A model generated the notes under the pieces. The model searched no databases and was not told where the DNA came from. It saw only the letters and a program-made list of their open reading frames with translations. A stretch of DNA of 63,635 bases, the filler included, from Reclinomonas americana ATCC 50394 (Eukaryota), in NCBI GenBank assembly GCA_048213135.1. It is 15 parts of 14 records of this genome, joined end to end, with 100 filler letters (N's around TTAATTAATTAA, not from the genome) between each part and the next. Parts side by side here need not be neighbours in the genome. Positions count along the whole stretch, not along the records: positions 17,394 to 25,988 come from PS016054.1; positions 26,089 to 32,084 come from PS016055.1; positions 32,185 to 40,372 come from PS016056.1; 12 more parts are not named here. One strand, 5' to 3'. A program made the position numbers and the translations under genes. Positions 1 through 63,635 of the stretch are shown here, in pieces. Numbering within the stretch: position 1 is the stretch's first letter; each line of letters opens with the position of its first letter.

Positions 1-430
1 GTTGCTCTGCACGGCGTAGCTCCGCCTGTTGCTCTGCACGGCGTGCTCCGCCTGTTGCTCTGCTCGGCGTGCTCCGCTTGTTGCTCTGGCACGGTGTGCA
101 CCACTTGTTGCTCTGCACGGCGTGCTCCGCCTGTTGCTCTGCACGGCGTGCTCCGCCTGTTGCTCTGCACGGCGTGCTCCGCCTGTTGCTCTGCACGGCG
201 TGCTCCGCCTGTTGCTCTGCACGGCGTGCTCCGCTTGTTGCTCTGCACGGCGTGCTCCGCTTGTTGCTCTGCACGGCGTGCTCCGCTTGTTGCTCTGCAC
301 GGCGTGCTCCGCTTGTTGCTCTGAACGTCGCGTTTCGCTTGTTGCTCTGCACGGCGTGCTCCGCTTGTTGCTCTGCACGGCGTGCTCCGCTTGTTGCTCT
401 GCACGGCGTGCTCCGCTTGTTGCTCTGCAC
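1..430. repeat. 26-bp minisatellite (GTTGCTCTGCACGGCGTGCTCCGC[C/T]T), about 16 copies, intronic
   Basis: Directly visible head-to-tail near-identical units with no spacers. Lies upstream of the acceptor at 514, so it is probably inside an intron of the phospholipase B-like gene. Confidence 0.95.
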
Positions 431-514
431 ATTGTGCATCGCCGTAGCTTCACCTGTCCCTTTGCTTTTTCTCTCTTGTATCTGCTTGCGCTTACCGTGC
501 GTGCTCTCTTACAG

Positions 515-828
515 TTCACGAGCATGGCCGCGATCAAGTTTGGTGCCAGTCACGCCGTTGCTGGTGCGTTTCATCACAGCGTCCCTTATAATCTCACCAC
601 GGCCACTCACACTGTGCACTTGCGCGCGCGCGCCATGCTGTAGGACCGACGACGCAAAACCAGCCGCCCTTCTCCTTTTCTGGCGATTTCAGCTCTGTGG
701 GCCACTCCGGTCTGCCAGTGACGTGGAATTTCGACTGGCAGGTGTTCCAGCCGTCGCAGGTGCGCCCTCGTCGCACCGCCACCTCGACTCTGTTGTCGCA
801 GCAGGTGGAGGAAGACGAGCAAAAATAG
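515..828 (+). CDS. Phospholipase B-like (PLBD/LAMA family) protein, 3' exons only
   Basis: Exons 515-563 and 644-828 splice (GT-AG) to FTSMAAIKFGASHAVAGPTTQNQPPFSFSGDFSSVGHSGLPVTWNFDWQVFQP...*. This matches the PLBD C-terminal pattern AxxGPT..PPF.W....H.G.P..W.F. Confidence 0.75.
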
Positions 829-884
829 GGTGCATCAAATTTACCACCTTCGCTCGCTCTCTCTCTCTCTCTCTTGCGAACGTT

Positions 885-2167
885 TCACTTGGGCGTCGCA
901 TGCGCTCGCGCCGGGCTGCGCGAGTCGAAGAACGCCAGCGCCCACACGACCACGAGGGCCAGCACAGCGGCGTAGCGGCCCATTTCGCCACCGCACGGCA
1001 CGTAGCCGAGCAATATCGCACTGGCCACCGTCGCCAGCGCCAGCGGCCAGGTGACGAAGAAGCCAAACATGCCGTGCGCCTTGAACAGCTCGGCACTGCT
1101 CGATGATTGAGTGCCGTGCAGCAACAACGAAGAAAAAGAGTAACACTCACCGCGGCGTCGGCAGCGTCGCGTTGAAGCGCCACGCGGGGTACTGCACGGC
1201 CATGCCAAAGTAGAACTCGCTGGCCGCCAACAGGAGGACGGCCACACCGAACCAGCTGTGCCAGGTGGTGAAGTGGTTGCGGCCGTTGATGGACTTGTTG
1301 AAGAAGATGGCACCAAAGCCGAGGATGCCGCACACCAGACCGACGGTTTGCAGCAGCTGGTGCAGGCGCATGCGCGGCATGTCGAGCTGCGGAACGAGTC
1401 GAGCAGGCGAGTAGCTGCGCGAGAAGGCCAAGATGGCCTCACTCATGCAGATGAGGAACTGTGAGGAGACAAGGAAGAGACAGGTGAGGGATTGACGAAT
1501 GAGACAACAGGCACAGCGGCGACGGCACACCGAAATGCTGCGCGGCGGAGTGAGTAAGAGAAGCGAGAGTGAATGAGCGTGCGCATGGACGTGTCGCTTA
1601 CCTCATGAGCAGCGGGTGGAACGGGTAGAGGGCGACAGGGACGCCAGACTGCAGCACAATCACCACCGAGACGAGCACGAGGAGGAGGTGCGGGAGGATG
1701 GTGAGGGGCCCGGCGGGCGCGGCATTGGAGGAGGAAGAGGAGGAGGAGGGGGTGGCCTCGGGGTTCTGGATGTGGAGGGGAAGGGAGGTGAGGGATAGCA
1801 AGGGAAAGGTGGGAGAAGAGAGAGGTGAAAGAGGAGACCTGAAGGAAGGTGAGGGGGAGATATTGTGAAGAGCTGGGTGAGAGGCAGGTGAGGAAGTGAG
1901 CAAAGGAGTGGTGAGAGATAGCCGCTGGAACAGGGAAGAAGAGGAGGAAGGGGAGAAGAGAGGGGCAGGAGAGCTGAATGATGGACATGTGAGTCAAGGT
2001 GAGAAGTGAGGTGAGCGAAGGGGGTTCTTGAGACAGAGAAAGACAAGGAAACAAAGTCATGCATATTTGTCGGGAAAATGCAACTCATGTCTGAGTGCAA
2101 CACACACTCTCTCACACTCTCACTCTCTCACTCGCACACACACAAAACGCAACTTCCGTCTTCTTCA
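885..2167 (-). CDS. Cytochrome b561 domain protein (CYB561D-like), multi-exon, start codon uncertain
   Basis: Exons 1765-1602, 1537-1531 (7 nt), 1458-1151 and ~1097-885, with a probable 14-nt exon at 2167-2154. They give FHPLLMSISFLICMSEAIL, RMRLHQLLQ, NHFTTWHSWFG and KAHGMFG, the four heme-ligand His motifs of b561. Confidence 0.85.
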
Positions 2168-2251
2168 CTGCACACAAACAACACAATCTCCCACTTGTCA
2201 GTTTGCAAGTCAAAGAGAGAGCGGAAAAAGTGCATTGAGTGTGCACAGTGT

Positions 2252-2298
<47 letters not shown>

Positions 2299-2379
2299 AA
2301 GTGAGAGGAGAGTGAGAGGAGAGTGAGAGAGAAAACAAAAAATACTGACAAAGATCAAGCGGAAACAGTGACAGAAAGA

Positions 2380-2426
<47 letters not shown>

Positions 2427-2555
2427 TGTGTGTAGAAGAGAGACGACGCTACGTGTCGTTTCGTTCGGTGCGCGACGTAACGTTGGTCGGTCGTTGGTAC
2501 GACGTCTAGTTCGTTCGCGGTGGACGGACTGTGTCGTTTGGTTTCGGAGTGTTGC

Positions 2556-2656
2556 NNNNNNNNNNNNNNNNNNNNNNNNNNNNNNNNNNNNNNNNNNNNT
2601 TAATTAATTAANNNNNNNNNNNNNNNNNNNNNNNNNNNNNNNNNNNNNNNNNNNNG
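2556..2656. other. Artificial scaffold linker N-TTAATTAATTAA-N (recurs at many gaps in the window)
   Basis: An identical palindromic 12-mer with stops in all frames, embedded in N runs, e.g. 2600, 5384, 14000, 15673, 17338, 26033, 32129, 40417. Confidence 0.97.
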
Positions 2657-2869
2657 GCGCTGCATGTCTGCGCATGCCTTTCATCACAGAGAGTGAGTGA
2701 GTGAGAGAATGGCAGAGCAATGACAAGATGCTTGTTTCTCTCATGTCTTTGTCACTCACTCTCCTCTCTTCTCACGCACTCTGCAACAAACGAGCATCCT
2801 TGTTTGCCTCTCTCTCTCTCTCGCTCTCTCTCTGTGAAAGCTTGAGTATTCTTTGACTGCAGTCATAGC

Positions 2870-3410
2870 TGCACCCATATTGCAGTTTCTCTCACATATG
2901 CATGTTTTTCCTCCTAAAAGAGTGTGGGGCAAGTGAACTTATGAGCGTAGAATTGTTTGCCTGCACTCACCACGGCCTGTATCCTCCCTTCTTCTCGTCT
3001 CGTGCACTCGCATTGCAGTATTGTCCTTCACCTCTCTCACGTATCTATGTTTTCTTCGTTTTCGCGCCCTCCTGCAGGAGTGTGTGGGGAGAGTGAACTG
3101 ATGAGCGTAGAATTGTTTGACTGCAAGCACCACGGCCTGCATTTCCATTCTCTTCTCCGTCTCCTCCACCCCATATTGCATTATATGCAGTGTTTTTCCA
3201 TTTTCTGAACGATATGAGAGTGAGTGTCGTTTCCTGCAAGCACCACGGCCTGTATCTCCCTTCTCTTCTCCGTCTCCTCCACCCATATTGCAGTTTTTCT
3301 CTCCCATATGCATGTTTCCTCCTGAAAGAGTGGGTCAGTGGGCGAAGTTTTGTTGCCTGCACTTCTCTTTTCTGTCTCCTCCACCCCATATTGCACTTCC
3401 TCCTGAAAGA
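2870..3410. repeat. Imperfect local tandem/dispersed repeats (CACCCCATATTGCA..., CACCACGGCCTG...)
   Basis: Re-used blocks such as GTGAACT(T/G)ATGAGCGTAGAATTGTTTG and TCTCCTCCACCCCATATTGCA occur 2-4 times. Confidence 0.7.
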
Positions 3411-3653
3411 ATGTGCGAGAGAGTGAGCCAACGAGCAATAGTCGTACTGATTGGCCGCCGTCACGTTTTCTGTCTCCTGTGTCTCTTCTTGCAAGTCCTA
3501 ATTTCATATTGTGTTTCTTACCCTCCTGCCAGTGAATGTCGAATTGTTTGGCCGCAGTCATCACTCCCCCTTTTTTGCTTCCCTCCTCTCTCTTCTCTTC
3601 TCCTTTCTTTCCATCCATCTCACGTGCATGCTGTTTTCCCTCCATTTCCACAG

Positions 3654-4585
3654 CCCCACGTGCACGACCACACATGTCGTCACGAGCATCCATCACCTCA
3701 CAAGCCCGCCGACTCGCGACCGTCAACCTCACTGGCGCTCTTTATCGCGATGGTTCTCGCGGTGGTGGCCGTGATCGCGGCCGTCTCATATTCTACCAAG
3801 GTGTTGCCGGCGGCCAAGGACGTGGCGAGTGCTCGTGGCGGCGTGTCGGAGGAGGCCATTCGCGCGACGATTACGGAGATTGTCGAGCGGTTTGGTGTTC
3901 GTTGCGTGGCGGCGATTGGGGAAGGAGGGGATGAGAGTGAGAGACTCACACTCGTTGCAGGTCTTGCCGGCACCGAAGTGAACGACGTGCACACGGCGAA
4001 CTATGTGATGGACAGAGTGCAGGAGATTGCAGTTGGGTACTTGCTCGTTTTGACGACTGTATCTGCATCGCCTTGTCTGCATTTACTTCGTCCTCATTCG
4101 CCCGCATCTATCATATCGATATTCTTCTCCTCTCTCCTGAGCCACCAATCTCGTTCCCATTGCGGCACCACACATTCGCCGTGCTCACATTCCTCGCTCG
4201 TTGAGTTGTCGCCCATTTCCGACTCATTTGCCCGCTGCAGTCACTCTCCTTCTTCCTCTCCTCTCTCTCTCGCCAGTCACCCACTCTTTCTCTCTCTCTC
4301 CCCCCGTTTCTCTCTTTTTTGCAATATCTCTCTGTCTCTCGCCACTCACACTCTCGCCACTCACACTCTCGCCACTCACTCTGTCACCACTCACTCTCTC
4401 ACCAGTCGCTCTCTCGCATATTCATTCTCTCACCCCCACTTCTCATCGTCATCTTCTTCTTATTCTTCTCTCTCTCTGTCTCCCTTCTTGTCTCTCTCTC
4501 TCTCTCTCTCACTCTCTCTTTCATTATCTCTCTATGTTTCTCTGCCAGTCGCTCTGTCGCACATCCGATCTCTCTCTCTCTGTCT

Positions 4586-4623
<38 letters not shown>

Positions 4624-5584
4624 ATTATCTCTCTGTGTCTCTTTGCCAGTTGCTCTCTCTATCACTTCCCTCTTTCCTCTTCTCACTCTTTCTCTCTCCC
4701 TCCCCCCCCTCTCCCTGCTCCCATTCTCTTCCCTTGTCCGCGCTCTGTTCATGCCCCTGATCTCCCTCCCCCCTTCACCAGCAACACGCCAGCCGCGACC
4801 TCGTCGTCGAGACCGACATCTCGCACCCCAGCGGCGACTACTCACTGCAACGCGTCATCACCATGGGCTTCGCCTACTCCAACATCACCAACGTGGCCAT
4901 GCGCGTGCGTGCCGCCGACGCCACAGGCGAACCGCAGCATTGCGTGCTGCTGGCCACGCACTTTGACACGTTTTTCAATTCCGTCGGAGCCGCCGACTGC
5001 ACCTCGTGTGTTGCGCTCATCCTCGACGTCATGCGGGTGCTCACACAGCCGGGAAATGCGGTCAGTTTGTCTATGTGTGCAGCTCGTTTGTCGTCGGTAT
5101 TGATGCTCTCTCTCTTCTCTCTCACTCTCTTTCTGTGTAGCTCTCCCTCCCTTCCTCTTTCTATGTGTGTCTCTGCTTCATCGTCCGCGGTGATTATGCT
5201 CTCTCTTCTCTCACTCCGTCCTCCCTCCCTCCTTCTGTGTGTGTGTGTCTGATGCTCTCTCTCACTCTCCGTGTGTGTTTGTTTGTTTTATTGTCGTCGG
5301 CATGTATACTCTCTCTCCATGTGAAGGGTCAGTGACTCGNNNNNNNNNNNNNNNNNNNNNNNNNNNNNNNNNNNNNNNNNNNNTTAATTAATTAANNNNN
5401 NNNNNNNNNNNNNNNNNNNNNNNNNNNNNNNNNNNNNNNCTCCGTCCTCCTCCCTCCTTCTGTGTGTGTGTGTCTGTATGTCTCTCTCTCTCTCTCGTCG
5501 TGTGTTTGTTTGTTTTAGTTTGTTCGTCGGTCGATGTATACTCTCTCTCCTACTGTGTAAGGGTACGTAGTGTACTCGTACGTT

Positions 5585-5644
<60 letters not shown>

Positions 5645-8600
5645 TCCCTCTTTCAGGCGTCATTCTGTGTCTCACCCTGTCCCTGAATATTGTTCTCAAC
5701 ATTTCCACCCAATTCTGCTCGACCGTCGTAGTTCTTCCCTTCCTGTTGTTCACCCCCTTTTCCCAATCACAGCACATGCTCACCCGCGACAAGGACGCCT
5801 GTGTCGTGGCGCTCTTCAACGGCGCCGAAGAATTCACCCTCATGGGCGCGCACGGCTTCACGCAGCACCCATGGGTGAAGAGGTTTGGGACTACGACCAG
5901 CTTTGAATTTCCTTCTCCACCCCATCACCCTTCGCCCTTCTCGACGATTCCTCGTCCTCCCACTCTCTTTGTTTCCTCTCTGCTTTCCATCGACGATTAT
6001 TCGTCCACTCCCCCGTCTTGCTGTCGCCTCATCCTCACTCTCATCCTTCTTTCGTCCGCCTTTCCTCTACGTCTTCCGTCGACGATTCTTTGTCCTTCCC
6101 CCTCCGTGGAGCCGACTTCTTCCTCGGTCTTCATCTTCTCCTTTTCTCCTTGCTTCCCTCCTTTCCATCAACATTTTTTTGTCCACTCCCTGTCTTTGTG
6201 CTCTCTCCATTTTTTGTCTTCCTCCTTTCCTCTCCGTCTTCCGTCTGACAATTCTTTGTGTCTCTTCGACCTCCCTCCCACTGTCTCCCTTCCTCTTTCT
6301 TTCTCTCTCCACTTCTGTTCTTCCCCGTGCGTGGAGCCCGCCTCCTTCTCCTTCTCCAGTTTTCTCCCTTCCTCCTTTTCCTCTCTCCTTTCCGTCGAGG
6401 ATTCCTTGTCCTCGCCTCCTGCCTAGATGTCTCCTCGACCTCCCTCCCGCTGTCTCCCTTCCTCTTTCTTTCTCTCTCCACTTCTGTTCTTCATTGTATG
6501 GAGCCCGCCTTTTCTCCTTCTCCAGTTTTCTCCCTTCCTCATTTTCCTCTCTTCTTTCCGGCGACGACTCCTCGGGCTCCCACGGTGTCTGGATGACGCG
6601 TCTTCCTCCTTCCTCCTTTTCTCTCCCCTTTCAGTCGACGACTCCTCGTCCTGCCCTCCTGCCTGGATATCCCCTCTTCCTCATTCCCCCTCTTCATCTT
6701 CCACCGTCAAACTCACATTGTCGTGCTCACGCAGCGGCGCGCTGAAGTATGTCATCAACATTGAGGTCTGCTCTCTGGATATATTTCCAGCTTAATTCGC
6801 AGTCCTCTCACACTCGCAATTGTCTGTAGTCTGCGGGAAGCACCGGCATGCCAAGTACGTCATTCTCGTTCCAGCAAGCTACAATGATCTCGCTCATCTC
6901 ACTCCTTTCTCTCTCCTGTCCCTCATCTTTAACCCATTCTCTTCCTTTTTCACTGTTCATGCTCTGTCTACCATCGCCGTTTTCCCCCTCTCTCCTGGTC
7001 TCTCTCTGCCTCCGTCTTCCCCTCCCCCTCTTTATCCTCCACCTGTCACCTCTCATTTATGTTCCCGCTCTTTCTCTTCTTATCCTCTTGCTCCCTCTGC
7101 TCCTTCCTTCCTATTTTCTGTCTCTCTCCCACTCCCTGCCACTCTCCCCCTTCCCCTTCCCCTTCCCTTCCCCTTCCCTTCCCCTTCCCTTCCCCTTCCC
7201 TTCCCCTTCACCTTCCCCCTTCCCCTTCCCCCTTCACCTTCCCCTTCCCTTCACCCCCTTTACCCTCCCCCTTTCCCTTCCTTCCCTTCCCTTCCCCTCC
7301 CCTTCCCCCTCCCCCGCACAGTCCTCTTCCAAACAAGTTCCGGCAACAACCAGCTCATGCGCATCTTTGCCAAATGGGCGCCCTATCCGTTCGCCGATGT
7401 CATTGTTGCGTGAGATGAGATCAGCGGCAGGCACTCCTGCTGTCGTTGACTGTCCTCACTCTTTTTATTCCGCAGGGAGATGATGTTTTCAAAAAGGCCA
7501 AAGTCGTCGCCTCTGACACTGACTTTCGCATTTTCCGCGACTATGCCGGCATGCAGGGCTTTGATTTTGCCTACTATGATGATTCGTTGCGTGCAGTCAT
7601 GCATTCTCTTGTCTTTCTTCGTCCTTGTGACGTCTCCCGCTTCATTTCCAGTCAATTCTACCACACGGAGCGCGATCAGCTGTGCCACATCAGCCCTGGC
7701 ACCCTTCAAATGTACGGCGAAAACACACTCGCGCTTGCCGAAGGCATCCTTGAGCACATGTGGCGTCCGCCGGTGGAAGACGAGGTATAATGGCTCCCTC
7801 CCCCCCTTTGCGAGAATCTCCTTTCTAACATCCCATGTCTGTGGTAGGGTGCTGCCACCGATGCTGTGTACATGACTGTGTTTGCCCGCATGCTGGTCGT
7901 GGTCACCACCGACACGCTGCGAACGATTCAGTTCACCATTGTGCTGCTCACTGCGGCGTGTTTGGTCTTCAAGTGTCGCACGCCGGGCTTCTTGCGCAGC
8001 CTCATTGGCGCCCTGGTAAGTGCGAAAAGAAGTGTCGTGGCTTCCATTGGACTCACATTCTTGTCGTCCAGTTCACGGCGCAGTCGGGCATGTTTCTGAG
8101 CGCCATTGGCGCAGCGACGCTGTCGACTCTGGTCACGCACCTGCTGCATGCGCGCATGAGTTACTACTCTTCGTCGTTGCTTGGCGTGGCACTCTACGGC
8201 TCGTGTTCCGCTCTCTTTTTCCTGCTGCCGTTTGCCAGTCGGGTGCGACCTCCTTACTCCCTCTGTGCATCGACTGTTGTTTGCTGACTTGCATGTCGCA
8301 GATCGCCGCCGCGCTGCTGCCGTCGCTGGCCACCAGCTTTGGTGTATTCAACCTGGTATCGGTGTGGACCGGACGTCTTGCGGCGCGTAGTGAGTTTGGC
8401 GCCTTGTTCTCGAGCACCATAGCCGTTACTGCGCTGGCTGCCTTCATGGCGCTCGCGGCGGGTGGCACTCTCTTTTGGTGGCTGGCATTCCGGTCCGTCG
8501 CAGTAGTTGTATATCCACGTTCCTTCTCCTGTTGCTCACTCACTGCATTGTGGGTGCGCGTCACAGACGAAAGCAGCGCACCGAAGTGGAGGTCAACGGC

Positions 8601-10296
8601 GCTGTCGAGTACGCCGCGCAGCTCACCATTCTTCTGCTCATGGGACTTTTGATGACGAGTTGCGCGCATTGAGTTTTCGACTCGTCAGGGGATAAGTGAC
8701 TCACAGCTTGGCAGAGGGATTCGGCATCTCGTACGTGTACGCCTTTTGTGCTGCAACGGGACTTGTCGGTTGCTTGCTGGCCGACGCACGCAAGTGTTGC
8801 GTCCTCTCACCCACGCACACACAAATTTGTCAAACATAATACTCAATGGTTCAGTCGTCACAAAGCCTGGCAATTGTTTTTGAAGTTGGTTCTTCTCGGC
8901 TTGCCGGCGATTGCTTGTGTAGCGCTGGTGACGCGTTGCATCATTCTGTTGGTGATGGAGCAAACGGGACGGCTGGGATTCGTCGACGGTGACTTGTATG
9001 TGGCGCTGACGGCGTCGTTCTTTACCATTTCGATTTTGTTGCCGGTGGTGGGCGTTTTGCGGGCCGCGGGGCATGTTGCGTGGGGAGAGGGAAAGGGGCG
9101 ATAAGGGGAAGGAGTGGTAAGGGGAAGGGGCGATGAGGGGAAGGTGGATGGGGGAAAATGGTGATAACGGGAAGGGGTGGGTAGGGGAAAGGGGTGGTTA
9201 AGGAAGGGGTGGTAAGGGGAAGGGAGATGAGGGGAAGGGGTGGTAAGGGGAAGGGGGATGAGGGGAAAGGGGATGAGGGGAAAGGGTGATACGGAGAAGC
9301 GGCGATAAGGGAAATGGTCGGAAAGGGAAAGGGGCGATGAGTGGGAGGGGCGATGAGGGTGAAAGGGTGATGAGGGGGAGGGGCGATTAGGAGAAGGGGC
9401 GATAGACGATGGCGCAGTACACCGACAGAAGTTTTACTTGGATAGTGGAACAGCAGGGATGAGAGGATTGAGATAATGCTGAGGAGAAAGAGACAGAGAG
9501 AGAGAGAGACAGTGACAGAGAGAGAGAGAGAAATGTCAGTCTCTCTGTCTCATCAACAAGAGAAGATAATCAGTCTCTCTCTCTCATCAAGAAAGAGAAG
9601 AAAGAGAATCAGTCTCTCTCTCATAGAGAACGAGAAGAGAGAAAACCAGTCTCTCTCAGAGTGGTGCTGTTGTGAATATCTGAGGGAGATGGAGGAGAGG
9701 GAGAAGGGAGAGGGGGAGGGAGGGAGCACGAGTGAGAAGCGGAAGAGAAGAGTGAGTAGACTGAGTAGAGTGAGTGCGTGTGTATGTGAGTGAGTGAGAG
9801 AGAGAGAGAAAGACAGGGAGAGTTTGTGAGTGAGTTAATGAGTGAGTGAGAATGTGCTGTGAACGAGCGCGCGTGTAAGGGGGAGTGAGAGATTGAGTGG
9901 TTGCGTGTGAGAGAGTGTGTGCGTGTGAGAGAGAATGAGTGGTTCCGAGAGAAAGAGTGAGAGGAGATAGCGACGGGTATATAGATGCAACAACGAGCAG
10001 TTGACTACAGTGTGTGCCAAGCCGCGTAGGCGATAAGTCCTTATGCGAGTGACACAGTCAAGGGAGAGAGCAACGAGACGATCAAAGCATAGTTTCAAGT
10101 TTGTGATTTTCTTAGGATCTCATCACAACCCCTCCATGCAGCTCCGCAAATTCTGCCTGATACTTGCCGTGGTCTTGCTGGTGTCTTGCGTGGCCTGCAC
10201 ACTCGTGCATCCGTTCTCGTTCAACGCTCCCAAGCGACTCATCCTCGTTCACCACACATTGTTGCGTGCACCTGTGCTTTGTTCACTTTCTTCTCG

Positions 10297-10327
<31 letters not shown>

Positions 10328-12717
10328 GGTAACCAGCGGCGACATGACTGACGGCACGGGCGAGGCGAAGAACGTGAGCTCGCGATACATGATGGGCTGG
10401 TTCGATCGCACTTCGTTGCCGCGGCCGATTGCCGAGGCAGTGGCCGGCAAGAAGCACGTATCGTCACTGGCTTTGCGACCGGCTCCTGGATTGGACGCTC
10501 CGCCGTTTCAATCGATTTACTACTGGAACAGACCGTTGTCGTCGGTGTATGAGTGGGGATTGGAGATGCATGAGGACGGCAAATTGCCGGCGGTGCATCC
10601 GTCGCTCACAGTTGTTGAGGATCGAGTGACTGAGGTGTGGCTGGGGAAAGGGGACGGGGTTTGCACTTGCGTTGATCGTTTTTTGCAAGGCTGGTCACTC
10701 TTTGGCAAGTTGTGATGCAATATCTGTTAGTTATCTTCTTTTATTCGGAGTTTCTTGATAGGAATTGTTTGCCTGGCAGTTGACAGTTGTCCCTGTTTAT
10801 TGCACACGAAGCTTAGGGTCTTGTTTGTTGCCTTCTCTGCCGTTCACTCTTTATGTGTGTACTCGGATGCTGCAAGTACCATTCATCTTGCGTGGCCCAT
10901 TGCCCTTGTTTGTTGCCGTCGTTTGCCAGTTGCTTGCAGTCTCGTTCTCTATTGTTCTCTTCGTTCTCTCTCGTTCTCTTCGTTCTCTCTCGTTTTTTAT
11001 CGTTCTCTATTTTTCTCTTCGTTCTCTCTCGTTCTCTTCGTTCTCTCNNNNNNNNNNNNNNNNNNNNNNNNNNNNNNNNNNNNNNNNNNNNNNNNNNNNN
11101 NNNNNNNNNNNNNNNNNNNNNNNNNNNNNNNNNNNNNNNNNNNNNNNNNNNNNNNNNNNNNNNNNNNNNNNNNNNNNNNNNNNNNNNNNNNNNNNNNNNN
11201 NNNNNNNNNNNNNNNNNNNNNNNNNNNNNNNNNNNNNNNNNNNNNNNNNNNNNNNNNNNNNNNNNNNNNNNNNNNNNNNNNNNNNNNNNNNNNNNNNNNN
11301 NNNNNNNNNNNNNNNNNNNNNNNNNNNNNNNNNNNNNNNNNNNNNNNNNNNNNNNNNNNNNNNNNNNNNNNNNNNNNNNNNNNNNNNNNNNNNNNNNNNN
11401 NNNNNNNNNNNNNNNNNNNNNNNNNNNNNNNNNNNNNNNNNNNNNNNNNNNNNNNNNNNNNNNNNNNNNNNNNNNNNNNNNNNNNNNNNNNNNNNNNNNN
11501 NNNNNNNNNNNNNNNNNNNNNNNNNNNNNNNNNNNNNNNNNNNNNNNNNNNNNNNNNNNNNNNNNNNNNNNNNNNNNNNNNNNNNNNNNNNNNNNNNNNN
11601 NNNNNNNNNNNNNNNNNNNNNNNNNNNNNNNNNNNNNNNNNNNNNNNNNNNNNNNNNNNNNNNNNNNNNNNNNNNNNNNNNNNNNNNNNNNNNNNNNNNN
11701 NNNNNNNNNNNNNNNNNNNNNNNNNNNNNNNNNNNNNNNNNNNNNNNNNNNNNNNNNNNNNNNNNNNNNNNNNNNNNNNNNNNNNNNNNNNNNNNNNNNN
11801 NNNNNNNNNNNNNNNNNNNNNNNNNNNNNNNNNNNNNNNNNNNNNNNNNNNNNNNNNNNNNNNNNNNNNNNNNNNNNNNNNNNNNNNNNNNNNNNNNNNN
11901 NNNNNNNNNNNNNNNNNNNNNNNNNNNNNNNNNNNNNNNNNNNNNNNNNNNNNNNNNNNNNNNNNNNNNNNNNNNNNNNNNNNNNNCTCTTCTCTCTCGT
12001 TATCTCTCTTTCTCTCTCATTCTCTCTCTTCCTTTCTGTCTCTCTCTCATTCTCCCGTACTCTCTCTCTCTCCTCTCTTCGCCTTCTCCCTGTTTCGTTC
12101 TCTCTCCCTCTCTCTCTCCCTCCCTCTCCACACCACGATTTACTATGTTTGCCTCACAGGAGGGCTACCGAAGAATAACACTGGAAATGGATCGCGGCGA
12201 TCGGGCATCGTCGGGCTCTGTGCGCGTGCAGGGTCACGTGCATGACTGGAGTCTTTCGGACGGTCCGCTGACGGACCTCATGCGTGCTGCCGATAAGGAG
12301 GGGCGTGAATTCAGCGCTGTTGTGCGGCATTCGGGTGCTGGTCATCGGTGAGGGTTGTAGATCTAGAGATGAAGAGCGCGCTTGAAGCTTGGATAGAGAA
12401 ACCAACTCAACAATCCTTCGGAAGAAGGACAGCAGAACCTGGCCGTGCAATACGTTAGAGAATCCAGCCTCACTGAGTGCATATTACCTATCTCTTGCAC
12501 AAGCTGTGAGGATATGCTCTTCGTGTTCTCACTCTCTCTGTGCCTCAGCTGGCAGTTCTGGGTGGAGCTGCGCGGCGGCGCCGACGCCAAGCTGCAGGCT
12601 ACGGTGGCGGTGGCATACTTTGACGCCGGCGCAGAGATGCAGGTGCATGCATCGAGTTTGCCCGACTGGACCACGCAGTTTAACTTCCGTGAGGTTGCGC
12701 TTTCGTATCAGTTCTGA
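3654..12717 (+). CDS. ERMP1/FXNA-like M28 metallopeptidase with multi-TM region, about 17 exons, 5' end not seen
   Basis: Spliced motifs: N-terminal TM, FGVRLAGT, YSNITNV, LLATHFDT..GAAD, LFNGAEEFTLMGAHGF..HPW, VINIESAG, PFADVIGDDVF, SDTDFRIFRDY, GFDFAYY..QFYHT. These are followed by several TM helices and PFSFNAPKRL. Stop at 12717. Confidence 0.9.
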
Positions 12718-13239
12718 TCCAGGAGATGACTTGCAAAAAGTTTGCGGGAGACGAGTAAATCTATGAATCCTCTTTTCACGGCCTGCGATGGCCCAGAATT
12801 CTTATGCGGCGAATCAATGTCGGACTCAAGGTTTCCTCTCACCAAACTCAAATCTTCAATCCCGACGTGCAGTCACCACTCGTCGCACACGCCGTCTACC
12901 ACGCCACTCTTCGGCACGCACTGCTTTGTCGACGAAGTGAACTCCCACGAGCCGCGCATGCATGCGGTCCGTCAGATCGCCGCGGCAAACCACATTTAGT
13001 CGATCAAGAACACTGCGAAACTCAACACAACGAGCTACAACTCCATTCTGCATCGCTGAGCAAACCGAGCTGCGTGCCGCAGTATGGTGCCGCCACATTT
13101 GAGTGCATCTGCGCAGCTCAAATCCTACATCCACACAGATCAGCTGACACACAATCGTCGAGGCGTCCTCGTTCACGTATTCTGGAGACTTCAATCGTAT
13201 AATTATCACACACACACAAAAGCTCACAGCGCGGCAAAC

Positions 13240-16200
13240 TCATGGCAACAACTCTGCCGTGTCACCGACTTTGCGCAGGTGCAAGTATGCATCTGTACCG
13301 TAGCCTTCCATGCTCATCAGCACCATATCGCCACCAAAATATCTTGCATATCTGTGTGATACAGCCATCAGAAGCAGGAAAAAAACACATTTCAACGTGA
13401 GCATCGACACACGCAACAGTCGCGAAATGGGCAGGCCGTATCCGTAGCCGGCCATGGGGGTGGCGGAGCCGTGACCGAACCGCGGGTTGTCGGATTGGTG
13501 CTCCGCGGTGGTGAACGAGTACGACCAGACGTGTCCCATGGCGGAGCGAGGAATACCTGGTGGAGAGCAGGGTGGGCGAGGGGGGAAGGAAGGTACCAAG
13601 GGGTGGAAGGGCAATGGCTCACCTCCACCCTCGTCGGAAACCTTGATGGTGACATCCTCGTCGCCCTCGGCGATGATGATGCGTACGGGAGGGAGCTCAT
13701 CGGAGTCCTGTAAGGGGGGAGGGGGTGGGAGGGAATGAGGGAAGGGAGGGAAGGGAGGGGAGGGAAGGGAGGGGTGGTAAGGGAAGGGAAGGGAAGGGAA
13801 GGGAAGGGAAGGGAAGGGAAGGGAAGGGAAGGGAAGGGAAGGGAAGGGAAGGGAAGGGAAGGAGAGAGGAAGGAGAGGGAGGGAAGGGAGGAAGGGGAAG
13901 GGAGGAGGAGAGAGGAGAGAGGAGAGAGAGAGAGAGAGAGAGAGAGGGCGAGAGANNNNNNNNNNNNNNNNNNNNNNNNNNNNNNNNNNNNNNNNNNNNT
14001 TAATTAATTAANNNNNNNNNNNNNNNNNNNNNNNNNNNNNNNNNNNNNNNNNNNNGGGAGGGAAGGGAGACAGGGGAGAGAGGGGAGAGAGAGAAGGGAG
14101 GCGAAGGGGACGGAAGGGAGGTACTGGCGAAGAAAGAGAAAGAGAAAGAGAAACAGAAAGAAAAAGAGCAAGAAAAAGAAGAAAGAGTGAGTGAGAGAGG
14201 AGGGAGGGGGAGAAAGGGACAGTGCTCAGCGAAAATAACATGGAATCGGAGAAGTTTAACCGAGGCAATATCGTAAAAGGCGTGAATGAACGCACAGAGA
14301 GAGTGAGAGAAAGACAGGGAGAGAAAGGAGGCACACAATATCAGTCTCGTACTCATCCAAACTGTCATGTCTCTCTCACTCTCTCACTCACTCGCTCACT
14401 CTCTCACACCTGTCACTCTCACTCTCATTCTCTCTCTTTCTCCTTGACGCACATGCAACCTGTGTTCGTCCCTTACTATTTCAGTCAATTTATTCTGTCT
14501 CTCTTTCTTCCTCGTTTCCCTGTGTGCTCCTTCTCTTTCACACACAGAATATGTTCGTTTCTCTCTCGCGCTGTTTCTGTCTCTCTCTCTAAATTCTTGA
14601 CTCACAGTCTGTCTATTTCTCACTGTTTTGTCTGTTCTTTCTCACGCTCTTTATCTCACTCCCTCTCTGTCTCTCTGACACTCTCTAGCTGATTCATCTC
14701 TTTCCTCTCTTCCCTTCTTTTCATCCTGATACACACAGTCGCTGTTCGCCTCTCACTGGCTTTTTGCCTGTTTGATGCCTTCTCACTCCCTCTCTGTCTC
14801 TCTGATGCCCTCTTAGGTGTTTCATCTCTCTCCTCTCGCACGGACTTTGTCTGTTCGTTGCCTTCTCACTGCCTCCCTCTCGCTCACTCTCAGCTGTCAC
14901 ACATTCTGTCTTTCTATCTCTGATCACTCCCTGCATCATCCTCTCAATGCCCTTCTCTTTTCATCTCCACCCGCTCACTCTCTCCTTCCCCTCATCACAA
15001 ACCTTCTCACTGCCATGCGTCTCCACCACGGCTCGCATCGAGTTCTTCAACAACTCAAACAGCATCAGGTGCAGATGCGACGGCACATACGTGAAGGTCA
15101 CGTTGGTGGCGCCGCGGATCTGCACCTCGGGCGCCACGCCATAATGCGCCTCGCACACCAGCTTGGCATCCATGGACGCCACCTCGGCAATGGCCGCCGG
15201 CGACGTCAGCGCACTGATGATTCCGACGTAGCCGGTGCGCTCGATCTCGGCTTTTCTTTGCGCTGCGCAAACCAACAAGAGCGTGATGAGCACTTGACTG
15301 CTTATAGAATGAAGAGGTCTCCTCCATCCGGCTCACCCATGGGCACCTCGCGAAGCGCCACGTGCTGTCCGATGAGCATGCGCACACTGATACGGCCGCC
15401 GTAGAAGCGGTCGAGGAAGCCCTGAATCTCCACCGGCAGCACACTCTTTTTCAACTTGGTCTTGAGTTCTCGCACACCCTCGGCCATGGTGATGGGCACG
15501 TTGGCGTGGCGGTCCTTGATTTCGCGCAGGGTTTTGGTGAAGGCGGCGTCGTCGTCGGCGTTTTGGAATTTCTTGTGTTCCCTGCGAGGAGGGGGAGTAG
15601 GAGGGGAAGGGGGGAGAAGGGAGAGGGTNNNNNNNNNNNNNNNNNNNNNNNNNNNNNNNNNNNNNNNNNNNNTTAATTAATTAANNNNNNNNNNNNNNNN
15701 NNNNNNNNNNNNNNNNNNNNNNNNNNNNCAAGTAGGCAAGTATGGATAGCGAGGGCAGAAGCTTGAGAGAGGGGCACTTGGGAAAACAGCGAGGTCACAC
15801 ACACAGCTGCAGTCACATGAAGAGTGCAATAGGCACAACGATGACGAGAGCATACGACGGGAAAGGTGCAGGGGAATGAAAAGTAAGTAGGCAAGTATGG
15901 ATAGCGTGGGCAGGAGCTTGAGAGTGGGGCACTTGGGAAGACAGCGAGGTCACACACACAGCTGCAGTCACATGAAAAGAATGCAAGAGGCACAAGGGAC
16001 GACGAGAGCGAACAAGGCGAAGGTGGCGGCAAAAGATTGACCGCCGTCATGCGTGCAGACTGAGTGGGTTTCATCTACGGTGTCCCCGTCTAAGTCTATC
16101 CGCAGTCACCAGTCCTCTATCATCAACTCTCTGGTCTTCCTGCACCCTTGCGTACCTGATTAGTCGGAATGAGTCCACATACAAATCGTGTACGCGCTTT

Positions 16201-16839
16201 GTGGCAGCCATGTCGGACAACCCAAAGGGCAATGTTTGCAGCTCCAGGACGCGATGTGCTGCGACAAAGGAGGGTGAGATTACGAAGAGATTTCGTGCGA
16301 GAGCTCACTCGAAGACACACCGAGGCGTGTCGGCAATTCGTTTTGCAGGAAGCGATCCTCCAGCAGCATTTGCTCCGAGTCCAATGCTGCTGTTCGGCAC
16401 GCACATGCACGTGCGAGGTGTGGGAGGGAGAGAAATAGGAGAAGACAAACAGCAAAAAGAGAGCACCAGCAGTGAGCACATCGACTGGAAGAGGTTGAAG
16501 GAGGCAGGCAGATCACTCATGAATTGAGAGTCACATAAATGTGTACAGAGTGAGACGCGAGGAGTTCACTCCAATGGCAAACACACAGGCGATCGTTACA
16601 TGGAGAGTGTGACAACTGCGGTGAAGTGTGCGCACTGTCGAGGAAAGAGAAGATCGTGTATGGAATACCTTGAACTTGCTCGCGATAGAGAGGGAGAGAG
16701 AGAAGAAAGTGAGAGCAAGCAAGCCAACGAAACTTCGGCCGAACTCGTACAACTTTCGCAGGGAGAGTGGCGTCGATCGTCGCAGTGCCATGAATTCAAT
16801 GTCGGCCAACAGGCGCGCACTGATCCCACTTCGTGGCAT
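13240..16839 (-). CDS. PDK: Mitochondrial pyruvate dehydrogenase kinase (PDK/BCKDK family)
   Basis: ATG at 16839. Motifs [89 protein letters not shown] and SMEGYGTDAYLHL. Confidence 0.95.
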
Positions 16840-17563
16840 GGTTGTGTGTCGTGCCACTGTCGATCGACACTGGCAAGAGGAGAAGGGGTGAGGTTGAATG
16901 GAGGGGAACAAGGGGGAAGGGAGGGGGAGGGAAAAGAGCAGGGGATAACGGAGAGCATCGACTGAGGAGCAGGAGGAGGAGAACAAGAAGAACGAAGAAG
17001 AAAAAGAAGAGAAACAAGAGGAAGAAGGGGAAGAGGAAGAGGAGAAGGAAAGGAAATAAAGAAGAACAAGAACGAGTGGAAGAAAAATGAGGAGAAGGTG
17101 GAGGGGAGGAAGAAGAAACAGGAAGAATGAATGAACGAATGAACGGAGGGGGAAGAGGATGAGGAGAAGAACAAGAACAAGAAGAAGAAGGAGAAGAATG
17201 AGGAGGAAGAGGAGGAGGATGACAAAGGAGAAGAAGAACAAGAAGTGGAAGAGGAAGAAGAAGAAGAAGAAGAAGAAGAAGAAGAAGAAGAAGNNNNNNN
17301 NNNNNNNNNNNNNNNNNNNNNNNNNNNNNNNNNNNNNTTAATTAATTAANNNNNNNNNNNNNNNNNNNNNNNNNNNNNNNNNNNNNNNNNNNNTCTTCTC
17401 CTCCTCCTCCTCCTTCCTCCTCCTCCTCCTCCTCCTCCTCCTTCTCCTCCTCCTCCTCCTCCTCCTCTCTCTCACTGCCCTCCTCTCTCTCTCTCACACA
17501 CGCTACTCCCTCTCCTCCCTCTCCCTCTCCCTCTCTCCCTCTCCTTTTCTCCCGCATTCGACA

Positions 17564-20500
17564 GTCACCCGCCTTGCCCCCCGGCACCCTCCGCACCATC
17601 TACGTTCTCGACCAGCAATCCTTGCCCTCCGCCTCTCTCGTCTCCCTCATGCAAGGACTGCAAGGCCTCCTCGCCCGCCAGTCGGCCACCGCCGCCGGTA
17701 TCTTTATCCTCCCCAATGCCGGCAGTCGAGCCGGCGGTCTCCTCTGGCTCCAGCACATGCAGGCGAATCAGTCGCTGTTGCGTGTCAGTGTCGACACGAG
17801 CATGATGCACGATGCGGTGTCGCTGTTGATGCATGTGGTCAAGGGCGTGGTGCGCGTCGACGGCTACTTTTTGTGCGATGAGGCGTCGCTGGCGGCGGCG
17901 GTGTCGTTGTGTGCGACGAGGGAGGCGGTGCCGGTGTTGGCCGATGATGAGATGGTGGCCAAGGGTGCGTAATAGGAGAAGGGGGAGAAAGGCGATAGTC
18001 AGAGAGAGGGGAAGGAGTGGAAGGGAGAAAAGGGAAGAGCGAGACAAGAAGAGGCTGGCAGTGCGTGGTGTTTGCCAATGATCAGGTGATGATCAAGACT
18101 GAGCAGCAGGAGAGGGGGGAAGGGATGGGAGGCAAAGGGCGAGTGACAGAAGAACAGACTGGCGTCCTGCTATTTGCACTCTCACTCTCTCTCTCGCTCT
18201 CCTTCATTTGTTTTCGTATCGCTTCCTTTATCAATCTAGTCTCACTCTTCCATTCTCTCTTCTTCCTTTTCCTTCACCAGTCGCTGTACTCCTTTCCCCT
18301 TTTCGCCACATTGTTCCTAGTCTCACTCTAGCTTTCTCTCTCCTTCCTTTCTGTCCTCCACCAGTCGCTGTACTCCATTCCCTTTTTCGCCTCATTGTTT
18401 CTTATCGCTTCCTCCACCGATCTAGTCTCATTCTTTTCTCTCTCCTTCTGTTCTGTCCTCCACCAGTCGCTGTACTCCATTCCCCTTCTCGCCTCATTGT
18501 TCCTTATCGCCTTCATCATCGATCTAGTCTCACTCTAGCTTTCTCTCTCCTTCCTTTCTGTCCTTCACCAGTCGCTGCACTCCATTCCCCTTCTCGCTTC
18601 ATTGTTTCTTATCGCTTCCTCCAGCGATCGTCTCATTCGGTGCATTCTCTCTCCTTCTTTTTCCTTCCTTCGTCAGTCATTGTATTCCTTTCCCCTTTTC
18701 GCCTTTGTCACTGCGGGATACGATCAACACGATGGGAGACAGAGCGAGCAAGTGAGAGAGAGAGAGAGAGAGTTGTCGGGGAGAGCAATGCTGCACGCAG
18801 TGTCAAGTGTGTTCCCTCATTCTTTGATCATTCCTCTGTATCTTGCTTCGTGCTCTTCACAGTTGTTCTTGCCGCTCTCATTCACTCCTCGTTGTTGCCT
18901 CTGCTTCCTTCGTTTCTTTTGCTTTTCCGTTTTCCGTGCCACTTCGTTCACCGTGCCTCGCCGCGCTTCTGCTCTCCGTCAGTCCCTCATTTCTTCGTGT
19001 GTTCATTTCTCCCTTCTCTCCTTCTCATGCACACATCCTCTTTCATCATTGACTGACCCTCTTTCCCCCCTTTCCCTTTCCCCCTCCCTGTCCCCGATCT
19101 CCCTGTCCCCATTCCCTTTGCTCTCCCTGTTCCCATTCCCTTTCCGATCTCCCTTTCCCCATCTTCTTTCCCCTTTCCCTTTCCCCCTCTTCTCACCCCT
19201 TTCCCTTTCTCCCTCTTCTCACCCCTTCCCTTTCCCCTTCCCTTTCCATCTCCCTCCCCTTCTCCCACTGCAGCCGCCGGCCTCACGCGCCTCGCCGACG
19301 TCCGCGGAATGACGGACGACCAGGTGTGGCAGCAAGTCAAGGGCAGCACCAGTCGCAGCATTCTCGTGTACCAAGATCCCACGAAACTCGCAGTTTCGAG
19401 TCTTTCCCTTCTCCCTCTTTCCCCCACTTCACCATTGGCTCATCATCCATCGCCGCAGGGTGGCTACCTGGCCGACTACGCCGTCTTCTCGCGCGCGTTT
19501 ACCATTTTCACCAAGGACCCAAAAGTCGACAAGTCGCGTGTGGTCAGCGAGGCTCTCGGTGCGCTGCAACCACAAGCCGCCACACTTGGGTGGGGCACGT
19601 CAGAGGACGGGCTGGTGCGTCGTCACTCCTCAGTGGTGTGGTTGTACCCATTGTTTCACCCACTCCCGATCCACCAGGTCGGTCCTGTGAGCTCGCACGC
19701 CGGCTTTGTCAACGCCGCCGACTGGGCGTGCAACTTGAGTGTGTTCACCTCCATCAAGGTTCCGGGCACCTTCATGCAGCCGGCGCACTCGCAGCCGCGC
19801 CCCGAACCGCGGGTCGGCAAGCACACGGTCAGCTTTCTCATGACCGACGGCGATAATGTGCAGTGGTTGCGTGTTCTATTCCCCCCTGACTCCCTCGTTG
19901 GGAAGATGTGATTTCCTCACTCTTCGCCTCCAGGATGCTGAACGATTTTGCCACGGCCACCAACTGGTACGGATCGCCGCAGCGAGGCCAGGTGCCCATT
20001 GGGTGGACATTGGCTCCGGCGCTCTCCGAGGTCGCGCCGCTGGTGTTGGATCACCTGTATCGCAATGCCACCAAGAACGTTGCGCTTGGGGGGAGAAGGT
20101 CACGGGTCCATTCGGCACACGCGTTTACAATTGTGATCTCGTGAGTGCAGGATCGCTTTGTGATGGCCCCCTCCGGCGCCGGCTACTTGTATCCCAACCT
20201 GTATCCGCCGTCAGAGTTGGCGCACTTTGCCGAGCTGAGCGCGCAGTACATGAATGTCACCGACATGGCCGGACCCATTGTTGCGTCATCTCTCCGCAAG
20301 TGTTCTTGTTTGTATCTGTAATGTCTCATGTCGCGCATGATGCAGAACGTCATTGACTCGGGCACCACGGTTTGCGACTCTCCTGTGTTAGTGCCGCGCG
20401 TGTAGGTGCGTCTCTCTCACTGCAATTGTAGCCTGACATGAATCGCATGGCCACCCTGCTGGCACCTCCCTCGGTCACCTCGATTTTCTACTACTCCTAC

Positions 20501-22005
20501 TCCGACTATGCCGGCCTCAAAGGTCGCGTGTTGTGGGTCGGCGACAAGCCGGTCATTGGAGCGCGATATCAGTTGTGTGCTCGAGGGGCAGAGATGAAGG
20601 CTGCTCCTGAAGATTGACTTGCCTTTTCGCGACAGAATGTGGACTGGTTTTGAGACTCCAGAGTCGCTGGCCAAGAAGCTGAATGCGGCTGCGCAAGATC
20701 CCACCTCGTCCGACGGGTACTCGCTGGTCGATGTGCATGTGTGGTGAGTGAAGCGGGAAAGGGNNNNNNNNNNNNNNNNNNNNNNNNNNNNNNNNNNNNN
20801 NNNNNNNNNNNNNNNNNNNNNNNNNNNNNNNNNNNNNNNNNNNNNNNNNNNNNNNNNNNNNNNNNNNNNNNNNNNNNNNNNNNNNNNNNNNNNNNNNNNN
20901 NNNNNNNNNNNNNNNNNNNNNNNNNNNNNNNNNNNNNNNNNNNNNNNNNNNNNNNNNNNNNNNNNNNNNNNNNNNNNNNNNNNNNNNNNNNNNNNNNNNN
21001 NNNNNNNNNNNNNNNNNNNNNNNNNNNNNNNNNNNNNNNNNNNNNNNNNNNNNNNNNNNNNNNNNNNNNNNNNNNNNNNNNNNNNNNNNNNNNNNNNNNN
21101 NNNNNNNNNNNNNNNNNNNNNNNNNNNNNNNNNNNNNNNNNNNNNNNNNNNNNNNNNNNNNNNNNNNNNNNNNNNNNNNNNNNNNNNNNNNNNNNNNNNN
21201 NNNNNNNNNNNNNNNNNNNNNNNNNNNNNNNNNNNNNNNNNNNNNNNNNNNNNNNNNNNNNNNNNNNNNNNNNNNNNNNNNNNNNNNNNNNNNNNNNNNN
21301 NNNNNNNNNNNNNNNNNNNNNNNNNNNNNNNNNNNNNNNNNNNNNNNNNNNNNNNNNNNNNNNNNNNNNNNNNNNNNNNNNNNNNNNNNNNNNNNNNNNN
21401 NNNNNNNNNNNNNNNNNNNNNNNNNNNNNNNNNNNNNNNNNNNNNNNNNNNNNNNNNNNNNNNNNNNNNNNNNNNNNNNNNNNNNNNNNNNNNNNNNNNN
21501 NNNNNNNNNNNNNNNNNNNNNNNNNNNNNNNNNNNNNNNNNNNNNNNNNNNNNNNNNNNNNNNNNNNNNNNNNNNNNNNNNNNNNNNNNNNNNNNNNNNN
21601 NNNNNNNNNNNNNNNNNNNNNNNNNNNNNNNNNNNNNNNNNNNNCATGCTCTTGTCTTCGCTTCTTTCTCTCTCCCTCACGGTGCTTCTCCCTTTCTTGC
21701 TTACCGACTCCCCTCCTTCGCCTCCTCCTCCCCTCACTTCTAATTTCTAGTCTCTCTCGTTCATTCCCCCTGTTGCCCTGGTTCTCTTGATACTTTTTCC
21801 GTTCTGTGCACCGCGCTCTACGCATCCTCAGCTTCCCTTTCTTTCTTCCCCTTTCCCCCTTCCCCCCTTCCCCCCTTCCCCCCCTCTCAGGACCATGACC
21901 GTGGCCGACGTCGTCCGCTGCGTCTCCCTGCTGGACCCCAACAAGGTGGCCGTGGTGCTGCCCGACGAATTCGCCCTCCTCATCGCCCAGAATGTGAAGC
22001 ATTGA
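17564..22005 (+). CDS. GxGYxYP-motif protein (putative glycoside hydrolase), multi-exon, 5' end in gap
   Basis: Motifs LQGLLAR, YLADYAVF, LGWG, SFLMTDGDNVQW, RGQVPIGWTLAP, APSGAGYLYP, GYSLVDVHVW and VVLPDEF. Stop at 22005. Confidence 0.85.
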
Positions 22006-22267
22006 ACGCGACACGAGTGTTTCTTCTCATGTATCAAAATGGCTCTCGCCACCGACTGGCTTTATGCATCATCATCATCATCAAAAATTTTGGCAACGTG
22101 GGGGAGAAAAAGGATCAATACTACACAGAGTGAGGAGCAAAGAGGTCGGTGCGGCGAGAGCGCATGGCAGAACCTAATGGAAGGGAAGGAGCAGGGAAGA
22201 ACACATCTACATCGACCGAGTCGATCGACAATAACAGAATGCAAAATGAGATTAGGGAGCGGCGTCG

Positions 22268-22273
22268 TTATTG

Positions 22274-22337
<64 letters not shown>

Positions 22338-25300
22338 TGCCGTCTCCGCTCCTGCAACGCTGCAATCTCCTGCTGCAGCGTGCCGAGTGTCTTGCGCAAC
22401 TCCTTGACGCTCTCCACCAGCGGCGCCACCAGCTGCGTGTACGCCACACCCTCTGCCGTGCGGTCGGGACGAGTCGTCACCGCCTCCGGCAGCACCTCAT
22501 GCACCTCCTCGGCAATGAAGCCGTGCTGCGTGCGCGAGTCGCCAATCATGTTGTACGTCACGCCACGGAGGTTGAGCACGCGCTGCAGCGACTCGGCACC
22601 ACCGAGCGTCACAATGTCGGTCTTGTAGCGCGCCGAACTGGTGCTGAACAGGGTGCCGCGAATGAAAATGTCGCCGCTGTGACCGTGGAAGATCACGTTG
22701 GAGCTCCACTTGGTGTCCTGCTCGGGGTGCGCCAGGTTCGGCGCAGAGAGGTGCGCCGAGAACACCGCCAAGTTGGCGCCGTCCACACCCAGCGACCAGC
22801 TCTTGGTGTTGTCGGCCGGTTGCGAGAAGACGAGCGATGATGGCACTCCGTCGACCGCGCGAATGGTGAGCGGCTTGGCGAAGCGATGGAACTGTGAAGT
22901 GGGGAGAAGGGGGAGGGAGAAGGGGTAAGGGAAAGGGGGAAGTGGAAGGGAAAGGAAAAGGGGAAAGGAGAAGGAGAACAAGCTAAGGAGCGCAATGCCA
23001 TCTCTTCTATTCTCTCTCTCTCTCTCTCTCTTGCTTTATCCCCTCTCCTTTACCGACAGTTAGCGCACTCGAGACACACAATATGCAACCACCTCTTCTG
23101 ATGCACGAAAATTCTCTCTTTCCATCACCGCCGGCATGCTTTGCCTCTCCATTGCTCGCTCTGTCTTCTTCTCACATTCTCTCGACAATCACTTCTCTTC
23201 TCAAGCTGTCTCGGTTTAAGAACTCTGCAACTGAATTGGTCTTTCATGCATCCTCTCCTCATCAACAGGAATGGCAAACTCTGTCTCCCCCACACTCTCT
23301 CGTTTCTGCACCCCGTACTTGATACCCTCGCTCTCTTCCTACGACATGCATGTGCCATCTCGTCCCTCTTGTCATTGTGTCTCATCCCGGTGCTTCCGTT
23401 TCTTTCGTCCACGGATCACAACACATGCACTCTTGTCCGCATCCCTCCCTCTCTGCCGCACACCAACACCTCGCACCCTTCTTCTCTCTCCTTGCCATCC
23501 CTCGCTCTCTTCATCCGACACACTAAAAACGCATGCACCATCTTCCTTTTGTCATTTTATCTCTCAGCTGTTCCGTTCCCCCAGTAGCTCTCCTCGTTTC
23601 CTCCCTTACTCGCTTTCCCTCTTCTCTCTCTCTTCCCTCTTCCTCCTTTTCTCTTCCCTCTACTCCCTTCCCCCTTCCCCCTTCCTCTCTCCCTTCCCCC
23701 TTCCCCCTTCCCCCTTCCTCCTTCTCCCTCTTCTCCCTCCAACTCACCCCTTGCGTGCATCCGTCCACCCCGAGGCTGCTCACGTGCAGCGAGCTGGAGG
23801 AGCGGAAACCATCCACACGCCACTGCAGCGGCGACACATCCGTGTCGGCGCCAATGGCCACCGACGATGCGTTGATGCGCACCGGCGCCGAAGTGTTGCC
23901 CGACTGCAGCGCCAGCTCACGCGACACCGACGACGACAACGCTTGCGCCGTGATGCGCGACGTGGTGGCCGATGTGATCACCGAGACGGCGCCGTTGAGG
24001 ACGGTGCGCGTGGCCGGCGAGAGGACCACGTTGCCGTGCGGCGACGAGAGGCTCAGGCCGTCGAGCGTCGAGCGCAGCTCGCCATAGTTGCCGAGCGTCG
24101 TCAGCGACGACACGGTCACGTCGCGTCCGGCGGCGGCCTTGAGCGTCAGAGCACCCGCACTGCCAGACTGCAGCGTGAGGTCGCGAGTGCTGCGAATGAC
24201 CTGGGCGCACGTCTGCAGAGTGCCAGAGGCCGGGCACAGGTTGAGGTTGCCGTTGACGGTGGAAATGAGGTTGTTGGCCGACGAAGGCGAAATGACCACC
24301 ACCGAGCAGTCGGCGCCGGTGAAGCCGGCGTCGCAAGTGCACGTTCCCGTGCTCGTGTCGCACGAGCCGGCAGCGGAGCACTGGTTCGGGCAGGCGGCTA
24401 CAGGGCGGAAGAAAAATGGCGTGAGTGAGTGAGTGAGCAAGAAAAGAGTGGAGGACGCAAGCACACGAAACTCGGCGTGGCCGGTCCGCTGCCAATGGCC
24501 TGTGAGCCGCCGAGTGTCCATGTCAACGAGTTGTTGCCACCAGCGCGGGTGCCGAAGCGGTGACGCGAGCCGAGCACCAACTGCGCCTGCTGGCTGGAGA
24601 GCGCCAGTCGCAGCACATTGTGCTGCGTGCCCTGCACAAACTCTGTCGGCTGGCCCTGGTTGACTTCGCCCGGCGCAATGTTGTTGCGAGCGCCGTATCC
24701 CTGCTGCGCGGTAAAGTAGCCAGTGTTGCGGTAGCCAAAGGTAATCAAGTAGCCCGACTGCACGGCCGTCACATTGTCGACCAACGCCTGCAGGCTGCCC
24801 GGCGCCACAGAGCAGTCCGCGCCGCCGTAGCCACTGGTGCAAGTGCACACACCAATTGTGGTGTCGCACAGACCGCGCTCAGAGCAGCCATTCGGGCACG
24901 TCTCTGTGTTTGGGAAAGGAGGGGAGGGAGAGAGTCGGTAAGTTTCGAGGGAAATGACACAGAAGCAATCAGCTACATCGACGCACTTTGCTCGCACGTC
25001 TGAATCGTCGCATCCGCAGTCACCGTCACGCCGTTCAGCGTCCACGTCACCGATGCGGCCGTCAGCGGCACCGAGAACACACCCGAGTGGCGGCCAGGAG
25101 CAAAGGCCGTTGGCTGACCACGATCTGTGGAATAGCGAATATAAAATGTCAGTGACGATGCGCTCCCCTTGCCGTCCACAAGTCACTCACCGGCCGTGTC
25201 GGCGAAAAAGTTGAGACTGCCTATCGGCAGCGGCACAGTGAAGCCGTTGCGATTGTCAAAGCCAAACACAATGACTCGGCTCTCGCCAGTCAGGCGCGTG

Positions 25301-28300
25301 CACTCGGCAATCGGCTGCACCGCCGTCGGCGCCACCGCGCACGACAGACCGCGGAAACCGGGGAAGCAAGTGCATTGACCGATCAGCGTGTTGCACAGGC
25401 CATGACCACTGCAGTCGCTCGGGCACGGCACTGGTGCAGGGGAAAGAGAACGGTGAGCAGACAAGAAAAAGCACGTGAGGAGGTGAAGGCACTCACCGAC
25501 GCAGCGCTTGTCGGCACGGGTGGCCGCCGCCTCGTTGCCGTCCAGGGCCCAGGTGACAGAGTCGACAAACGGAGCACGGAGCACCGAGCGCTGGCGCCCA
25601 ACGTCGAACTTACTGAGCAGCGTCACCGGGGACGACGCGCCAATGAGGAAGTTGGTCTCGTCGTTCGGCGCAATCGTCTTGACCACCGTCGTTGGGTTCG
25701 CGTAGCCAAACACAGCCGTGAGCGCACCGGCGGCGTTCTCCTGCACGCACTCCAGCACCGGCACCAGTGATGCAGGCGCCGACTCGCAAGCGTCGCCAAA
25801 GTAGCCGTCGGCGCAGTTGCACTGGCCGCGCAGGGTGTTGCACGAGCCGTGGCCGTTGCACTCGAGCTCCTCGTCGGACACGACGACGGTCGGGCACGAC
25901 TGGGTGGTCTCCGGGAAGCCGCAGACGGTGCACGATTCTGAGGGGGGAGTGGGAGGGGAAGGGATGAGAAAAGGGAAAAGGGAAAAGGNNNNNNNNNNNN
26001 NNNNNNNNNNNNNNNNNNNNNNNNNNNNNNNNTTAATTAATTAANNNNNNNNNNNNNNNNNNNNNNNNNNNNNNNNNNNNNNNNNNNNAAAATGAAAAAG
26101 AGAGAAAGAGATGCTGTCTTCCCTTCTTACCCTTCTTGCCCTCTCTCACCCTCCCTTCCCCCTCTGCCCCCTCTCACCCTCCCTTTCCCTTCTGCCCCTC
26201 TCGACTCACCGTCACACGAGGGGCTATCCGTCGCCGCGCGCACCACCTGACTGCCAATCTTCCACGACACACTCTGCGTAAAGGCCACCTGCACGGCACC
26301 AAAGACACGCGCACCGGCAACCGAGCGGCTGCTAAACACCGACGGCTGCGTCTGCGCCTCCAGCGGAGTGACTCCGTCCGAGCTCAGCAGCACATTGGCC
26401 GCGGTGCCGGCCGGCAGCACCACATTCACCGCGTTGGAGTTGATGTAGCCGAAAATGGCAAAGTAGCTGTCGACTTCGGCGTCGAATCGCACGCAATCCA
26501 GCTGTGGCACAACAGGCGCATCCGCCACACTGCAGTCCTCGCCACCAAAGCCCTGATCGCACTCGCACACGCCGGCGACGCACTCGCCGCGACCACTGCA
26601 GCTGTTGGGGCACGGCGCCTGGCACACTGGCGACTCGTCGCTGGCCACCGCCGACAAGGTGAACAGACGCCACGCCGTCATGCCGTCCGACGTGCTCGGA
26701 GCCACACGGGCCTCAAAGGCGTAGCTAAAGGTGCCCGGATAGAAGGTGATGGGCTGTGCGCGCGACTGCGGTGACGGCAGGAACTGGTTGTTGTCGCCGA
26801 CTGGGATGGTGCGCGACACCGGGTTGGGGTTGCGGTAGCCGAAGCGAGCCACGCGGCCGAGCTCGGCGTCGTCGCGCACGCACTGCAGCGTCGGCACCAC
26901 GTCGGCCAGCACCTTGCTGCAGTCGTCGCCAAAGTAGGGATCCTTGCACTCGCACTCGCCATACAGCGAGTTGCACGAGCCGTGCGCCGCATCGGTGCAC
27001 CCGTTGGGGCACGTGCGCACACAGCGCGCGGCATTCAGCGTTGCCGTGGCCGTCAGTGAGCCCACTGTCCACGTGAGATCGCTGACTGGGTTGTACGGCA
27101 CACGGAACACCTGGTGGTGCTCGCCCGCCAAGAACAGGTCGGGCTGGCCGCGATTCACCGTGCCCGGCGAGAAGAAATTGTCGCCTGCCGTCTGGTGAAT
27201 ACCACGAGTCTCCGTCGACGGGTTCGAGTAGCCAAACACGGCGGTGAGGGCGCCAGAGCGCGACTCCTCGAGGCACTCAAACACAGGCACAATCGGACCG
27301 ACGGCCACACTGCACGTGTCGCCGGAGAAACCCGTCGAGCAAGAGCACCGTCCAACCGTCTGATCGCACACACCGTGGTCGCCGCAGTCCTTTGCACACG
27401 GGTACAGGCAGCGCGGCGAGTCGGCCGAGGCCGTCAGTGCCGGCGAGTCGTCCAGCGTCCAGCTCACACGCGAGTCGGCGCTGAACGGCACCTGGAACAC
27501 GAAGCGGCGGCGGCCAGTGAAGAAGTTGACCGGCTGACCGGCATTGACCGAGTCCGCGCCGTCCACCTGGTTGCGGGTGCCGACGGCAATGGAGCGCGGA
27601 TACTGATTGCTGTTGACGTAGCCAAAGTGCGCCACCAGCTGGCCGGCATTCGCCTGGTCGACCGACACGCACTCGAGAATCGGCTGCACCGTCTGCAGAT
27701 CGATGCGCGAGCAATCGGCACCCGTCCAGCCCTTGTCGCACGCGCACTTCAGCGTCGAGTAGCTGCACGAGCCGTGGTCGCTGCAGAGCGAGCGCGGGCA
27801 CTGAGCGGGGCACGTGACGGTGAAATCGGACGACGAGGTGGCCTGGAAGTTGTCGATGCGCCACGACAGCGACGAGTCGGCATCGTGCTCCGTGAGGAAC
27901 ACGGTCGGGTGGCTGCCGGGCTTGAACGACGTCGGTTGACCGAGGTCTGTGTGGAACGGGGAATGAGAAAAGAGACGCGTGGGGAAAAAGAGAGAAGAAT
28001 GGGAATGCACACAAACCAGCATCGCCCGGAGAAAACTGGTTGTCGTTCTCGCCAATCTGCACCGTGCGCGTCACCACATTCTCGCTGTCGTAGCCCCACA
28101 CCGAGATCAGTGTGTTGGTCGTGGTGTTGACGAGGTTGCAGTTGAGACGCGGGCGCACAGGTGCCGTCGGCTGGCTGCAATCCAAGCCGCCAAAGCCCAC
28201 GTTGCACTGGCACGAGCCGGCCACGCACGATCCGCGCAGCGAGCAGTCATTGGCACACGTCGATGCCAGCAGCGACACGTCGTGGCTGCCGCCGGTGAAA

Positions 28301-29256
28301 GCCAGGCCAAACGAGTCGGATGCCACCGCGCTGCCGGCCGACGCGCCGCCAAAGAGCGACACGAAAATGCCATTGGCGGCGGAGCGATCGGGCAGCGAGC
28401 GGCTGCTCGGCACCAGCTGCGAGCAGTCGGCGCCCGTGTAGTTGGTGAAGCACTGGCACACGCCGGAGACGCAGAATCCCTGTCCCGAGCAGCTGTTCGG
28501 GCAGGTGGTGCTCTTGCAAAAGTTGGTCGACGGGGGTGGGGAGAGGGTGCCAATGAAGCGCAGGCCGTCGGAGAAGATGGCGAGCGAGGAGCCGGTGGAG
28601 TTGAGCTGCGCGGCGAAAGGGAAGGGGGTTAAGGGGAAGGGGATGAAAGGAAAAGGGATGGAAGGAGAAGGGACGGAAAGGAGGAAGGGATGGAAGGAGA
28701 AGGGATGGAAGGAGAAGGGATGAGGTGAGGAAGGGATGAAAAACGAGGAAGGGATGAAGTGAGGAAGGGACAAGGAAGGGATAAGATGAGGGATGATGGG
28801 GAAGGGGGAAGGATGGAGAGAGAAGAGGAACGAGAGCTGGAAGCAATGCAAGGGCTACAGAATTACGAGATGATGAGAGACAACAAACGAGTGAGATAGA
28901 GTCAGAGCGACATGACAGGGCGACGAGAGACAGACTAAGCAAACGAAAACAGAAAAATAGAATACAGAGACGCAGTTGGGAGCAACAGGCACATTGCGGA
29001 TGAGTAAAAAACAATAGGCAGGAGGGGGAAGCAAATGAGCGCAACAGTGCGAGCAACGTGAGCAACACAGAGCATGCTGACGGACCAGAGAAAGAGTGGG
29101 AAACGAGAGAGAGAGAGAGGAGAAATCACAATCGGGAGCACAAGGCACAGGGCAGAATAGTGAAAACAACAGGAAGGAGGGCGAAGCAAATGAGTGAAGC
29201 AGTGTGACCAAGGTGAGGAGCAACGAGCACGCTGACAGACGAGAAAAAGAGTGGGA

Positions 29257-29297
<41 letters not shown>

Positions 29298-32200
29298 ACA
29301 TTCCCTTTCCCAAACACAAACCTGCTTGAGTGCCCACTTGTCGACCGTCAACTCGTCAAACGTGGTGTCACACGGAGTGTTGATCAGCGTGCGCGTGCGG
29401 TTCAGCAACGTCTCCGTGTCGACCAGGCGCCGGGTGATGCGAGTGGTCTCGGTGGTGTACTGCGACGACAGTGTCGTCCAGGTCGAGTTGAGCATGTTGA
29501 CCAGAGTCGTGGTGGTGCTGATCGAGGTCTCCAGCGTCGTGACACTCGTGGTGAGGTCGATGAAAGTCGAGTTCAGCGAGGTGACGTTGGTGCGCAGAGC
29601 GGCGATCTTGGGCGCACAGCACGACGACGCATCGTCGGCCAGCGTGGCAAAACCGCCACGCACCGCCGAGGTCGTGACGCGTGGCTTGGCGTTGTTGGCG
29701 TACAAGGCCAGCGAGCGGAATTCGGCGGCCGAGATGGTGGTGAAGCCGGAGCCGCTCGAGCGCGGATCGCTGTCGTTGTTGATGTTGCCCAGGGCCAGCG
29801 AGCCCTCACCGACCATCACACCCGACGTCGGACGGAAACGCCAGTCGAGGTTGGCGGGTTCGTCGGCCGAGGTCGAGTTGGAGCGGGTGAGGCGGCCGAG
29901 AATGATCTCGCCGTCGTGGTTCTCCACGTACAGTCCGCGGTCGGTGCCGTTGAAGCGCGCGCCAATGGCGGTGAAGATGAGAGTGGGTTGGTTGAGTTGC
30001 AGCTGCAATAGGGAAAGGGAAGTGGGGTGAGCGAAGGGAGAAGGATGGGGGAAGGAAAGGGGAAGGAAAGGGGAAGGAAAGGGGAAGGAGAGGGGAAGGA
30101 AAGGGGAAGGAAAGGGGAAGAGTGGGAAAGAGTGTGGGGAAAGAGTGTGGGGAAAGAGTGTGGGGGAAGAGTGTGGGGGAAGAGTGTGGGGGAAGAGTGT
30201 GGGTGAAAAGTGTGGGTGAAGAGTGGTGAAGGGCGCATATCAACAAGATGCACAATAGCAACGAAGCACAAAGCACAGTGACGATGATCAGTGAAGAAAG
30301 CAAAGATTGGTGACACACACAGCACAAGAGAATTGCAACGCAAAGGCCTTCTCTTACATCAACCCGCTCCCTCTTCCGCCCATCTCCGCAACGCAACTCC
30401 AGTGAATGGCGACAGAGCGAAAATCGACGACGAGTTGCCGTTGAGCTCCGTCGACAAGGCAGTGAGCTGCAGCTGGTCGCTCACTGGGCGCAAGAAGAAT
30501 TCGTCAGTGAAAAAGTGAAAGAGACAAGAAACAAGAATGCTGACGACGCACAATTCTTCTCAAACGTGTAGTTGATGTTGGGATCGGAGAAACCGCCACC
30601 AGCAGCTCTGGTATCGCGCGTCGTGTACGAAGAATGCGTGTCACCATCATCCACGGATAGATACTTGCCGCGTTTCGGAGGACCTGCAGTGACAAGTGGT
30701 TGATAAATGGCTGAAGCTCTCGCGCAGAACGAAAACCAGTACCTTGATTGATGGGCACTTCGGGCTGCCAACTCATTCGCGATGTACTGATCATGTTTGC
30801 CGATTGTATCATCGGAGCGTCGATACCGTTGGAGCCCATAATCTGCAAGGCATAAGTGAGTGTGGCTGAAAAGAGGGAAGGGGAATACAAACATAAACGC
30901 ACCATCAAATTGTCGTTGGTGGTCCAGTTGCCACGGAGCGGCCAGTACGCCCACAGGAACTGCAGGCCGATAAAGATGACCACAATGGCCACCACAATCC
31001 ACATGGCAATCCAGATGCCACGGCGGCAGCACTGCGCGGAGGACGAGATGAGCACGAAGTAGGAGGGAGGGAGAGAGAGAAGGAGAGAAAGAGGGAGAAG
31101 GGGTTGTGAGAGAGAAGGAGAGAGAGAGACACACAGATACACACGCACACATACACAGAGAAAGAGAGAGAGAGAAAGAGAAAGAGAGAGAGGGAGAGAA
31201 AGAGAGAGAAAGACAGTACTGAATTAAAAAGACTCGCCTTCTGGCGGAATGGCTCGGCATCGACGTGAGTCTTGTGGTGGTCCATGAAGTGGATCTCACG
31301 ACGCGTGTCGTGCTGCGAGAACGAGCGCTGGCCAAAGAGGACGCGAAGACGGTGCTTCTCGGCATCGCGAATGCCTGTGATGTGGAGGTGTGAGGATAGT
31401 GGGGAGGAGAGGAGAGAGGGAAGGACTGCTCACCAGGAATGTCGCTCTGCGCCGAGTGGTAGCTGCCTTCGTCCTCGCGACGAGGAGTCGAGTCGAAGCG
31501 AACCTCTCCGCGGGTGGCGAAGCTGATGACCATGTGGGGTGAGCTTCCAGGAATCGGAATGACAGAATCAGAGGGAAGACTCACCGTGCACTGTCGGGGA
31601 ACTCGAGCGTGGTCTGCGGCGGCTCAGTGCGTGCACTCTCCGGGAACTCAATGGTGGTCGTCGGCAACTGTTGCAGCTGGCGACGGTCGGTCTTGGGGGT
31701 GGCGGGGAACTCAATGTCGGTGGCCGACTTTTCGAAGTCCTCGCCGGCCTTGCGTGCCTCGGCGAGGTAGTCGAGGGGGCCGCGGGGGGTTCTGAGAAGG
31801 GGGCAGAAGGGGAAGGGTGAGGGGAAGGGTGAGGGGATGGGTGAGGGGAAAAGGGGGAGGGTGAGGGGGAAGGGTGACGGGATGGGGGAGAGTGAATGGT
31901 GGGGAGTGAAAGAGGGAGTGAAAGAGGGAGTGAAAGGGGGAGTGAAAGGGGGAGTGAAAGGGGGAGTGAATGGTGGGGAGTGAAAGAGGGAGTGAAGGGG
32001 GGAGTGGAAGGGGAGTGGAAGGGGGAGTGGAAGGGGGAGTGGAAGGGGGAGTGGAAGGGGGAGTGGAAGGGGGAGTGGAAGGGGNNNNNNNNNNNNNNNN
32101 NNNNNNNNNNNNNNNNNNNNNNNNNNNNTTAATTAATTAANNNNNNNNNNNNNNNNNNNNNNNNNNNNNNNNNNNNNNNNNNNNAAGTCACCCGACACGC

Positions 32201-35200
32201 CCGACATGCCCGACAGCGTGGGCTCGGGGGTGATGCCGGCGTCGGAGATCTGTGCAATGGGAGGGATGGAGTGAGGCGCATACTCGAAAAGAGGGACGAC
32301 GACGACGACGACGACGCAACGGTGGATTCACGCTCCATCTCGGCTCCAAAGCGCGCCAGTACCAGCTGTGCGTCGGGAGCAATGCCGGAAAAGTCGCTCA
32401 GCTCGCGGCGAGTTCCGCGAGTGCCGCCCGGTTGCTGGGGGAGGGGGGAGGGTGAGTAAGGGAAAGGAGAGGGAAGGGAGAGGGAAGGGTGAGGGAGGGG
32501 GAGAGGGAAGGGAGAGGGAGGGGGAGAGGGAAGGGAGACGGAGACGGAGAGGGAAGGAAGAGGGAAAGGGAGGGGAGAAGGGAGAGGGAAGGGAGAGGGA
32601 AGGGAGAGGGAGGGGAGAGGAGAGGAGAGGGAGAGGGAAGATAGGGTGAATTACGGGAAGGATGGTGTGAACGGTGACACGACAGAGATGCGCAGAACGA
32701 CACGAACAAGGGCTCAGTAATGAGTGGAACCAAGACAGCAGGTACACGTGACGAGGGGAGACTTAGGAGTGCACGGATGCGAAAAATCGATGAAGGCACA
32801 GAAGTGAGAACTCAATACAAGTGTCAACAAAAAATGCGAGAAGGACGCAGGAGTGAGTGGCTCCGAAAGATTTGACACACGATCAGCTGAAGTGAAGAAA
32901 GAGAGGAGGAACGTGCAGAACGATAAGCGAGCAAAGGCCGCAAGTGTGAGAAGAGCCAAGAGAATTGAACGAGTGTGCAGAGAATGCAGAGTGAAACAGA
33001 AATAAAGAAGTGGGCTGAGAAAAGAAGAATGCAAGTAGCAGAATGACACACAAATCAATGTACGAGCACACAAATGAAAGTGCAGTAAGTGCAGAATCAC
33101 ACAAATGAGGGAATGGGCTGAGTGCGTGACTCCAGCGGAAAGAATACAGAATATGTGGAGTGAGAGAAGAGCAAAAAAATACAGCGGAAAAGGTGTGCAA
33201 AAACTGAATAGAAATCAGTAATGTGTTCGAAATTCTTCGCTGCACAGACAAGCAATGAAAGCAACGCTGCAGAGTAATGCTCACAGCTTCCCAGTCAGCT
33301 GTCCCCCTGTCCTCTCTCTCCCCACTCCTCCCCAAGAAACGTCGCACTCACCTCACTGAGGAACCGCGCCGAAGCCGACGTCGAGTCTCCCGTGGCCGTC
33401 AGCAGCGACGAGGAGGACGCGCCTGCCGCGTCCGCTGCCGCCAAAGCCTGTCCTGCGGCCGCAGAGGATGCGCTCGAGGGAGAAGTCGGCGGAGAGCTTC
33501 CGACTGTGAATGGTGGAGCGCGCAGAGACATGTGCGATTCAGTTGATCGGCGTCAACACGGCGTTGTTGCTTGTGTGTATGTGTGCCGCACAATAACAAA
33601 GTCTAACCACACACTCACTCACTGAATCACTCAAAGAGAAACCAATCACAAAACCAAATGCACTCTCTCTCTCTCTTTCTCTGTGTGTCTGTGTGTCTTT
33701 ATGTCTGTCTCTCAGAGTCTATGCAGCACGGTGGTTTCCTTCCGACCCCTCACACGCACTGCTCTCTGAAACAGATGGTGCGTCTGAATGTGATTACGGA
33801 CAAAAAACCAACGGAAATACTCCAAATATGGAAATCAGGAGGACGCGGGACGCTGTGAAGTAAAAAAGGGCGGAAGGGAGGGAGGAGAGGGAAGGGGAAG
33901 GGGAAGGGGAAGGGGAAAGAAAGACTGACTAGATTTATAAAGAGAAAATTGAGGCAACGACGATGCAAGGAGAGATTGAGAAAAATAGAGAAATTGACAC
34001 ACAGAGAAGTTGATTGGAGGGAGGAGGTGAGCGGAGGGTAGAAAAGTAACGGGGTGAGAGCGCAGAGAGCGCGAGAAACTGAAAAGAGAAATGCAAAGAG
34101 GTGACGGGAAGCAACGTGAACAAGGTGAAACTGCAAGAAGCGCAGAAAAGGCAAAGAGGAATGGAAACAAAGAACAGAGAGTCAGAGCGCGAGAGAACAA
34201 GAGAAGGCAGAAGGAGAACAAAATCGAAAAGTGGAAGCAGAAGAAACATGAGGAGGAGCAGAAAGCACTGGAAACGAGATGAGAGGAGAACAACGAGAGA
34301 ACAAAAGCAATGAATTAAAATAAGAAAGAAGAGGCGGAGGGGAAAGCGAGGCAACAGCACGATCTGAAGAGCGCGAGAGCGGCAAAAATGGCCCAGTAGA
34401 TGGAGACGCAGACTCTCGTGAAACTGCCTCACGTTCCTCTCCTTTCCCTGCTTCCTCGTCTCATTTCTCTGCTTCTCTTCTCCTTCCCCTGCTTCCTCTT
34501 CTCGTTTCTCTCACTCCTTCTTCTCCTTTCTGTGCTCCCTCCTCTCCTTTCTCTGCTCCGTCTCTCTCCTTTCTCTATTCTCGCGTCCCCCCTCATTGCC
34601 CCTCTTCTCCTTTCTCTGCTCCTTCTTCTCCTTTCTCTGCTTCCTCCTCTCCTCTCTTTGTCCCTCTTCTCCTTTCCCTGCTTCCTCTTCTCCTTTCTCT
34701 GCTCCGTGTTCTCCTTCCTCTGCTCCGTCTTCTCCTTTCTCTGCTCCGTCTTCTCCTTTCTCCCTTCCCCCTCCCCGCCACTCACCCACTGGCCTCGGTT
34801 GCACCACCTGCTGCGGCGGCGCATTGCCAAGCAGCGCTGGACGCGGTCGCGGGGGCTTTTGCGGCTGCGTCGAGTGCGTAATGACGTGCGCCGTGGGCAC
34901 GGCGCTGTCCGACGACTCGACCAGTGTCGGCGGCGACGAGGAGGACGGGTTGGGTGGCGTGAACTGCGGTTGCGCCGCGGCACCCGTGGCGGAGCCTTCG
35001 TCGGAGGGCGGGGTGGTGCGAATGGGGAAGCCGATCGAGCCCACCTCGCTCGTGTCCTCCGGGGGCTCTGTGTTGAAAAGCAAGAGGTGTTTAGCAGAAA
35101 AGAGGAGGAGGATGGTTCGTGAGTGGAGAGAGTGGGCGCAACGAAGTGCGGCGGCACCGTGATGCACGGCGGGTGCCAGCGACAGATCGCTGCGCTCCGC

Positions 35201-37254
35201 AAAGGAGCCGAGTGAACCGCCGCGGCTGCTGCTCGAGCGACTGCCAGGCAGCGAGTGCGGGGCAAACGGGCGCAGGGTGGAGCCGACGCCGGCAGTGGGA
35301 GCCACCAGCACGTCGGGCGATGGCGCATTCACCACGGGCGTGCCGAGACTGCGTGACGAGTTGCGTGCGCTGCTGCTCTGCAGCGAACCGACGACTGCGA
35401 CGATGGGGGGAGTGAGGGTGAAGTTGTGGAGAAGGGAAGGGGGGAAGAGACGCACTACTTTGCTCGCGGAACGTGCCGCCTTCGGATCCGGGAGGAGAGG
35501 GATCCTGGTCGCGGGCCATCCATGGCGCCTCGCGCTCCGAGGACATCTACAAGGGGGGAGGGTGGGTAAAGGAGAAGAGGGAGGTGCAACACGACAATGA
35601 ATCAGGTCACTCAGAAGGCACAGGAGGCTGCAAATCCACAGTGGATTTGAAGAACAATGCACAGAGTGCAAAGAGAAAGCCCAGAGTGAAAAGATTAACC
35701 CAGCACGCCGAGGAATCACAGTGGCGTTGAAACAGAAAAGACCCAGCACGCCGAGGATTCACGGTGGCGGGCAGAGACGATAACAGATTGACAGGGTGGA
35801 GAGACACATTGACACAAGAGTGGAAAGAGAACTCCGTGGCAAGGCACAGAGACTCACGGCGGTGGTGAGCACAGTCAACGACACACAGTGCAAGAGAAAA
35901 CATAGTGACACGAGAAATCCACCACACGCATGTAAGCGCAGAGCTGAATGACACGTCGATAACAGAACGCAGAGACAGCGTGGAACGAGAAACCCAGCAC
36001 GCCGAGCCATGCAAACGCATGGAGTGCAATGTCACGACACGCGAGATCGCGAGTGGACATTCCTTCTCACTCCCCGTCCCTTTTCCCACACACGCACACA
36101 AACCTGAATGCTGCTGCTGACTTGACGCATCCACTGCTGCACAAGCTCCGCGTCACCGCTGTGGTCGGCAAAGACGGTCTCCTCGGGCGGTCGCGCCGTA
36201 ATGACAGCAAAGCCAGTGCTCTTGGGTCCGGCAAACACCGGGCGCACCGAGGCGTTGCGCAGCAACAGGCGCTTCTTCAGCGTGCCTTGCAGGTCGGAGT
36301 AGATCAGCAGGTGGTGGCCCTGCAGCATCACAAAGACGCGCTCGCCGTCGCCGCCTGTTGTTCGTCGACAGGGTGGTGAGGTGTGTGGGAAAGGGGAAGA
36401 ATGAAGGGTCAGATGCACGCAACGGCCCATGTTGAGGTAGCCAGCAAAGGCCGGAGGTGGAAGATCGCCGAGCGGGTGGGTTGACTGCGTAGAATAAGTG
36501 CATGAGCGGGGTGGGGGAAGGGAAAGCACAGCAAAAACGGTGGAGAGGAAGCGCACGGTGCAAGCAAGTACGACACTCAAAAGCAGAGAGCGGAAAATGA
36601 AGCGAATATCAAGGGGAAATGTTGCTGCTGAGCGCAAGAGAGCGAGAGAGAGAGAGAGATAGAGAGAGAGAGAGGAGGGAGGAAGAGGGAGAGACAGACA
36701 GAGAGAGCGCGAGATCGCCGCAGTGACTGCAGCAGAGCGCAGAGAAGCACGAGGGATTATCAATGAAGCAGAGAGAAAGAGGCGCTGAGTGCAAGAGCGT
36801 GAGGTATTCAGCGTCAGAGAATGTGACACAGAGAGTGAAATAGATGGCCACTGAGTGAAGCGAAAGGTTGCTGTGATAGCGTACGACACAAAGCCGAACA
36901 GATTGCAAGAGAAAGAGCTGGTGAGGGGAGAGAGAGAGAGCGAGAGAGAGAGAGACTCGACAAAGAGAATGCCAAACAGAGAGAAAGAGAGACGGAGCCA
37001 GAGGCAGAGACGCCACTGAGGGAAGCGATAAACAATAGGAAAATGACCGCCGAAGTGACAGTGAACACGAAACAAAGCCGAACAGATTGCAGGAGAAGAG
37101 AAGCTGCTGAACAAAAGAGGGAGAGAGATTGTGTGATGAAGACGGCGGCAGAGAGAGACGGAGACAGCGGCAGAGACGACCACTGAAGAATATGCCGACT
37201 TGACGGTGAACACGACAATGCGGAACAGAATGCAAGAGAAGAAAAGCCGCTGAG

Positions 37255-37332
<78 letters not shown>

Positions 37333-37999
37333 CGAGACGAGACGACGACGACGACGTACGTACGTACGTAACGAACGTACGTACGTACGAACGAACGAAC
37401 GAACGAACGAACGAGACGACGACGACGAGTAGAGNNNNNNNNNNNNNNNNNNNNNNNNNNNNNNNNNNNNNNNNNNNNNNNNNNNNNNNNNNNNNNNNNN
37501 NNNNNNNNNNNNNNNNNNNNNNNNNNNNNNNNNNNNNNNNNNNNNNNNNNNNNNNNNNNNNNNNNNNNNNNNNNNNNNNNNNNNNNNNNNNNNNNNNNNN
37601 NNNNNNNNNNNNNNNNNNNNNNNNNNNNNNNNNNNNNNNNNNNNNNNNNNNNNNNNNNNNNNNNNNNNNNNNNNNNNNNNNNNNNNNNNNNNNNNNNNNN
37701 NNNNNNNNNNNNNNNNNNNNNNNNNNNNNNNNNNNNNNNNNNNNNNNNNNNNNNNNNNNNNNNNNNNNNNNNNNNNNNNNNNNNNNNNNNNNNNNNNNNN
37801 NNNNNNNNNNNNNNNNNNNNNNNNNNNNNNNNNNNNNNNNNNNNNNNNNNNNNNNNNNNNNNNNNNNNNNNNNNNNNNNNNNNNNNNNNNNNNNNNNNNN
37901 NNNNNNNNNNNNNNNNNNNNNNNTAGAGTACGGTAGGTGTTCGTTCGTCGTCGTCGTCCGTCGTACGTACCGTACCGTACCGTCCGTCGTACGTACGAC

Positions 38000-38042
<43 letters not shown>

Positions 38043-39209
38043 CTGTGGTGCAGAAGGCGAGAGAGAGGGAGACAGGCGGCACGGTGGCACAACGACCACT
38101 AGGTGAAAGATTCACGATTGTCAAAAAAACAGGAGAAATGCTGCCGAGTGCATGAGTGAGAGCTACTCAGTAACACAATCAAGCACCTCTCGACAGACAC
38201 AGCCACCCAACAACAAGAACCACAGTGACAACGCCCTTTCCCCTTCTTCCTCACCTCCCTCTGCAAGGCCTTCTCACGCGCCACGCTCTCCGGCGACGAC
38301 TCGCGCTGCCTCTGCCGCGTCTCAATCGTCTCCTTCCAATCATTCGACGTCGCCAACGCACTCTCATGACTCGCCGGCCGATCCGGACACACGACCGCCC
38401 ACACGGCTTGCATTGCCGGTGCCTCGCCGCCGTCCTGCACGCTCGAGGCCGACGACGCGCCCGGCGAATCCGTTGTCCCGGCCGCGACGGGGATGCGAAG
38501 TTGCAGGGCGTTGGGACGCTCGGCGGAGCGCGTCACCGGAATGCCGAGCACCGACACGGAGCCCAGAGGCACGCGTGTCTAAAAACGCACATCATGCCCA
38601 AAACAAGAGTGATCAGTGGGGAAGAAGATGGGACGCGCACATGACACACACACACACACAGGCGATCAACACAGACACAGACAGACATGCATGTGTGTCA
38701 AGAACAAAAAGATGCGCGCGCGAAGAGTGAGAGAGTGTGAGATCACGCGCGTGGGCATGTCCTGCTCATGCACACTCTCTCCTCTCTTGCTCTCCCCCCC
38801 TTTTCTCTCTCTCTCTCTGCACAGTGGGTGCTCGCGTACCGATTCGTCCTCGTAGCAGAAGATGGTGCTTCCACGGAACTCGAACCAACTATTTTTTTGT
38901 GAGTGAGAGAGAGTGAGTATCGGAAGATTAGCACACACACACATACTCAAGAGTGAGCAAACGCAACTTTGACTGCCATTGACCGCGGTCTGTGAGTGTG
39001 TGACACAGAGAGAGTGAGTGTGTGAGAGAGTGCGTGTCAATGAGTGTGCAGACGTAACGTCGTCGACTGAGCCAGCCGCGTTTGATAGGCGGCTCATCGC
39101 GATCCTGTGTGCGCGAGAGTGTGCGTGTGAGCAACTCTGTGTGTGTATGTGTGGCACTCACTCTCACTGACACACACGAAACTCGATCGGCCGAGGGAGA
39201 GGTGCCCAT
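22268..39209 (-). CDS. Giant predicted type II membrane protein: PH-PH, disordered region, TM, coiled coil, EGF/FGY-GQP array, fibre-like segment, Peptidase_S74 chaperone, polyQ
   Basis: About 25 exons join in frame from ATG 39209 to TAA 22268 with phase-compatible splice sites. Continuity across the gaps at 37435-37923, 32085-32184 and 25989-26088 is inferred. The TM-to-stop half is well supported; its attachment to the PH half is less certain. Confidence 0.75.
22271..22333 (-). repeat. Coding CAG repeat, 21 Gln immediately before the stop
   Basis: (TGC)n on the plus strand, in frame with the S74 exon. Confidence 0.9.
22334..22640 (-). other. Peptidase_S74 / intramolecular chaperone auto-processing domain with trailing coiled coil
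   Basis: TSSARYKTDI..L..V..LRGVTYN....HGFIAEEVHEVLPEAV........GVAYTQLVAPLVESVKEL matches the S(D/S)xRxKxxI ... GFIAQEVxxVxPExV ... VxYxxLxxxLxxAxKEL signature. Confidence 0.92.
24300..28510 (-). repeat. Protein-level array: 10 tenascin-type EGF-like repeats interleaved with 8 ~90-aa FGY/GQP beta domains
   Basis: Repeated CPxxCSxxGxC..C.C..G(F/Y/W).G.DCS units, each followed by VxPxLxCV...A.FGY.N.N....I..G..N.F.P.....GQP..F..G.H..VF.V......(V/L)(T/S)W.L. Confidence 0.92.
36105..39105 (-). other. Two PH-like domains at the N-terminus of the giant gene
   Basis: PH1: PIKRGWLSRRHRGQWQSNWFEFRGSTIFCYEDESTRVPLGSVSV...DWKETI. PH2: FAGYLNM..GERVFVMLQGHHLLIY...LLRNASV...VQQWMRQV. Both have the invariant C-terminal helix Trp. 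Confidence 0.8.
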
Positions 39210-40515
39210 TGCAATGAATGAACGTCACACTCTCTCGCTCTCCTTCTCTGTGTGTGTACGCGCGTGATCGTTTTCCTGAGTGACTGCAATGCTTCAAGCG
39301 AGTGTGGCGATCGATCGATTCAGCGACACCTTTCCTTTGCTGCTGTGAGCGTGAAACAGAGATTGTGGTTTGTCGGTCGGTTGGTCGACTCGGAAAAATT
39401 GTGCGCATTTTTTTCTTTTGAAATGCAGCGGTATTCATTCGCCAATCGGCACGCTTCACAGCGGTATGTGACGGTGTGTTGGAGGTAATTTTTGAGCGGT
39501 GTGGGTGGGTGGGAAATAGCGGCTGGCGATCGCCAGCGCAAAAATAACGGATTTTTTGTGCGTCAATCGCTTGCCAGAGGGTCAACTGCAAAGGACCGTG
39601 GATTTCTGTGACGGGGCTAATCACACCCGAAAGCTTGAACTCGATCTCCAACCGTGCAGTCCCAGAATTCAAAGATCGAAATGATTGCGAAGGCAGACCC
39701 TGCAACTGCAACAGCGATGCCCAGCTCCGGATCCGCTGTTGCAAGGCGCAAACAGATTGCCCTCCGCTGTGTTGTGGCGTTCCCGGATTTAGAGGTGCTT
39801 GAAAACCCTGCGCGTGCATTTGCCTGGCAACAACAGCAGTGGAGGCGCAGGACCCGGCAGTGTCAGTGGCAGAGGCCCTCGTCGAGGAGCGATCGCGCTG
39901 CCTGCTTCTGCTACTTCGCGCTCGACGTCGACGAGTGTGATGAATGCGGATTCCGTGTCACACACAAAAAAAGTGAATACATTTAGAAAGAAGTAACAGC
40001 TGCAGATCTGTGTGCAAAGTGAAAACACGCCTGCTACGCTGTTCGAATTCGGTTTCTCACTAAAGCTATTTGACAGGCTCATTCACGTGCATTTGCAGGT
40101 TGTGCCATATATCTTCATCACCAGAGTGTTTCTTTGTTGCAGAAGAGTGCAGCTGTGCGACTTTGCTCCGGGAAAGACGAGCAATGATTTGTCCTGCAGA
40201 CAACTTCCCACATTTTCTCTCCTTTTTCGCGCGCATGGCCACCCGTGCTGCTGTGGCCTCGCCTGCCAACAACAGCAGCGGAGGCGCAGGACTCGGCAGT
40301 GGCGCCCGTCGAGGAGCGACTTCTGCTTCTGCAACTTCGCACTCGACGTCGACGAGTGTGGTGAATGCGGAGNNNNNNNNNNNNNNNNNNNNNNNNNNNN
40401 NNNNNNNNNNNNNNNNTTAATTAATTAANNNNNNNNNNNNNNNNNNNNNNNNNNNNNNNNNNNNNNNNNNNNATCTCTCGTACGCATCCAGCCTCACCAT
40501 TTGATTCTTCGTGCA

Positions 40516-43500
40516 GCGAGAGACAACAACGTTTCCGTGAGCTGCGCGACGAGCTGTGCGAGCAAGTGGTGGCTCACCTCGAGGCGTTCTTTGTCGAACT
40601 CAGCCGCGAAGCGCTGGCGGATTCGGGGTACTTTACTCGCCAAGGTATGCGCGCTGCGTCTTGTCTCAGTGCGTGCGTGTGCCCATTGTGCGCTCTCCTC
40701 TCTTCCGTGCAAGGCGTCGCCGCTATTATCGTCCACAATCACGTTTGGGAGCAGCTGGAGATCTTTGCACCGCTGGTGCAGTGTGTTCGTTCGGCAGGAG
40801 GACCACGTGCGCAGGCGATGCAGCTGGCCTATGCCCGTGCCTTCCAGCCACTGTACAGTCGACAGCTGCAGGCGTTCTTCCAAGAGATACGGTACGCGAA
40901 GTACGCTGCCCACTTCCTCATCACTTGCAGTATGATCTCACACTCGTTGTTATCCTTGTTATTGTGCAGCATGCAAGTGGAGCGCGGCAAACCTGTGAAT
41001 CACATCTTTACGGCGGCGTCGCCACTGCCCGGACTACTGGAGGCGCAAGACACCGGAACGGGCGCCGGGCAGAATTTTGATTTCCTGTTCGAGTCGGTGC
41101 TTGATTCGCTCATGGGCTGCCTGTGCGACGAGGAGCGTTTCTGCCGATCGTTTTTCCATCACGGAGTGGATGTGTCAGTGGTGAGTTGGGAGGAGAAGAA
41201 TGAGGGATCACGCACTCAATCTCGTCTCACCTCGGTCGTTTCTGCATTCATGGTTCTCGCAATTTTCTGCTTGTCTTGCTGTAGCTGTTTTTCTTCTTGT
41301 CCTTCATCTCAGGTTATGTTTGCTGGAATCCTTTTACTTCTTGTCGGCTGTCCTTTTTCCTCCTGCCCACTCCGTCTCCCCCCACTCCGTCTCCCTCGTA
41401 CTTCGTCTCCCCCCACTTCGTCTCCCCCCACTCGCGTCTCCCCCCACTGCGTCTCACTGCGTCTCCCCCCACTTCCGTCTCCCCCCATTTCCGTCTCCCC
41501 CCACTCCGTCTCCCCCCACTCCATTTTCCTTCACTGCGTCTCCCCCCACTGCGTCTCCCCCCACTGCGTCTCCCCCACTCCGTCTCTCCCCACTTATTCG
41601 TCNNNNNNNNNNNNNNNNNNNNNNNNNNNNNNNNNNNNNNNNNNNNTTAATTAATTAANNNNNNNNNNNNNNNNNNNNNNNNNNNNNNNNNNNNNNNNNN
41701 NNCACTCCATTTCCTTCACTGCGTCTCCCCCCACTTCCGTTCCCTTCTCTCCCTTCTCCTCCCTTCCCTTCTCCCTCCCTTCTTCTCCCTCCCTTCTTCT
41801 CCCTCCCTTCTTCTCCCTCCCTTCTCCTCACTCACCGCCCGTCACCACTCAGGCCGCACCATTCGGCATAGGACGAGCGCGTCGCGTGGCCTTTGCCTCC
41901 GCGGAAGACGAGGACGACATCCCGTGAGTGCTCTGATGCGCCGTTGTCATTCCGATTGTACCTCGTCTCATCTCGGAGTCGTGACAGAGAAACACCGGAA
42001 CCTGTCGGCGGTCAAGCGGCGGAGGATGCACGGAAGGCGGAAATCACTGCAATTATGCAGGTGCATTAACTGCTCGTCGCACTCTCCACTCACTCTCCAC
42101 TCACTGCGGGCGCATTGCACAGGTGCTCTTCACTGAGCTCATTGGCAACATGGATCAGTTTGTGGCGTGGCTTCGTCGTAAGGGCTGCCACTTTCATGCC
42201 CTGCTGGTCATGTCGCACACGCAACGGTGGATGGAGCGCGCGAGTGACCCGAGAAGTTGCGACCTCGTGTGCGCTTTTTTTGGTCTCGTTCTGTCTGACG
42301 TCGTTTGTACTGCAGACGACTGGTGCAGCGACTTTACTTTCCAAGTGCTTCTCTTCACGCTGGCGCAATCACAGCGCATCTTTTCCGAGTTTATCGACGA
42401 GCAGGTGGTGGACATTAACGAGTTCAAGGTGCGTGCGATGTGATGTGTCGGCACATAATCTTAAAACTCATTGGTGCGCATCACGTAGACCTCTATCAAG
42501 CACCCGAATTTGATTCCCGCAGTGCGTACCTTCCCGCTCTTTGTCAAGTACGTAGAGAGGCTATGCGTCGGTCGCTCCGATCGCAACGCCATTGGTCTGG
42601 CCTACCAAATGGCACTAAAGGCGGCGATGGCGTTGCGTCGTGCACCTTGTCGTCGTCGCCGCGTTCCGCATCTTCGTTGATCATATCTGTGCAGTTCTGT
42701 GGAGCGGCTCGCGTTGACCAACGAAAAGTATGCGAGCGTATTCAAGTTTGTGCACTGGCAGTACCTGGTGGATGAAATGGACAAGTTGGTTTGTCTGCCT
42801 GTTGTCGCACTTTTGTGCACCGCATGTCGAGGAGTACTCAATTTGTGAGCAGCCCAAGGACAACCTCGAAGTGCTGGAGCCCTACGTTCAGCAGCTCACC
42901 ACGGAGGCCGACACGCAGTTGCAAAAGTACTGCACGTGGCTGGCCACCTATTCGTTGCGTGTTGCTAGAGGGACAGGGAGAGAGAGAGGGGAAAGGTAGA
43001 AAGTGGGGGAGGGGAAAGAGAGACACTGAGAGAGGGGAGAGAGAGAGACTGAGAGGGGGAAAGAGAGACACTGAGAGAGGAGGAAGAGAGAAACTGAGAG
43101 AGGGGAAAGAGAGAAACTGAGAGAGGAGAAAGAGAGAAACTGAAAGAGGAGACAGAGAGACACTGAAAGAGGAGACAGAGAGACACTGAGAGAGGGGAAT
43201 GAGAGAAACTGAAAGAGGAGACAGAGAGAAGCTGAGAGAGGGGAAAGAGAAAAACTGAGAGAGGGGAATGAGAGACACTGAGATAGGGAAAGAGAGAAAC
43301 GGAGAGAGGAGACAGAGAGAAGCTGAGAGGGGAAAGAGAAAAACTGAGAGAGGGGAAAGAGAAGCTGAGAGAGGGGAAAGAGAAAAACTAAGAGAGGGTA
43401 AAGGGAAAAACGAGAGAGGGGAATGAGAGAGACTGAGAGAGGGGAAAGAGAGACTGAAAGAGGAGACAGAGAGAAACGGAAAGAGGAGACAGAGAGAAGC

Positions 43501-45054
43501 TGAGAGGGGAAAGTGAGAAACTGAGAGAGGAGAAAGAGAAACTAAGAGAGGGGAAAGAGAGAAACTAAGAGAGGGGAAAGAGAGACGCTGAGTGAGGGTA
43601 AAGGGAAAAACGAGAGAGGGGAATGAGAGAGACTGAGAGAGGGGAAAGAGAGACACTGAGAGAGGGGAAATAGAGACACTGAGAGGGGAAAGAGAGACGC
43701 TGAGAGAGGAGAAAAAGAGAAACTGAGAGAGGGAAAGAGAGACGGTGAGAGACTGGAAAGAAAGACACTAAGGGAGGGGAAAGAGAGACGCTGAAGGAGA
43801 AAAAGAGAGACACTGAGAGAGGAGAAAGAAAGACGCTGAAGGAGAAAAAGAGAGACACAGAGAGGGGAAGAGAAAAACTGAGAGAGGGGAAAGAGAGACA
43901 CTGTGAGAGGAGAAAAAGAGACACTGAGAGAGGAGAAAGAGAGAACCTGAGAGAGAAGCGACATGCACTCCTATCTCTCTTCGTTGCTCACCTCCTTCTC
44001 AATTCTCCCTGCTCTGAAAATTTTCCCTTTGCATCACAGGTACGGTTCACTGTTCGTGTTCTTCTTCCACATGTTGGAGTACTTGGCCAGCAGCACGCAG
44101 CAAGAATACTTGCCATTTCAGGAGGGCCTCTCGCGACAGGACCTGGTTGACGCCGTGGTGAAATTCAACCAGACGGCGGCCAAGTCTACGGCGCGGCTGT
44201 ATGAACGCGTGGAGAAACATATGAGCGGGTACACCGGCATGCTGTCGGGGGTGTGGAAATTGGTGCGCACACGCATTGTGCAGTGGTTTGTGGATCTGCG
44301 CGAGATCACCCAGCAGTGCTACGAGAATGTGGAGATCCGGCCGTCGGTGCAGACAGTTGAGTGGTCGTGGGGCGAGGAGTGGAGGCAAGGGACAGCAGAA
44401 GGGAGGAGTTGAGAAGGAAGACTGGATTTCGTGAGAATAAGAGATCCATGGGACAACGGAGGGGGAATGAGAGAGGGAGATGGGGTGGAGAGTTGTTGGA
44501 AGGCAGAAAGGATTTCTTGCGAATGAGGGAAGCAAAGGACAGCGGTAGGCTGATGGGCTAGGGTTGAGGAGCACTAAGGGAGTAGGATAAGAAATTCAAG
44601 GGATGCGTAGGAGTTGGGGAAGAGTGTTATTGGAAGGCAGAAGTGATTTTTTGAGAATGAGACATTCAGCTGGCATGGCGAGGAGGAGAGTTGTTAGAAG
44701 GAAAAGTCATGAGGGTGAGGGACTCAAGGGGCACAGCAAGAGGATGGGGAGGAGTTGAGAAACACCACTGAGGGCAGAAGGGATTCTCGACATTGAGGGA
44801 TTCAAGGGACAACAGCAGCAGGAGGATGTATAAAAAGTCAGAAGGGATTTCTTGCAAACTGGGACTTTTATGAGACAACAGAGGGAGAGTGAGTTGAGGG
44901 AGTTGGGATGGAGCCATCTGAAGGAAAGCAGGAGCATCATAGATGTTGGGGGCGTTTCGCAATGTTCATCGATGCTAGCTCACATCGGTGCGTTGTCCAG
45001 CTGAATCAAATCTTCGACACTGTTGAGGAGAGCAAGACTGGCCGCAGGCGATGA
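40516..45054 (+). CDS. SEC3: Exocyst complex component Sec3/EXOC1, C-terminal portion (5' part not seen)
   Basis: Motifs YARAFQPLYSRQLQAFF, EERFCRSFFH, FQEGLSRQDL and LYERVEKHM...LSGVW...ITQQCYENVEI match the EXOC1 C-terminus. Last exon 45001-45054 (LNQIFDTVEESKTGRRR*). Confidence 0.8.
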
Positions 45055-45683
45055 GTGAACGCATCAGTTTTGCTTTGTGCGAGGCTGTGTTTATCGATTT
45101 TTCATTCGAAAGACAGGAGAAGATTAGATTAAGATACGTCTCCTTTCGCCGTGCTAGAGTGTTGCCCGACTCATGCAAAATGCCTTGTGCACACAACAAT
45201 CGCGGTTTACCAACTCTTGAGACACTGGAGAAATGCGGATATTGAAGATGAAGATGAGATAGAGAGAGAAAGAGAGAAAGGGAGATAGAGAGAGAGAAAG
45301 AGGGAGATAGAGAGAGGGCGACTAGGTCGTCAATACAACTCGCTAAGCGGACCCTGCACTTCAGTCACCCGCCATCACCCGCCACAGGCACTGGTGACAG
45401 CTGGACAACGGCTGGCAACATGAGTGCTGCTGGCAATGCTGTTGTTGTCTCCGCTGCCTTCATCATTGCTCGGTCATTCTGTCCTTGTAAGTGCATGCAG
45501 CTGGTCACTGCTAGCTTCGAGCAGCGCAGCGCTCGTCGGCGACCGCGAGAAACCGACTGGGTGATAATGAGTGCAACTATCGGGCAAAGACGAACGATTC
45601 ACTCTTCTCACAACAACAACTACGACGACGACAGCAGCGATGCACGGCAATGTCCGCCACCACTGCTGTCGCCGCGCCTCGTC

Positions 45684-48600
45684 CTATGCCAAACGCGCAT
45701 AACCCGCCATGCGAGCGCACAGCACCACCAGAGCCAAACACGCGGTGTAGCCAATGACGGATCCAATCACCAGGTTCCGCACGGCAAAGCTGTGGGCACT
45801 CAGGAAAAGTCAGTGCGTGAGCTTGTTGACGAAGAGCAAAAGATGCGACGCAACGAGTACACCTGCTCGCCAGTCACGGCCTCGTCAACCAGCTGCACAT
45901 AGAGTGGCGCATCAGTGGCGGGCGCCCGCGCCGGATTGTTAAAGGCAATCTGTCGCACGGCTGAGTCAAACATGCGAATGTCGTCGGCGTTGCTCTTGGT
46001 GAAGCTGATGGTGGCCGCTGCCATGGCCGACGGGGGGTTGCGCAAGCGGTTGATGCAGGGGCTGTCGGCGGAGGTGCACGCATTGGCGCTAACGGTGCGC
46101 TCCTGCGGGGTAGAGGGGGAGGGAGGAGCAAGGGGGGGAAAGAGGGGGGAAGGGAGGGGGAGGGAGGGGAAGGAGGGGGAAGGAGGGGGAGGGAGGGGAA
46201 GTGAGGGGAGGAGCAGGGGGGAGAGAGGGGGAAGGAGGGGGAAAGAGGGGGAAGGGAGGGGGAAGGAGGGGAAGAGAGGGGTAAGAGAGGGGGGGAAGGG
46301 GAAGAGAGGGGAAGGGAGGGGAAGAGAGGNNNNNNNNNNNNNNNNNNNNNNNNNNNNNNNNNNNNNNNNNNNNTTAATTAATTAANNNNNNNNNNNNNNN
46401 NNNNNNNNNNNNNNNNNNNNNNNNNNNNNGGGAAAGAGGGGGAAAGAGGGGGAAAGAGGGGGAAAGAGGGGGAAAGAGGGGGAAAGAGGGGGAAAGAGGG
46501 GGAAAGAGGGGGATGAGAGGGGGAAAGAGGGGGATGAGAGGGGGAAAGAGGGGGAAAGAGGGGGATGAGAGGGGGAAAGAGGGGGAAAGAGCAACGGGTG
46601 ACACGCAAGAGGAAGAGCCAAGGGGGAGACAAAAGGGAAAAGGAAGAAAACAGAAAGAGATGTAAGGAAAAGGAAAGACACAAGGACATGGAAGGGGAAG
46701 TGAGGAAAGGAGAAGAGAGGAGAGGACAATGGAAGCGAAGAGAAGGGAGGAGTGGAGTACGCAAGGAATGGATGAATCAGATCTACCTCATCTCTCGCTC
46801 CCAGTCACGCTCTCAACTTCGACTTCTTCTGTGGTTCTCGTTTCTCGTGCTTTCTTTTCCTTCTCTCTCAGAGAGGCATATCCACATTTCAATCTCTGCA
46901 TTACTTGTCTCCCTTGCCCCCTTCTTCCTTCGGACAAACTCACCTCCTGACACACTGCATACACCTGTGCGCACACCAAACACACAAGAGTTATAATCAG
47001 CTTTCATACCTCCGTCCGTCACCCTACAACCGCCACGCAACAAGCACTGGATCATTGCTGGCCATGGAAGACGCGCTGGTGAACAGGGGAGCGGCGCACC
47101 ACGAATTGTACCTGCTCGAGCACTCCTCTTGTCAACACATCCAACACGCACCAAGTTTACTGGTGATCATTTGACGCAACAGCTTTGTGCCCTTATTGGA
47201 CCCGGCATACTCGGAGAAGCCATACATGCCGGCCACGTCGACCGCCGGGGTCTGCTGCAGTGTCCACACATTGGCCTGTGCCGCAAGCCACGTCGCGTAC
47301 GCCTCGGGGACCGTCACCTTCTCCGCCAGTGGCTTCCAGTCCCCGACCACCGTGTAGTACTGGAAGTCTGTGCGAAACGAGGCAAAGCATGAGAATCTGC
47401 ACATCTTGTCTAACACGTACTGGCAAAACACAAGTAACTGTGTCCCGCGACGCCGCCGACCGACAGCGCCGTGGCAAACGCCACCAATGCAAGAAGCAGG
47501 AACGGGTTGCCAGACTTGCCCGGCATGTAGACAAAGTAGAGCAGGGAGAGGGCGATCCAGAAAAACGCTCCAGGAAGACCAAAAATGACCATGGCGATCG
47601 GAGGACTCATTCTGTTCGACAACTGAATGAGCGACGGAGAGAGGAATAGGAGAGGGAGAAGCACTCACCGAGTGCAGGTCACAATCAGTGCCGCCTGCAC
47701 TGCCATCATCACGAGCACATACAGCACGAGCAGCATGGCGGTGCAGGGTACACGCCACGTGAACGTGTAGGTGGGTGGCGGTGGCGGCTGGTACAGGAAT
47801 GGAGCAGGCGGACTATGGGGGAAAAGTGAGTCGACAGCGTGGAGAACAGATTACAACTGGCGTGCATTCGGGCGCAACATCACGGGGACCGCCACGGCCT
47901 TGACATAGAGTGGATCCGGGGCGCGGTAGAATGGCACCGGTGCAAGGGCCGGTGGCGCAGCGGCGCCAGCTGAGGCCACTGAGGAATAGTCCACGCTCAC
48001 CGTGTAGTCGTCGGGGTTGGCACTGTGGGTGAGGGTGCGGAAGGAGTGAGAGGGCAGAGAGGAGAGGGCAAGAGAGGGCAAGAGAGGGAAGAGAGGGGAA
48101 GAGAGGGCAAGAGAGGGCAAGAGAGGGCAAGAGAGGGCAAGAGAGGGGAAGAGAGGGCAAGAGAGGGCAAGAGAGGGCAAGAGAGGGCAAGAGAGGGGAA
48201 GAGAGGGGAAGAGAGGGGAAGAGAGGGAAGAGAANNNNNNNNNNNNNNNNNNNNNNNNNNNNNNNNNNNNNNNNNNNNTTAATTAATTAANNNNNNNNNN
48301 NNNNNNNNNNNNNNNNNNNNNNNNNNNNNNNNNNAGAGGGAAAGAGAGGGGAAGAGAGAGAGAGAAGAGAGGGCAAGAGAGAGGGAAGAGAGGGGAAGAG
48401 AGGGGAAGAGAGGGGAAGAGAGGGCAGGAGAGGGAAAGAGAGAGGGAAGAGAGGGCAGGAGAGGGAAAGAGAGGGCAGGAGAGGGAAAGAGAGAGGGAAG
48501 AGAGGGCAGGAGAGGGAAAGAGGAGAAGAGAGAGGGAAGAGAGGGGAAGAGAGACGAGAAGTAAGGTAAAACGCAGAGCACTGTGATCTGATGGATTCTG

Positions 48601-50014
48601 TCGCTACGGCGGCAAGTGCAGTGGTTGAGAGCACGAGAGAGAGAGAAGAGATGAGTTATGAGACGTATTCTATGGCTTTCTCGAGTTGCTGTGAACGAAT
48701 GAAAGAGAGAGAGAGAGAGAGAAGAGGGGAAAGGGCGGAGAGAAAGAGTAATTGAACAACAGTTAGAAGTAGTCTTGCTCTCGCTAATGCACTCCACTCG
48801 TCGTGGAACACGAAAAGTGAACAACAGAGAGAGGGAGAGGAGAGGAGAAAGGAGAGGGAAAGTGACAAGAAGTGGAGCATTGCGCTCTGCTGGTTTTTTG
48901 TTTCTTCCACACGCAGGCGTTGCGATGCTAGGACAGCGACAGAAAGAGAGAGAGAGAGAGAGAAACAGAAAGACTGAAACAAGCAAGGAGCGCTAGCAAT
49001 TCTGCGGACCGTTTCCCTCTGCCTCACTCCAGTCGCTGTGACATACGAGCAGTGCACGAGAGAAAGGGAGCAAGAGAGAAGAGTGAGAGTGAGTGCGTTT
49101 GAGGAAAGACGGAGAAAAACAAGGAACAAAAGTTGTGTAACTCTTTTCGGTGAACGACAGAGAGAGAGAGAGAGAGTGTGTGTGTGTGTGTGAGTGAGAG
49201 AGAGAGACAAGTAAGCGAGTTGAGGCACGACTGAAAAAGCAGGGAGCCCCCCAGTCGCTGCGAGTAAGAGAGAGAGAAGAGGCAAGACTTTAACAAGCAG
49301 GAAGCTATTCTGCGGACCGTTTCGAATTCCCTCTGCCTCACTCCAGTCGCTGTGACATACGAGCAGTGCACGAGAGGAAGGGAGAAGAGAGAGAGAGCGA
49401 GTGAGTTTGAGGGAAGACTGAGAAAAACAAGGAACAAAGTTGTGCAACTCTTTTCGGTGAACGACAGAGAGAGAGAGAGAGAGTGTGTGTGTGTGTGTGA
49501 GTGAGAGAGAGAGACAAGTAAGCGAGTTGAGGCACGACTGAAAAAGCAGGGAGCCCCCCAGTCGCTGCGAGGCACAGACAAAGAAAGAGAGAGAAAGAGA
49601 GAGAGAGAAGAGGCAGGACGTAAACAAGCAGGAAACTATCGCCGAGGCACAGACTGTGAATGACAGAGAGAAAGAGAGCTGCAGCTGTGCTTTCCCTCCC
49701 TTCCCTCCCCCTCTCTCCCCCTCCTTGCCACGCAACTCCTCATCCTCCGCCATGACAGCAGCGGCCGCCGGCGTGCAAAACCCCGCATGCGACGTGTCCA
49801 CAACGCCGGCCTCCGCCATCAAGTTATTATGCTGCGCCTCCTGTCCCGGCAGCGCTCGCACCACCAACAGTGCATCGTTGTAGAGGCGGCACAGCAGGTC
49901 TTGCAGGCGCACCGCCGGGATCTCCACGCCAAACGTGTCGCGCAAGTCCAGTGAGAGCTCCGCGCTCGGGTGAACGCCGCCGCGAGAGCATACGAGCAGG
50001 AGGCGATCAATGAT
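45684..50014 (-). CDS. Hypothetical 4-TM membrane protein, 9 exons seen, 5' end in gap
   Basis: Exons join in frame from IIDRLLLVC... through three hydrophobic helices, a Cys-containing loop (YNSWCAAPL, VYAVCQE) and a final helix LVIGSVIGYTACLALVVLC, to TAG at 45684. Confidence 0.75.
49001..49571. repeat. Intronic tandem duplication of a ~260-bp block (49001-49264 and 49310-49571)
   Basis: Both copies run from TCTGCGGACCGTTTC to GGGAGCCCCCCAGTCGCTGCGAG and share the same embedded (GA)n(GT)n microsatellite. Confidence 0.85.
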
Positions 50015-50243
50015 CTGTGTTGGTGGGAGAAGAGAGAGAGAGCGAGCAGGAGAGGGAGAGAGGGAGAGGGAGAGAGGGAGATTGGTGGGAGGAGAGAGAG
50101 AGCGAGCAGGAGAGGGAGAGAGGGAGAGGGAGAGAGGGAGACANNNNNNNNNNNNNNNNNNNNNNNNNNNNNNNNNNNNNNNNNNNNTTAATTAATTAAN
50201 NNNNNNNNNNNNNNNNNNNNNNNNNNNNNNNNNNNNNNNNNNN

Positions 50244-50300
<57 letters not shown>

Positions 50301-50493
50301 CTCCTCTCCCTCCTCCTCCTCTCTCTTCTCTCTCTCTCTCTCTCTCTCCCTCCCTCCTCCTCTCCCCCCCCCTCCCTCTCTCTCTCTTGCTTCCTCGCTT
50401 CCTCTCCTCTCCCGACATGTCTGCGTGGGCCTCTTCTGATTGAGAAAGCTTCATGCCTGACGAGACTCGTGTTTTTGTTTCGTCCACACGCAG

Positions 50494-53400
50494 TGGCTCA
50501 GACGGTGACGACCTCGGCCGCTACTAGCGTGCTCGCCGCGTCCGCCACACTGCAAGGCTCCGTCAACGCCAACAATGTGGCCGGCGGTCTCACCAACTCA
50601 TTCTCCTACGGCACCACGCAATCCTCCTACGCCAGCGCCTCTGTGTCCATCTATGCAGGCAAGAGTCTGACGTCTGGCACCTTGGATGGTGCCCTCGGAA
50701 CGGCTACGTTGTACTGGATACAAGGAATGTGTATGGACCGCAACTCGGGAGACTTGTTTGTCTCAAGCATTCAGTGCGTATGTGGTAGTTGTGTGCCGTC
50801 CACCACCAGTCTCGCACTCACCTGTGCACATGCGTGTACAATGTGTCACAAAAGATCGAATACTATTCGCCGAGTGTTTCAGAACGGATACGTTGTCACC
50901 TTTGTCGGCAGTACTACGTTCGGCAGCGCTGACGGCTACGGCACTGGCGCACTCTTCAAGGCGTACGTGCCTGAACAGCAAGCTTACATTAAGAGTGCAC
51001 CGTGTCTTCTTGTTGCTGAACTCGTGATGTGCGTGTGCTTTTATGATTATGTGCAGTCCCCGAGGCCTGGCGTGCACCTCGAGTGGCTTGATCTACGTGG
51101 CCGACAACTCCAACAACTGCATTCGTGTCGTGAACATAGCCACCACCCAGGTGACCACGCTTGCTGGCAGCTGCGGCACCGTACCCTCAATTGTGGATGG
51201 TACGGGTAACAGCGCGAGGTTCAGCGCTCCGGTGGGCGTGAATGTCGACGAAGCCAACTCGGTGATGTACGTATCTGATTCCCTCGGCAACGCAATGTTG
51301 CGTTACATACACGTATCCGTCTTCGTCGCTTGTAGCACTGATATCAGCAATAACACCCTTTGCGTGCTTGGTTTGTGCAGTCGAAAGGTTCACCGATCGA
51401 TAATCAGCCGCGGCCTAGTTTACCACTCACCTACGTCTGATGCATATGCTCGTCACAGGTCACACTCCCTGGCGCCGTCGTGACCACCGTCGCAGGAAGG
51501 CCGACGGCTGGGTTTGCTGACGGTGACGCGCTCACCGTCGCAAAGTTCAACTCGCCGCAGCAAATGGCACTCAACACAAGCGCCACCACTTTGTGGATTG
51601 CCGACAAGAACAACAACGTGCGTGCGTGCACTTGCGTGTGTGTCTCTGCTTGTGCTTGTGCAAAGCTTCTTCCGACTGGATCGAAATCGCAGAGAATTCG
51701 CATATTCGACATTGTGGGGAGCAACGTGTCGACACTCGTGGGCGATGGCACGGTCTCTTCTATTAACGGACCTCGTTGCGTTGCTTCCTTTTACTCGGAA
51801 CTCGTGATGTATGGGTCTTCATCTCACCTGCTTGCGTGTCCATGCAGTTAGCATGGCCACCGTTAACGCACCGCAAGCCATTGCTTACAATGCAGATTTG
51901 CACGTGCTCTATGTTGCTGGCGTTGAGTGATTGCCCGCTTGCAGTGTGTTCATTGCACTGTCGCCTCCTCAATATGGTGGTTCGCATCGCACACAGAGAG
52001 GTAGCATAGTGCGGCAGATTGACTTGAATACCAGCACCATTACCAGGATTGCCGGCACGGGCACCGCAGGAGCAGCCACTGGCCCTGCGTTGACCACCGC
52101 TCAATTCAACAGCAATTTAGTAAGTCAACGCGGAATCGCGTTTCTCGACGCACATCTGTTGCGATTGTGCACAGTTCTCATGACCTTTCTGCGATCGTGC
52201 AGTACTGGCTGACGTGGGACCCCGCGACTGCTTCACTGCTGATTGCCGGTACGCACAGCAGGCAGAGTGTGAGTCAATTGTCGGGCGCATTGTGTTCGCC
52301 AACCTTCGTTTGCAGATCAACTCGACATGACCATCCGTCGCCTCACTCTCGGTCCGTCGTCGACGGTGGTGGCCACCCCGGTCTCGGTCACGGGCTCCAC
52401 CAACGTATCGATATCTGCCGCCATCAGTTCGCTCACCCTCGGCGCCAAGTACTACTTCCGCGCGCTGGCCACAACTTCGGGTGGTCTGGTATTCAGCGGT
52501 ACGGCGCGTTCCTTCACGACCGACAGGGCGCCCACCGACATTGGATGCTCGACCACCACGTATTTGGCGCCATCGACGGCCAACACGGTGATCTGCACAC
52601 TCAGCACGGTAGACCCGGATGTTGGCGACACGTTCACGTATGCGGTGGTCAGCAGCACGCCGGCTGGCGTGTTCTCCATTCAGTCGAACTCGCAGTTGGT
52701 GATCACGGCGGCCGGTCAAACGACGGCCTCTCTGTCGGTGACACTGAGCACCACCGACAGCGGTGCGGCGTCGTTTAGCAAAACATTCACCGTCACATCA
52801 GGTACTCAATGAGAGAGAGAAAGAAAGAGAGAAGAGAGAGGGAATGTGTTTGTGTGTGCTAGCTCAACATCAGTTTGTTTGAAGTGGTGCACGCACAAGC
52901 TTATTCTATGTTGTTGTCGCAGTGTCCACTCCCTCTGTCACATCTGTTGACAGGTCAGTCATCTTCAACAACACGGTAGCCTCGACCCTGATGACGATAA
53001 CCGGTGTTTCCTTTTTCGACGTGGCGGCCGACGTTAGTTCATTTCGCATCTCTGTCAGGGGCTCCAGTGACTTTGTCGCGGGCATACCTGTCTCTAGCAC
53101 GTACATCAACAACTCATCGATCACCCTTCGTGTACCATCGCTCGGCGTCGCGGCGGGCCCTTACTCGATGCGGGTACGATGGTCGCCTACGGCGCCGTAC
53201 GTGACGGCCTTCAACTTCGACATTGGTACGAGTCGCATAGTGACGCAATCGTTCACATCCTGCTTTTCCTCTCTCACCTGTCTTGTTCCTCTGCACACTG
53301 CAGTTGTCAAGCCGCCACAGTGGTGCCAAGATCGCACCACACTTGCTGCGGTTGCGGGAACCATTACGTCCATCACCGATGGCACACCAACTGGCTCCGC

Positions 53401-56400
53401 GTATGCCCCGTACACCTCGTGTCGGTGGGTGGTGAATAGCGTCACCCCGGGTGCCAGCGTCATGTTCCTGTCTGTCATGCGTATCGACACGGAGGTGAAC
53501 AAGGACCAGGTGCGAGTGTACACTGGTGATGCTGGAGAGTCGGCGGCGACGCTTGTGGCATCTTTTTCAGGCGACCGCATCGGCGCACCTGTTGAGCTCT
53601 CTGGCAGTTGTGTCCGCTGTGCTGCGCCGCAATATGTGTCACACACTGCCTAATCCCTTGTTAAACTCGAATGCAACAGCAACCACACTGCTAGTGGTCT
53701 TTGAGGCCGATGGAACTCAGCAACGCAGTGGCTGGGAGATTCAAGTGTATGGTGAGTCGCTGCCGACTGTGTGGAATTAGTTCTACGAGCATGCAGCAGG
53801 CTCACTGCACAGAGCAGTACCACGAGGCCTGCAGGTCACGCTCTCCGGCGATGGTGGAATCTACTCATGGGGAACGAAGGTAGAGCTATCGGCGACTGTC
53901 GTCGACTTGGATAATCGGTCGTCTTTTGCGTCGGTAGGCTGAAGCACGGATATCGATCGACAGATGTACGAGCCTTCTTCTCTCATGTGTTGTACGTGTT
54001 TGCGTGTGTAGGCCGTTCCACTTGCTGTCTCTTGGAGCTGCGTCTTTTTCTCCGCCTTGGGCTCTGGCGCTGCCGAAGAGTGTGGCTTGTCGTTCACCCC
54101 GGAGTTGACCAACATCGTGGGACCTGGTGGCATGCGGAACGGAACGTTTCGAAAGCAGTTGCCGTCGGTGACATGCACTCTGTTTCATGTTTCTTATTTT
54201 CTACGATGCGCACCAGGTACGCATTCACTGTATTAGCCAAACGAGGCAGCTTCTCGGCCACGGCCAGCTCCTCCATCACTTACGGCGCCTCAAATTCCTT
54301 GTATTTGTTGGTGGTTCGTGTTTACCGGTGTGAATGTCAGTGATCGTCGTTGCCCGAGTGCTCACCACACGTGCACTGAGGCGTAGCCGAGTGTCGGCGA
54401 AACTTCTTCGCAGTTGCGCAACTGGATGGAGCCGTTTGTTGTGCGCGCCGTCATGTCGGGTGCGATTGCCGATCGATCAGATGTGACGGCCAGATTCAAT
54501 GTCACCGGTGTGTGTTGCGCTTTTGTACCCCTTTCCCGCGCATTGCTCACTCGTGCACTGTGACGCAGATCTGCGCACTGCGTCCGCTGTCTCTCTCGAC
54601 AAATTCGAAATCGTGCGGAACTCACGTTCGCTGCCGATTGCTTTACGCGTCGCGGCAGGTGTGTTGGATGCTGGCGCACGCTACGAGTTTGCATACGCTG
54701 CGCAAGCCGGAGGATCCATGTGTTGCGTGTGGTGCTGGGTCGATTTCCTCTTTTGTCTGCACCAGTTGATCTGTGTGTATTTTAGTGAGCACGACACTCG
54801 AGGTGGCCATGCGACCGCGTCCCAGTATCACGGGTTCGATTATGGCGACGCCGCAGCAGGGCGTTGAGCGATCCACGCTTTACACGATCACTGCGCCGAC
54901 GGGGAGCGGCGGCACCGGTGCGGTGTTATTCTACACATTTTACTACAATCGAGTGCGTACGGGCACTGCTGTACTCCTCGGTGTGCAGCTGAACTCGACG
55001 CTGGTTACCACCCTGGAGGCCGGTGATCCAAACGACCAGTACCGCGTGTCTGTTCAAGTGGAAGTCAGTGATGCGACTGGCGTGGCATCCAAGTTTCGTA
55101 AGTTGGTACCATTTCACGCTCTGTTCACCAACATGCCTTTGTGATTGGCGCAGGGCGAGTTTGAACACCACAGTTATCGTCAGCCCGCAACCGAGTGCAG
55201 GCTCCGCGCAGCTCCAACAGCAATTTGTCACGGGTGTGTCGACTCTGTCAGCGATGCCGCTCCGTGACAGCGCCGATGCCGCGCAGGTGGTGGCGCGCGC
55301 ATCCTATCTGCTGGCGATGCTGGAGGAGACCGATGGTCGAACAGCAGTGCTGGCCGGTGGTACGCCAACATATGCGGCCATGGTCTCTGTTGCCACGCAG
55401 TTGTCGACTGCGACCGCGCTGCTGCGCCCCAGTGATATGCCGCGTGTCGTAACCGGCTTGCTGAATTGCCTCAATCTGTGCTCCTTGTGCGTTTCTCCTT
55501 TCGTCTCTACAAAAACTGTTCATCTGTGCACTCACTTGCCTTCTCCCCGCAGTGCGCTGCCGCAGCTTCCTCAAACTGAGCGCATCGCGGTCATTGGAGC
55601 CATAGTTTCATCGTCCGAGGCCGTCTCGAAGTCGTCAATCGTGAGTCAGAGTTCAGATGCTGCCTCGATACTGCAACTTGCCGATCGCCTCGCCGCGACA
55701 CTGCCCGGAATCGCTCAAGCTGTGGATACAAGTCCCTTGGGCAGTCGACTCACAAAGTCGGCAGAGCAGGTGCTCACCACTGCGGTGGCGGTGCAGGTAT
55801 GCTGAAAGAGGGGCTCGCGCAGTACGCCTTCTTGTCTTACATTTCGACATGCAATCCAACCGCAGATTCCCGGTGATGCACCTGCTCGCTTTGTTGGTTC
55901 CACCTTCACAATGGAGGCAGCGCACTTCTCAGCCGAGCAGCCACCGACTGCCGCCAGCGCCGTCAAGTTCGTAGACAACAACAACGCGACGACGGTCTTG
56001 GAAGCTCTGCCTCAGTTCAATGCTGCAAGCGACTCTACATCGGCGGCTGCATCCTTCGCCTTTCCGCGTTCATTTGCGTCCGTTGTTGGTGGGCGCAGCG
56101 ACAGTGCCGTGTACATATCGACCATGTTCGCTGCCGGCACGAATCCGTACGACGTACTTGGTTCCGGCACCGTGAATCAGGGCAGTAACAAGACAGCCCA
56201 GCTGCTCACCTCCATCCACACCTTCAAGTTGATTGACGCGACAGACTCATCATCGATCACGGTTTCGAATCTGACGGAGTGGTTTTACTTTCAACTGGGC
56301 GGCACAAACAGGACTCTGGGCGAGCAGATCGCCGGGCAGCTGGTGGGCGCTGCTCCTATCCGCTGTGCTCTCTCTCTCTTCCGGACGCGATACTGACTCA

Positions 56401-59400
56401 GTAGAGTGCTGCTGCGCACAGAACAACACGCTGCGTTACATGCAGTCGTGCAACCCGGGGAGCTACACATTCAGCACGTCTGTTCAGCTCGTACCGCTGT
56501 TCAATATGTGTTCGCGGGGGGCGCCGTCTACGACGAATTCCACCGCCGCTACCTCGTCAAATACCACTCTTGCAGTCAATCCGCAGCGCCTCGACATGTG
56601 CGTGTATTGGTCGACACTGACGGGCAAGTGGAGCGCCGATGGTTGTCGCTCGTACTTAAAGGTGCTGGAAGACGGCTTCCTGTCCGAGCTCCGTGAGATG
56701 CCCTCTCTTGCTAAACAAGCCATCATTGTTTCGCAGGTCCAGANNNNNNNNNNNNNNNNNNNNNNNNNNNNNNNNNNNNNNNNNNNNNNNNNNNNNNNNN
56801 NNNNNNNNNNNNNNNNNNNNNNNNNNNNNNNNNNNNNNNNNNNNNNNNNNNNNNNNNNNNNNNNNNNNNNNNNNNNNNNNNNNNNNNNNNNNNNNNNNNN
56901 NNNNNNNNNNNNNNNNNNNNNNNNNNNNNNNNNNNNNNNNNNNNNNNNNNNNNNNNNNNNNNNNNNNNNNNNNNNNNNNNNNNNNNNNNNNNNNNNNNNN
57001 NNNNNNNNNNNNNNNNNNNNNNNNNNNNNNNNNNNNNNNNNNNNNNNNNNNNNNNNNNNNNNNNNNNNNNNNNNNNNNNNNNNNNNNNNNNNNNNNNNNN
57101 NNNNNNNNNNNNNNNNNNNNNNNNNNNNNNNNNNNNNNNNNNNNNNNNNNNNNNNNNNNNNNNNNNNNNNNNNNNNNNNNNNNNNNNNNNNNNNNNNNNN
57201 NNNNNNNNNNNNNNNNNNNNNNNNNNNNNNNNNNNNNNNNNNNNNNNNNNNNNNNNNNNNNNNNNNNNNNNNNNNNNNNNNNNNNNNNCAGAATGAGCAC
57301 ACATCATCCACAAGCAAACAGCTCACTGAATGCACGATCATACCCTTGGGGGCTCGCAATTGTCGCTGACGACGGCGACTCTGGATCTCACTCAGCGACA
57401 TCAAGGATTCGACGTTGGATCGAGGGGATAGGGGCTCCTCAGAGCGACGTGATCCCTCCGTCGGCGTAGAAGGTGCACGGCCGAGACGGAGTGCGTTGGC
57501 GAGCTGCTGTCGCAAATTGGTCTCGCCGCGTTCGAACCAGGTGTCGTTCATCGGCAGACGTGGAGTGAATCGGAAGGCAAAGCCGGCGAGCCCACAAACT
57601 GGCACCATGGTGGCTCCTGCATTCGGTGTTGTAGGTGAGATACAGCTATTGAAGCACGTAACATATAACGATGAATTCGCGAACCAATGATGAGGCCGAT
57701 GACGAGGTCGCGGAACAAGGTCGACAGGTCAGAGACATCTCGTTGTGCGGCCAGGACGGTATTGAAGTACAAGGCGCACAAGGTGGCAAGCCACAGCACC
57801 TGTGTGCACGCACGGTGAGTATTCCTACTCGTTGTGACTTGTATGCTGCATGGCAAGACACGCAACTGTGAGTTTCTGCGTGCGCCGAAAGTTGTCCAAC
57901 GGTTGCGTGGTCATGGTGGCCAGCCACGAGTGACCGTGCTTGAACATTCGAACCAACTGAGTTCCAGCACGCACTATCGCGTACTGCTGACGCCGAGCCT
58001 CGATCAGACGAGTCACAATCGCTGTTTCATAACAATGCTTCAGCGACACACAGGCGGGTGCAGGCACAGACACGGAGACGCACCCTTGAAGTGCGCAATT
58101 ACTTCGCTGTGTCGACGCAGTTGTTGAACGAGATCAGGATCACGGATGTCCTTATTGCTTTCCCCTCTGCCATGGTCTCCAGAAGACTGTGGTCTTGGGG
58201 CAACGGAGGGAGCAACATCGCGATTCGCCTTGAGAGGAAGAGATAAAAGTCAGGGAGTGAATTTGTAGAGTGTTCCGGGTGGTGCACGCAAGGCGTACCT
58301 CGAGCATCAAAGCGGGCACAATCGTGCTCTTGGATATCACCAGGCTTCTTGCAGTTTCCAGCATGCACAATGGAACTGCGGACACTGCGATGCACAGTGA
58401 CACGTAATGCTTAGTGTGAGACGAGAAAAAACCACCGACATCGTCAACAGCTCACCAGCCGGTGGACTGGGCGCATATGGCAGCAGAGATGGGCGTCTCG
58501 CGACTATCGATGGTGAATCCAACAAGAGGCGCTGGTGACGAAAAGTTTAGAGAAATGCACCCACAAACAAACATGTGTGCGCGCGTTCCGCTGACCTCCG
58601 CAGACTTCTGCCGGTCGCCAGTCGGCAAGCTCGACTCACTCTCCGCCCTTGCACACGGGATTGCATGTGATGGTCNNNNNNNNNNNNNNNNNNNNNNNNN
58701 NNNNNNNNNNNNNNNNNNNTTAATTAATTAANNNNNNNNNNNNNNNNNNNNNNNNNNNNNNNNNNNNNNNNNNNNTATTCCCATTATTGCGGCAGGAATT
58801 GTTCCCGTGGACAGCGACTTGGAGTACCACGCTGCAGACGGCACCAAAAGGCACGAGCAATGGACCGCCAACTCGCCTGCTTCGGAATCTACGGCGGTAC
58901 GTGGTGGATCGCTGTGAATCTCGATCTACGTGCACTCTCTCTCAGTCGCTCACGACGCGGATGTGTGTGCAGTCGCCCACCGCCAAGTTCACTTCACTCG
59001 AGGCTCTTGGCAGCGAGTCATCGCACTCGCCGAGTCGGCTTGCCAAGCTGAATCGCATCCAGCGATCTCCATCCAGCGGCTCTGTGGTAGTAATCGGTGC
59101 TCGGCGATCGAGTCTTGCCAGTTTGTCGGGCAGTGAGGTGTCATTGCCGTCGCCCACCATGTTTACGGTGTGTGCACGAGTGATGAGTGCCGGCGCTTGA
59201 TGTGACGCAGCCTCACTGATTGCGTCTCCCCTCCCAGTTCGTCGCTTCAGCACGGTGCGACCTGTCGTTGGCGTCGAGTCGATGCAGAGTGTGAGTGCTC
59301 ACTACAGACGCCCCGTCGACCGTGCATGCTTGCTTGTAATGGCTGCGACCAACCATCTTCTCCGCAGATGGTGGACCACAATCTGCTAACGTCTCGCTTG

Positions 59401-61117
59401 GTGGGGAGTATCGCACGAGGCGCCGACAGCGTCGAGAGATTCGTTGCAGATGGTCCGAGTGTGGCACGCAAACCAGCAGCAAGTTGTGGTACGTAGGTTG
59501 AACAGCATCGAGCTTCGCTTGTCACGTGCGTGCTGACGAGTGTTGGTATTAGGCGACGCAGGCGCGACAGAGAGTTTCATCGTGCATGATGTCGATGAGC
59601 ACACGGCTGCGTCGGACAGCAGTGTTGGTGGTGACCAAGCGGAGAATTCCGTGTACGATGAGGATGCTGTGGACGATCTCGACGCCGTCACGGTGCATGC
59701 CGACGCTGGTGATTTGTGGGGTCGGCATTCGCAGCTGCCCAGTCTGGAGGCGGTGCTGAGCCGTGATGTGATACCGCCGGTCATCGTCTTGCGGCCTGGC
59801 ATGTACAAACCGTTCACCATCCCGGCCAGCGCGCGCACGCGGACGGGGACGCTCCAGATTCGTTCCATGCGCCAGAGTACGGCGGTGAGTGAGTGTTGTG
59901 CACAAAAGTGGTGATTGCCAAGAGAGTGCTCGTTGATTGATCCTTGTTGCGCACCACAGTGCGTTTGTGCACTTCGCTTCACCGATATGGGCGAGCAGAA
60001 ACTGGCGGTGCTTCGGCGGTGGCACGACAGCAGAGAGGTGAGTCCGTCTGTGCACTCTGGAGTTCTGTGTCTCTCCGTGTCACTCTTCGCAACGAATCAT
60101 GTTCCTCCCGCGCGTGCAGTCGGACCTCGACGATGCTGCAGTTGATGGTATGTTGCGTGAGCTGCCACCAGCCGTCTCGATTCAGGTGTCGACCGATGGC
60201 TGCACGACGGTGCGCACACTTGTCTTGCCTTGGAGAGCGTTCTCTTTCTCTCTCTTCTCACACCACAGTTGCTTCTAGGCCACTGGAGCGATGGCGGGAG
60301 AGGCGGTACGGCGGATCGAGCTGTGTGACTTGTCGTTTGAGGCGTCGGCTGCCGGCATTGCTGTGAGTTCCGTGCGCCAGTCTGAGGCGGCGGAAGAGAA
60401 CGAGGTTTGCGAGCCATGCACTTGCCGTCAGATCATCGCGTCGCGTCACTCATCGACGACGCTGCGACGCTCAGCGACGGCGTTTGAGCGTACCGTTTGC
60501 GTTTGGTGAACCCGCCGGCCTTCCGCTGGAACTATACGCACACGACAATCAGTTCCGCACCGTGCACCGACTGGTGACGTACGACTCTGTGCACACGTAC
60601 CGTCAGCTGCTGGTGCATCACGAGAACAACCTCAAAGTGGTGCCGTCGTCGTCGTTGGCGACGGCTGCAGCCGTCGGCGTGAAAGAGAAGAGTTGCGCCG
60701 TCGTGTCATTGGAAAGTGCATTTGAGGTGCTCAACTTTGCCCCACACGCAGAAGGACTGTGGTACATACTGCGAACGCGCCAGTTGCCGTATGTCACGGT
60801 AAGCGAGCATGTCCCCTTCTCCGTCTCACAAAAGTGTGTCGCCCCAACCCTCACGTGCATGCATCGCACAGGTGTACGTGGCCTACGCACTCATCTGGGC
60901 GCTCGGCCTCTTCCTGACCTACATGACGCTGGTGACGGCCGGCGTTCTCCTCGCCTCCATGGGCGAACTGCCGCTGCTGCGTGCCTCCGCTGGCAGCGTG
61001 CTGAGCGACGTGTTCATCAACGAGCCCGTCAAGCTCGTCTTCCTGTGGTTGCTGGGCCCGTGTTTTGTGCCCGCCGTCTTTGCCGATCTCCTGAGCTTTG
61101 CTGTTGGAGTCGCATAA
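50494..61117 (+). CDS. Polycystin-1-like receptor: FN3-like with NHL repeats, cadherin-like, Ig-like, CUB, REJ, GPS, PKD1-type TM segments
   Basis: NHL repeats (IYVADNSNNCIRVV, FNSPQQMAL). Cadherin-like (APTDI...TVDPDVGDTFTY). CUB (YAPYTSCRWVV...IDTEVNKDQVRVY). REJ-like (GSIMATPQQG...TLEAGDPNDQYRVSVQVEVSDATG). GPS (CVYWSTLTGKWSADGC). Final exons LPYVTVYVAYAL...FINEPVKL. Part of the gene lies in a gap and part on an inverted contig. Confidence 0.8.
57340..58530 (-). CDS. Exons encoding PKD1-type TM2-TM3 region, on the opposite strand to the surrounding gene
   Basis: Spliced KHGHSWLATMTTQPLDNFRRTQKLTVLWLATLCALYFNTVL...LVIGLIIGATMVPV matches the polycystin-1 H.W.S.....S.FTR.QR motif and the helices that follow it. 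Confidence 0.75.
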
Positions 61118-61753
61118 TTGTGATAATACGTAATAATGATAGTGATAATAGTCATATTATACAGAAGACACTTCACTGATCCATACAATGAGAATCTACC
61201 AGTGATCGCCAACAAGTCTCGTGTGCTTTCCTTCTACAACTAAAACTGTTTTTAGATTAAGTGTGTTGTCGATGTTGAGAAAAAAGCCCTATTCAGGACA
61301 CACAGCCTCCATGCCAGGAAGAAGACTTCGTCAGCAGTGACCACCAGAAGACGTCCATCGCAGTAACTACGAAGAAGAAAAAAAGATGTTGATCATATCA
61401 AGAAGAACAGTGGGGCAAGCATTGGGAAACTGTTACTTCTCTCACACCACGCCACCATGAGCAAGCGCTAGCTGCACTCCGGATCCGGATCCGGCCTGAA
61501 CCAGTGCACCGTATCGATTCTGCGTTCGGACTACGCCATGCACGCCATTCGATGCCGAGGACGAGGAGACAGCGCGTGAGTGGGAACGCATGCGCAAGTG
61601 CAGACAACGCTCTCTGCATTGACTTTTTGTGCAGCAAGCAAGAAGTCCTGCAGTGTAGTGATTGCATTGCATTGATTGTGTGCTCTGTGTGAGCAATAAT
61701 GGCTTCATCTTCATCTTCTTCGTGCAAGTCAAGTGCGCATACGGCGCCTGCAG

Positions 61754-62050
61754 TCGACGATGTGACGGAGGCGGATGTGGATCGTGTGGCGCGCATGATT
61801 CGTGCGGCGCTCGGGGTGTTTGTGGTGATGAAGCAGTCGCCGGAGAGTGTCAAGTGCAGGTGGTCGAAGGAGGTGGGAAGGGGATGGAAGGGATGATTGG
61901 GAAAGGGAGGGAGGGAGGGAGAGGGAGGGAGGGAGAGGGAGGGAGGGAGGGAGGAAGGAGAAGGGTGCGAGAAGAAGAGGGAGTGTGAGAGAGAGAGAAA
62001 GCGTGAGAGTGTGTGTGTGTGTGTGCTTGTGAGTGTGTGTGTGTGTGCGT

Positions 62051-62082
<32 letters not shown>

Positions 62083-63362
62083 GAGAGAGAGAAAGCGTGA
62101 GAGAGTGTGTGTGAGAGAGGCATGCATTGTGAGTGTGAGTTGATTGCAGCATGTGNNNNNNNNNNNNNNNNNNNNNNNNNNNNNNNNNNNNNNNNNNNNT
62201 TAATTAATTAANNNNNNNNNNNNNNNNNNNNNNNNNNNNNNNNNNNNNNNNNNNNGAAAGGGAAAGGGAAAAGAAGGAGGAGGAGGGGGAGGAGGAAAAG
62301 AGAGAGGGTGTGTATACGTTTCCGCAGGTGTGCAGAAAAAGGGGGAAGCGGATTGGAAAGGGAAAAGAAGGAGGAGGAGGGGGAGGGGAGGAGGAGGGGG
62401 AGGAGGAGGAGGAAAAGAGATAGGGTGTGTATTCTGGGTATCCGGCGTGAGCAGGAAAAGGGGGAAGGGAAAGAGAGAGGAAGAAGGAGGAGGAGGAGGA
62501 GGAGGAAAAGAGAGAGAGGGTGTGTGAGAGAGAAGTGGAGAGGGCGGAGGAGTTGGCGCAAAAGGTGACGGTGAAGGAGTGGATTGAGAAAGAGAAAACT
62601 GATAAATGTGTGAGAGAGAGAGGATGAAGGAGAAGGAGTGAGACGAATTGATGCGAAGTAGGGAGCAACAAGGGCATTCAACGGAGACAATAGAAGATAG
62701 CATTGCAGTCGTCGCTGGTCCATGAGTTTGAGTTGCATAGCTGCTGCTCCTCGTGTGATGGCTTGCAGCGGTTGAGGTCAGTACGTAAATAGTGCAGGCA
62801 GGAGGGGAAATGGAAGGAGGTGAAGAGGACTGAGAGAAGACAAGCAGGCACACAAAGAGAGAGAGAGAGACAGAAGGTGAGAGTGTGTGTGAGAAAGAGA
62901 GAGCGGTGCGGAGTGAGAAGGAGGGGATAGGCAGGAAGACGGACAGACTGGCTGGTTCGTGGCAGCGCGTATGTTGCGAAGATGTAGCGGCAAGAGAGTG
63001 CGTTAGTCAACGGTTCTCGTACGGAAGGAAGAGGAGTCAGCTCACCTCTCGTTGCTTTCCCCTTCCCCTCCTCACCCTCCTCATCCCCTCCCTTCTCAGG
63101 TGTTTGTCAATGGCGAATTCATCGGCGGCCACAGCGCCCTCGTTCAAAACATGTCCCGCGACGAACTGCGTCACATGCTATGGACACGACTCACGCAGAT
63201 CACGGTTCGCGCCTCTCCCTCCCGTTCGCCATCCCCGCCGCTGCTACTACTCACCCGCCCACCCAATAGGTGCGCTTGATGGACGGCCACGCCGTGTACC
63301 GGCAGTTTGCCAAGGGCGCGACCATGCCGAAAGTGTATGCGTTCGTGCGGAGGGAAGAGGAT
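61754..63362 (+). CDS. Monothiol-type glutaredoxin domain fused to a UBX-like domain, partial
   Basis: Exon ~61754-61872 gives VFVVMKQSPESVKCRWSKE. Exon 63100-63204 gives VFVNGEFIGG. Exon 63270-63362 continues ITVRLMDGHAVYRQFAKGATMPKVYAFV (UBX R..DG....F....T...VY.FV pattern). Confidence 0.65.
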
Positions 63363-63489
63363 GTTGCGTGGTGAGGGGAAGGGGAGAGAGGGAGGAAAAA
63401 GAAAGGGAGAGAGAAAGAAAGAAAGAAAGCCAGCACGACGCTGCGTGTACTCGACCTGCAACGTGAGTGGTGGTGGCTGCATGGTGATG

Positions 63490-63557
<68 letters not shown>

Positions 63558-63568
63558 GACGACGACGA

Positions 63569-63635
<67 letters not shown>

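Follow-up and report, generated by a model that had tools for sequence, protein, structure and literature searches.

Introns of the U12 type are characterized by the donor consensus /RTATCCTT and by a TCCTTAAC-like branch sequence close to the 3' end. Another comparison is offered by human 5' splice sites that pair with U1 out of register. In the shifted-register sites (Roca & Krainer 2009, as described in Tan et al. 2016, PMC4856993), every consensus base is displaced by one position into the intron; in the sections of PMC4856993 used here, such sites are presented as rare and as having a long AAGUAU match to U1, with the model oligonucleotide ACAGUCAAGUAUA at -6.5 kcal/mol. Of 201,541 human sites, Table 3 of PMC4856993 lists 68 (+2/+3) and 51 (+3) as predicted bulge sites (Roca et al. 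2012); according to the same source, the validated non-canonical registers add up to 1.5% of human sites. A further precedent is Ostreococcus lucimarinus, for which atypical GTGCGTG donors outside chromosome 2 and a second style, GTRNGT, have been described (Irimia & Roy 2008, PMC2483917). In the portion of that paper drawn on here, the authors raise snRNA changes or two spliceosomes as explanations and leave the choice undecided. For O. tauri, the same portion (PMC2483917) mentions only single snRNA copies, with GTGCGTG being the consensus in the congener, so that a fixed GCG core need not imply a matching snRNA.

The window, by which we mean the whole stretch of 63,635 nucleotides analyzed here, is read as nuclear DNA from a eukaryote rich in introns. 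These are short GT-AG introns with a modal length of ~66-70 nt, a CTCAC/CTGAC-type branch motif ~20 nt ahead of a CAG acceptor, and ordinary donors of the type G|GTGAGT, G|GTGCGT, GTAAGT and similar. A first-pass annotation had drawn attention to a further donor form, GTTGCG. All 28 GTTGCG sites that it listed (23 GTTGCGT, 4 GTTGCGC, 1 GTTGCGA) were recovered at their coordinates and on their strands, as were its nine sister forms (GTTGAGT at 44356 and 51922; GTTGTGT at 20572 and 53607; GTTGGGT at 4032; GTTACGT at -39058; GTTTCGT at -16733, -24471 and -39182), amounting to 37 of 37 sites. GTTGCGT occurs 31 times in the window, versus 7.93 +/- 2.85 expected from 100 dinucleotide shuffles, none of which reached 31. 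When gene strands were assigned by an exon/intron model that knew GT only, the motif turned out to be biased toward the sense strand (25 sense/3 antisense for GTTGCGT, 11/4 for GTTGCGC), a bias absent for GTTGCGA (3/5) and GTTGCGG (2/5). In a test free of coding information, a module consisting of a branch-like CTNAY followed by YAG was found 50-100 nt downstream of 17 of the 64 GTTGCG copies, compared with 543/6794 (8%) in the background (p = 8e-6), and among GT-hexamers with at least 8 copies GTTGCG ranked first for this association.

The exon/intron model was self-trained on the 63 kb, an initial model trained on the EGF gene only having been too noisy for use, and its first version knew GT alone as donor. 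This version already returned GTTGCG as the commonest donor hexamer (17/131 introns, 13%), a share that represents a lower bound because several of the GT-only calls were off by a few bases; several GTTGCG donors were mis-set by a few bases before the motif had been learned. With the trained model, GTTGCG donors accounted for 27 of all 147 introns (18%) on the winning strands versus 0/40 on the shadow strands, many of the 147 being doubtful and some in-frame, stop-free introns (19615, 42256) being missed. Ever stricter filters gave 22/89 (25%), 19/72 (26%), 14/51 (27%), and 7/36 (19%), values to be read in the light of a final donor model that was trained on its own calls and therefore favors GTTGCG. 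Each of the 27 class introns begins with GT, ends with AG and keeps the frame upon removal, as is the case for U2-type GT-AG introns, and in the model genes the reading frames stop or shift past the GTTGCG motif. The trained model used 24 of the 28 previously listed sites as frame-keeping donors (unused: 42256, 63363, 2153, and 47878), added three GTTGCG donors absent from that list (8796, 42632, and 54514), and took 27 of the 36 sense copies of GTTGCG(T/C) as donors (Table 1). The earlier estimate that the class comprises a quarter to a third of the introns coincides with the top of the range obtained here. Within this predicted set, GTTGCG is the commonest single donor hexamer, yet it accounts for a minority of the donors.

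Table 1. Introns and candidate introns with GTTGCG-type donors, sister forms and one ordinary-class comparison intron. "Model" denotes the trained exon/intron model; numbers compared by "vs" are homology scan scores.
Feature	Position	Strand	Donor	Evidence and remarks
Intron	3901..3960	+	GTTGCGTG	model, 60 nt; branch-like motif, CAG acceptor
Intron, M28 peptidase gene	7405..7475	+	GTTGCGTG	homology best, 1496 vs 1376 next; ungapped over junction
Intron, M28 peptidase gene	7586..7651	+	GTTGCGTG	homology best, 1496 vs 1341; YYDDS|QFYHTERD ungapped
Intron	8659..8714	+	GTTGCGCG	model, 56 nt; GACTCAC branch motif
Intron	8796..8865	+	GTTGCGTC	model, 70 nt; weaker 3' end (AAG); newly added
Intron	9075..9405	+	GTTGCGTG	model, 331 nt; body a purine-rich repeat; weak downstream exon
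Intron	10261..10336	+	GTTGCGTG	model, 76 nt
Ordinary-class comparison intron	19615..19677	+	G|GTGCGTCG	in frame, stop-free, missed by model; 21-residue insert vs all homologues; scan best 2907 vs 2843, unspliced 2762
Intron, GxGYxYP gene	19866..19933	+	GTTGCGTG	homology best, 2907 vs 2810; MTDGDNVQW|MLNDF ungapped
Intron, GxGYxYP gene	20079..20150	+	GTTGCGCT	homology top but near tie, 2907 vs 2906
Intron, GxGYxYP gene	20280..20345	+	GTTGCGTC	homology best, 2907 vs 2888
Intron	20370..20431	+	GTTTGCGA	two T ahead of GCG; homology best, 2907 vs 2883
Intron, sister donor	20572..20635	+	GTTGTGTG	homology favors 20572 (2935) over model's 20575 (2907)
Candidate in-frame intron	42256..42315	+	GTTGCGAC	by eye, 60 nt; TCTGAC and CTGCAG; model reads through
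Intron	42632..42694	+	GTTGCGTC	model, 63 nt; newly added
Long intron	42954..44039	+	GTTGCGTG	model, 1086 nt; contains 23-nt x 43 repeat
Intron	51297..51380	+	GTTGCGTT	model, 84 nt
Intron	51775..51847	+	GTTGCGTT	model, 73 nt
Intron	54514..54568	+	GTTGCGCT	model, 55 nt; newly added
Intron	54722..54785	+	GTTGCGTG	model, 64 nt
Intron, gene 13240-17834 (-)	13343..13417	-	GTTGCGTG	model, 75 nt
Intron, EGF gene, sister donor	24398..24471	-	GTTTCGTG	model; strongly coding flanks (72, 114)
Intron	30003..30397	-	GTTGCGTT	model, 395 nt
Intron	32250..32320	-	GTTGCGTC	model, 71 nt; CCTCAC branch motif
Intron	35068..35142	-	GTTGCGCC	model, 75 nt; flanked by exons scoring 33 and 35
Intron	36355..36423	-	GTTGCGTG	model, 69 nt
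Intron	38889..38967	-	GTTGCGTT	model, 79 nt; flanking exons weak
Intron, sister donor	38990..39058	-	GTTACGTC	model, 69 nt; flanks weak
Intron, sister donor	39105..39182	-	GTTTCGTG	model, 78 nt; flanks weak
Intron	45790..45854	-	GTTGCGTC	model, 65 nt
Intron	46965..47041	-	GTTGCGTG	model, 77 nt; weak exon downstream
Intron	47112..47180	-	GTTGCGTC	model, 69 nt
Candidate intron	47813..47878	-	GTTGCGCC	in-frame alternative to model's 42-nt call; 66 nt, the modal intron length; GACTCAC branch motif
Long intron	48023..49736	-	GTTGCGTG	model, 1714 nt; masked N inside
Intron, gene 56484-57947 (-)	57800..57866	-	GTTGCGTG	model, 67 nt

Homology pinned 4 to 6 members of the class, no more. In the scan of the M28 gene, all frame-keeping GT/AG pairs up to 30 nt around the junction were scored. 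At 7405, 7586, 19866, and 20280, the donor set by the homology scans coincides precisely with GTTGCG; the spliced products of the M28 and GxGYxYP genes align with their homologues over the GTTGCG junctions, and neighboring GTs were rejected, as exemplified by 19871 (2810 vs 2907). The protein collections searched yielded no protein of the same species, the best matches being 37% and 32% for the GxGYxYP exon (two word-index searches) and 46% for the M28 exon (HMMER); named neighbors of the latter, going by cluster names, are Micromonas commoda (42%) and Closterium (37%). When metagenomes were scanned with the M28 exon, no related DNA turned up. A 26-nt tandem repeat probably accounts for the Pfam FeThRed_B match at 3-449 (-), which would then be an artefact; the organism was therefore no longer taken to be necessarily photosynthetic. 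As far as frame, homology, and sequence statistics can tell, the GTTGCG observation is confirmed and the sites are shown to be donors.

The first-pass annotation had described these donors as ordinary ones with one T added. This holds insofar as they are real GT-AG donors whose conserved G and T lie one base further in; it does not hold in that the extra T is almost limited to GCG(T/C) and that G hardly ever occurs at -1. Every member of the class carries G at +6, with T (25/31) or C (5/31) at +7 and G at +8 in 15/31, the +8 G of the GTTGCGT class corresponding to the +7 G of GTGAGTG/GTGCGTG. The test fixed in advance, enrichment of G at +6 among +3T donors, came out positive within the window (26/44 versus 19/87 other donors in the GT-only model, p = 4e-5). 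A GCG(T/C) core was found 27 times with and 8 times without the extra T, the latter being the plain GTGCG(T/C) donors among the 147 model introns, as opposed to 0 and 17 times for GAG(T/C) (p = 5e-8); the GT-only model gave 17/6 versus 0/9 (p = 2e-4). No base other than T serves as the extra one. At -1, G was present in 1/31 class donors versus 24/42 ordinary donors (p = 7e-7) and in 0/9 sister forms, to be compared with an expected share of ~0.29 given the even distribution of class intron phases (7, 8, 10). A pyrimidine occupies this position in 23/31 class donors, a weak preference (p = 0.01).

Downstream of the donor, the two classes are alike in branch motif, acceptor, length, and composition. 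CTNAY lies 8-50 nt ahead of the 3' end in 12/19 short class introns versus 30/40 other short introns, with a median distance of the branch motif to the 3' end of 18.5 versus 21, and 16/19 short class introns have a CAG acceptor. Since both classes occur in the same genes and have 3' signals, lengths, and phases in common, they are likely served by the same (major) spliceosome, with only 5' recognition differing. U12-type introns were rejected, the donor being GTTGCG and the CTCAC-type branch motif being common to this and the ordinary class. Introner-like mobile introns were rejected as well: any common 9-mer was shared by 6/171 class pairs versus 18/780 pairs of other introns, and the copies displayed no visible likeness outside the motif or in the intron bodies.

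As to how the second donor is read, predicted duplexes with AUACUUACCUG, a human-type U1 end rather than the organism's own, averaged -0.9 kcal/mol for the 27 class sites with no stable register; for ordinary donors the mean was -6.9 kcal/mol (n = 29), with the +1 G on C8 in 24, all by nearest-neighbor energies that leave out U1C/LUC7 and pseudouridine. The +1 G of the class was unpaired in 14/27 duplexes and paired to C9 in 1/27, which speaks against a stable shifted helix, provisionally so with a human-type U1. A search of the window for snRNA genes gave no Rfam match at gathering scores, and the hits at E <= 1 were low-complexity miRNA/UTR look-alikes only. Beside the ordinary donors, the window contains another donor class with a sharp definition, H|GTTGCG(T/C)(G), which accounts for ~20-25% of the introns. 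Its GCG(T/C)G core is set one base deeper into the intron than that of GTGCGTG, and the first intron G occupies the place of the last exon G in ordinary donors, in effect a displacement of the recognition register by one base. Because the core is fixed as GCG, the -1 G is avoided, and canonical U1 hardly pairs, a partner matching GUUGCGU would be expected, in the simplest case a U1-type 5' end, divergent or additional, with the sequence ...ACGCAAC.... Donor function, frequency, one-base displacement, the tie between core and extra T, the -1 contrast, and the common 3' features are shown by the data; the identity of the RNA or protein that reads the class is inferred. We assign a probability of roughly 0.6 to the overall interpretation of a second donor class with a shifted register, processed by the same major spliceosome and read by a divergent or second U1-type RNA rather than via a bulged U. 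The core, pairing, and -1 numbers would favor variant U1/U6 snRNAs, the alternative named in the first-pass annotation, over bulging on canonical U1. More tentative, and rather unlikely, is the specific notion of two 5' splice-site readers, canonical U1 for G|GTRNGT and a second U1-type RNA (...ACGCAAC...) for the ~20-25% H|GTTGCG(T/C) introns.

Alternatively, a single canonical U1 with the 5' end ACUUACCU might read both classes, with a U bulged (+2/+3) or the helix shifted by one, U1C, LUC7-type or SR-like proteins adding affinity, and U6/Prp8 fixing the cut at GU. The 5' end of U1 is conserved very broadly, the one-base shift of G/T/G fits, and the missing -1 G would suit the shifted form, where the +1 G takes the C9 partner. 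Both registers are reported as proven in human cells in the parts considered of Tan et al. 2016 (PMC4856993) and of a review (PMC9311317). However, with a human-type U1 end the duplexes are predicted to be near zero in every register, and canonical U1 should prefer A opposite its two pseudouridines (GTTGAGT, GTTAAGT), whereas the cores observed with the extra T were GCG 27 times and GAG never. The bulge form moreover predicts that the -1 G is retained, although it was found in 1/31, and under the shifted form a purine, A or G, would be expected at -1, where 23/31 donors have pyrimidines. On balance, we consider a lone canonical U1 a possible but rather unlikely reader of the class.

Less probable by a wide step is a class recognized without U1 pairing, in which U6/U5/Prp8 or a sequence-specific protein would directly recognize GUUGCGU. 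The U6 ACAGAGA box is not complementary to UUGCGU, and pairing between RNAs is the more usual setting for an invariant motif of 7-8 nt; what such a mechanism would accommodate is the very weak predicted pairing to U1, again for a human-type U1 end. Human cases of splicing without U1 and of U6 choosing the cut site are mentioned in the text considered of Tan et al. 2016 (PMC4856993). Lastly, the motif might represent no donor class at all and instead reflect a Val-Ala coding bias (GTT GCG), a donor that starts from the later of the two GTs (GTTGC|GT) or an introner end. This would be in line with the sense-strand bias also seen for GTTGCT and other GTTGCN words and with six sense-strand GTTGCGT copies that are unused as donors, but it conflicts with the rejection of neighboring GTs by homology, the use of 27/36 sense copies as model donors, the coding-free link to branch and YAG signals, and the frames that stop or shift after the motif. 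Judged by this evidence from sequence, the idea is largely refuted and we give it hardly any weight.

In well-studied eukaryotes, out-of-register U1 sites are curiosities (1.5% of human sites, with the U-bulge type numbering a few dozen, in the sections used of PMC4856993). A genome whose commonest single donor word is out of register would be a test bed for how the position of the cut is set where the GU conflicts with the U1 register, for whether U1 5' ends can diversify, and for the tolerance of the spliceosome toward two donor grammars per gene; gene finders relying on a single matrix would mis-call at least a fifth of the introns in such a genome. If a second U1-type reader indeed exists, the organism would have a natural two-U1 system, with the GTTGCG introns forming a third class next to the U2- and U12-types. 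A full-text literature search for GTTGCG(T)/GUUGCGU returned primers and unrelated sequences only and no such donor class, logos confined to figures or supplements lying beyond its reach, and a concept-level search (divergent U1, protists, bulged pairing) found no such class either.

Compared with the known systems, the class resembles the human shifted-register sites in being GT-AG, in having the consensus one position further inward, at +6/+7, and in exons without the usual -1 G; it differs in comprising ~18-26% of introns here and in a GCG core unable to pair with the U1 pseudouridines, at ~-0.9 kcal/mol with a human-type U1. With the +2/+3 bulge sites it shares GUU... donors, one U that would be out of the helix, and a +5 G displaced to +6, yet the bulge sites keep the -1 G paired, which is present here in 1/31, and the class is more than 100 times commoner. 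Like U12-type introns, it is a minority class with a rigid donor motif, the U12 class having its own snRNA; unlike them, its donor motif is GTTGCG, and its branch, acceptor, and length are those of the ordinary class. The likeness to Ostreococcus lies in the GCGTG core and in two donor styles in one genome. There, however, the styles occupy different chromosome regions, go with intron density, and lack an extra T, with GTGCGTG at +1 to +7, whereas here they stand side by side within genes and the GCG core mostly comes with the extra T (27 versus 8).

In its first version, which demanded nothing of a donor but GT and gave the 3' end a simple YAG and CTNAY bonus (GT-only model), our exon/intron model, a small Viterbi model with a three-periodic Markov coding score, fitted first to frames with Pfam support and later to its own predictions, used GTTGCG as its most frequent donor hexamer (17/131 introns, versus 9 for GTGAGT and 5 for GTGCGT); several further GT-only donor calls lay 2–6 bases off a GTTGCG. 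Once a donor motif had been learned (trained model), GTTGCG(T/C) donors, here called the class, made up 25 of 138 introns. With both strands scored without competition, they accounted for 27 of 147 introns on winning strands, whereas none of the 40 introns called on losing ('shadow') strands belonged to the class. The trained-model shares, including those under stricter filters (22/89, 19/72, 14/51, 7/36), are biased upward because the final donor model learned from its own predictions, and the 13% share from the GT-only model is a lower bound.

The motif also stood out when counted directly: GTTGCGT occurs 31 times in the window, versus 7.93 ± 2.85 in shuffles, none of which reached 31. Relative to the gene strands of the GT-only model, GTTGCGT was found 25 times in sense and 3 times in antisense orientation and GTTGCGC 11 and 4 times; GTTGCGA and GTTGCGG displayed no strand bias there. 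Among GT hexamers present in 8 or more copies, GTTGCG was the one most strongly linked to a downstream branch-like motif and a first YAG at 50–100 nt, a module that, scored with no coding model, followed 17 of 64 GTTGCG copies versus 8% overall (p = 8e-6).

All 28 GTTGCG sites and nine sister forms (GTTGAGT, GTTGTGT, GTTACGT, GTTTCGT and GTTGGGT) of the first-pass annotation were present exactly as listed. As donors, 24 of the 28 were used by the model, which left aside those at 42256, 63363, 2153 and 47878 and added donors at 8796, 42632 and 54514. By eye, 47878 offers a 66-nt in-frame alternative to the model's 42-nt call, and 42256-42315 (+) is a 60-nt in-frame, stop-free intron, read through by the model, in which TCTGAC and CTGCAG occur; both candidate introns look real. 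Of the two other unused candidates, 2153 sits beside a first exon of the b561 gene that has little support, and 63363 has a rival GTTCGT donor 22 nt upstream. The coding-based model likewise missed the 63-nt intron 19615-19677 (+), whose only sign was an insert of 21 residues that every homologue lacks. Given such read-through of stop-free in-frame introns, gene-finder intron counts will be too low here.

Donors were also placed by homology. The GxGYxYP gene (18103-20743, +) has at least six introns, and its spliced model aligned to homologues with 44% identity (E = 1e-81), continuously over the junctions. All frame-keeping GT/AG pairs within 30 nt of each junction were scored against five full-length GxGYxYP homologues, and the M28 junctions against homologues from a HMMER search. 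These scans fix four class donors to the base, agree with a fifth and favour one sister form. Intron 20370-20431 (+) of the GxGYxYP gene has the donor GTTTGCGA, with two T ahead of the GCG core; it may be related to the class, with a displacement of two bases. GTTTGCG(T/C) has only 5 copies within the window. The top full-length matches of this gene (44% identity) are unnamed proteins of metagenome collections. Pfam describes the family as putative glycoside hydrolases, and the gene may be an old bacterial acquisition.

Domain-supported genes and homology-favoured donors in the window (scores are those of the junction scans; donors 19615 to 20572 lie in the GxGYxYP gene)
Feature	Position	Strand	Basis
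Cytochrome b561	1150-1602	-	Pfam
M28/ERMP1-like peptidase	4761-7787	+	Pfam
GxGYxYP protein	19057-19908	+	Pfam
Large teneurin-type EGF gene, Peptidase_S74 domain at end	22271-28854	-	Pfam
NHL, CUB, REJ domains	51028-55141	+	Pfam
Top donor GTTGCGT, M28 gene	7405	+	1496 vs 1376; ungapped alignment over junction
Top donor GTTGCGT, M28 gene	7586	+	1496 vs 1341; ungapped alignment over junction
Top donor GTGCGT, ordinary; intron in-frame, stop-free	19615	+	homology scan
Top donor GTTGCGT	19866	+	2907 vs 2810
Top donor GTTGCGC	20079	+	2907 vs 2906, near tie
Top donor GTTGCGT	20280	+	2907 vs 2888
Top donor GTTTGCG	20370	+	2907 vs 2883
Top donor GTTGTGT, sister form	20572	+	2935 vs 2907 for model's 20575

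The proposed one-base shift of the conserved G was borne out in the GT-only model, where G stood at +6 in 26 of 44 donors with T at +3 versus 19 of 87 others, and the class G at +8 parallels the +7 G of GTGAGTG/GTGCGTG. The description as an ordinary donor plus T holds for the G/T displaced one base inward, but not for the extra T, which is bound to the core, nor for the missing G at the last exon base (-1) and the weak U1 pairing. The GCG(T/C) core occurred 27 times with and 8 times without the extra T, GAG(T/C) 0 and 17 times (trained model, p = 5e-8); the corresponding GT-only counts were 17 and 6 versus 0 and 9 (p = 2e-4). Inserted bases other than T displayed no donor-like bias, except for GTGGCG(T/C) with 21 sense and 7 antisense copies on both strands of the window, an excess that may stem from Val-Ala codons or from yet another type of donor.

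Recognition by canonical U1 fits poorly in both its bulged and its shifted form. In duplexes computed with ViennaRNA using the human-type U1 5' end (from Tan et al. 2016, PMC4856993), which may differ from the host's, class sites formed no stable pairing (mean -0.9 kcal/mol, 27 sites, +1 G unpaired in 14), versus a mean of -6.9 for 29 ordinary donors, 24 of which placed the +1 G on C8. If U1 read the class with a bulge, the -1 G should stay, yet it is found in 1/31 class donors and 0/9 sister forms versus 24/42 ordinary donors (p = 7e-7), where codon composition would predict ~0.29 for the class (p = 3e-4). Restoring this G would be the sole change to rescue canonical pairing (-5.9 in a model string), and it is precisely what the class avoids. 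A shifted U1 register would call for a purine at -1, yet 23 of 31 class donors have a pyrimidine, and for A, not C, facing the pseudouridines, yet the class core is GCG. When both classes are lined up by their cores, GTTGCGT has its first intron G in the place of the last exon G in G/GTGCGT. A rigid motif (7–8 nt) that matches canonical U1 poorly would be the expected outcome if another RNA end, complementary to GUUGCGU, read it, and we infer that this is the most likely mechanism. A search of the window for snRNA genes found none.

In other respects the two kinds of intron are alike. They are present within the same genes, share a branch motif of the CTCAC type (at a median distance to the 3' end of 18.5 nt in the class and 21 nt in ordinary introns), CAG acceptors and base composition, and have median lengths of 68 (class) and 66 nt. 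A minor-spliceosome class is ruled out by this sameness of length, branch motif and acceptors, and a mobile intron family by the lack of body-sequence sharing above chance among class introns; class phases are even (7, 8, 10). What we see is a single spliceosome with two donor grammars.

All conclusions are based on the window itself and distant homologues, as the DNA and protein collections searched yielded no related locus or same-species protein. The window (63,635 bases, G+C ~52%) contains eukaryotic genes on both strands, as judged by Pfam domains on single open frames, and its long low-complexity tracts, rich in purines or pyrimidines, are devoid of stop codons, so that open frames overlap in all six frames. 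Gene models are limited by the many masked N runs, several within predicted introns or exons: 16 pairs of two 44-base blocks around 12 unmasked bases (e.g. 2556-2599/2612-2655) and four longer blocks of 489–939 bases. The very large EGF gene (22268-33531, -) carries many teneurin-type EGF repeats, a C-terminal Peptidase_S74 (intramolecular chaperone) and one exon of 1737 nt. Long introns are full of minisatellites rich in purines or pyrimidines (42982-43955, 7147-7314, 9088-9404, 46113-46591, 48062-48553), one of them with a 23-nt unit × 43; these are absent from the short introns of ~66 nt, hence a bimodal intron length. Positions 1-430 hold 16.5 tandem copies of the 26-nt unit GTTGCTCTGCACGGCGTGCTCCGCTT, whose minus-strand translation gave a weak Pfam FeThRed_B match (E = 4e-6) that is probably a repeat artefact. 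At 18236-18704 (+), tandem units of 84–105 nt each hold CCACCAG/TCGCT/GTACTCC, acceptor-like and donor-like signals 5 nt apart, which the model chains into 5-nt 'exons'; the array may be either a repeat within an intron or a spliced element. The model also reads a (GAC)n run that closes the window (63555-63635, +) as a poly-Asp exon.

A text search of the literature, blind to logos in figures, turned up no account of GTTGCG donors as a class, though a genome paper on the organism may show it; the interest of the class depends on RNA confirmation of the predicted donors. According to PMC2483917, Ostreococcus has a GTGCGTG consensus alongside GTRNGT introns, while in its congener O. tauri each snRNA turned up as a single copy; the authors left the cause open. 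This is a counter-example to a matching-RNA mechanism. In humans, according to Table 3 of PMC4856993, validated non-canonical registers amount to 1.5% of 201,541 sites in total, with 68 and 51 sites for the U-bulge types, whereas in the window one such out-of-register word is the most frequent donor.

Follow-up and report, generated by a model that had tools for sequence, protein, structure and literature searches.

How a eukaryotic gene comes to end in an S74/ICA exon is the question raised by a locus of Reclinomonas americana ATCC 50394. S74/ICA domains trimerise phage tail fibres and spikes and then cut themselves off. In eukaryotic cells, to our knowledge, they have otherwise been described only in MYRF-type transcription factors. 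We analysed a window of 63,635 nucleotides, made up of contigs of 1.1–6.5 kb joined via 100-nt N44-TTAATTAATTAA-N44 linkers. Positions 22268–39209 on its minus strand probably hold a single gene for a type II, trimeric surface fibre or receptor with a phage-type S74 domain. The gene model comprises at least 25 exons and ~2600 codons or more, and its features are listed in Table 1.

Table 1. Features of the gene model and assembly breaks within it, in window coordinates
Feature	Position	Strand	Details
Last exon	22268–22891	-	End of beta-segment, S74/ICA, C-terminal heptad helix, 22-residue polyQ tail, stop TAA 22270–22268
EGF/FGY array	23748–28605	-	28605–28011, 27946–26210, [linker], 25937–25497, 25430–25191, 25124–24987, 24903–24472, 24397–23748
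Artificial scaffold linker N44-TTAATTAATTAA-N44	25989–26088		Within intron of EGF/FGY array
Stalk exon	29322–30002	-	Heptad (coiled-coil-like) stretch 29621–29388; many N-x-S/T sequons
TM exon	30903–31031	-	Helix 31019–30942; CCRR before, PLRGNWTT after
Juxtamembrane cytoplasmic exons	31238–31791	-	31791–31585, 31522–31434, 31374–31238
Artificial scaffold linker N44-TTAATTAATTAA-N44	32085–32184		Between Ser/Pro-rich and juxtamembrane exons
Ser/Pro/Ala-rich exons	32185–35546	-	35546–35459, 35394–35158, 35067–34786, 33503–33352, 32434–32321, 32249–32185
Putative PH domain 2	36104–36484	-	Exons 36484–36424 and 36354–36104
N gap, 489 nt	37435–37923		Between PH1 and PH2
PH-like domain 1	38255–39104	-	Exons 39104–39059, 38989–38968, 38888–38840, 38578–38255
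Putative first exon	39174–39209	-	ATG at 39209 (MGTSPSADRVSC), first ATG after in-frame stop; then GT

The last exon encodes a complete S74 domain

The terminal Peptidase_S74 domain, on which the original prediction turned, was recovered by profile search. Pfam PF13884 matched over its full length (profile positions 1–58 of 58), scoring 49.5 bits, over a cut-off of 22 (E=5.3e-13), and the match maps to 22639–22475. Ser85 (codon 22639–22637) and Lys90 (codon 22624–22622) occupy invariant columns in an alignment of seven sequences, and their spacing of five equals that of the catalytic pair S578/K583 of MYRF (PMC3742443). The S74 stretch is matched by 39 PHROG tail-fibre families (best E=1.6e-21), and the best 25 of these 39 matches all lie at the C-terminal end of the profile. 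Its closest relative, with 45% identity over 110 aa, is the C-terminal S74 domain of a 799-aa metagenomic protein, in which the dyad string is TSSRRFKTDIV, compared to TSSARYKTDIV here. When a profile of the seven-sequence alignment was compared with solved S74 structures, it matched 8jov (7e-16), 6f45 (8e-15) and the MYRF ICA 7dc3 (5e-10). The C-terminal helix has a heptad core of V-L-V-L-L-L-I-L, which 186 of 5,000 shuffles attain, and it resembles the trimerising coiled coil of the MyRF ICA (PMC8326128).

The S74 exon and three EGF/FGY exons share one contig (21645–25988), making contamination unlikely. The preceding exon ends in GGG|GTGAGT, while a pyrimidine tract of ~110 nt and a CAG precede the S74 exon, with phases 0/0 on the two sides. 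The S74 ORF has no Met upstream of the dyad, the string SLGVDG occurs once on either side of the last intron, and the stop comes directly afterwards, with no coding signal downstream of it.

An EGF and Ig-like ectodomain behind a single membrane helix

In the spliced model, ten EGF domains alternate with eight FGY/GQP modules of ~95 aa each. Matches to the Pfam families EGF_Teneurin or EGF_2 were found in all five array ORFs scanned; EGF_Teneurin exceeded its cut-off in several exons, and EGF_TEN reached 62.2 bits, under its cut-off of 65. AF2 modelled one EGF+FGY unit with a pLDDT of 90.3, and by structural modelling the FGY/GQP module is an Ig-like sandwich (best VIA Z 6.6). An HMM built from one such unit matched only this gene within the window. 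Before S74 lies a predicted beta-rich segment of 269 aa, rich in Ser, Leu, Ala and Val, most of which is held by exon 24397–23748 and the remainder by the last exon. The junction 24472/24397 requires a weak donor, GTTTCG.

The only hydrophobic segment is GIWIAMW...WAYW; no second 19-residue window with KD above 1.6 was found in the ~2600-aa model. The helix is preceded by RR, and both N-x-S/T sequons (15 after it vs 2 before) and Cys residues (83 vs 5) are in excess on its C-terminal side. These sequence features support a type II orientation. In the stalk, LIVMF residues occupy 16 of 28 a/d positions, a count attained by one in 2,000 shuffles, and no stalk homologue was found among proteins of 399–2000 aa. 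The ectodomain agrees with the original prediction, which had listed a single TM, a heptad stalk, 10 EGF and 8 FGY/GQP domains and a beta-rich segment.

The putative cytoplasmic part

The putative first exon encodes no hydrophobic signal peptide, as predicted, and the N-terminal piece contains no window with KD above 1.6. Two PH domains had also been proposed, and these were recovered in part. PH2 matched the Pfam PH profile below its cut-off (E=0.0037; 18.2 bits against 25.1; profile positions 20–104 of 105), and PH families led the named clusters in the ESM Atlas (score 0.89). Its single-sequence AF2 model, of low confidence (pLDDT 42), has strands followed by a C-terminal helix, and a phmmer search against the PDB returned no PH chain. 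PH1 acquires its motif only after splicing: its exon junctions are all AG|...|GT with fitting phases, and the spliced product reads IKRGWLSRRHRGQWQSNWFEFRGSTIFCYEDES..., judged PH-like by eye against the PH consensus. The fourth PH1 exon (38578–38255), scanned alone, gave no Pfam profile match.

The predicted long Ser/Pro-rich region corresponds to six exons with GT-AG sites and fitting phases, in which no Pfam family was found and for each of which the proposed frame ranks top by codon log-odds. Over all putative upstream exons of at least 60 nt, the proposed frame scores best in 13 out of 13, under a log-odds model trained on ectodomain exons only. The most downstream Ser/Pro/Ala-rich exon, 32249–32185, is open into the contig end. 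Since there is no in-frame ATG before exon 31374–31238, whose donor is either GC or, 18 nt further downstream and in phase with it, GT, the gene must extend upstream of the juxtamembrane exons. The PH exons likely belong to the same gene as the TM, EGF and S74 exons.

Continuity of the gene model and alternative readings

The host genome is GC-rich and the gene intron-rich, with about two dozen GT-AG spliceosomal introns. Its exons have canonical GT-AG borders and matching phases, and the frame is intact through the ~2600 codons of the spliced model. The original prediction of one in-frame exon chain holds as far as phases and splice sites are concerned; it had overlooked that the chain crosses three assembly breaks, two linkers and an N gap, over which continuity is based on scaffold order and splice-phase match. 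The 25989–26088 break is flanked by a GT donor and, across from it, by a CT-rich tract with a CAG acceptor, with phases 1 and 2. Introns between 28 and 38 kb are pyrimidine-rich on the sense strand, and the flank at 39.2–41 kb is neutral. A stretch of 400 nt (34400–34800) has the opposite strand composition, and the well-supported last intron begins likewise. Protein searches found no orthologue of the same architecture that could confirm the gene model.

These breaks and shifts in composition leave room for two genes, an upstream one for a small cytoplasmic PH-PH protein and a separate type II TM-stalk-EGF-S74 gene starting from an internal ATG (35546 or just upstream of 33503). Two ATG codons would be available, one immediately behind the 35546 acceptor and one in frame shortly before 33503. 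If the PH2 donor is read through, a stop comes after 24 codons (~36032), and both 34400–34800 and the neutral 33520–33800 could be intergenic; in addition, the assembly gap separates PH1 from PH2 and a linker lies at 32085–32184. We nevertheless consider two genes unlikely, given that all junctions from PH2 onward have a pyrimidine tract, an AG acceptor and fitting phases, that the spacers 36103–35547 and 33351–32435 share the sense-strand pyrimidine richness of confirmed introns, which the neutral 5' flank lacks, and that up to the contig end the chain has no exon closed by a stop. Much less likely is a scaffolding artefact, in which the three contigs would be pieces of different paralogous EGF/FGY genes. 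The contigs are short, the linkers are placeholders, and EGF/FGY modules are repetitive and present in many other large protist receptors; against this, the splice signals flanking the 25989–26088 break have compatible phases, the FGY-then-EGF order carries on across it, and the 63.6-kb window contains no further EGF/FGY unit. Even then, the EGF/FGY-beta-S74 tail on 21645–25988 would stand.

It is barely credible that the locus is an endogenised, perhaps silent fibre gene from a polinton-like or giant virus of eukaryotes rather than a gene for a host surface protein. Polinton-like viruses in protist genomes do have large modular fibres with a single C-terminal S74 domain (PMC12220804), and relatives of the S74 exon are encoded in 81 IMG/VR stretches. 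However, the roughly two dozen spliceosomal introns, the membrane anchor, the long cytoplasmic part and a reading frame undisturbed over ~2600 codons all speak for a cellular gene, and the viral relatives, 28–51% identical over the S74 part, are no nearer than prokaryotic ones. Among 86 flanking ORFs scanned, no viral hallmark families were found, and the families retrieved were cellular only (cytochrome b561, M28 peptidase, GxGYxYP, NHL and a sub-threshold REJ). We regard the locus as probably a cellular gene of the protist, rich in introns. The fate of the chaperone is a separate matter: S74 might trimerise without being cut off, or its cleavage might be regulated, so that the polyQ C-terminal piece stays in the mature protein. 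A Ser follows the catalytic Ser, whereas the seven-sequence consensus is SDERLK, and MyRF cleavage is independent of the upstream stalk (PMC8326128), so the behaviour of the ICA family varies. This is quite unlikely in view of the invariant columns of Ser85 and Lys90 and of the TSS-R-x-K string, which the closest relative also has.

Comparison with known systems

Phage and other prokaryotic tail fibres and tailspikes, such as endosialidase endoNF and the T5 L-shaped tail fibre (6f45, 8jov), likewise have a C-terminal S74/ICA with a Ser-Lys dyad, and the apparent beta-rich segment before it and putative heptad helix after the dyad resemble theirs, as do the PHROG tail-fibre matches. By analogy, the same working would be expected, namely to trimerise, fold the fibre and remove the chaperone. 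Unlike them, the carrier here is a spliced eukaryotic gene with an anchor, EGF/Ig-like arrays and a cytoplasmic part, its product belongs to neither a virion nor an injection machine, and identity is ~45% at best, over 110 aa. MYRF and Dictyostelium MrfA are eukaryotic proteins that also reuse the Ser-Lys ICA and trimerise through it (PMC3742443, PMC8326128, PMC3828593). A protein of that type was rejected: the sole TM helix lies ~1850 residues N-terminal of the ICA instead of C-terminal, and NDT80, the mark of MYRF/MrfA, was absent from the ORFs and exons scanned, a scan covering exons of at least 20 aa in sequence outside the gaps. Unlike in MYRF, the ICA here is extracellular and terminal, with the TM helix N-terminal of it; cleavage would therefore free the chaperone only and no transcription factor. 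The best reading is that S74 is used here in the phage-type rather than the MYRF-type way.

Type II orientation and teneurin/tenascin-type EGF repeats are common to this protein and the teneurins, in which a prokaryote-like distal module is also fused to a eukaryotic stalk (PMC3278476). The distal module differs, being a beta fibre plus S74 instead of a YD shell, NHL or Tox-GHH: none of these Pfam families was found in the ectodomain exons, nor was a teneurin intracellular domain found. The likeness is an analogy, not membership, just as the original prediction of a teneurin-like layout with different parts had it. That prediction did not mention, among known S74 carriers, the fibres of polinton-like viruses with a terminal S74 (PMC12220804). 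Polinton-like and giant-virus fibres are described there as also very long and modular, located in protist genomes and built of repeated binding modules with one C-terminal S74, their modules being laminin G, collagen and adenovirus-fibre ones. Those genes are viral; the present one, unlike them, is interrupted by introns, lies among cellular genes and encodes a TM anchor and a cytoplasmic region. The FGY/GQP Ig-like module itself recurs in bacterial DUF11 surface proteins and, alternating with teneurin-type EGF, in EGF-VWD-PKD-REJ-GPS receptors from EukProt (Gefionella, Stygiella). None of 30 scanned proteins with the module, from either source, carries S74; other ends found were REJ/GPS in three of the 30 and DUF11 in 10. 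Within the limits of our searches, we found neither another protein combining EGF/FGY with S74 nor a publication on one, in line with the predicted lack of a described family with this architecture.

Proposed working and implications

In the proposed arrangement, the N-terminal ~720 residues would be cytoplasmic and probably comprise a pair of PH-type domains, a disordered linker rich in Ser and Pro, and the juxtamembrane region, while the single helix would serve as signal anchor. On the extracellular side, three chains would be joined by the membrane-proximal heptad stalk and the C-terminal S74/ICA, which may serve as a template on which the preceding beta-rich segment folds into a stable trimeric fibre tip. 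By analogy with characterised S74 domains, we infer both this trimerisation and self-cleavage, in which the Ser85-Lys90 dyad would cut the chain at Ser85 and free the ~122 C-terminal residues, among them the polyQ tail. The product would be a membrane-anchored trimer with arms of 10 EGF and 8 Ig-like modules, whose beta-fibre tip would most likely bind a ligand or a surface. As originally suggested, the PH domains may bind phosphoinositides, and the fibre might serve in prey capture or adhesion.

We tentatively propose, as a suggestion nearly as likely to hold as to fail, that this is the third independent eukaryotic domestication of a phage tail-fibre chaperone and, among cell-surface proteins, the first. 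The protein would then be a type II receptor that works as a trimer on the teneurin principle, with a phage/prokaryote-derived distal module on an EGF/Ig stalk, three PH-domain pairs as cytoplasmic output and the chaperone shed into the medium. If this is true, a phage folding chaperone would be at work in a eukaryotic membrane-anchored surface protein, and not only in MYRF-type factors.

A Peptidase_S74 domain joined to an EGF array by predicted splicing

The intramolecular chaperone auto-processing (ICA) domain, Peptidase_S74 (PF13884), is a textbook phage module that has been reused by eukaryotes. To our knowledge, in eukaryotic cells it has been described in MYRF-type transcription factors only. 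The original prediction placed such a domain at the end of a minus-strand gene model (39209-22268), and the profile search bore this out: the stop-to-stop ORF 22268-23035 matches the whole 58-position Peptidase_S74 profile above cut-off (E 5.3e-13; 49.5 bits, with 22 required). The exon also matches 39 PHROG tail-fibre families (best E 1.6e-21), and the best 25 of these 39 matches all fall at the C-terminal end of the family profile. The C-terminus of a 799-aa metagenomic protein shares 45% identity with the exon over 110 residues, TSSARYKTDIV aligning with TSSRRFKTDIV. Ser85 and Lys90 of the exon, the candidate dyad, are invariant in an alignment with six library relatives; their spacing of five equals that of the MYRF dyad S578/K583, as given in the available part of PMC3742443. 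A profile built from this 7-sequence alignment matches two solved tail-fibre chains (8jov and 6f45) as well as the ICA domain of MYRF (7dc3). As six-sevenths of its sequences are of prokaryotic type, the 7dc3 match indicates family membership rather than special closeness to MYRF. A phmmer search of the lone exon against the PDB had retrieved designed helical repeats only, which were judged spurious, and the alignment profile was used in its place. The domain is followed by a helix with the heptad core V-L-V-L-L-L-I-L, reached by 186 of 5,000 shuffles, and 3' of it by 22 glutamines from a CAG repeat and a TAA stop.

The S74 ORF has no Met before the dyad, and about 110 nt of pyrimidines and a CAG precede the exon (22891-22268), which, therefore, cannot stand alone. 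The exon upstream ends in GGG followed by the donor GTGAGT, both splice sites of the 856-nt last intron are in phase 0, and an SLGVDG motif occurs once on either side. One contig holds the S74 exon together with three exons of the EGF array, which speaks against contamination or a false join here.

The array exons were chained with a simple script and then checked by eye. Their splice sites are clear GT-AG pairs, except at the 24472/24397 junction, where a weak GTTTCG donor is needed, and six consecutive introns are in phase 1. The spliced translation contains 10 EGF domains, which alternate with a module of about 95 residues carrying FGY and GQP motifs; this module is present 8 times, and both counts equal those originally proposed. 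The linker at 25989-26088 has a GT donor on one side and a CT-rich tract with a CAG acceptor on the other; phases 1 and 2 fit across it, and the FGY-then-EGF order carries on. Pfam EGF_Teneurin and EGF_2 score above cut-off in the array, with EGF_TEN just below it (62.2 bits against 65). No NCBIfam model matches the array, beta or S74 exons, and neither Pfam nor NCBIfam matches the FGY/GQP module in scans of the array exons. The beta exon has a weak Sarcoglycan_1 match, which at E 0.0032 and 17.3 bits lies under the cut-off of 32.5 and was set aside.

Within the window, an HMM of one EGF+FGY unit matches array units only. A 9-row alignment of the FGY/GQP module (27946-24472, minus strand) has invariant G, Y, N and F, and one EGF+FGY unit modelled with it gave an Ig-like sandwich at a mean pLDDT of 90.3. 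Foldseek found no match to this model at E 0.001 or better, while the VIA wide search returned generic Ig-like sandwiches of no specific family (best Z 6.6). The confident fold, together with these results, points to an Ig-like sandwich outside any assigned family.

Location of exons, domains and assembly placeholders in the window
Feature	Position	Strand	Remarks
Putative PH1 exons	39104-39059, 38989-38968, 38888-38840, 38578-38255	-	Four small exons, spliced
Probable PH2 exons	36484-36424, 36354-36104	-	Upstream of Ser/Pro/Ala-rich exons
Ser/Pro/Ala-rich exons	35546-35459, 35394-35158, 35067-34786, 33503-33352, 32434-32321, 32249-32185	-	Open into contig end
Juxtamembrane exons	31791-31585, 31522-31434, 31374-31238	-	GTGAGT or GTGAGC donors, phases fit
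TM exon	31031-30903	-	Encodes CCRR-GIWIAMWIVVAIVVIFIGLQFLWAYW-PLRGNWTT
Array exons	28605-28011, 27946-26210, 25937-25497, 25430-25191, 25124-24987, 24903-24472, 24397-23748	-	Exon chaining, splice sites
Peptidase_S74 match	22639-22475	-	Pfam
Placeholders (examples)	2556-2655, 25989-26088, 32085-32184, 40373-40472

Stalk, anchor and cytoplasmic part

The stalk exon (30002-29322) matches no Pfam family and has no homologue among library proteins of 399-2000 aa; NCBIfam hits to SlaB and IcmG/DotF, both far below threshold, were set aside. Its C-terminal 100 residues are heptad-patterned, with LIVMF at 16 of 28 a/d positions (shuffle mean 10.2, 1 in 2,000 shuffles reaching this value). The TM segment is the only 19-residue stretch of the model with a Kyte-Doolittle mean above 1.6. 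The 723 residues on its N-terminal side contain 2 N-x-S/T sequons and 5 Cys, and the 1856 residues on its C-terminal side 15 sequons and 83 Cys. This asymmetry, together with the RR on the N-terminal side, fits a predicted type II signal anchor.

Automatic exon chaining upstream of the TM exon inserted micro-exons, produced a split codon that read as a stop and broke the TM exon; it was discarded, and these junctions were read by eye instead. The three juxtamembrane exons have no in-frame Met before the third, and the first starts at a strong acceptor, so the gene must continue beyond the 32085-32184 linker. The first of these exons encodes three spaced copies of an (I/L)EFP motif (DIEFPATPKTD, TIEFPESARTE and TLEFPDSAR), for which we know of no family.

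The next contig carries the Ser/Pro/Ala-rich exons, whose chain is still open where the contig ends. Two further exons upstream of this chain probably encode a PH domain (PH2). PH2 matches Pfam PH over profile positions 20-104 of 105, under the cut-off (E 0.0037, 18.2 bits against 25.1). Among named ESM Atlas clusters, those nearest to it belong to PH families; the tool itself rates the top score, 0.89, as a lead only. A single-sequence AF2 model (pLDDT 42) has six strands and a C-terminal helix. No PH chain was retrieved by phmmer from the PDB; its only hits, to adenylate kinases at E 0.19-0.28, were judged to be chance. The other putative PH domain, PH1, is visible only after splicing; its product reads IKRGWLSRRHRGQWQSNWFEFRGSTIFCYEDES..., which we take to resemble the PH beta1-beta3 consensus. 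The first ATG, at 39209, gives MGTSPS, a candidate for N-myristoylation by its fit to the pattern MGxxxS.

Of the 17 upstream exons, 13 of which are at least 60 nt long, 14 had their best score in the proposed frame under a codon model trained on the ectodomain exons only. The misses were the exons of 46, 22 and 61 nt, the two shortest being unreliable at such length. Nearly every frame of the introns scored between -0.4 and -1.0 per codon.

One gene or two

The window is a scaffold: 19 contigs, each 1.1-6.5 kb long, are joined by fifteen 100-nt placeholders (N44-TTAATTAATTAA-N44, which put a stop in each of the six frames) and by four N runs of greater length, so gene models exceeding one contig depend on scaffold order. 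The gene model covers four contigs (21645-25988, 26089-32084, 32185-37434 and 37924-40372). Exons are GC-rich. Introns fall into two size ranges, 59-90 nt and 0.2-1.8 kb, and most of them are rich in pyrimidines on the sense strand; between 20000 and 50000, the purine fraction of the opposite strand reaches 0.7-0.95 at introns (200-nt windows). Strand composition thus tracks the direction of transcription. In two introns of the gene, a purine-rich run directly follows GTGAGT (23747-23000 and 34785-34400).

The PH exons could belong to an upstream gene of their own, with the TM-to-S74 part forming a separate one. Three assembly breaks lie inside the model, and ATG codons stand right behind the acceptor at 35546 and a little upstream of 33503, all of which would suit two genes; so would the purine-rich stretch at 34400-34800, but the secure last intron opens with a similar stretch. 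On the other side, the phases agree at all junctions, none of the exons runs into a stop before the contig end, the TM-side exons lack a start, and pyrimidines prevail on the sense strand in most spacers between 28 and 38 kb but not in the flank at 39.2-41 kb, which is neutral. Taken together, these features make a single gene running from the PH exons to S74 the reading that we favour, with about two chances in three of being correct, and a single gene for the core from TM to S74 is likelier than that. The feature is real, its core architecture is well supported as read from sequence, and the N-terminal extension is probable.

The flanks of the gene include ORFs matching cytochrome b561 (1150-1602, minus strand), peptidase M28 (7419-7787, plus strand) and the GxGYxYP third domain (19057-19908, plus strand), which are ordinary cellular genes, and no viral hallmark gene was found among the 86 flanking ORFs scanned. 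Two plus-strand ORFs, at 51028-51480 and 54770-55141, carry an NHL repeat (E 2.8e-07) and a sub-threshold REJ match (E 4e-05; 22.8 bits, with 25 required), and may belong to another large surface receptor gene. No FGY/GQP module was found at these ORFs, though REJ receptors of other protists have it.

Relatives of the distal and array modules

Among library proteins of 315-2000 aa, the S74 exon had 29 matches out of 2,648 candidates (best 42% identical); PF13884 is listed in all 29 and an EGF family in none. The best of these relatives, P0001 (1430 aa), has an S74-like stretch in its interior and another at its C-terminus, both with an S-x-x-R/K-x-K string. The Atlas placed the exon with bacterial and phage tail-fibre clusters, and its relatives in IMG/VR number 81 stretches, with identities of 28-51%. 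The best of these viral stretches reach 39-40% over about 100 aa, and two short matches of 43 residues stand at 51%. In GTDB species genomes, three relatives were retrieved, from Aquimarina (37%), an archaeal MAG (32%) and an Acidimicrobiaceae MAG (32%); the proteins encoded at the two best loci (442 and 573 aa) have S74 as their only Pfam family. These relatives indicate a distal module of phage or prokaryote type.

The 578-aa array exon, searched against all 1.84 billion representatives, had 2,921 matches at E 0.001 or better. Thirty proteins were scanned, picked from the best 150 of these for a best stretch longer than one EGF: REJ was present in 3, VWD in 3 and 10 were bacterial DUF11 proteins, while none carried S74. 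Named relatives come from EukProt transcriptomes of Gefionella and Stygiella. PF13884 was likewise absent from all 21 array-exon matches among proteins of 1013-2890 aa. Library searches use word-sharing filters and length windows and do not include this organism's own proteins, so an absence among them is weak evidence. P0039, a 179-aa protein from a 1272-nt assembled contig, is 56% identical to array-exon residues 260-391. Low-complexity sequence that resembles translated intron stands at both of its ends, just ahead of a GQP motif, which is also the arrangement in FGY1 and FGY7 of the array. Probably, a related, intron-bearing organism carries a gene akin to this one, of which P0039 would be an exon.

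Comparison with known systems and proposed working

The literature search found no paper combining Peptidase_S74 with EGF. Judged by titles and the opening lines of abstracts, the papers listed for Peptidase_S74 concern phages, contractile injection systems and other topics, one of them polinton-like viruses, and no cellular surface protein is among them. The feature lies outside the MYRF and teneurin families. The nearest described kind, which the original prediction did not name, is the fibre of polinton-like viruses: according to the portion of PMC12220804 available, these are modular proteins that end in S74, reach up to 3.9k aa and occur in protist genomes. Compared with the fibres as described there, the gene here has introns, an anchor, a cytoplasmic part and cellular neighbours. 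ICA-terminated trimeric fibres are a known kind of structure, for which a spliced, membrane-anchored host protein, as predicted from the exons, is a new setting.

By analogy with the working of the ICA family, as set out in the accessible part of PMC8326128, the ICA domains of three chains would associate via their C-terminal helices, the preceding beta segment would then fold into a stable trimer, and the Ser-Lys dyad would afterwards release the ICA domain. With this domain extracellular and terminal in the predicted protein and the anchor far upstream, cleavage would shed only the last ~122 residues, and the fibre would stay on the cell, which is how phages use the domain and not how MYRF does. 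The membrane-proximal heptad stalk may act as a further point of trimerisation; the EGF/Ig arms from one point to the other would then make up the shaft, with the beta-fibre tip as the likely binding end. Only the protist setting suggests a role in prey capture.

The FGY/GQP module, common to bacterial DUF11 surface proteins and protist REJ receptors, deserves a family description. The predicted protein could also serve as a simple system in which to test how a chaperone drives trimer assembly in the secretory pathway. If a spliced host gene does use the domain in the phage way, at the tip of a membrane-anchored EGF fibre, this phage module would have been taken up by eukaryotes more than once, and for a different purpose, and a second surface receptor would stand beside the teneurins in fusing a prokaryote-type distal module to a eukaryotic stalk.

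Follow-up and report, generated by a model that had tools for sequence, protein, structure and literature searches.

Gene model and membrane layout

The window analysed here is a stretch of 63,635 nt from Reclinomonas americana ATCC 50394 (GCA_048213135.1), of which positions 17,394 to 25,988 come from PS016054.1. Its minus strand carries a gene predicted to encode a long membrane protein with PH domains at one end, a Peptidase_S74 domain at the other, and EGF and Ig-like modules between them (Table 1). The start codon is a predicted one and the exon joins were taken from splice sites and reading frame; 29 exons lie in the window and one lies inside the gap at 32085-32184, where it is visible only in the other haplotype. 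With splice sites set by coordinates, the frame is open for 2,136 aa from 31790 to the stop.

Table 1 Predicted features of the S74-bearing gene and its product in the window
Feature	Position	Strand	Evidence or remarks
Whole gene	22268..39209	-	30 exons, ~2,790 aa, type II membrane protein; open spliced frame, GT/GC-AG introns
First PH domain, over four exons	38255..39104	-	Read by eye
Second PH domain	36104..36484	-	PF00169 E 0.0037, 18.2 bits, below the 25.1 cut-off; 83-aa exon
Low-complexity Ser/Pro-rich cytosolic region	31238..35546	-	Possible alternative in-frame start, ATG at 33531 (putative)
Single transmembrane helix (signal anchor)	30945..31019	-	Residues 803-827; preceded by Cys-Cys-Arg-Arg
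Membrane-proximal beta-rich region, ~250 aa	29610..30944	-	
Thr-rich heptad coiled-coil stalk, ~76 aa, Cys on both sides	29382..29609	-	
10 teneurin/tenascin-type EGF and 8 interleaved ~95-aa Ig-like repeats	24306..28518	-	
Beta-rich tip, ~270 aa, two exons	22640..24305	-	Presumed triple beta-helix
Peptidase_S74 / ICA core	22475..22639	-	Pfam profile, MYRF alignment, homologue columns, Foldseek
Predicted cleavage site	Between Thr (22642-22640) and Ser (22639-22637)	-	Cut N-terminal to Ser, after the available text of PMC3828593
Chaperone C-terminal helix (trimerising coiled coil in MYRF)	22337..22441	-	Residues 150-184, pLDDT 94-98; heptad pattern
Poly-Gln, 21 residues (11 in the other haplotype)	22271..22333	-	

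A second haplotype, contig G000:C693, spans the locus and bridges both assembly gaps; the gap at 25989-26088 holds intron only, and that at 32085-32184 holds a 247-base exon whose phases join both sides. Splice sites are kept in C693 for every exon that is comparable. Over 26 of the 29 window exons (of the others, two are lost to a gap in the allele and a third carries an in-frame 3-base insertion), the haplotypes differ by 118 synonymous versus 25 replacement codon changes, so the gene is under purifying selection. Short introns differ at 55 of 659 sites, and the aligned S74 part has no replacements, its Ser, Arg and Lys being unchanged. The GC3 value is 83 % and the 29 introns are host-style.

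The first PH domain was assigned by eye from the PH pattern; a Pfam scan of one of its exons gave no PH match, and its exons are kept in the allele with synonymous changes only. Between the PH exons and the rest lies a long intron, and an alternative start is possible there. A gene that starts at ATG 33531, with the PH domains on another transcript, is held to be decidedly unlikely; its product would be cleaved and trimerised as proposed below, as a passive coat protein or adhesin with a disordered tail and not as a signalling receptor. This in-frame ATG is located 28 bases before the exon-9 acceptor, after a 1.3-kb intron, and both haplotypes retain it together with the sequence preceding it, but the splice phases connect the PH exons to the rest with no stop, and the sole alternative acceptor that would end a PH gene, 33853, is lost in the other haplotype. 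The shorter form would resemble the paralogues C343 and C47/C152, in which a candidate helix follows low-complexity sequence and no PH domain was noticed by eye in the stretches translated.

In the preferred model, which includes the PH exons, the transmembrane helix is the sole Kyte-Doolittle peak above 1.6 (2.81), and no N-terminal hydrophobic segment or signal peptide was found (maximum -0.83), leaving an internal signal anchor instead. Four Lys or Arg residues occur in the 15 residues before the helix and one in the 15 after it, with 5 Cys in the 802 aa before versus 83 in the 1,963 aa after, and 2 N-glycosylation sequons before versus 18 after. From sequence, the predicted layout is that of a type II protein, with the PH domains and low-complexity tail inside, ~1,960 residues outside and the S74 end luminal. 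The preliminary description had placed the chaperone in the secretory pathway, and the single helix and the bias in Cys and N-sequons agree with that placement.

The membrane-proximal beta-rich region gave no significant Pfam or PHROG match over the exon 29322-30002, which covers about half of it. In the stalk, two heptad positions are 58 % and 73 % L/I/V/M/F and the remaining five 8-27 %. The EGF modules match PF23106/PF07974 above cut-off, the ten being counted by pattern, and reach 62.9 bits with EGF_TEN, below its cut-off of 65. The Ig-like repeat (8 copies) is modelled by AlphaFold as a confident beta-sandwich (pLDDT 92) of middling likeness to Ig-like domains (best VIA Z 6.4, rmsd 3.2 over 79 residues), with no Foldseek match at E<=0.001 and no family in Pfam or PHROG. 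Outside this genome the repeat is present in proteins of bacteria and of metagenomes and in a type I protein of Gefionella, where it likewise alternates with EGF; in its own genome it was found at this locus only (10 matches on 3 contigs, representing the two haplotypes).

The tip is 43 % G/S/T/A in composition. Its last ~20 residues align with phage tail-fibre PHROGs, and its last 83 residues form short strands with pLDDT 52-75 in the AlphaFold monomer model; the tip exon 23748-24305 has no family match, and Atlas look-ups gave leads that were all under 0.9. Autocorrelation gave no clear repeat period for the tip, and neither beta region matched the shafts of the paralogues better than shuffles did, except for one 32-residue match (iE 0.0011). 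As the tip has neither detectable shaft homology nor a clear period, the presumption of a triple beta-helix comes from the chaperone next to it.

The Peptidase_S74 domain and the predicted cut

The minus-strand last exon (22891-22268) translates free of stops as ...GTLFST-SSARYK-TDI...GFIAEEV...coiled coil...21 Gln, stop, the order of motifs after the dyad that the preliminary description had read, and contains 0 Cys and 0 N-sequons. The dyad codons are AGT at 22639-22637 for Ser and AAG at 22624-22622 for Lys. The PF13884 (Peptidase_S74) match begins at the dyad Ser and covers profile positions 1-58 of 58 (E 3.6e-13, 50 bits versus a cut-off of 22). Ser and Lys are both kept in all 149 homologues that cover the site, within the best 150 of 32,495 homologues at E<=0.001, a set thus chosen for similarity to the query. 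The residue after the Ser is Asp in 93 of these 149, Ser in 42, Ala in 12 and Thr in 2, and it is Ser here; these counts indicate that the first of the two serines holds the nucleophile position and that SS is a common variant. An alignment of 49 sequences has S84, K89, G123, A126, P134 and Y150 invariant.

A pairwise alignment with MYRF 7dc3, weak taken alone (E 0.028), runs without gaps across the site and pairs the Ser with S587A and the Lys with K592, the two residues at which mutation abolishes the cleavage of MYRF (available text of PMC8326128). Counted on this alignment, with the numbering of PMC8326128, the MYRF positions R590, Y615 and I637, described in the available text of that paper as affecting cleavage, are identical here. 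S-x4-K occurs seven times in the 2,790-aa model, and S[DS]xRxKxx[IV] once, at the dyad only. The best Foldseek matches of the AlphaFold monomer were 7dc3 (E 1.3e-6) and the K1F chaperone 3gw6 (6.3e-4), with 4uw8 and 3gud also among the top entries, and the ICA fold has pLDDT 93-98 from residue 91 onward.

The domain belongs to Peptidase_S74 by a profile score above cut-off, a dyad at the catalytic columns and an ICA fold with a C-terminal helix. The earlier claim that the dyad is kept is confirmed at the level of alignment, the Pfam match, the 149 homologues and the register with MYRF S587/K592 all setting the pair on the predicted catalytic positions and not off them. Since the dyad is present in 149 of 149 homologues, an intact pair is the family default and is little news by itself; it was also found in 28 of the 30 S74 loci retrieved from the same genome (of 44 matches), the remaining two starting past the motif.

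From the Ser to the stop there are 123 aa, in line with the C-terminal fragment of ~120 aa that had been forecast. The Gln run behaves as a variable CAG repeat, with 21 residues here and 11 in the second haplotype, which would make the released piece 123 or 113 aa long. Thr stands directly before the dyad Ser, as T910 does in K1F (available text of PMC3828593). That the chaperone is active and self-cleaving is a reasonable inference from this analysis, and the secreted bacterial S74 fibre Bd3182 is reported to self-cleave at its Ser (PMC10769870, available text). The preliminary description had release follow trimer folding. In the account given in the available part of PMC8326128, MYRF cleavage requires trimerisation of the ICA domain only and no folding of the upstream stalk, which weakens that claim. 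The same source describes the mature MYRF trimer as not SDS-resistant, which makes SDS resistance too strict as a trimer test.

The S74 domain might instead trimerise the ectodomain, be left uncut or partly cut in the secretory pathway and remain as a cap, which is considered unlikely. The Ser that replaces Asp after the nucleophile and the Glu at the MYRF Q639 position, near the active site, would suit such a cap, but they recur in 42 of 149 and 52 of 150 homologues (best 150 of 32,495), respectively. MYRF Y617, also near the active site, is Met here, and loss of aromatic residues in MYRF blocks or shifts the cut (available text of PMC8326128). The nucleophile lies in a Ser-Thr-Ser-Ser run, and O-glycosylation of this Ser/Thr cluster could block it; against an uncut cap, Ser, Arg and Lys are the same in both haplotypes, and cleavage of MrfA at the ER is described as rapid and constitutive (PMC3828593, available text). 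Cleavage with loss of the chaperone is the preferred reading.

Were cleavage to occur, the released chaperone with its poly-Gln could itself be the functional product. A shed-signal role has been proposed for teneurin C-terminal peptides, and here too the type II topology is combined with teneurin-type EGF and the cut would free a soluble trimer. Such a role is thought very unlikely in the present case, as the fragment consists of the chaperone and a Gln run only, the latter varying from 11 to 21 between haplotypes, and in phage proteins the chaperone is discarded (available text of PMC8326128).

Genomic setting and related systems

The flanking genes encode a cytochrome b561, a mitochondrial BCKDK-type kinase, a GxGYxYP hydrolase and a GPS-bearing surface protein. 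When 30 of the 68 flanking segments were scanned, six matched ordinary cellular Pfam families and one more an NHL repeat, and no viral family (capsid, packaging or polymerase context) was found in them. An endogenous viral fibre gene, from a polinton-like or giant virus, or a contaminant, is thus highly improbable and largely refuted. Modular fibres with an S74 cap are common among the polinton-like viruses that infect protists (PMC12220804, available text), the best PHROG matches are tail fibres (down to E 2.5e-20), and the assembly includes four S74 loci on megabase contigs that were read as bacterial-looking; the present gene, however, has host-style introns and codon composition, EGF and PH domains, a membrane anchor, two haplotypes and the marks of purifying selection.

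The 30 S74 loci retrieved reduce to about 15 eukaryote-type loci, mostly haplotype pairs. Several of the paralogous domains form the end of giant genes, split by introns, whose Gly/Ser/Thr/Ala repeats have a period of 12, 17 or 33 residues, and two paralogue loci have a candidate transmembrane helix upstream. A tree of 98 columns was built without the C343 domain (split by introns), about half of the metagenomic rows and MYRF. In it, 12 of 14 eukaryote-type S74 domains of this genome cluster with weak support (SH-aLRT 81), and the domains of this gene and of C15849 fall among metagenomic sequences outside that cluster. The tree sets this gene apart from a weak paralogue cluster, but a single origin is not rejected (AU p 0.357), and for that reason no donor or separate acquisition is claimed. 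A GTDB scan gave 3 loci at 32-38 % identity and an IMG/VR scan 80 kept loci of 84 at 28-40 %, values that point to no close relative.

MYRF and Dictyostelium MrfA resemble this protein in being eukaryotic and membrane-tethered, with Ser-x4-Lys and a C-terminal coiled coil, and 7dc3 is the best structural match. In MYRF, however, the ICA domain precedes the membrane helix in the cytosol, frees an N-terminal transcription factor and stays on the membrane, whereas here it is predicted to be the luminal C-terminus, with the helix ~1,840 residues upstream, EGF and Ig-like modules before the ICA domain and a fibre that would remain anchored. The Ndt80-type DNA-binding domain of MYRF was not seen in this model; an Ndt80 search of the genome gave no match, but its positive control gave none either.

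The phage chaperones (K1F 3gw6, T5 L-fibre 4uw8 and 3gud) share the C-terminal position after a beta-rich stretch and the Thr-Ser site, but this protein, unlike phage fibres, is cellular, comes from a spliced gene, is anchored in the membrane and is rich in disulfides. Only a short hairpin connects the GxIAxE motif with the helix, so that the long stalk-sensing tentacle of K1F, as set out in the available text of PMC8326128, appears from sequence to be absent. The Bdellovibrio MAT fibres, an S74 subgroup that includes Bd3182, are alike in forming an expanded S74-capped surface family of their own, with mosaic shafts and export before cleavage, and differ in being bacterial, with a conserved 130-aa N-terminal beta domain and a signal peptide that is absent here (PMC10769870, available text). 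EGF, PH domains and a type II anchor are not described for MAT fibres in the available text of that paper.

The TLP-12 glycofibril is a further protist structure of this kind, an extracellular, glycosylated, trimeric triple-beta fibril linked to alveolate candidate genes with C-terminal ICA domains; it differs in being a pure 12-residue repeat of up to ~20,000 aa (available text of bioRxiv 10.1101/2025.09.30.679562). No G-S-x-x-S dodecapeptide shaft was detected here, lag 12 lying outside the top five autocorrelation lags in both beta regions, and the 12-residue period is absent from this protein and present in paralogues of the same genome. With the alveolate TLP-12 candidates and the polinton-like virus fibres, insofar as the available parts of these sources describe them, an ICA domain located in the secretory pathway is not new in kind.

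The type II topology and teneurin-type EGF recall the teneurins. Teneurins are type II membrane proteins with a prokaryote-derived outer part and are dimers. Their FN-plug/NHL/YD shell after the EGF array was not found here, where EGF alternates with Ig-like repeats, and no NHL, YD or toxin-like domain was found in the ectodomain exons scanned (all but two small exons). The same alternation is present in Gefionella okellyi P0002 (EukProt) and in P0183, the former with 34 % identity over 80 % of a 578-aa exon; both differ in being type I proteins with a signal peptide and a C-terminal helix, and PF13884 is not listed for them. P0002 and P0183 both carry VWD, and P0002 carries REJ as well.

Three word-based searches, which are weak evidence of absence, were made for proteins of the same architecture. 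The 578-aa exon gave 27 matches among proteins of 1,013-2,890 aa and P0002 residues 1040-1500 gave 4 among proteins of 1,539-4,899 aa, with PF13884 in none of either, and the last exon gave none at E<=1e-8 among 1,830 candidates of 325-2,000 aa. The EGF pattern was found in 0 of the best 150 S74 homologues (of 32,495), and no PH-TM-EGF-S74 protein was found in the literature searched, whose coverage mostly excludes subscription journals; the ICA candidates of the TLP-12 preprint (Fig. S5, supplement) may include similar proteins. Within searches of this limited reach, the PH-TM-EGF/Ig-S74 layout was found nowhere else. By the defining features of these groups the protein is not a MYRF, a MAT fibre, a TLP-12-type fibril, a teneurin or a viral fibre, and on this analysis it would work most like the tip of a MAT or phage fibre.

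Proposed maturation of the protein and its significance

The gene is best read as a host nuclear gene whose product would be a homotrimeric, membrane-anchored and self-maturing surface fibre. Its trimer would form in the secretory pathway and a chaperone of 123 aa would be shed; this reading is regarded as probable, with some reserve. The reading draws on the invariant dyad in register, the identical R590, Y615 and I637 positions, the Thr before the Ser, the intact C-terminal helix, the last exon free of Cys and N-sequons, the topology, the purifying selection, the cellular neighbours and the ~15 eukaryote-type S74 loci, together with the reported self-cleavage of Bd3182 and the ICA-linked alveolate fibril. 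Against it stand the tip without shaft homology, the changed Y617 and Q639 positions, the Asp to Ser change after the nucleophile, the Ser/Thr cluster, the long-intron link to the PH exons and the two exons within a gap of the allele. Overall, the earlier interpretation is partly supported.

By comparison with MYRF, MrfA, phage chaperones and Bd3182, three C-terminal S74 domains would meet in the ER lumen via their coiled coil. The S74 trimer would set the register, from which the beta-rich tip could wind into a triple beta-helix; the membrane-proximal heptad stalk would clamp the other end, with the EGF and Ig-like modules as three beaded strands between. Lys would then activate Ser, the Thr-Ser bond would be cut, and the chaperone trimer would be lost with its poly-Gln tail, exposing the tip. 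Because the anchor is N-terminal, the mature fibre would stay on the cell, the reverse of MYRF. More speculatively, the tip and Ig-like repeats may bind glycans on prey or substrate in the manner of Bdellovibrio MAT fibres (an analogy only), and the PH domains may couple binding to phosphoinositides and the cortex.

A fuller version is offered tentatively and is rather unlikely as a whole. In it, the protein would be a self-maturing trimeric prey or surface receptor in which the fibre tip of a phage or bacterium, together with its autocleaving chaperone, has been grafted onto an EGF/Ig stalk and PH domains; cleavage in the ER lumen would serve as quality control, and binding by the freed tip would be linked with phosphoinositide signalling and with engulfment. 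Such a receptor would be the eukaryotic parallel to the MAT fibres and one of ~15 S74 genes, its chaperone possibly acquired separately from most paralogues.

The catalytic pair is ordinary and its placement on an EGF-rich, receptor-like membrane protein is unusual, so that interest rests on the protein that is capped and not on the dyad. In the literature found, insofar as its available text allows, tests of ICA cleavage in eukaryotes are confined to MYRF and MrfA, where the domain faces the cytosol. An ICA domain placed in the lumen, on a membrane-anchored, disulfide-rich protein, raises the question of whether the chaperone can function alongside the glycosylating enzymes of the ER, and bears on how protists build the ICA-bearing surface fibrils that are now visible by cryo-EM in pond water. 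If the preferred reading is true, a phage-type assembly module would have been recruited into a receptor-like eukaryotic architecture.

S74-ending repeat genes in the genome

Among the S74 loci (L-numbers) fetched from contigs (C-numbers) of the same genome, giant, intron-split genes encoding Gly/Ser/Thr/Ala beta-repeats and ending in an S74 domain were found at L037 (C159), L038 (C102), L041 (C13), L048 (C18), L042 (C301) and L052/L053 (C47/C152), with repeat periods of 12, 17 or 33 residues. In a 1,725-aa frame of L048, the unit G[ST]xx[ST]x7G is present 37 times; this pattern has been described in TLP-12, a protist extracellular glycofibril with a 12-residue repeat (bioRxiv 10.1101/2025.09.30.679562), but the main periods of the L048 frame are 17 and 11. 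L052/L053 have candidate type II membrane helices followed by beta-rich exons and the S74 domain, and a similar candidate helix precedes such exons at L050 (C343). The C343 S74 domain is split by introns and shares with the S74 gene of the window a Ser in place of the usual Asp directly after the nucleophile-position Ser.

No long beta-repeat exon was detected upstream of the S74 exons at L040 (C121), L045 (C761), L044 (C440) and L049 (C1596). S74 copies occur in twos, with a spacing of ~2.5 kb, on C121, C12 and C761, and the genes preceding the C121 copies, as read by eye, would encode glutamine synthetase and an ammonium transporter. Long intron-free S74 genes (L002, L006, L021, L027) are located on the megabase contigs C1 and C2, which look bacterial, and the assembly (G000) therefore probably includes prey or symbiont genomes.

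Introns and Ig-like repeat of the window gene

One GC-AG intron is kept in both haplotypes, and in long introns purines predominate towards the 5' end and pyrimidines towards the 3' end. The Ig-like repeat, for which Pfam has no family yet, is shared with bacterial proteins and with two or more proteins of eukaryote type; carriers of the repeat are P0002 (a Gefionella okellyi EGF/Ig-repeat protein, EukProt), P0183 (unnamed, with a like repeat alternation), P0184, P0185, P0020-P0022 and P0024.

Coordinates of features (window positions unless a locus is named)
Feature	Position	Strand
GC-AG intron donor (n=1)	31237	-
Several non-consensus GT donors (GTTGCG, GTTTCG)	24471-39182	-
95-aa Ig-like repeat, invariant FGYxN motif	24473-28017	-
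GxGYxYP putative glycoside hydrolase, intron-split	19450-20557	+
Large surface protein, NHL repeats and GPS autoproteolysis motif	50493-56682	+
Candidate type II membrane helix	L050:3628-4200	

Neighbouring genes

The GxGYxYP gene, of a mainly bacterial family, and the S74 gene end tail-to-tail. After the S74 gene product, the NHL/GPS protein is a second candidate in the window for a self-cleaving surface protein.
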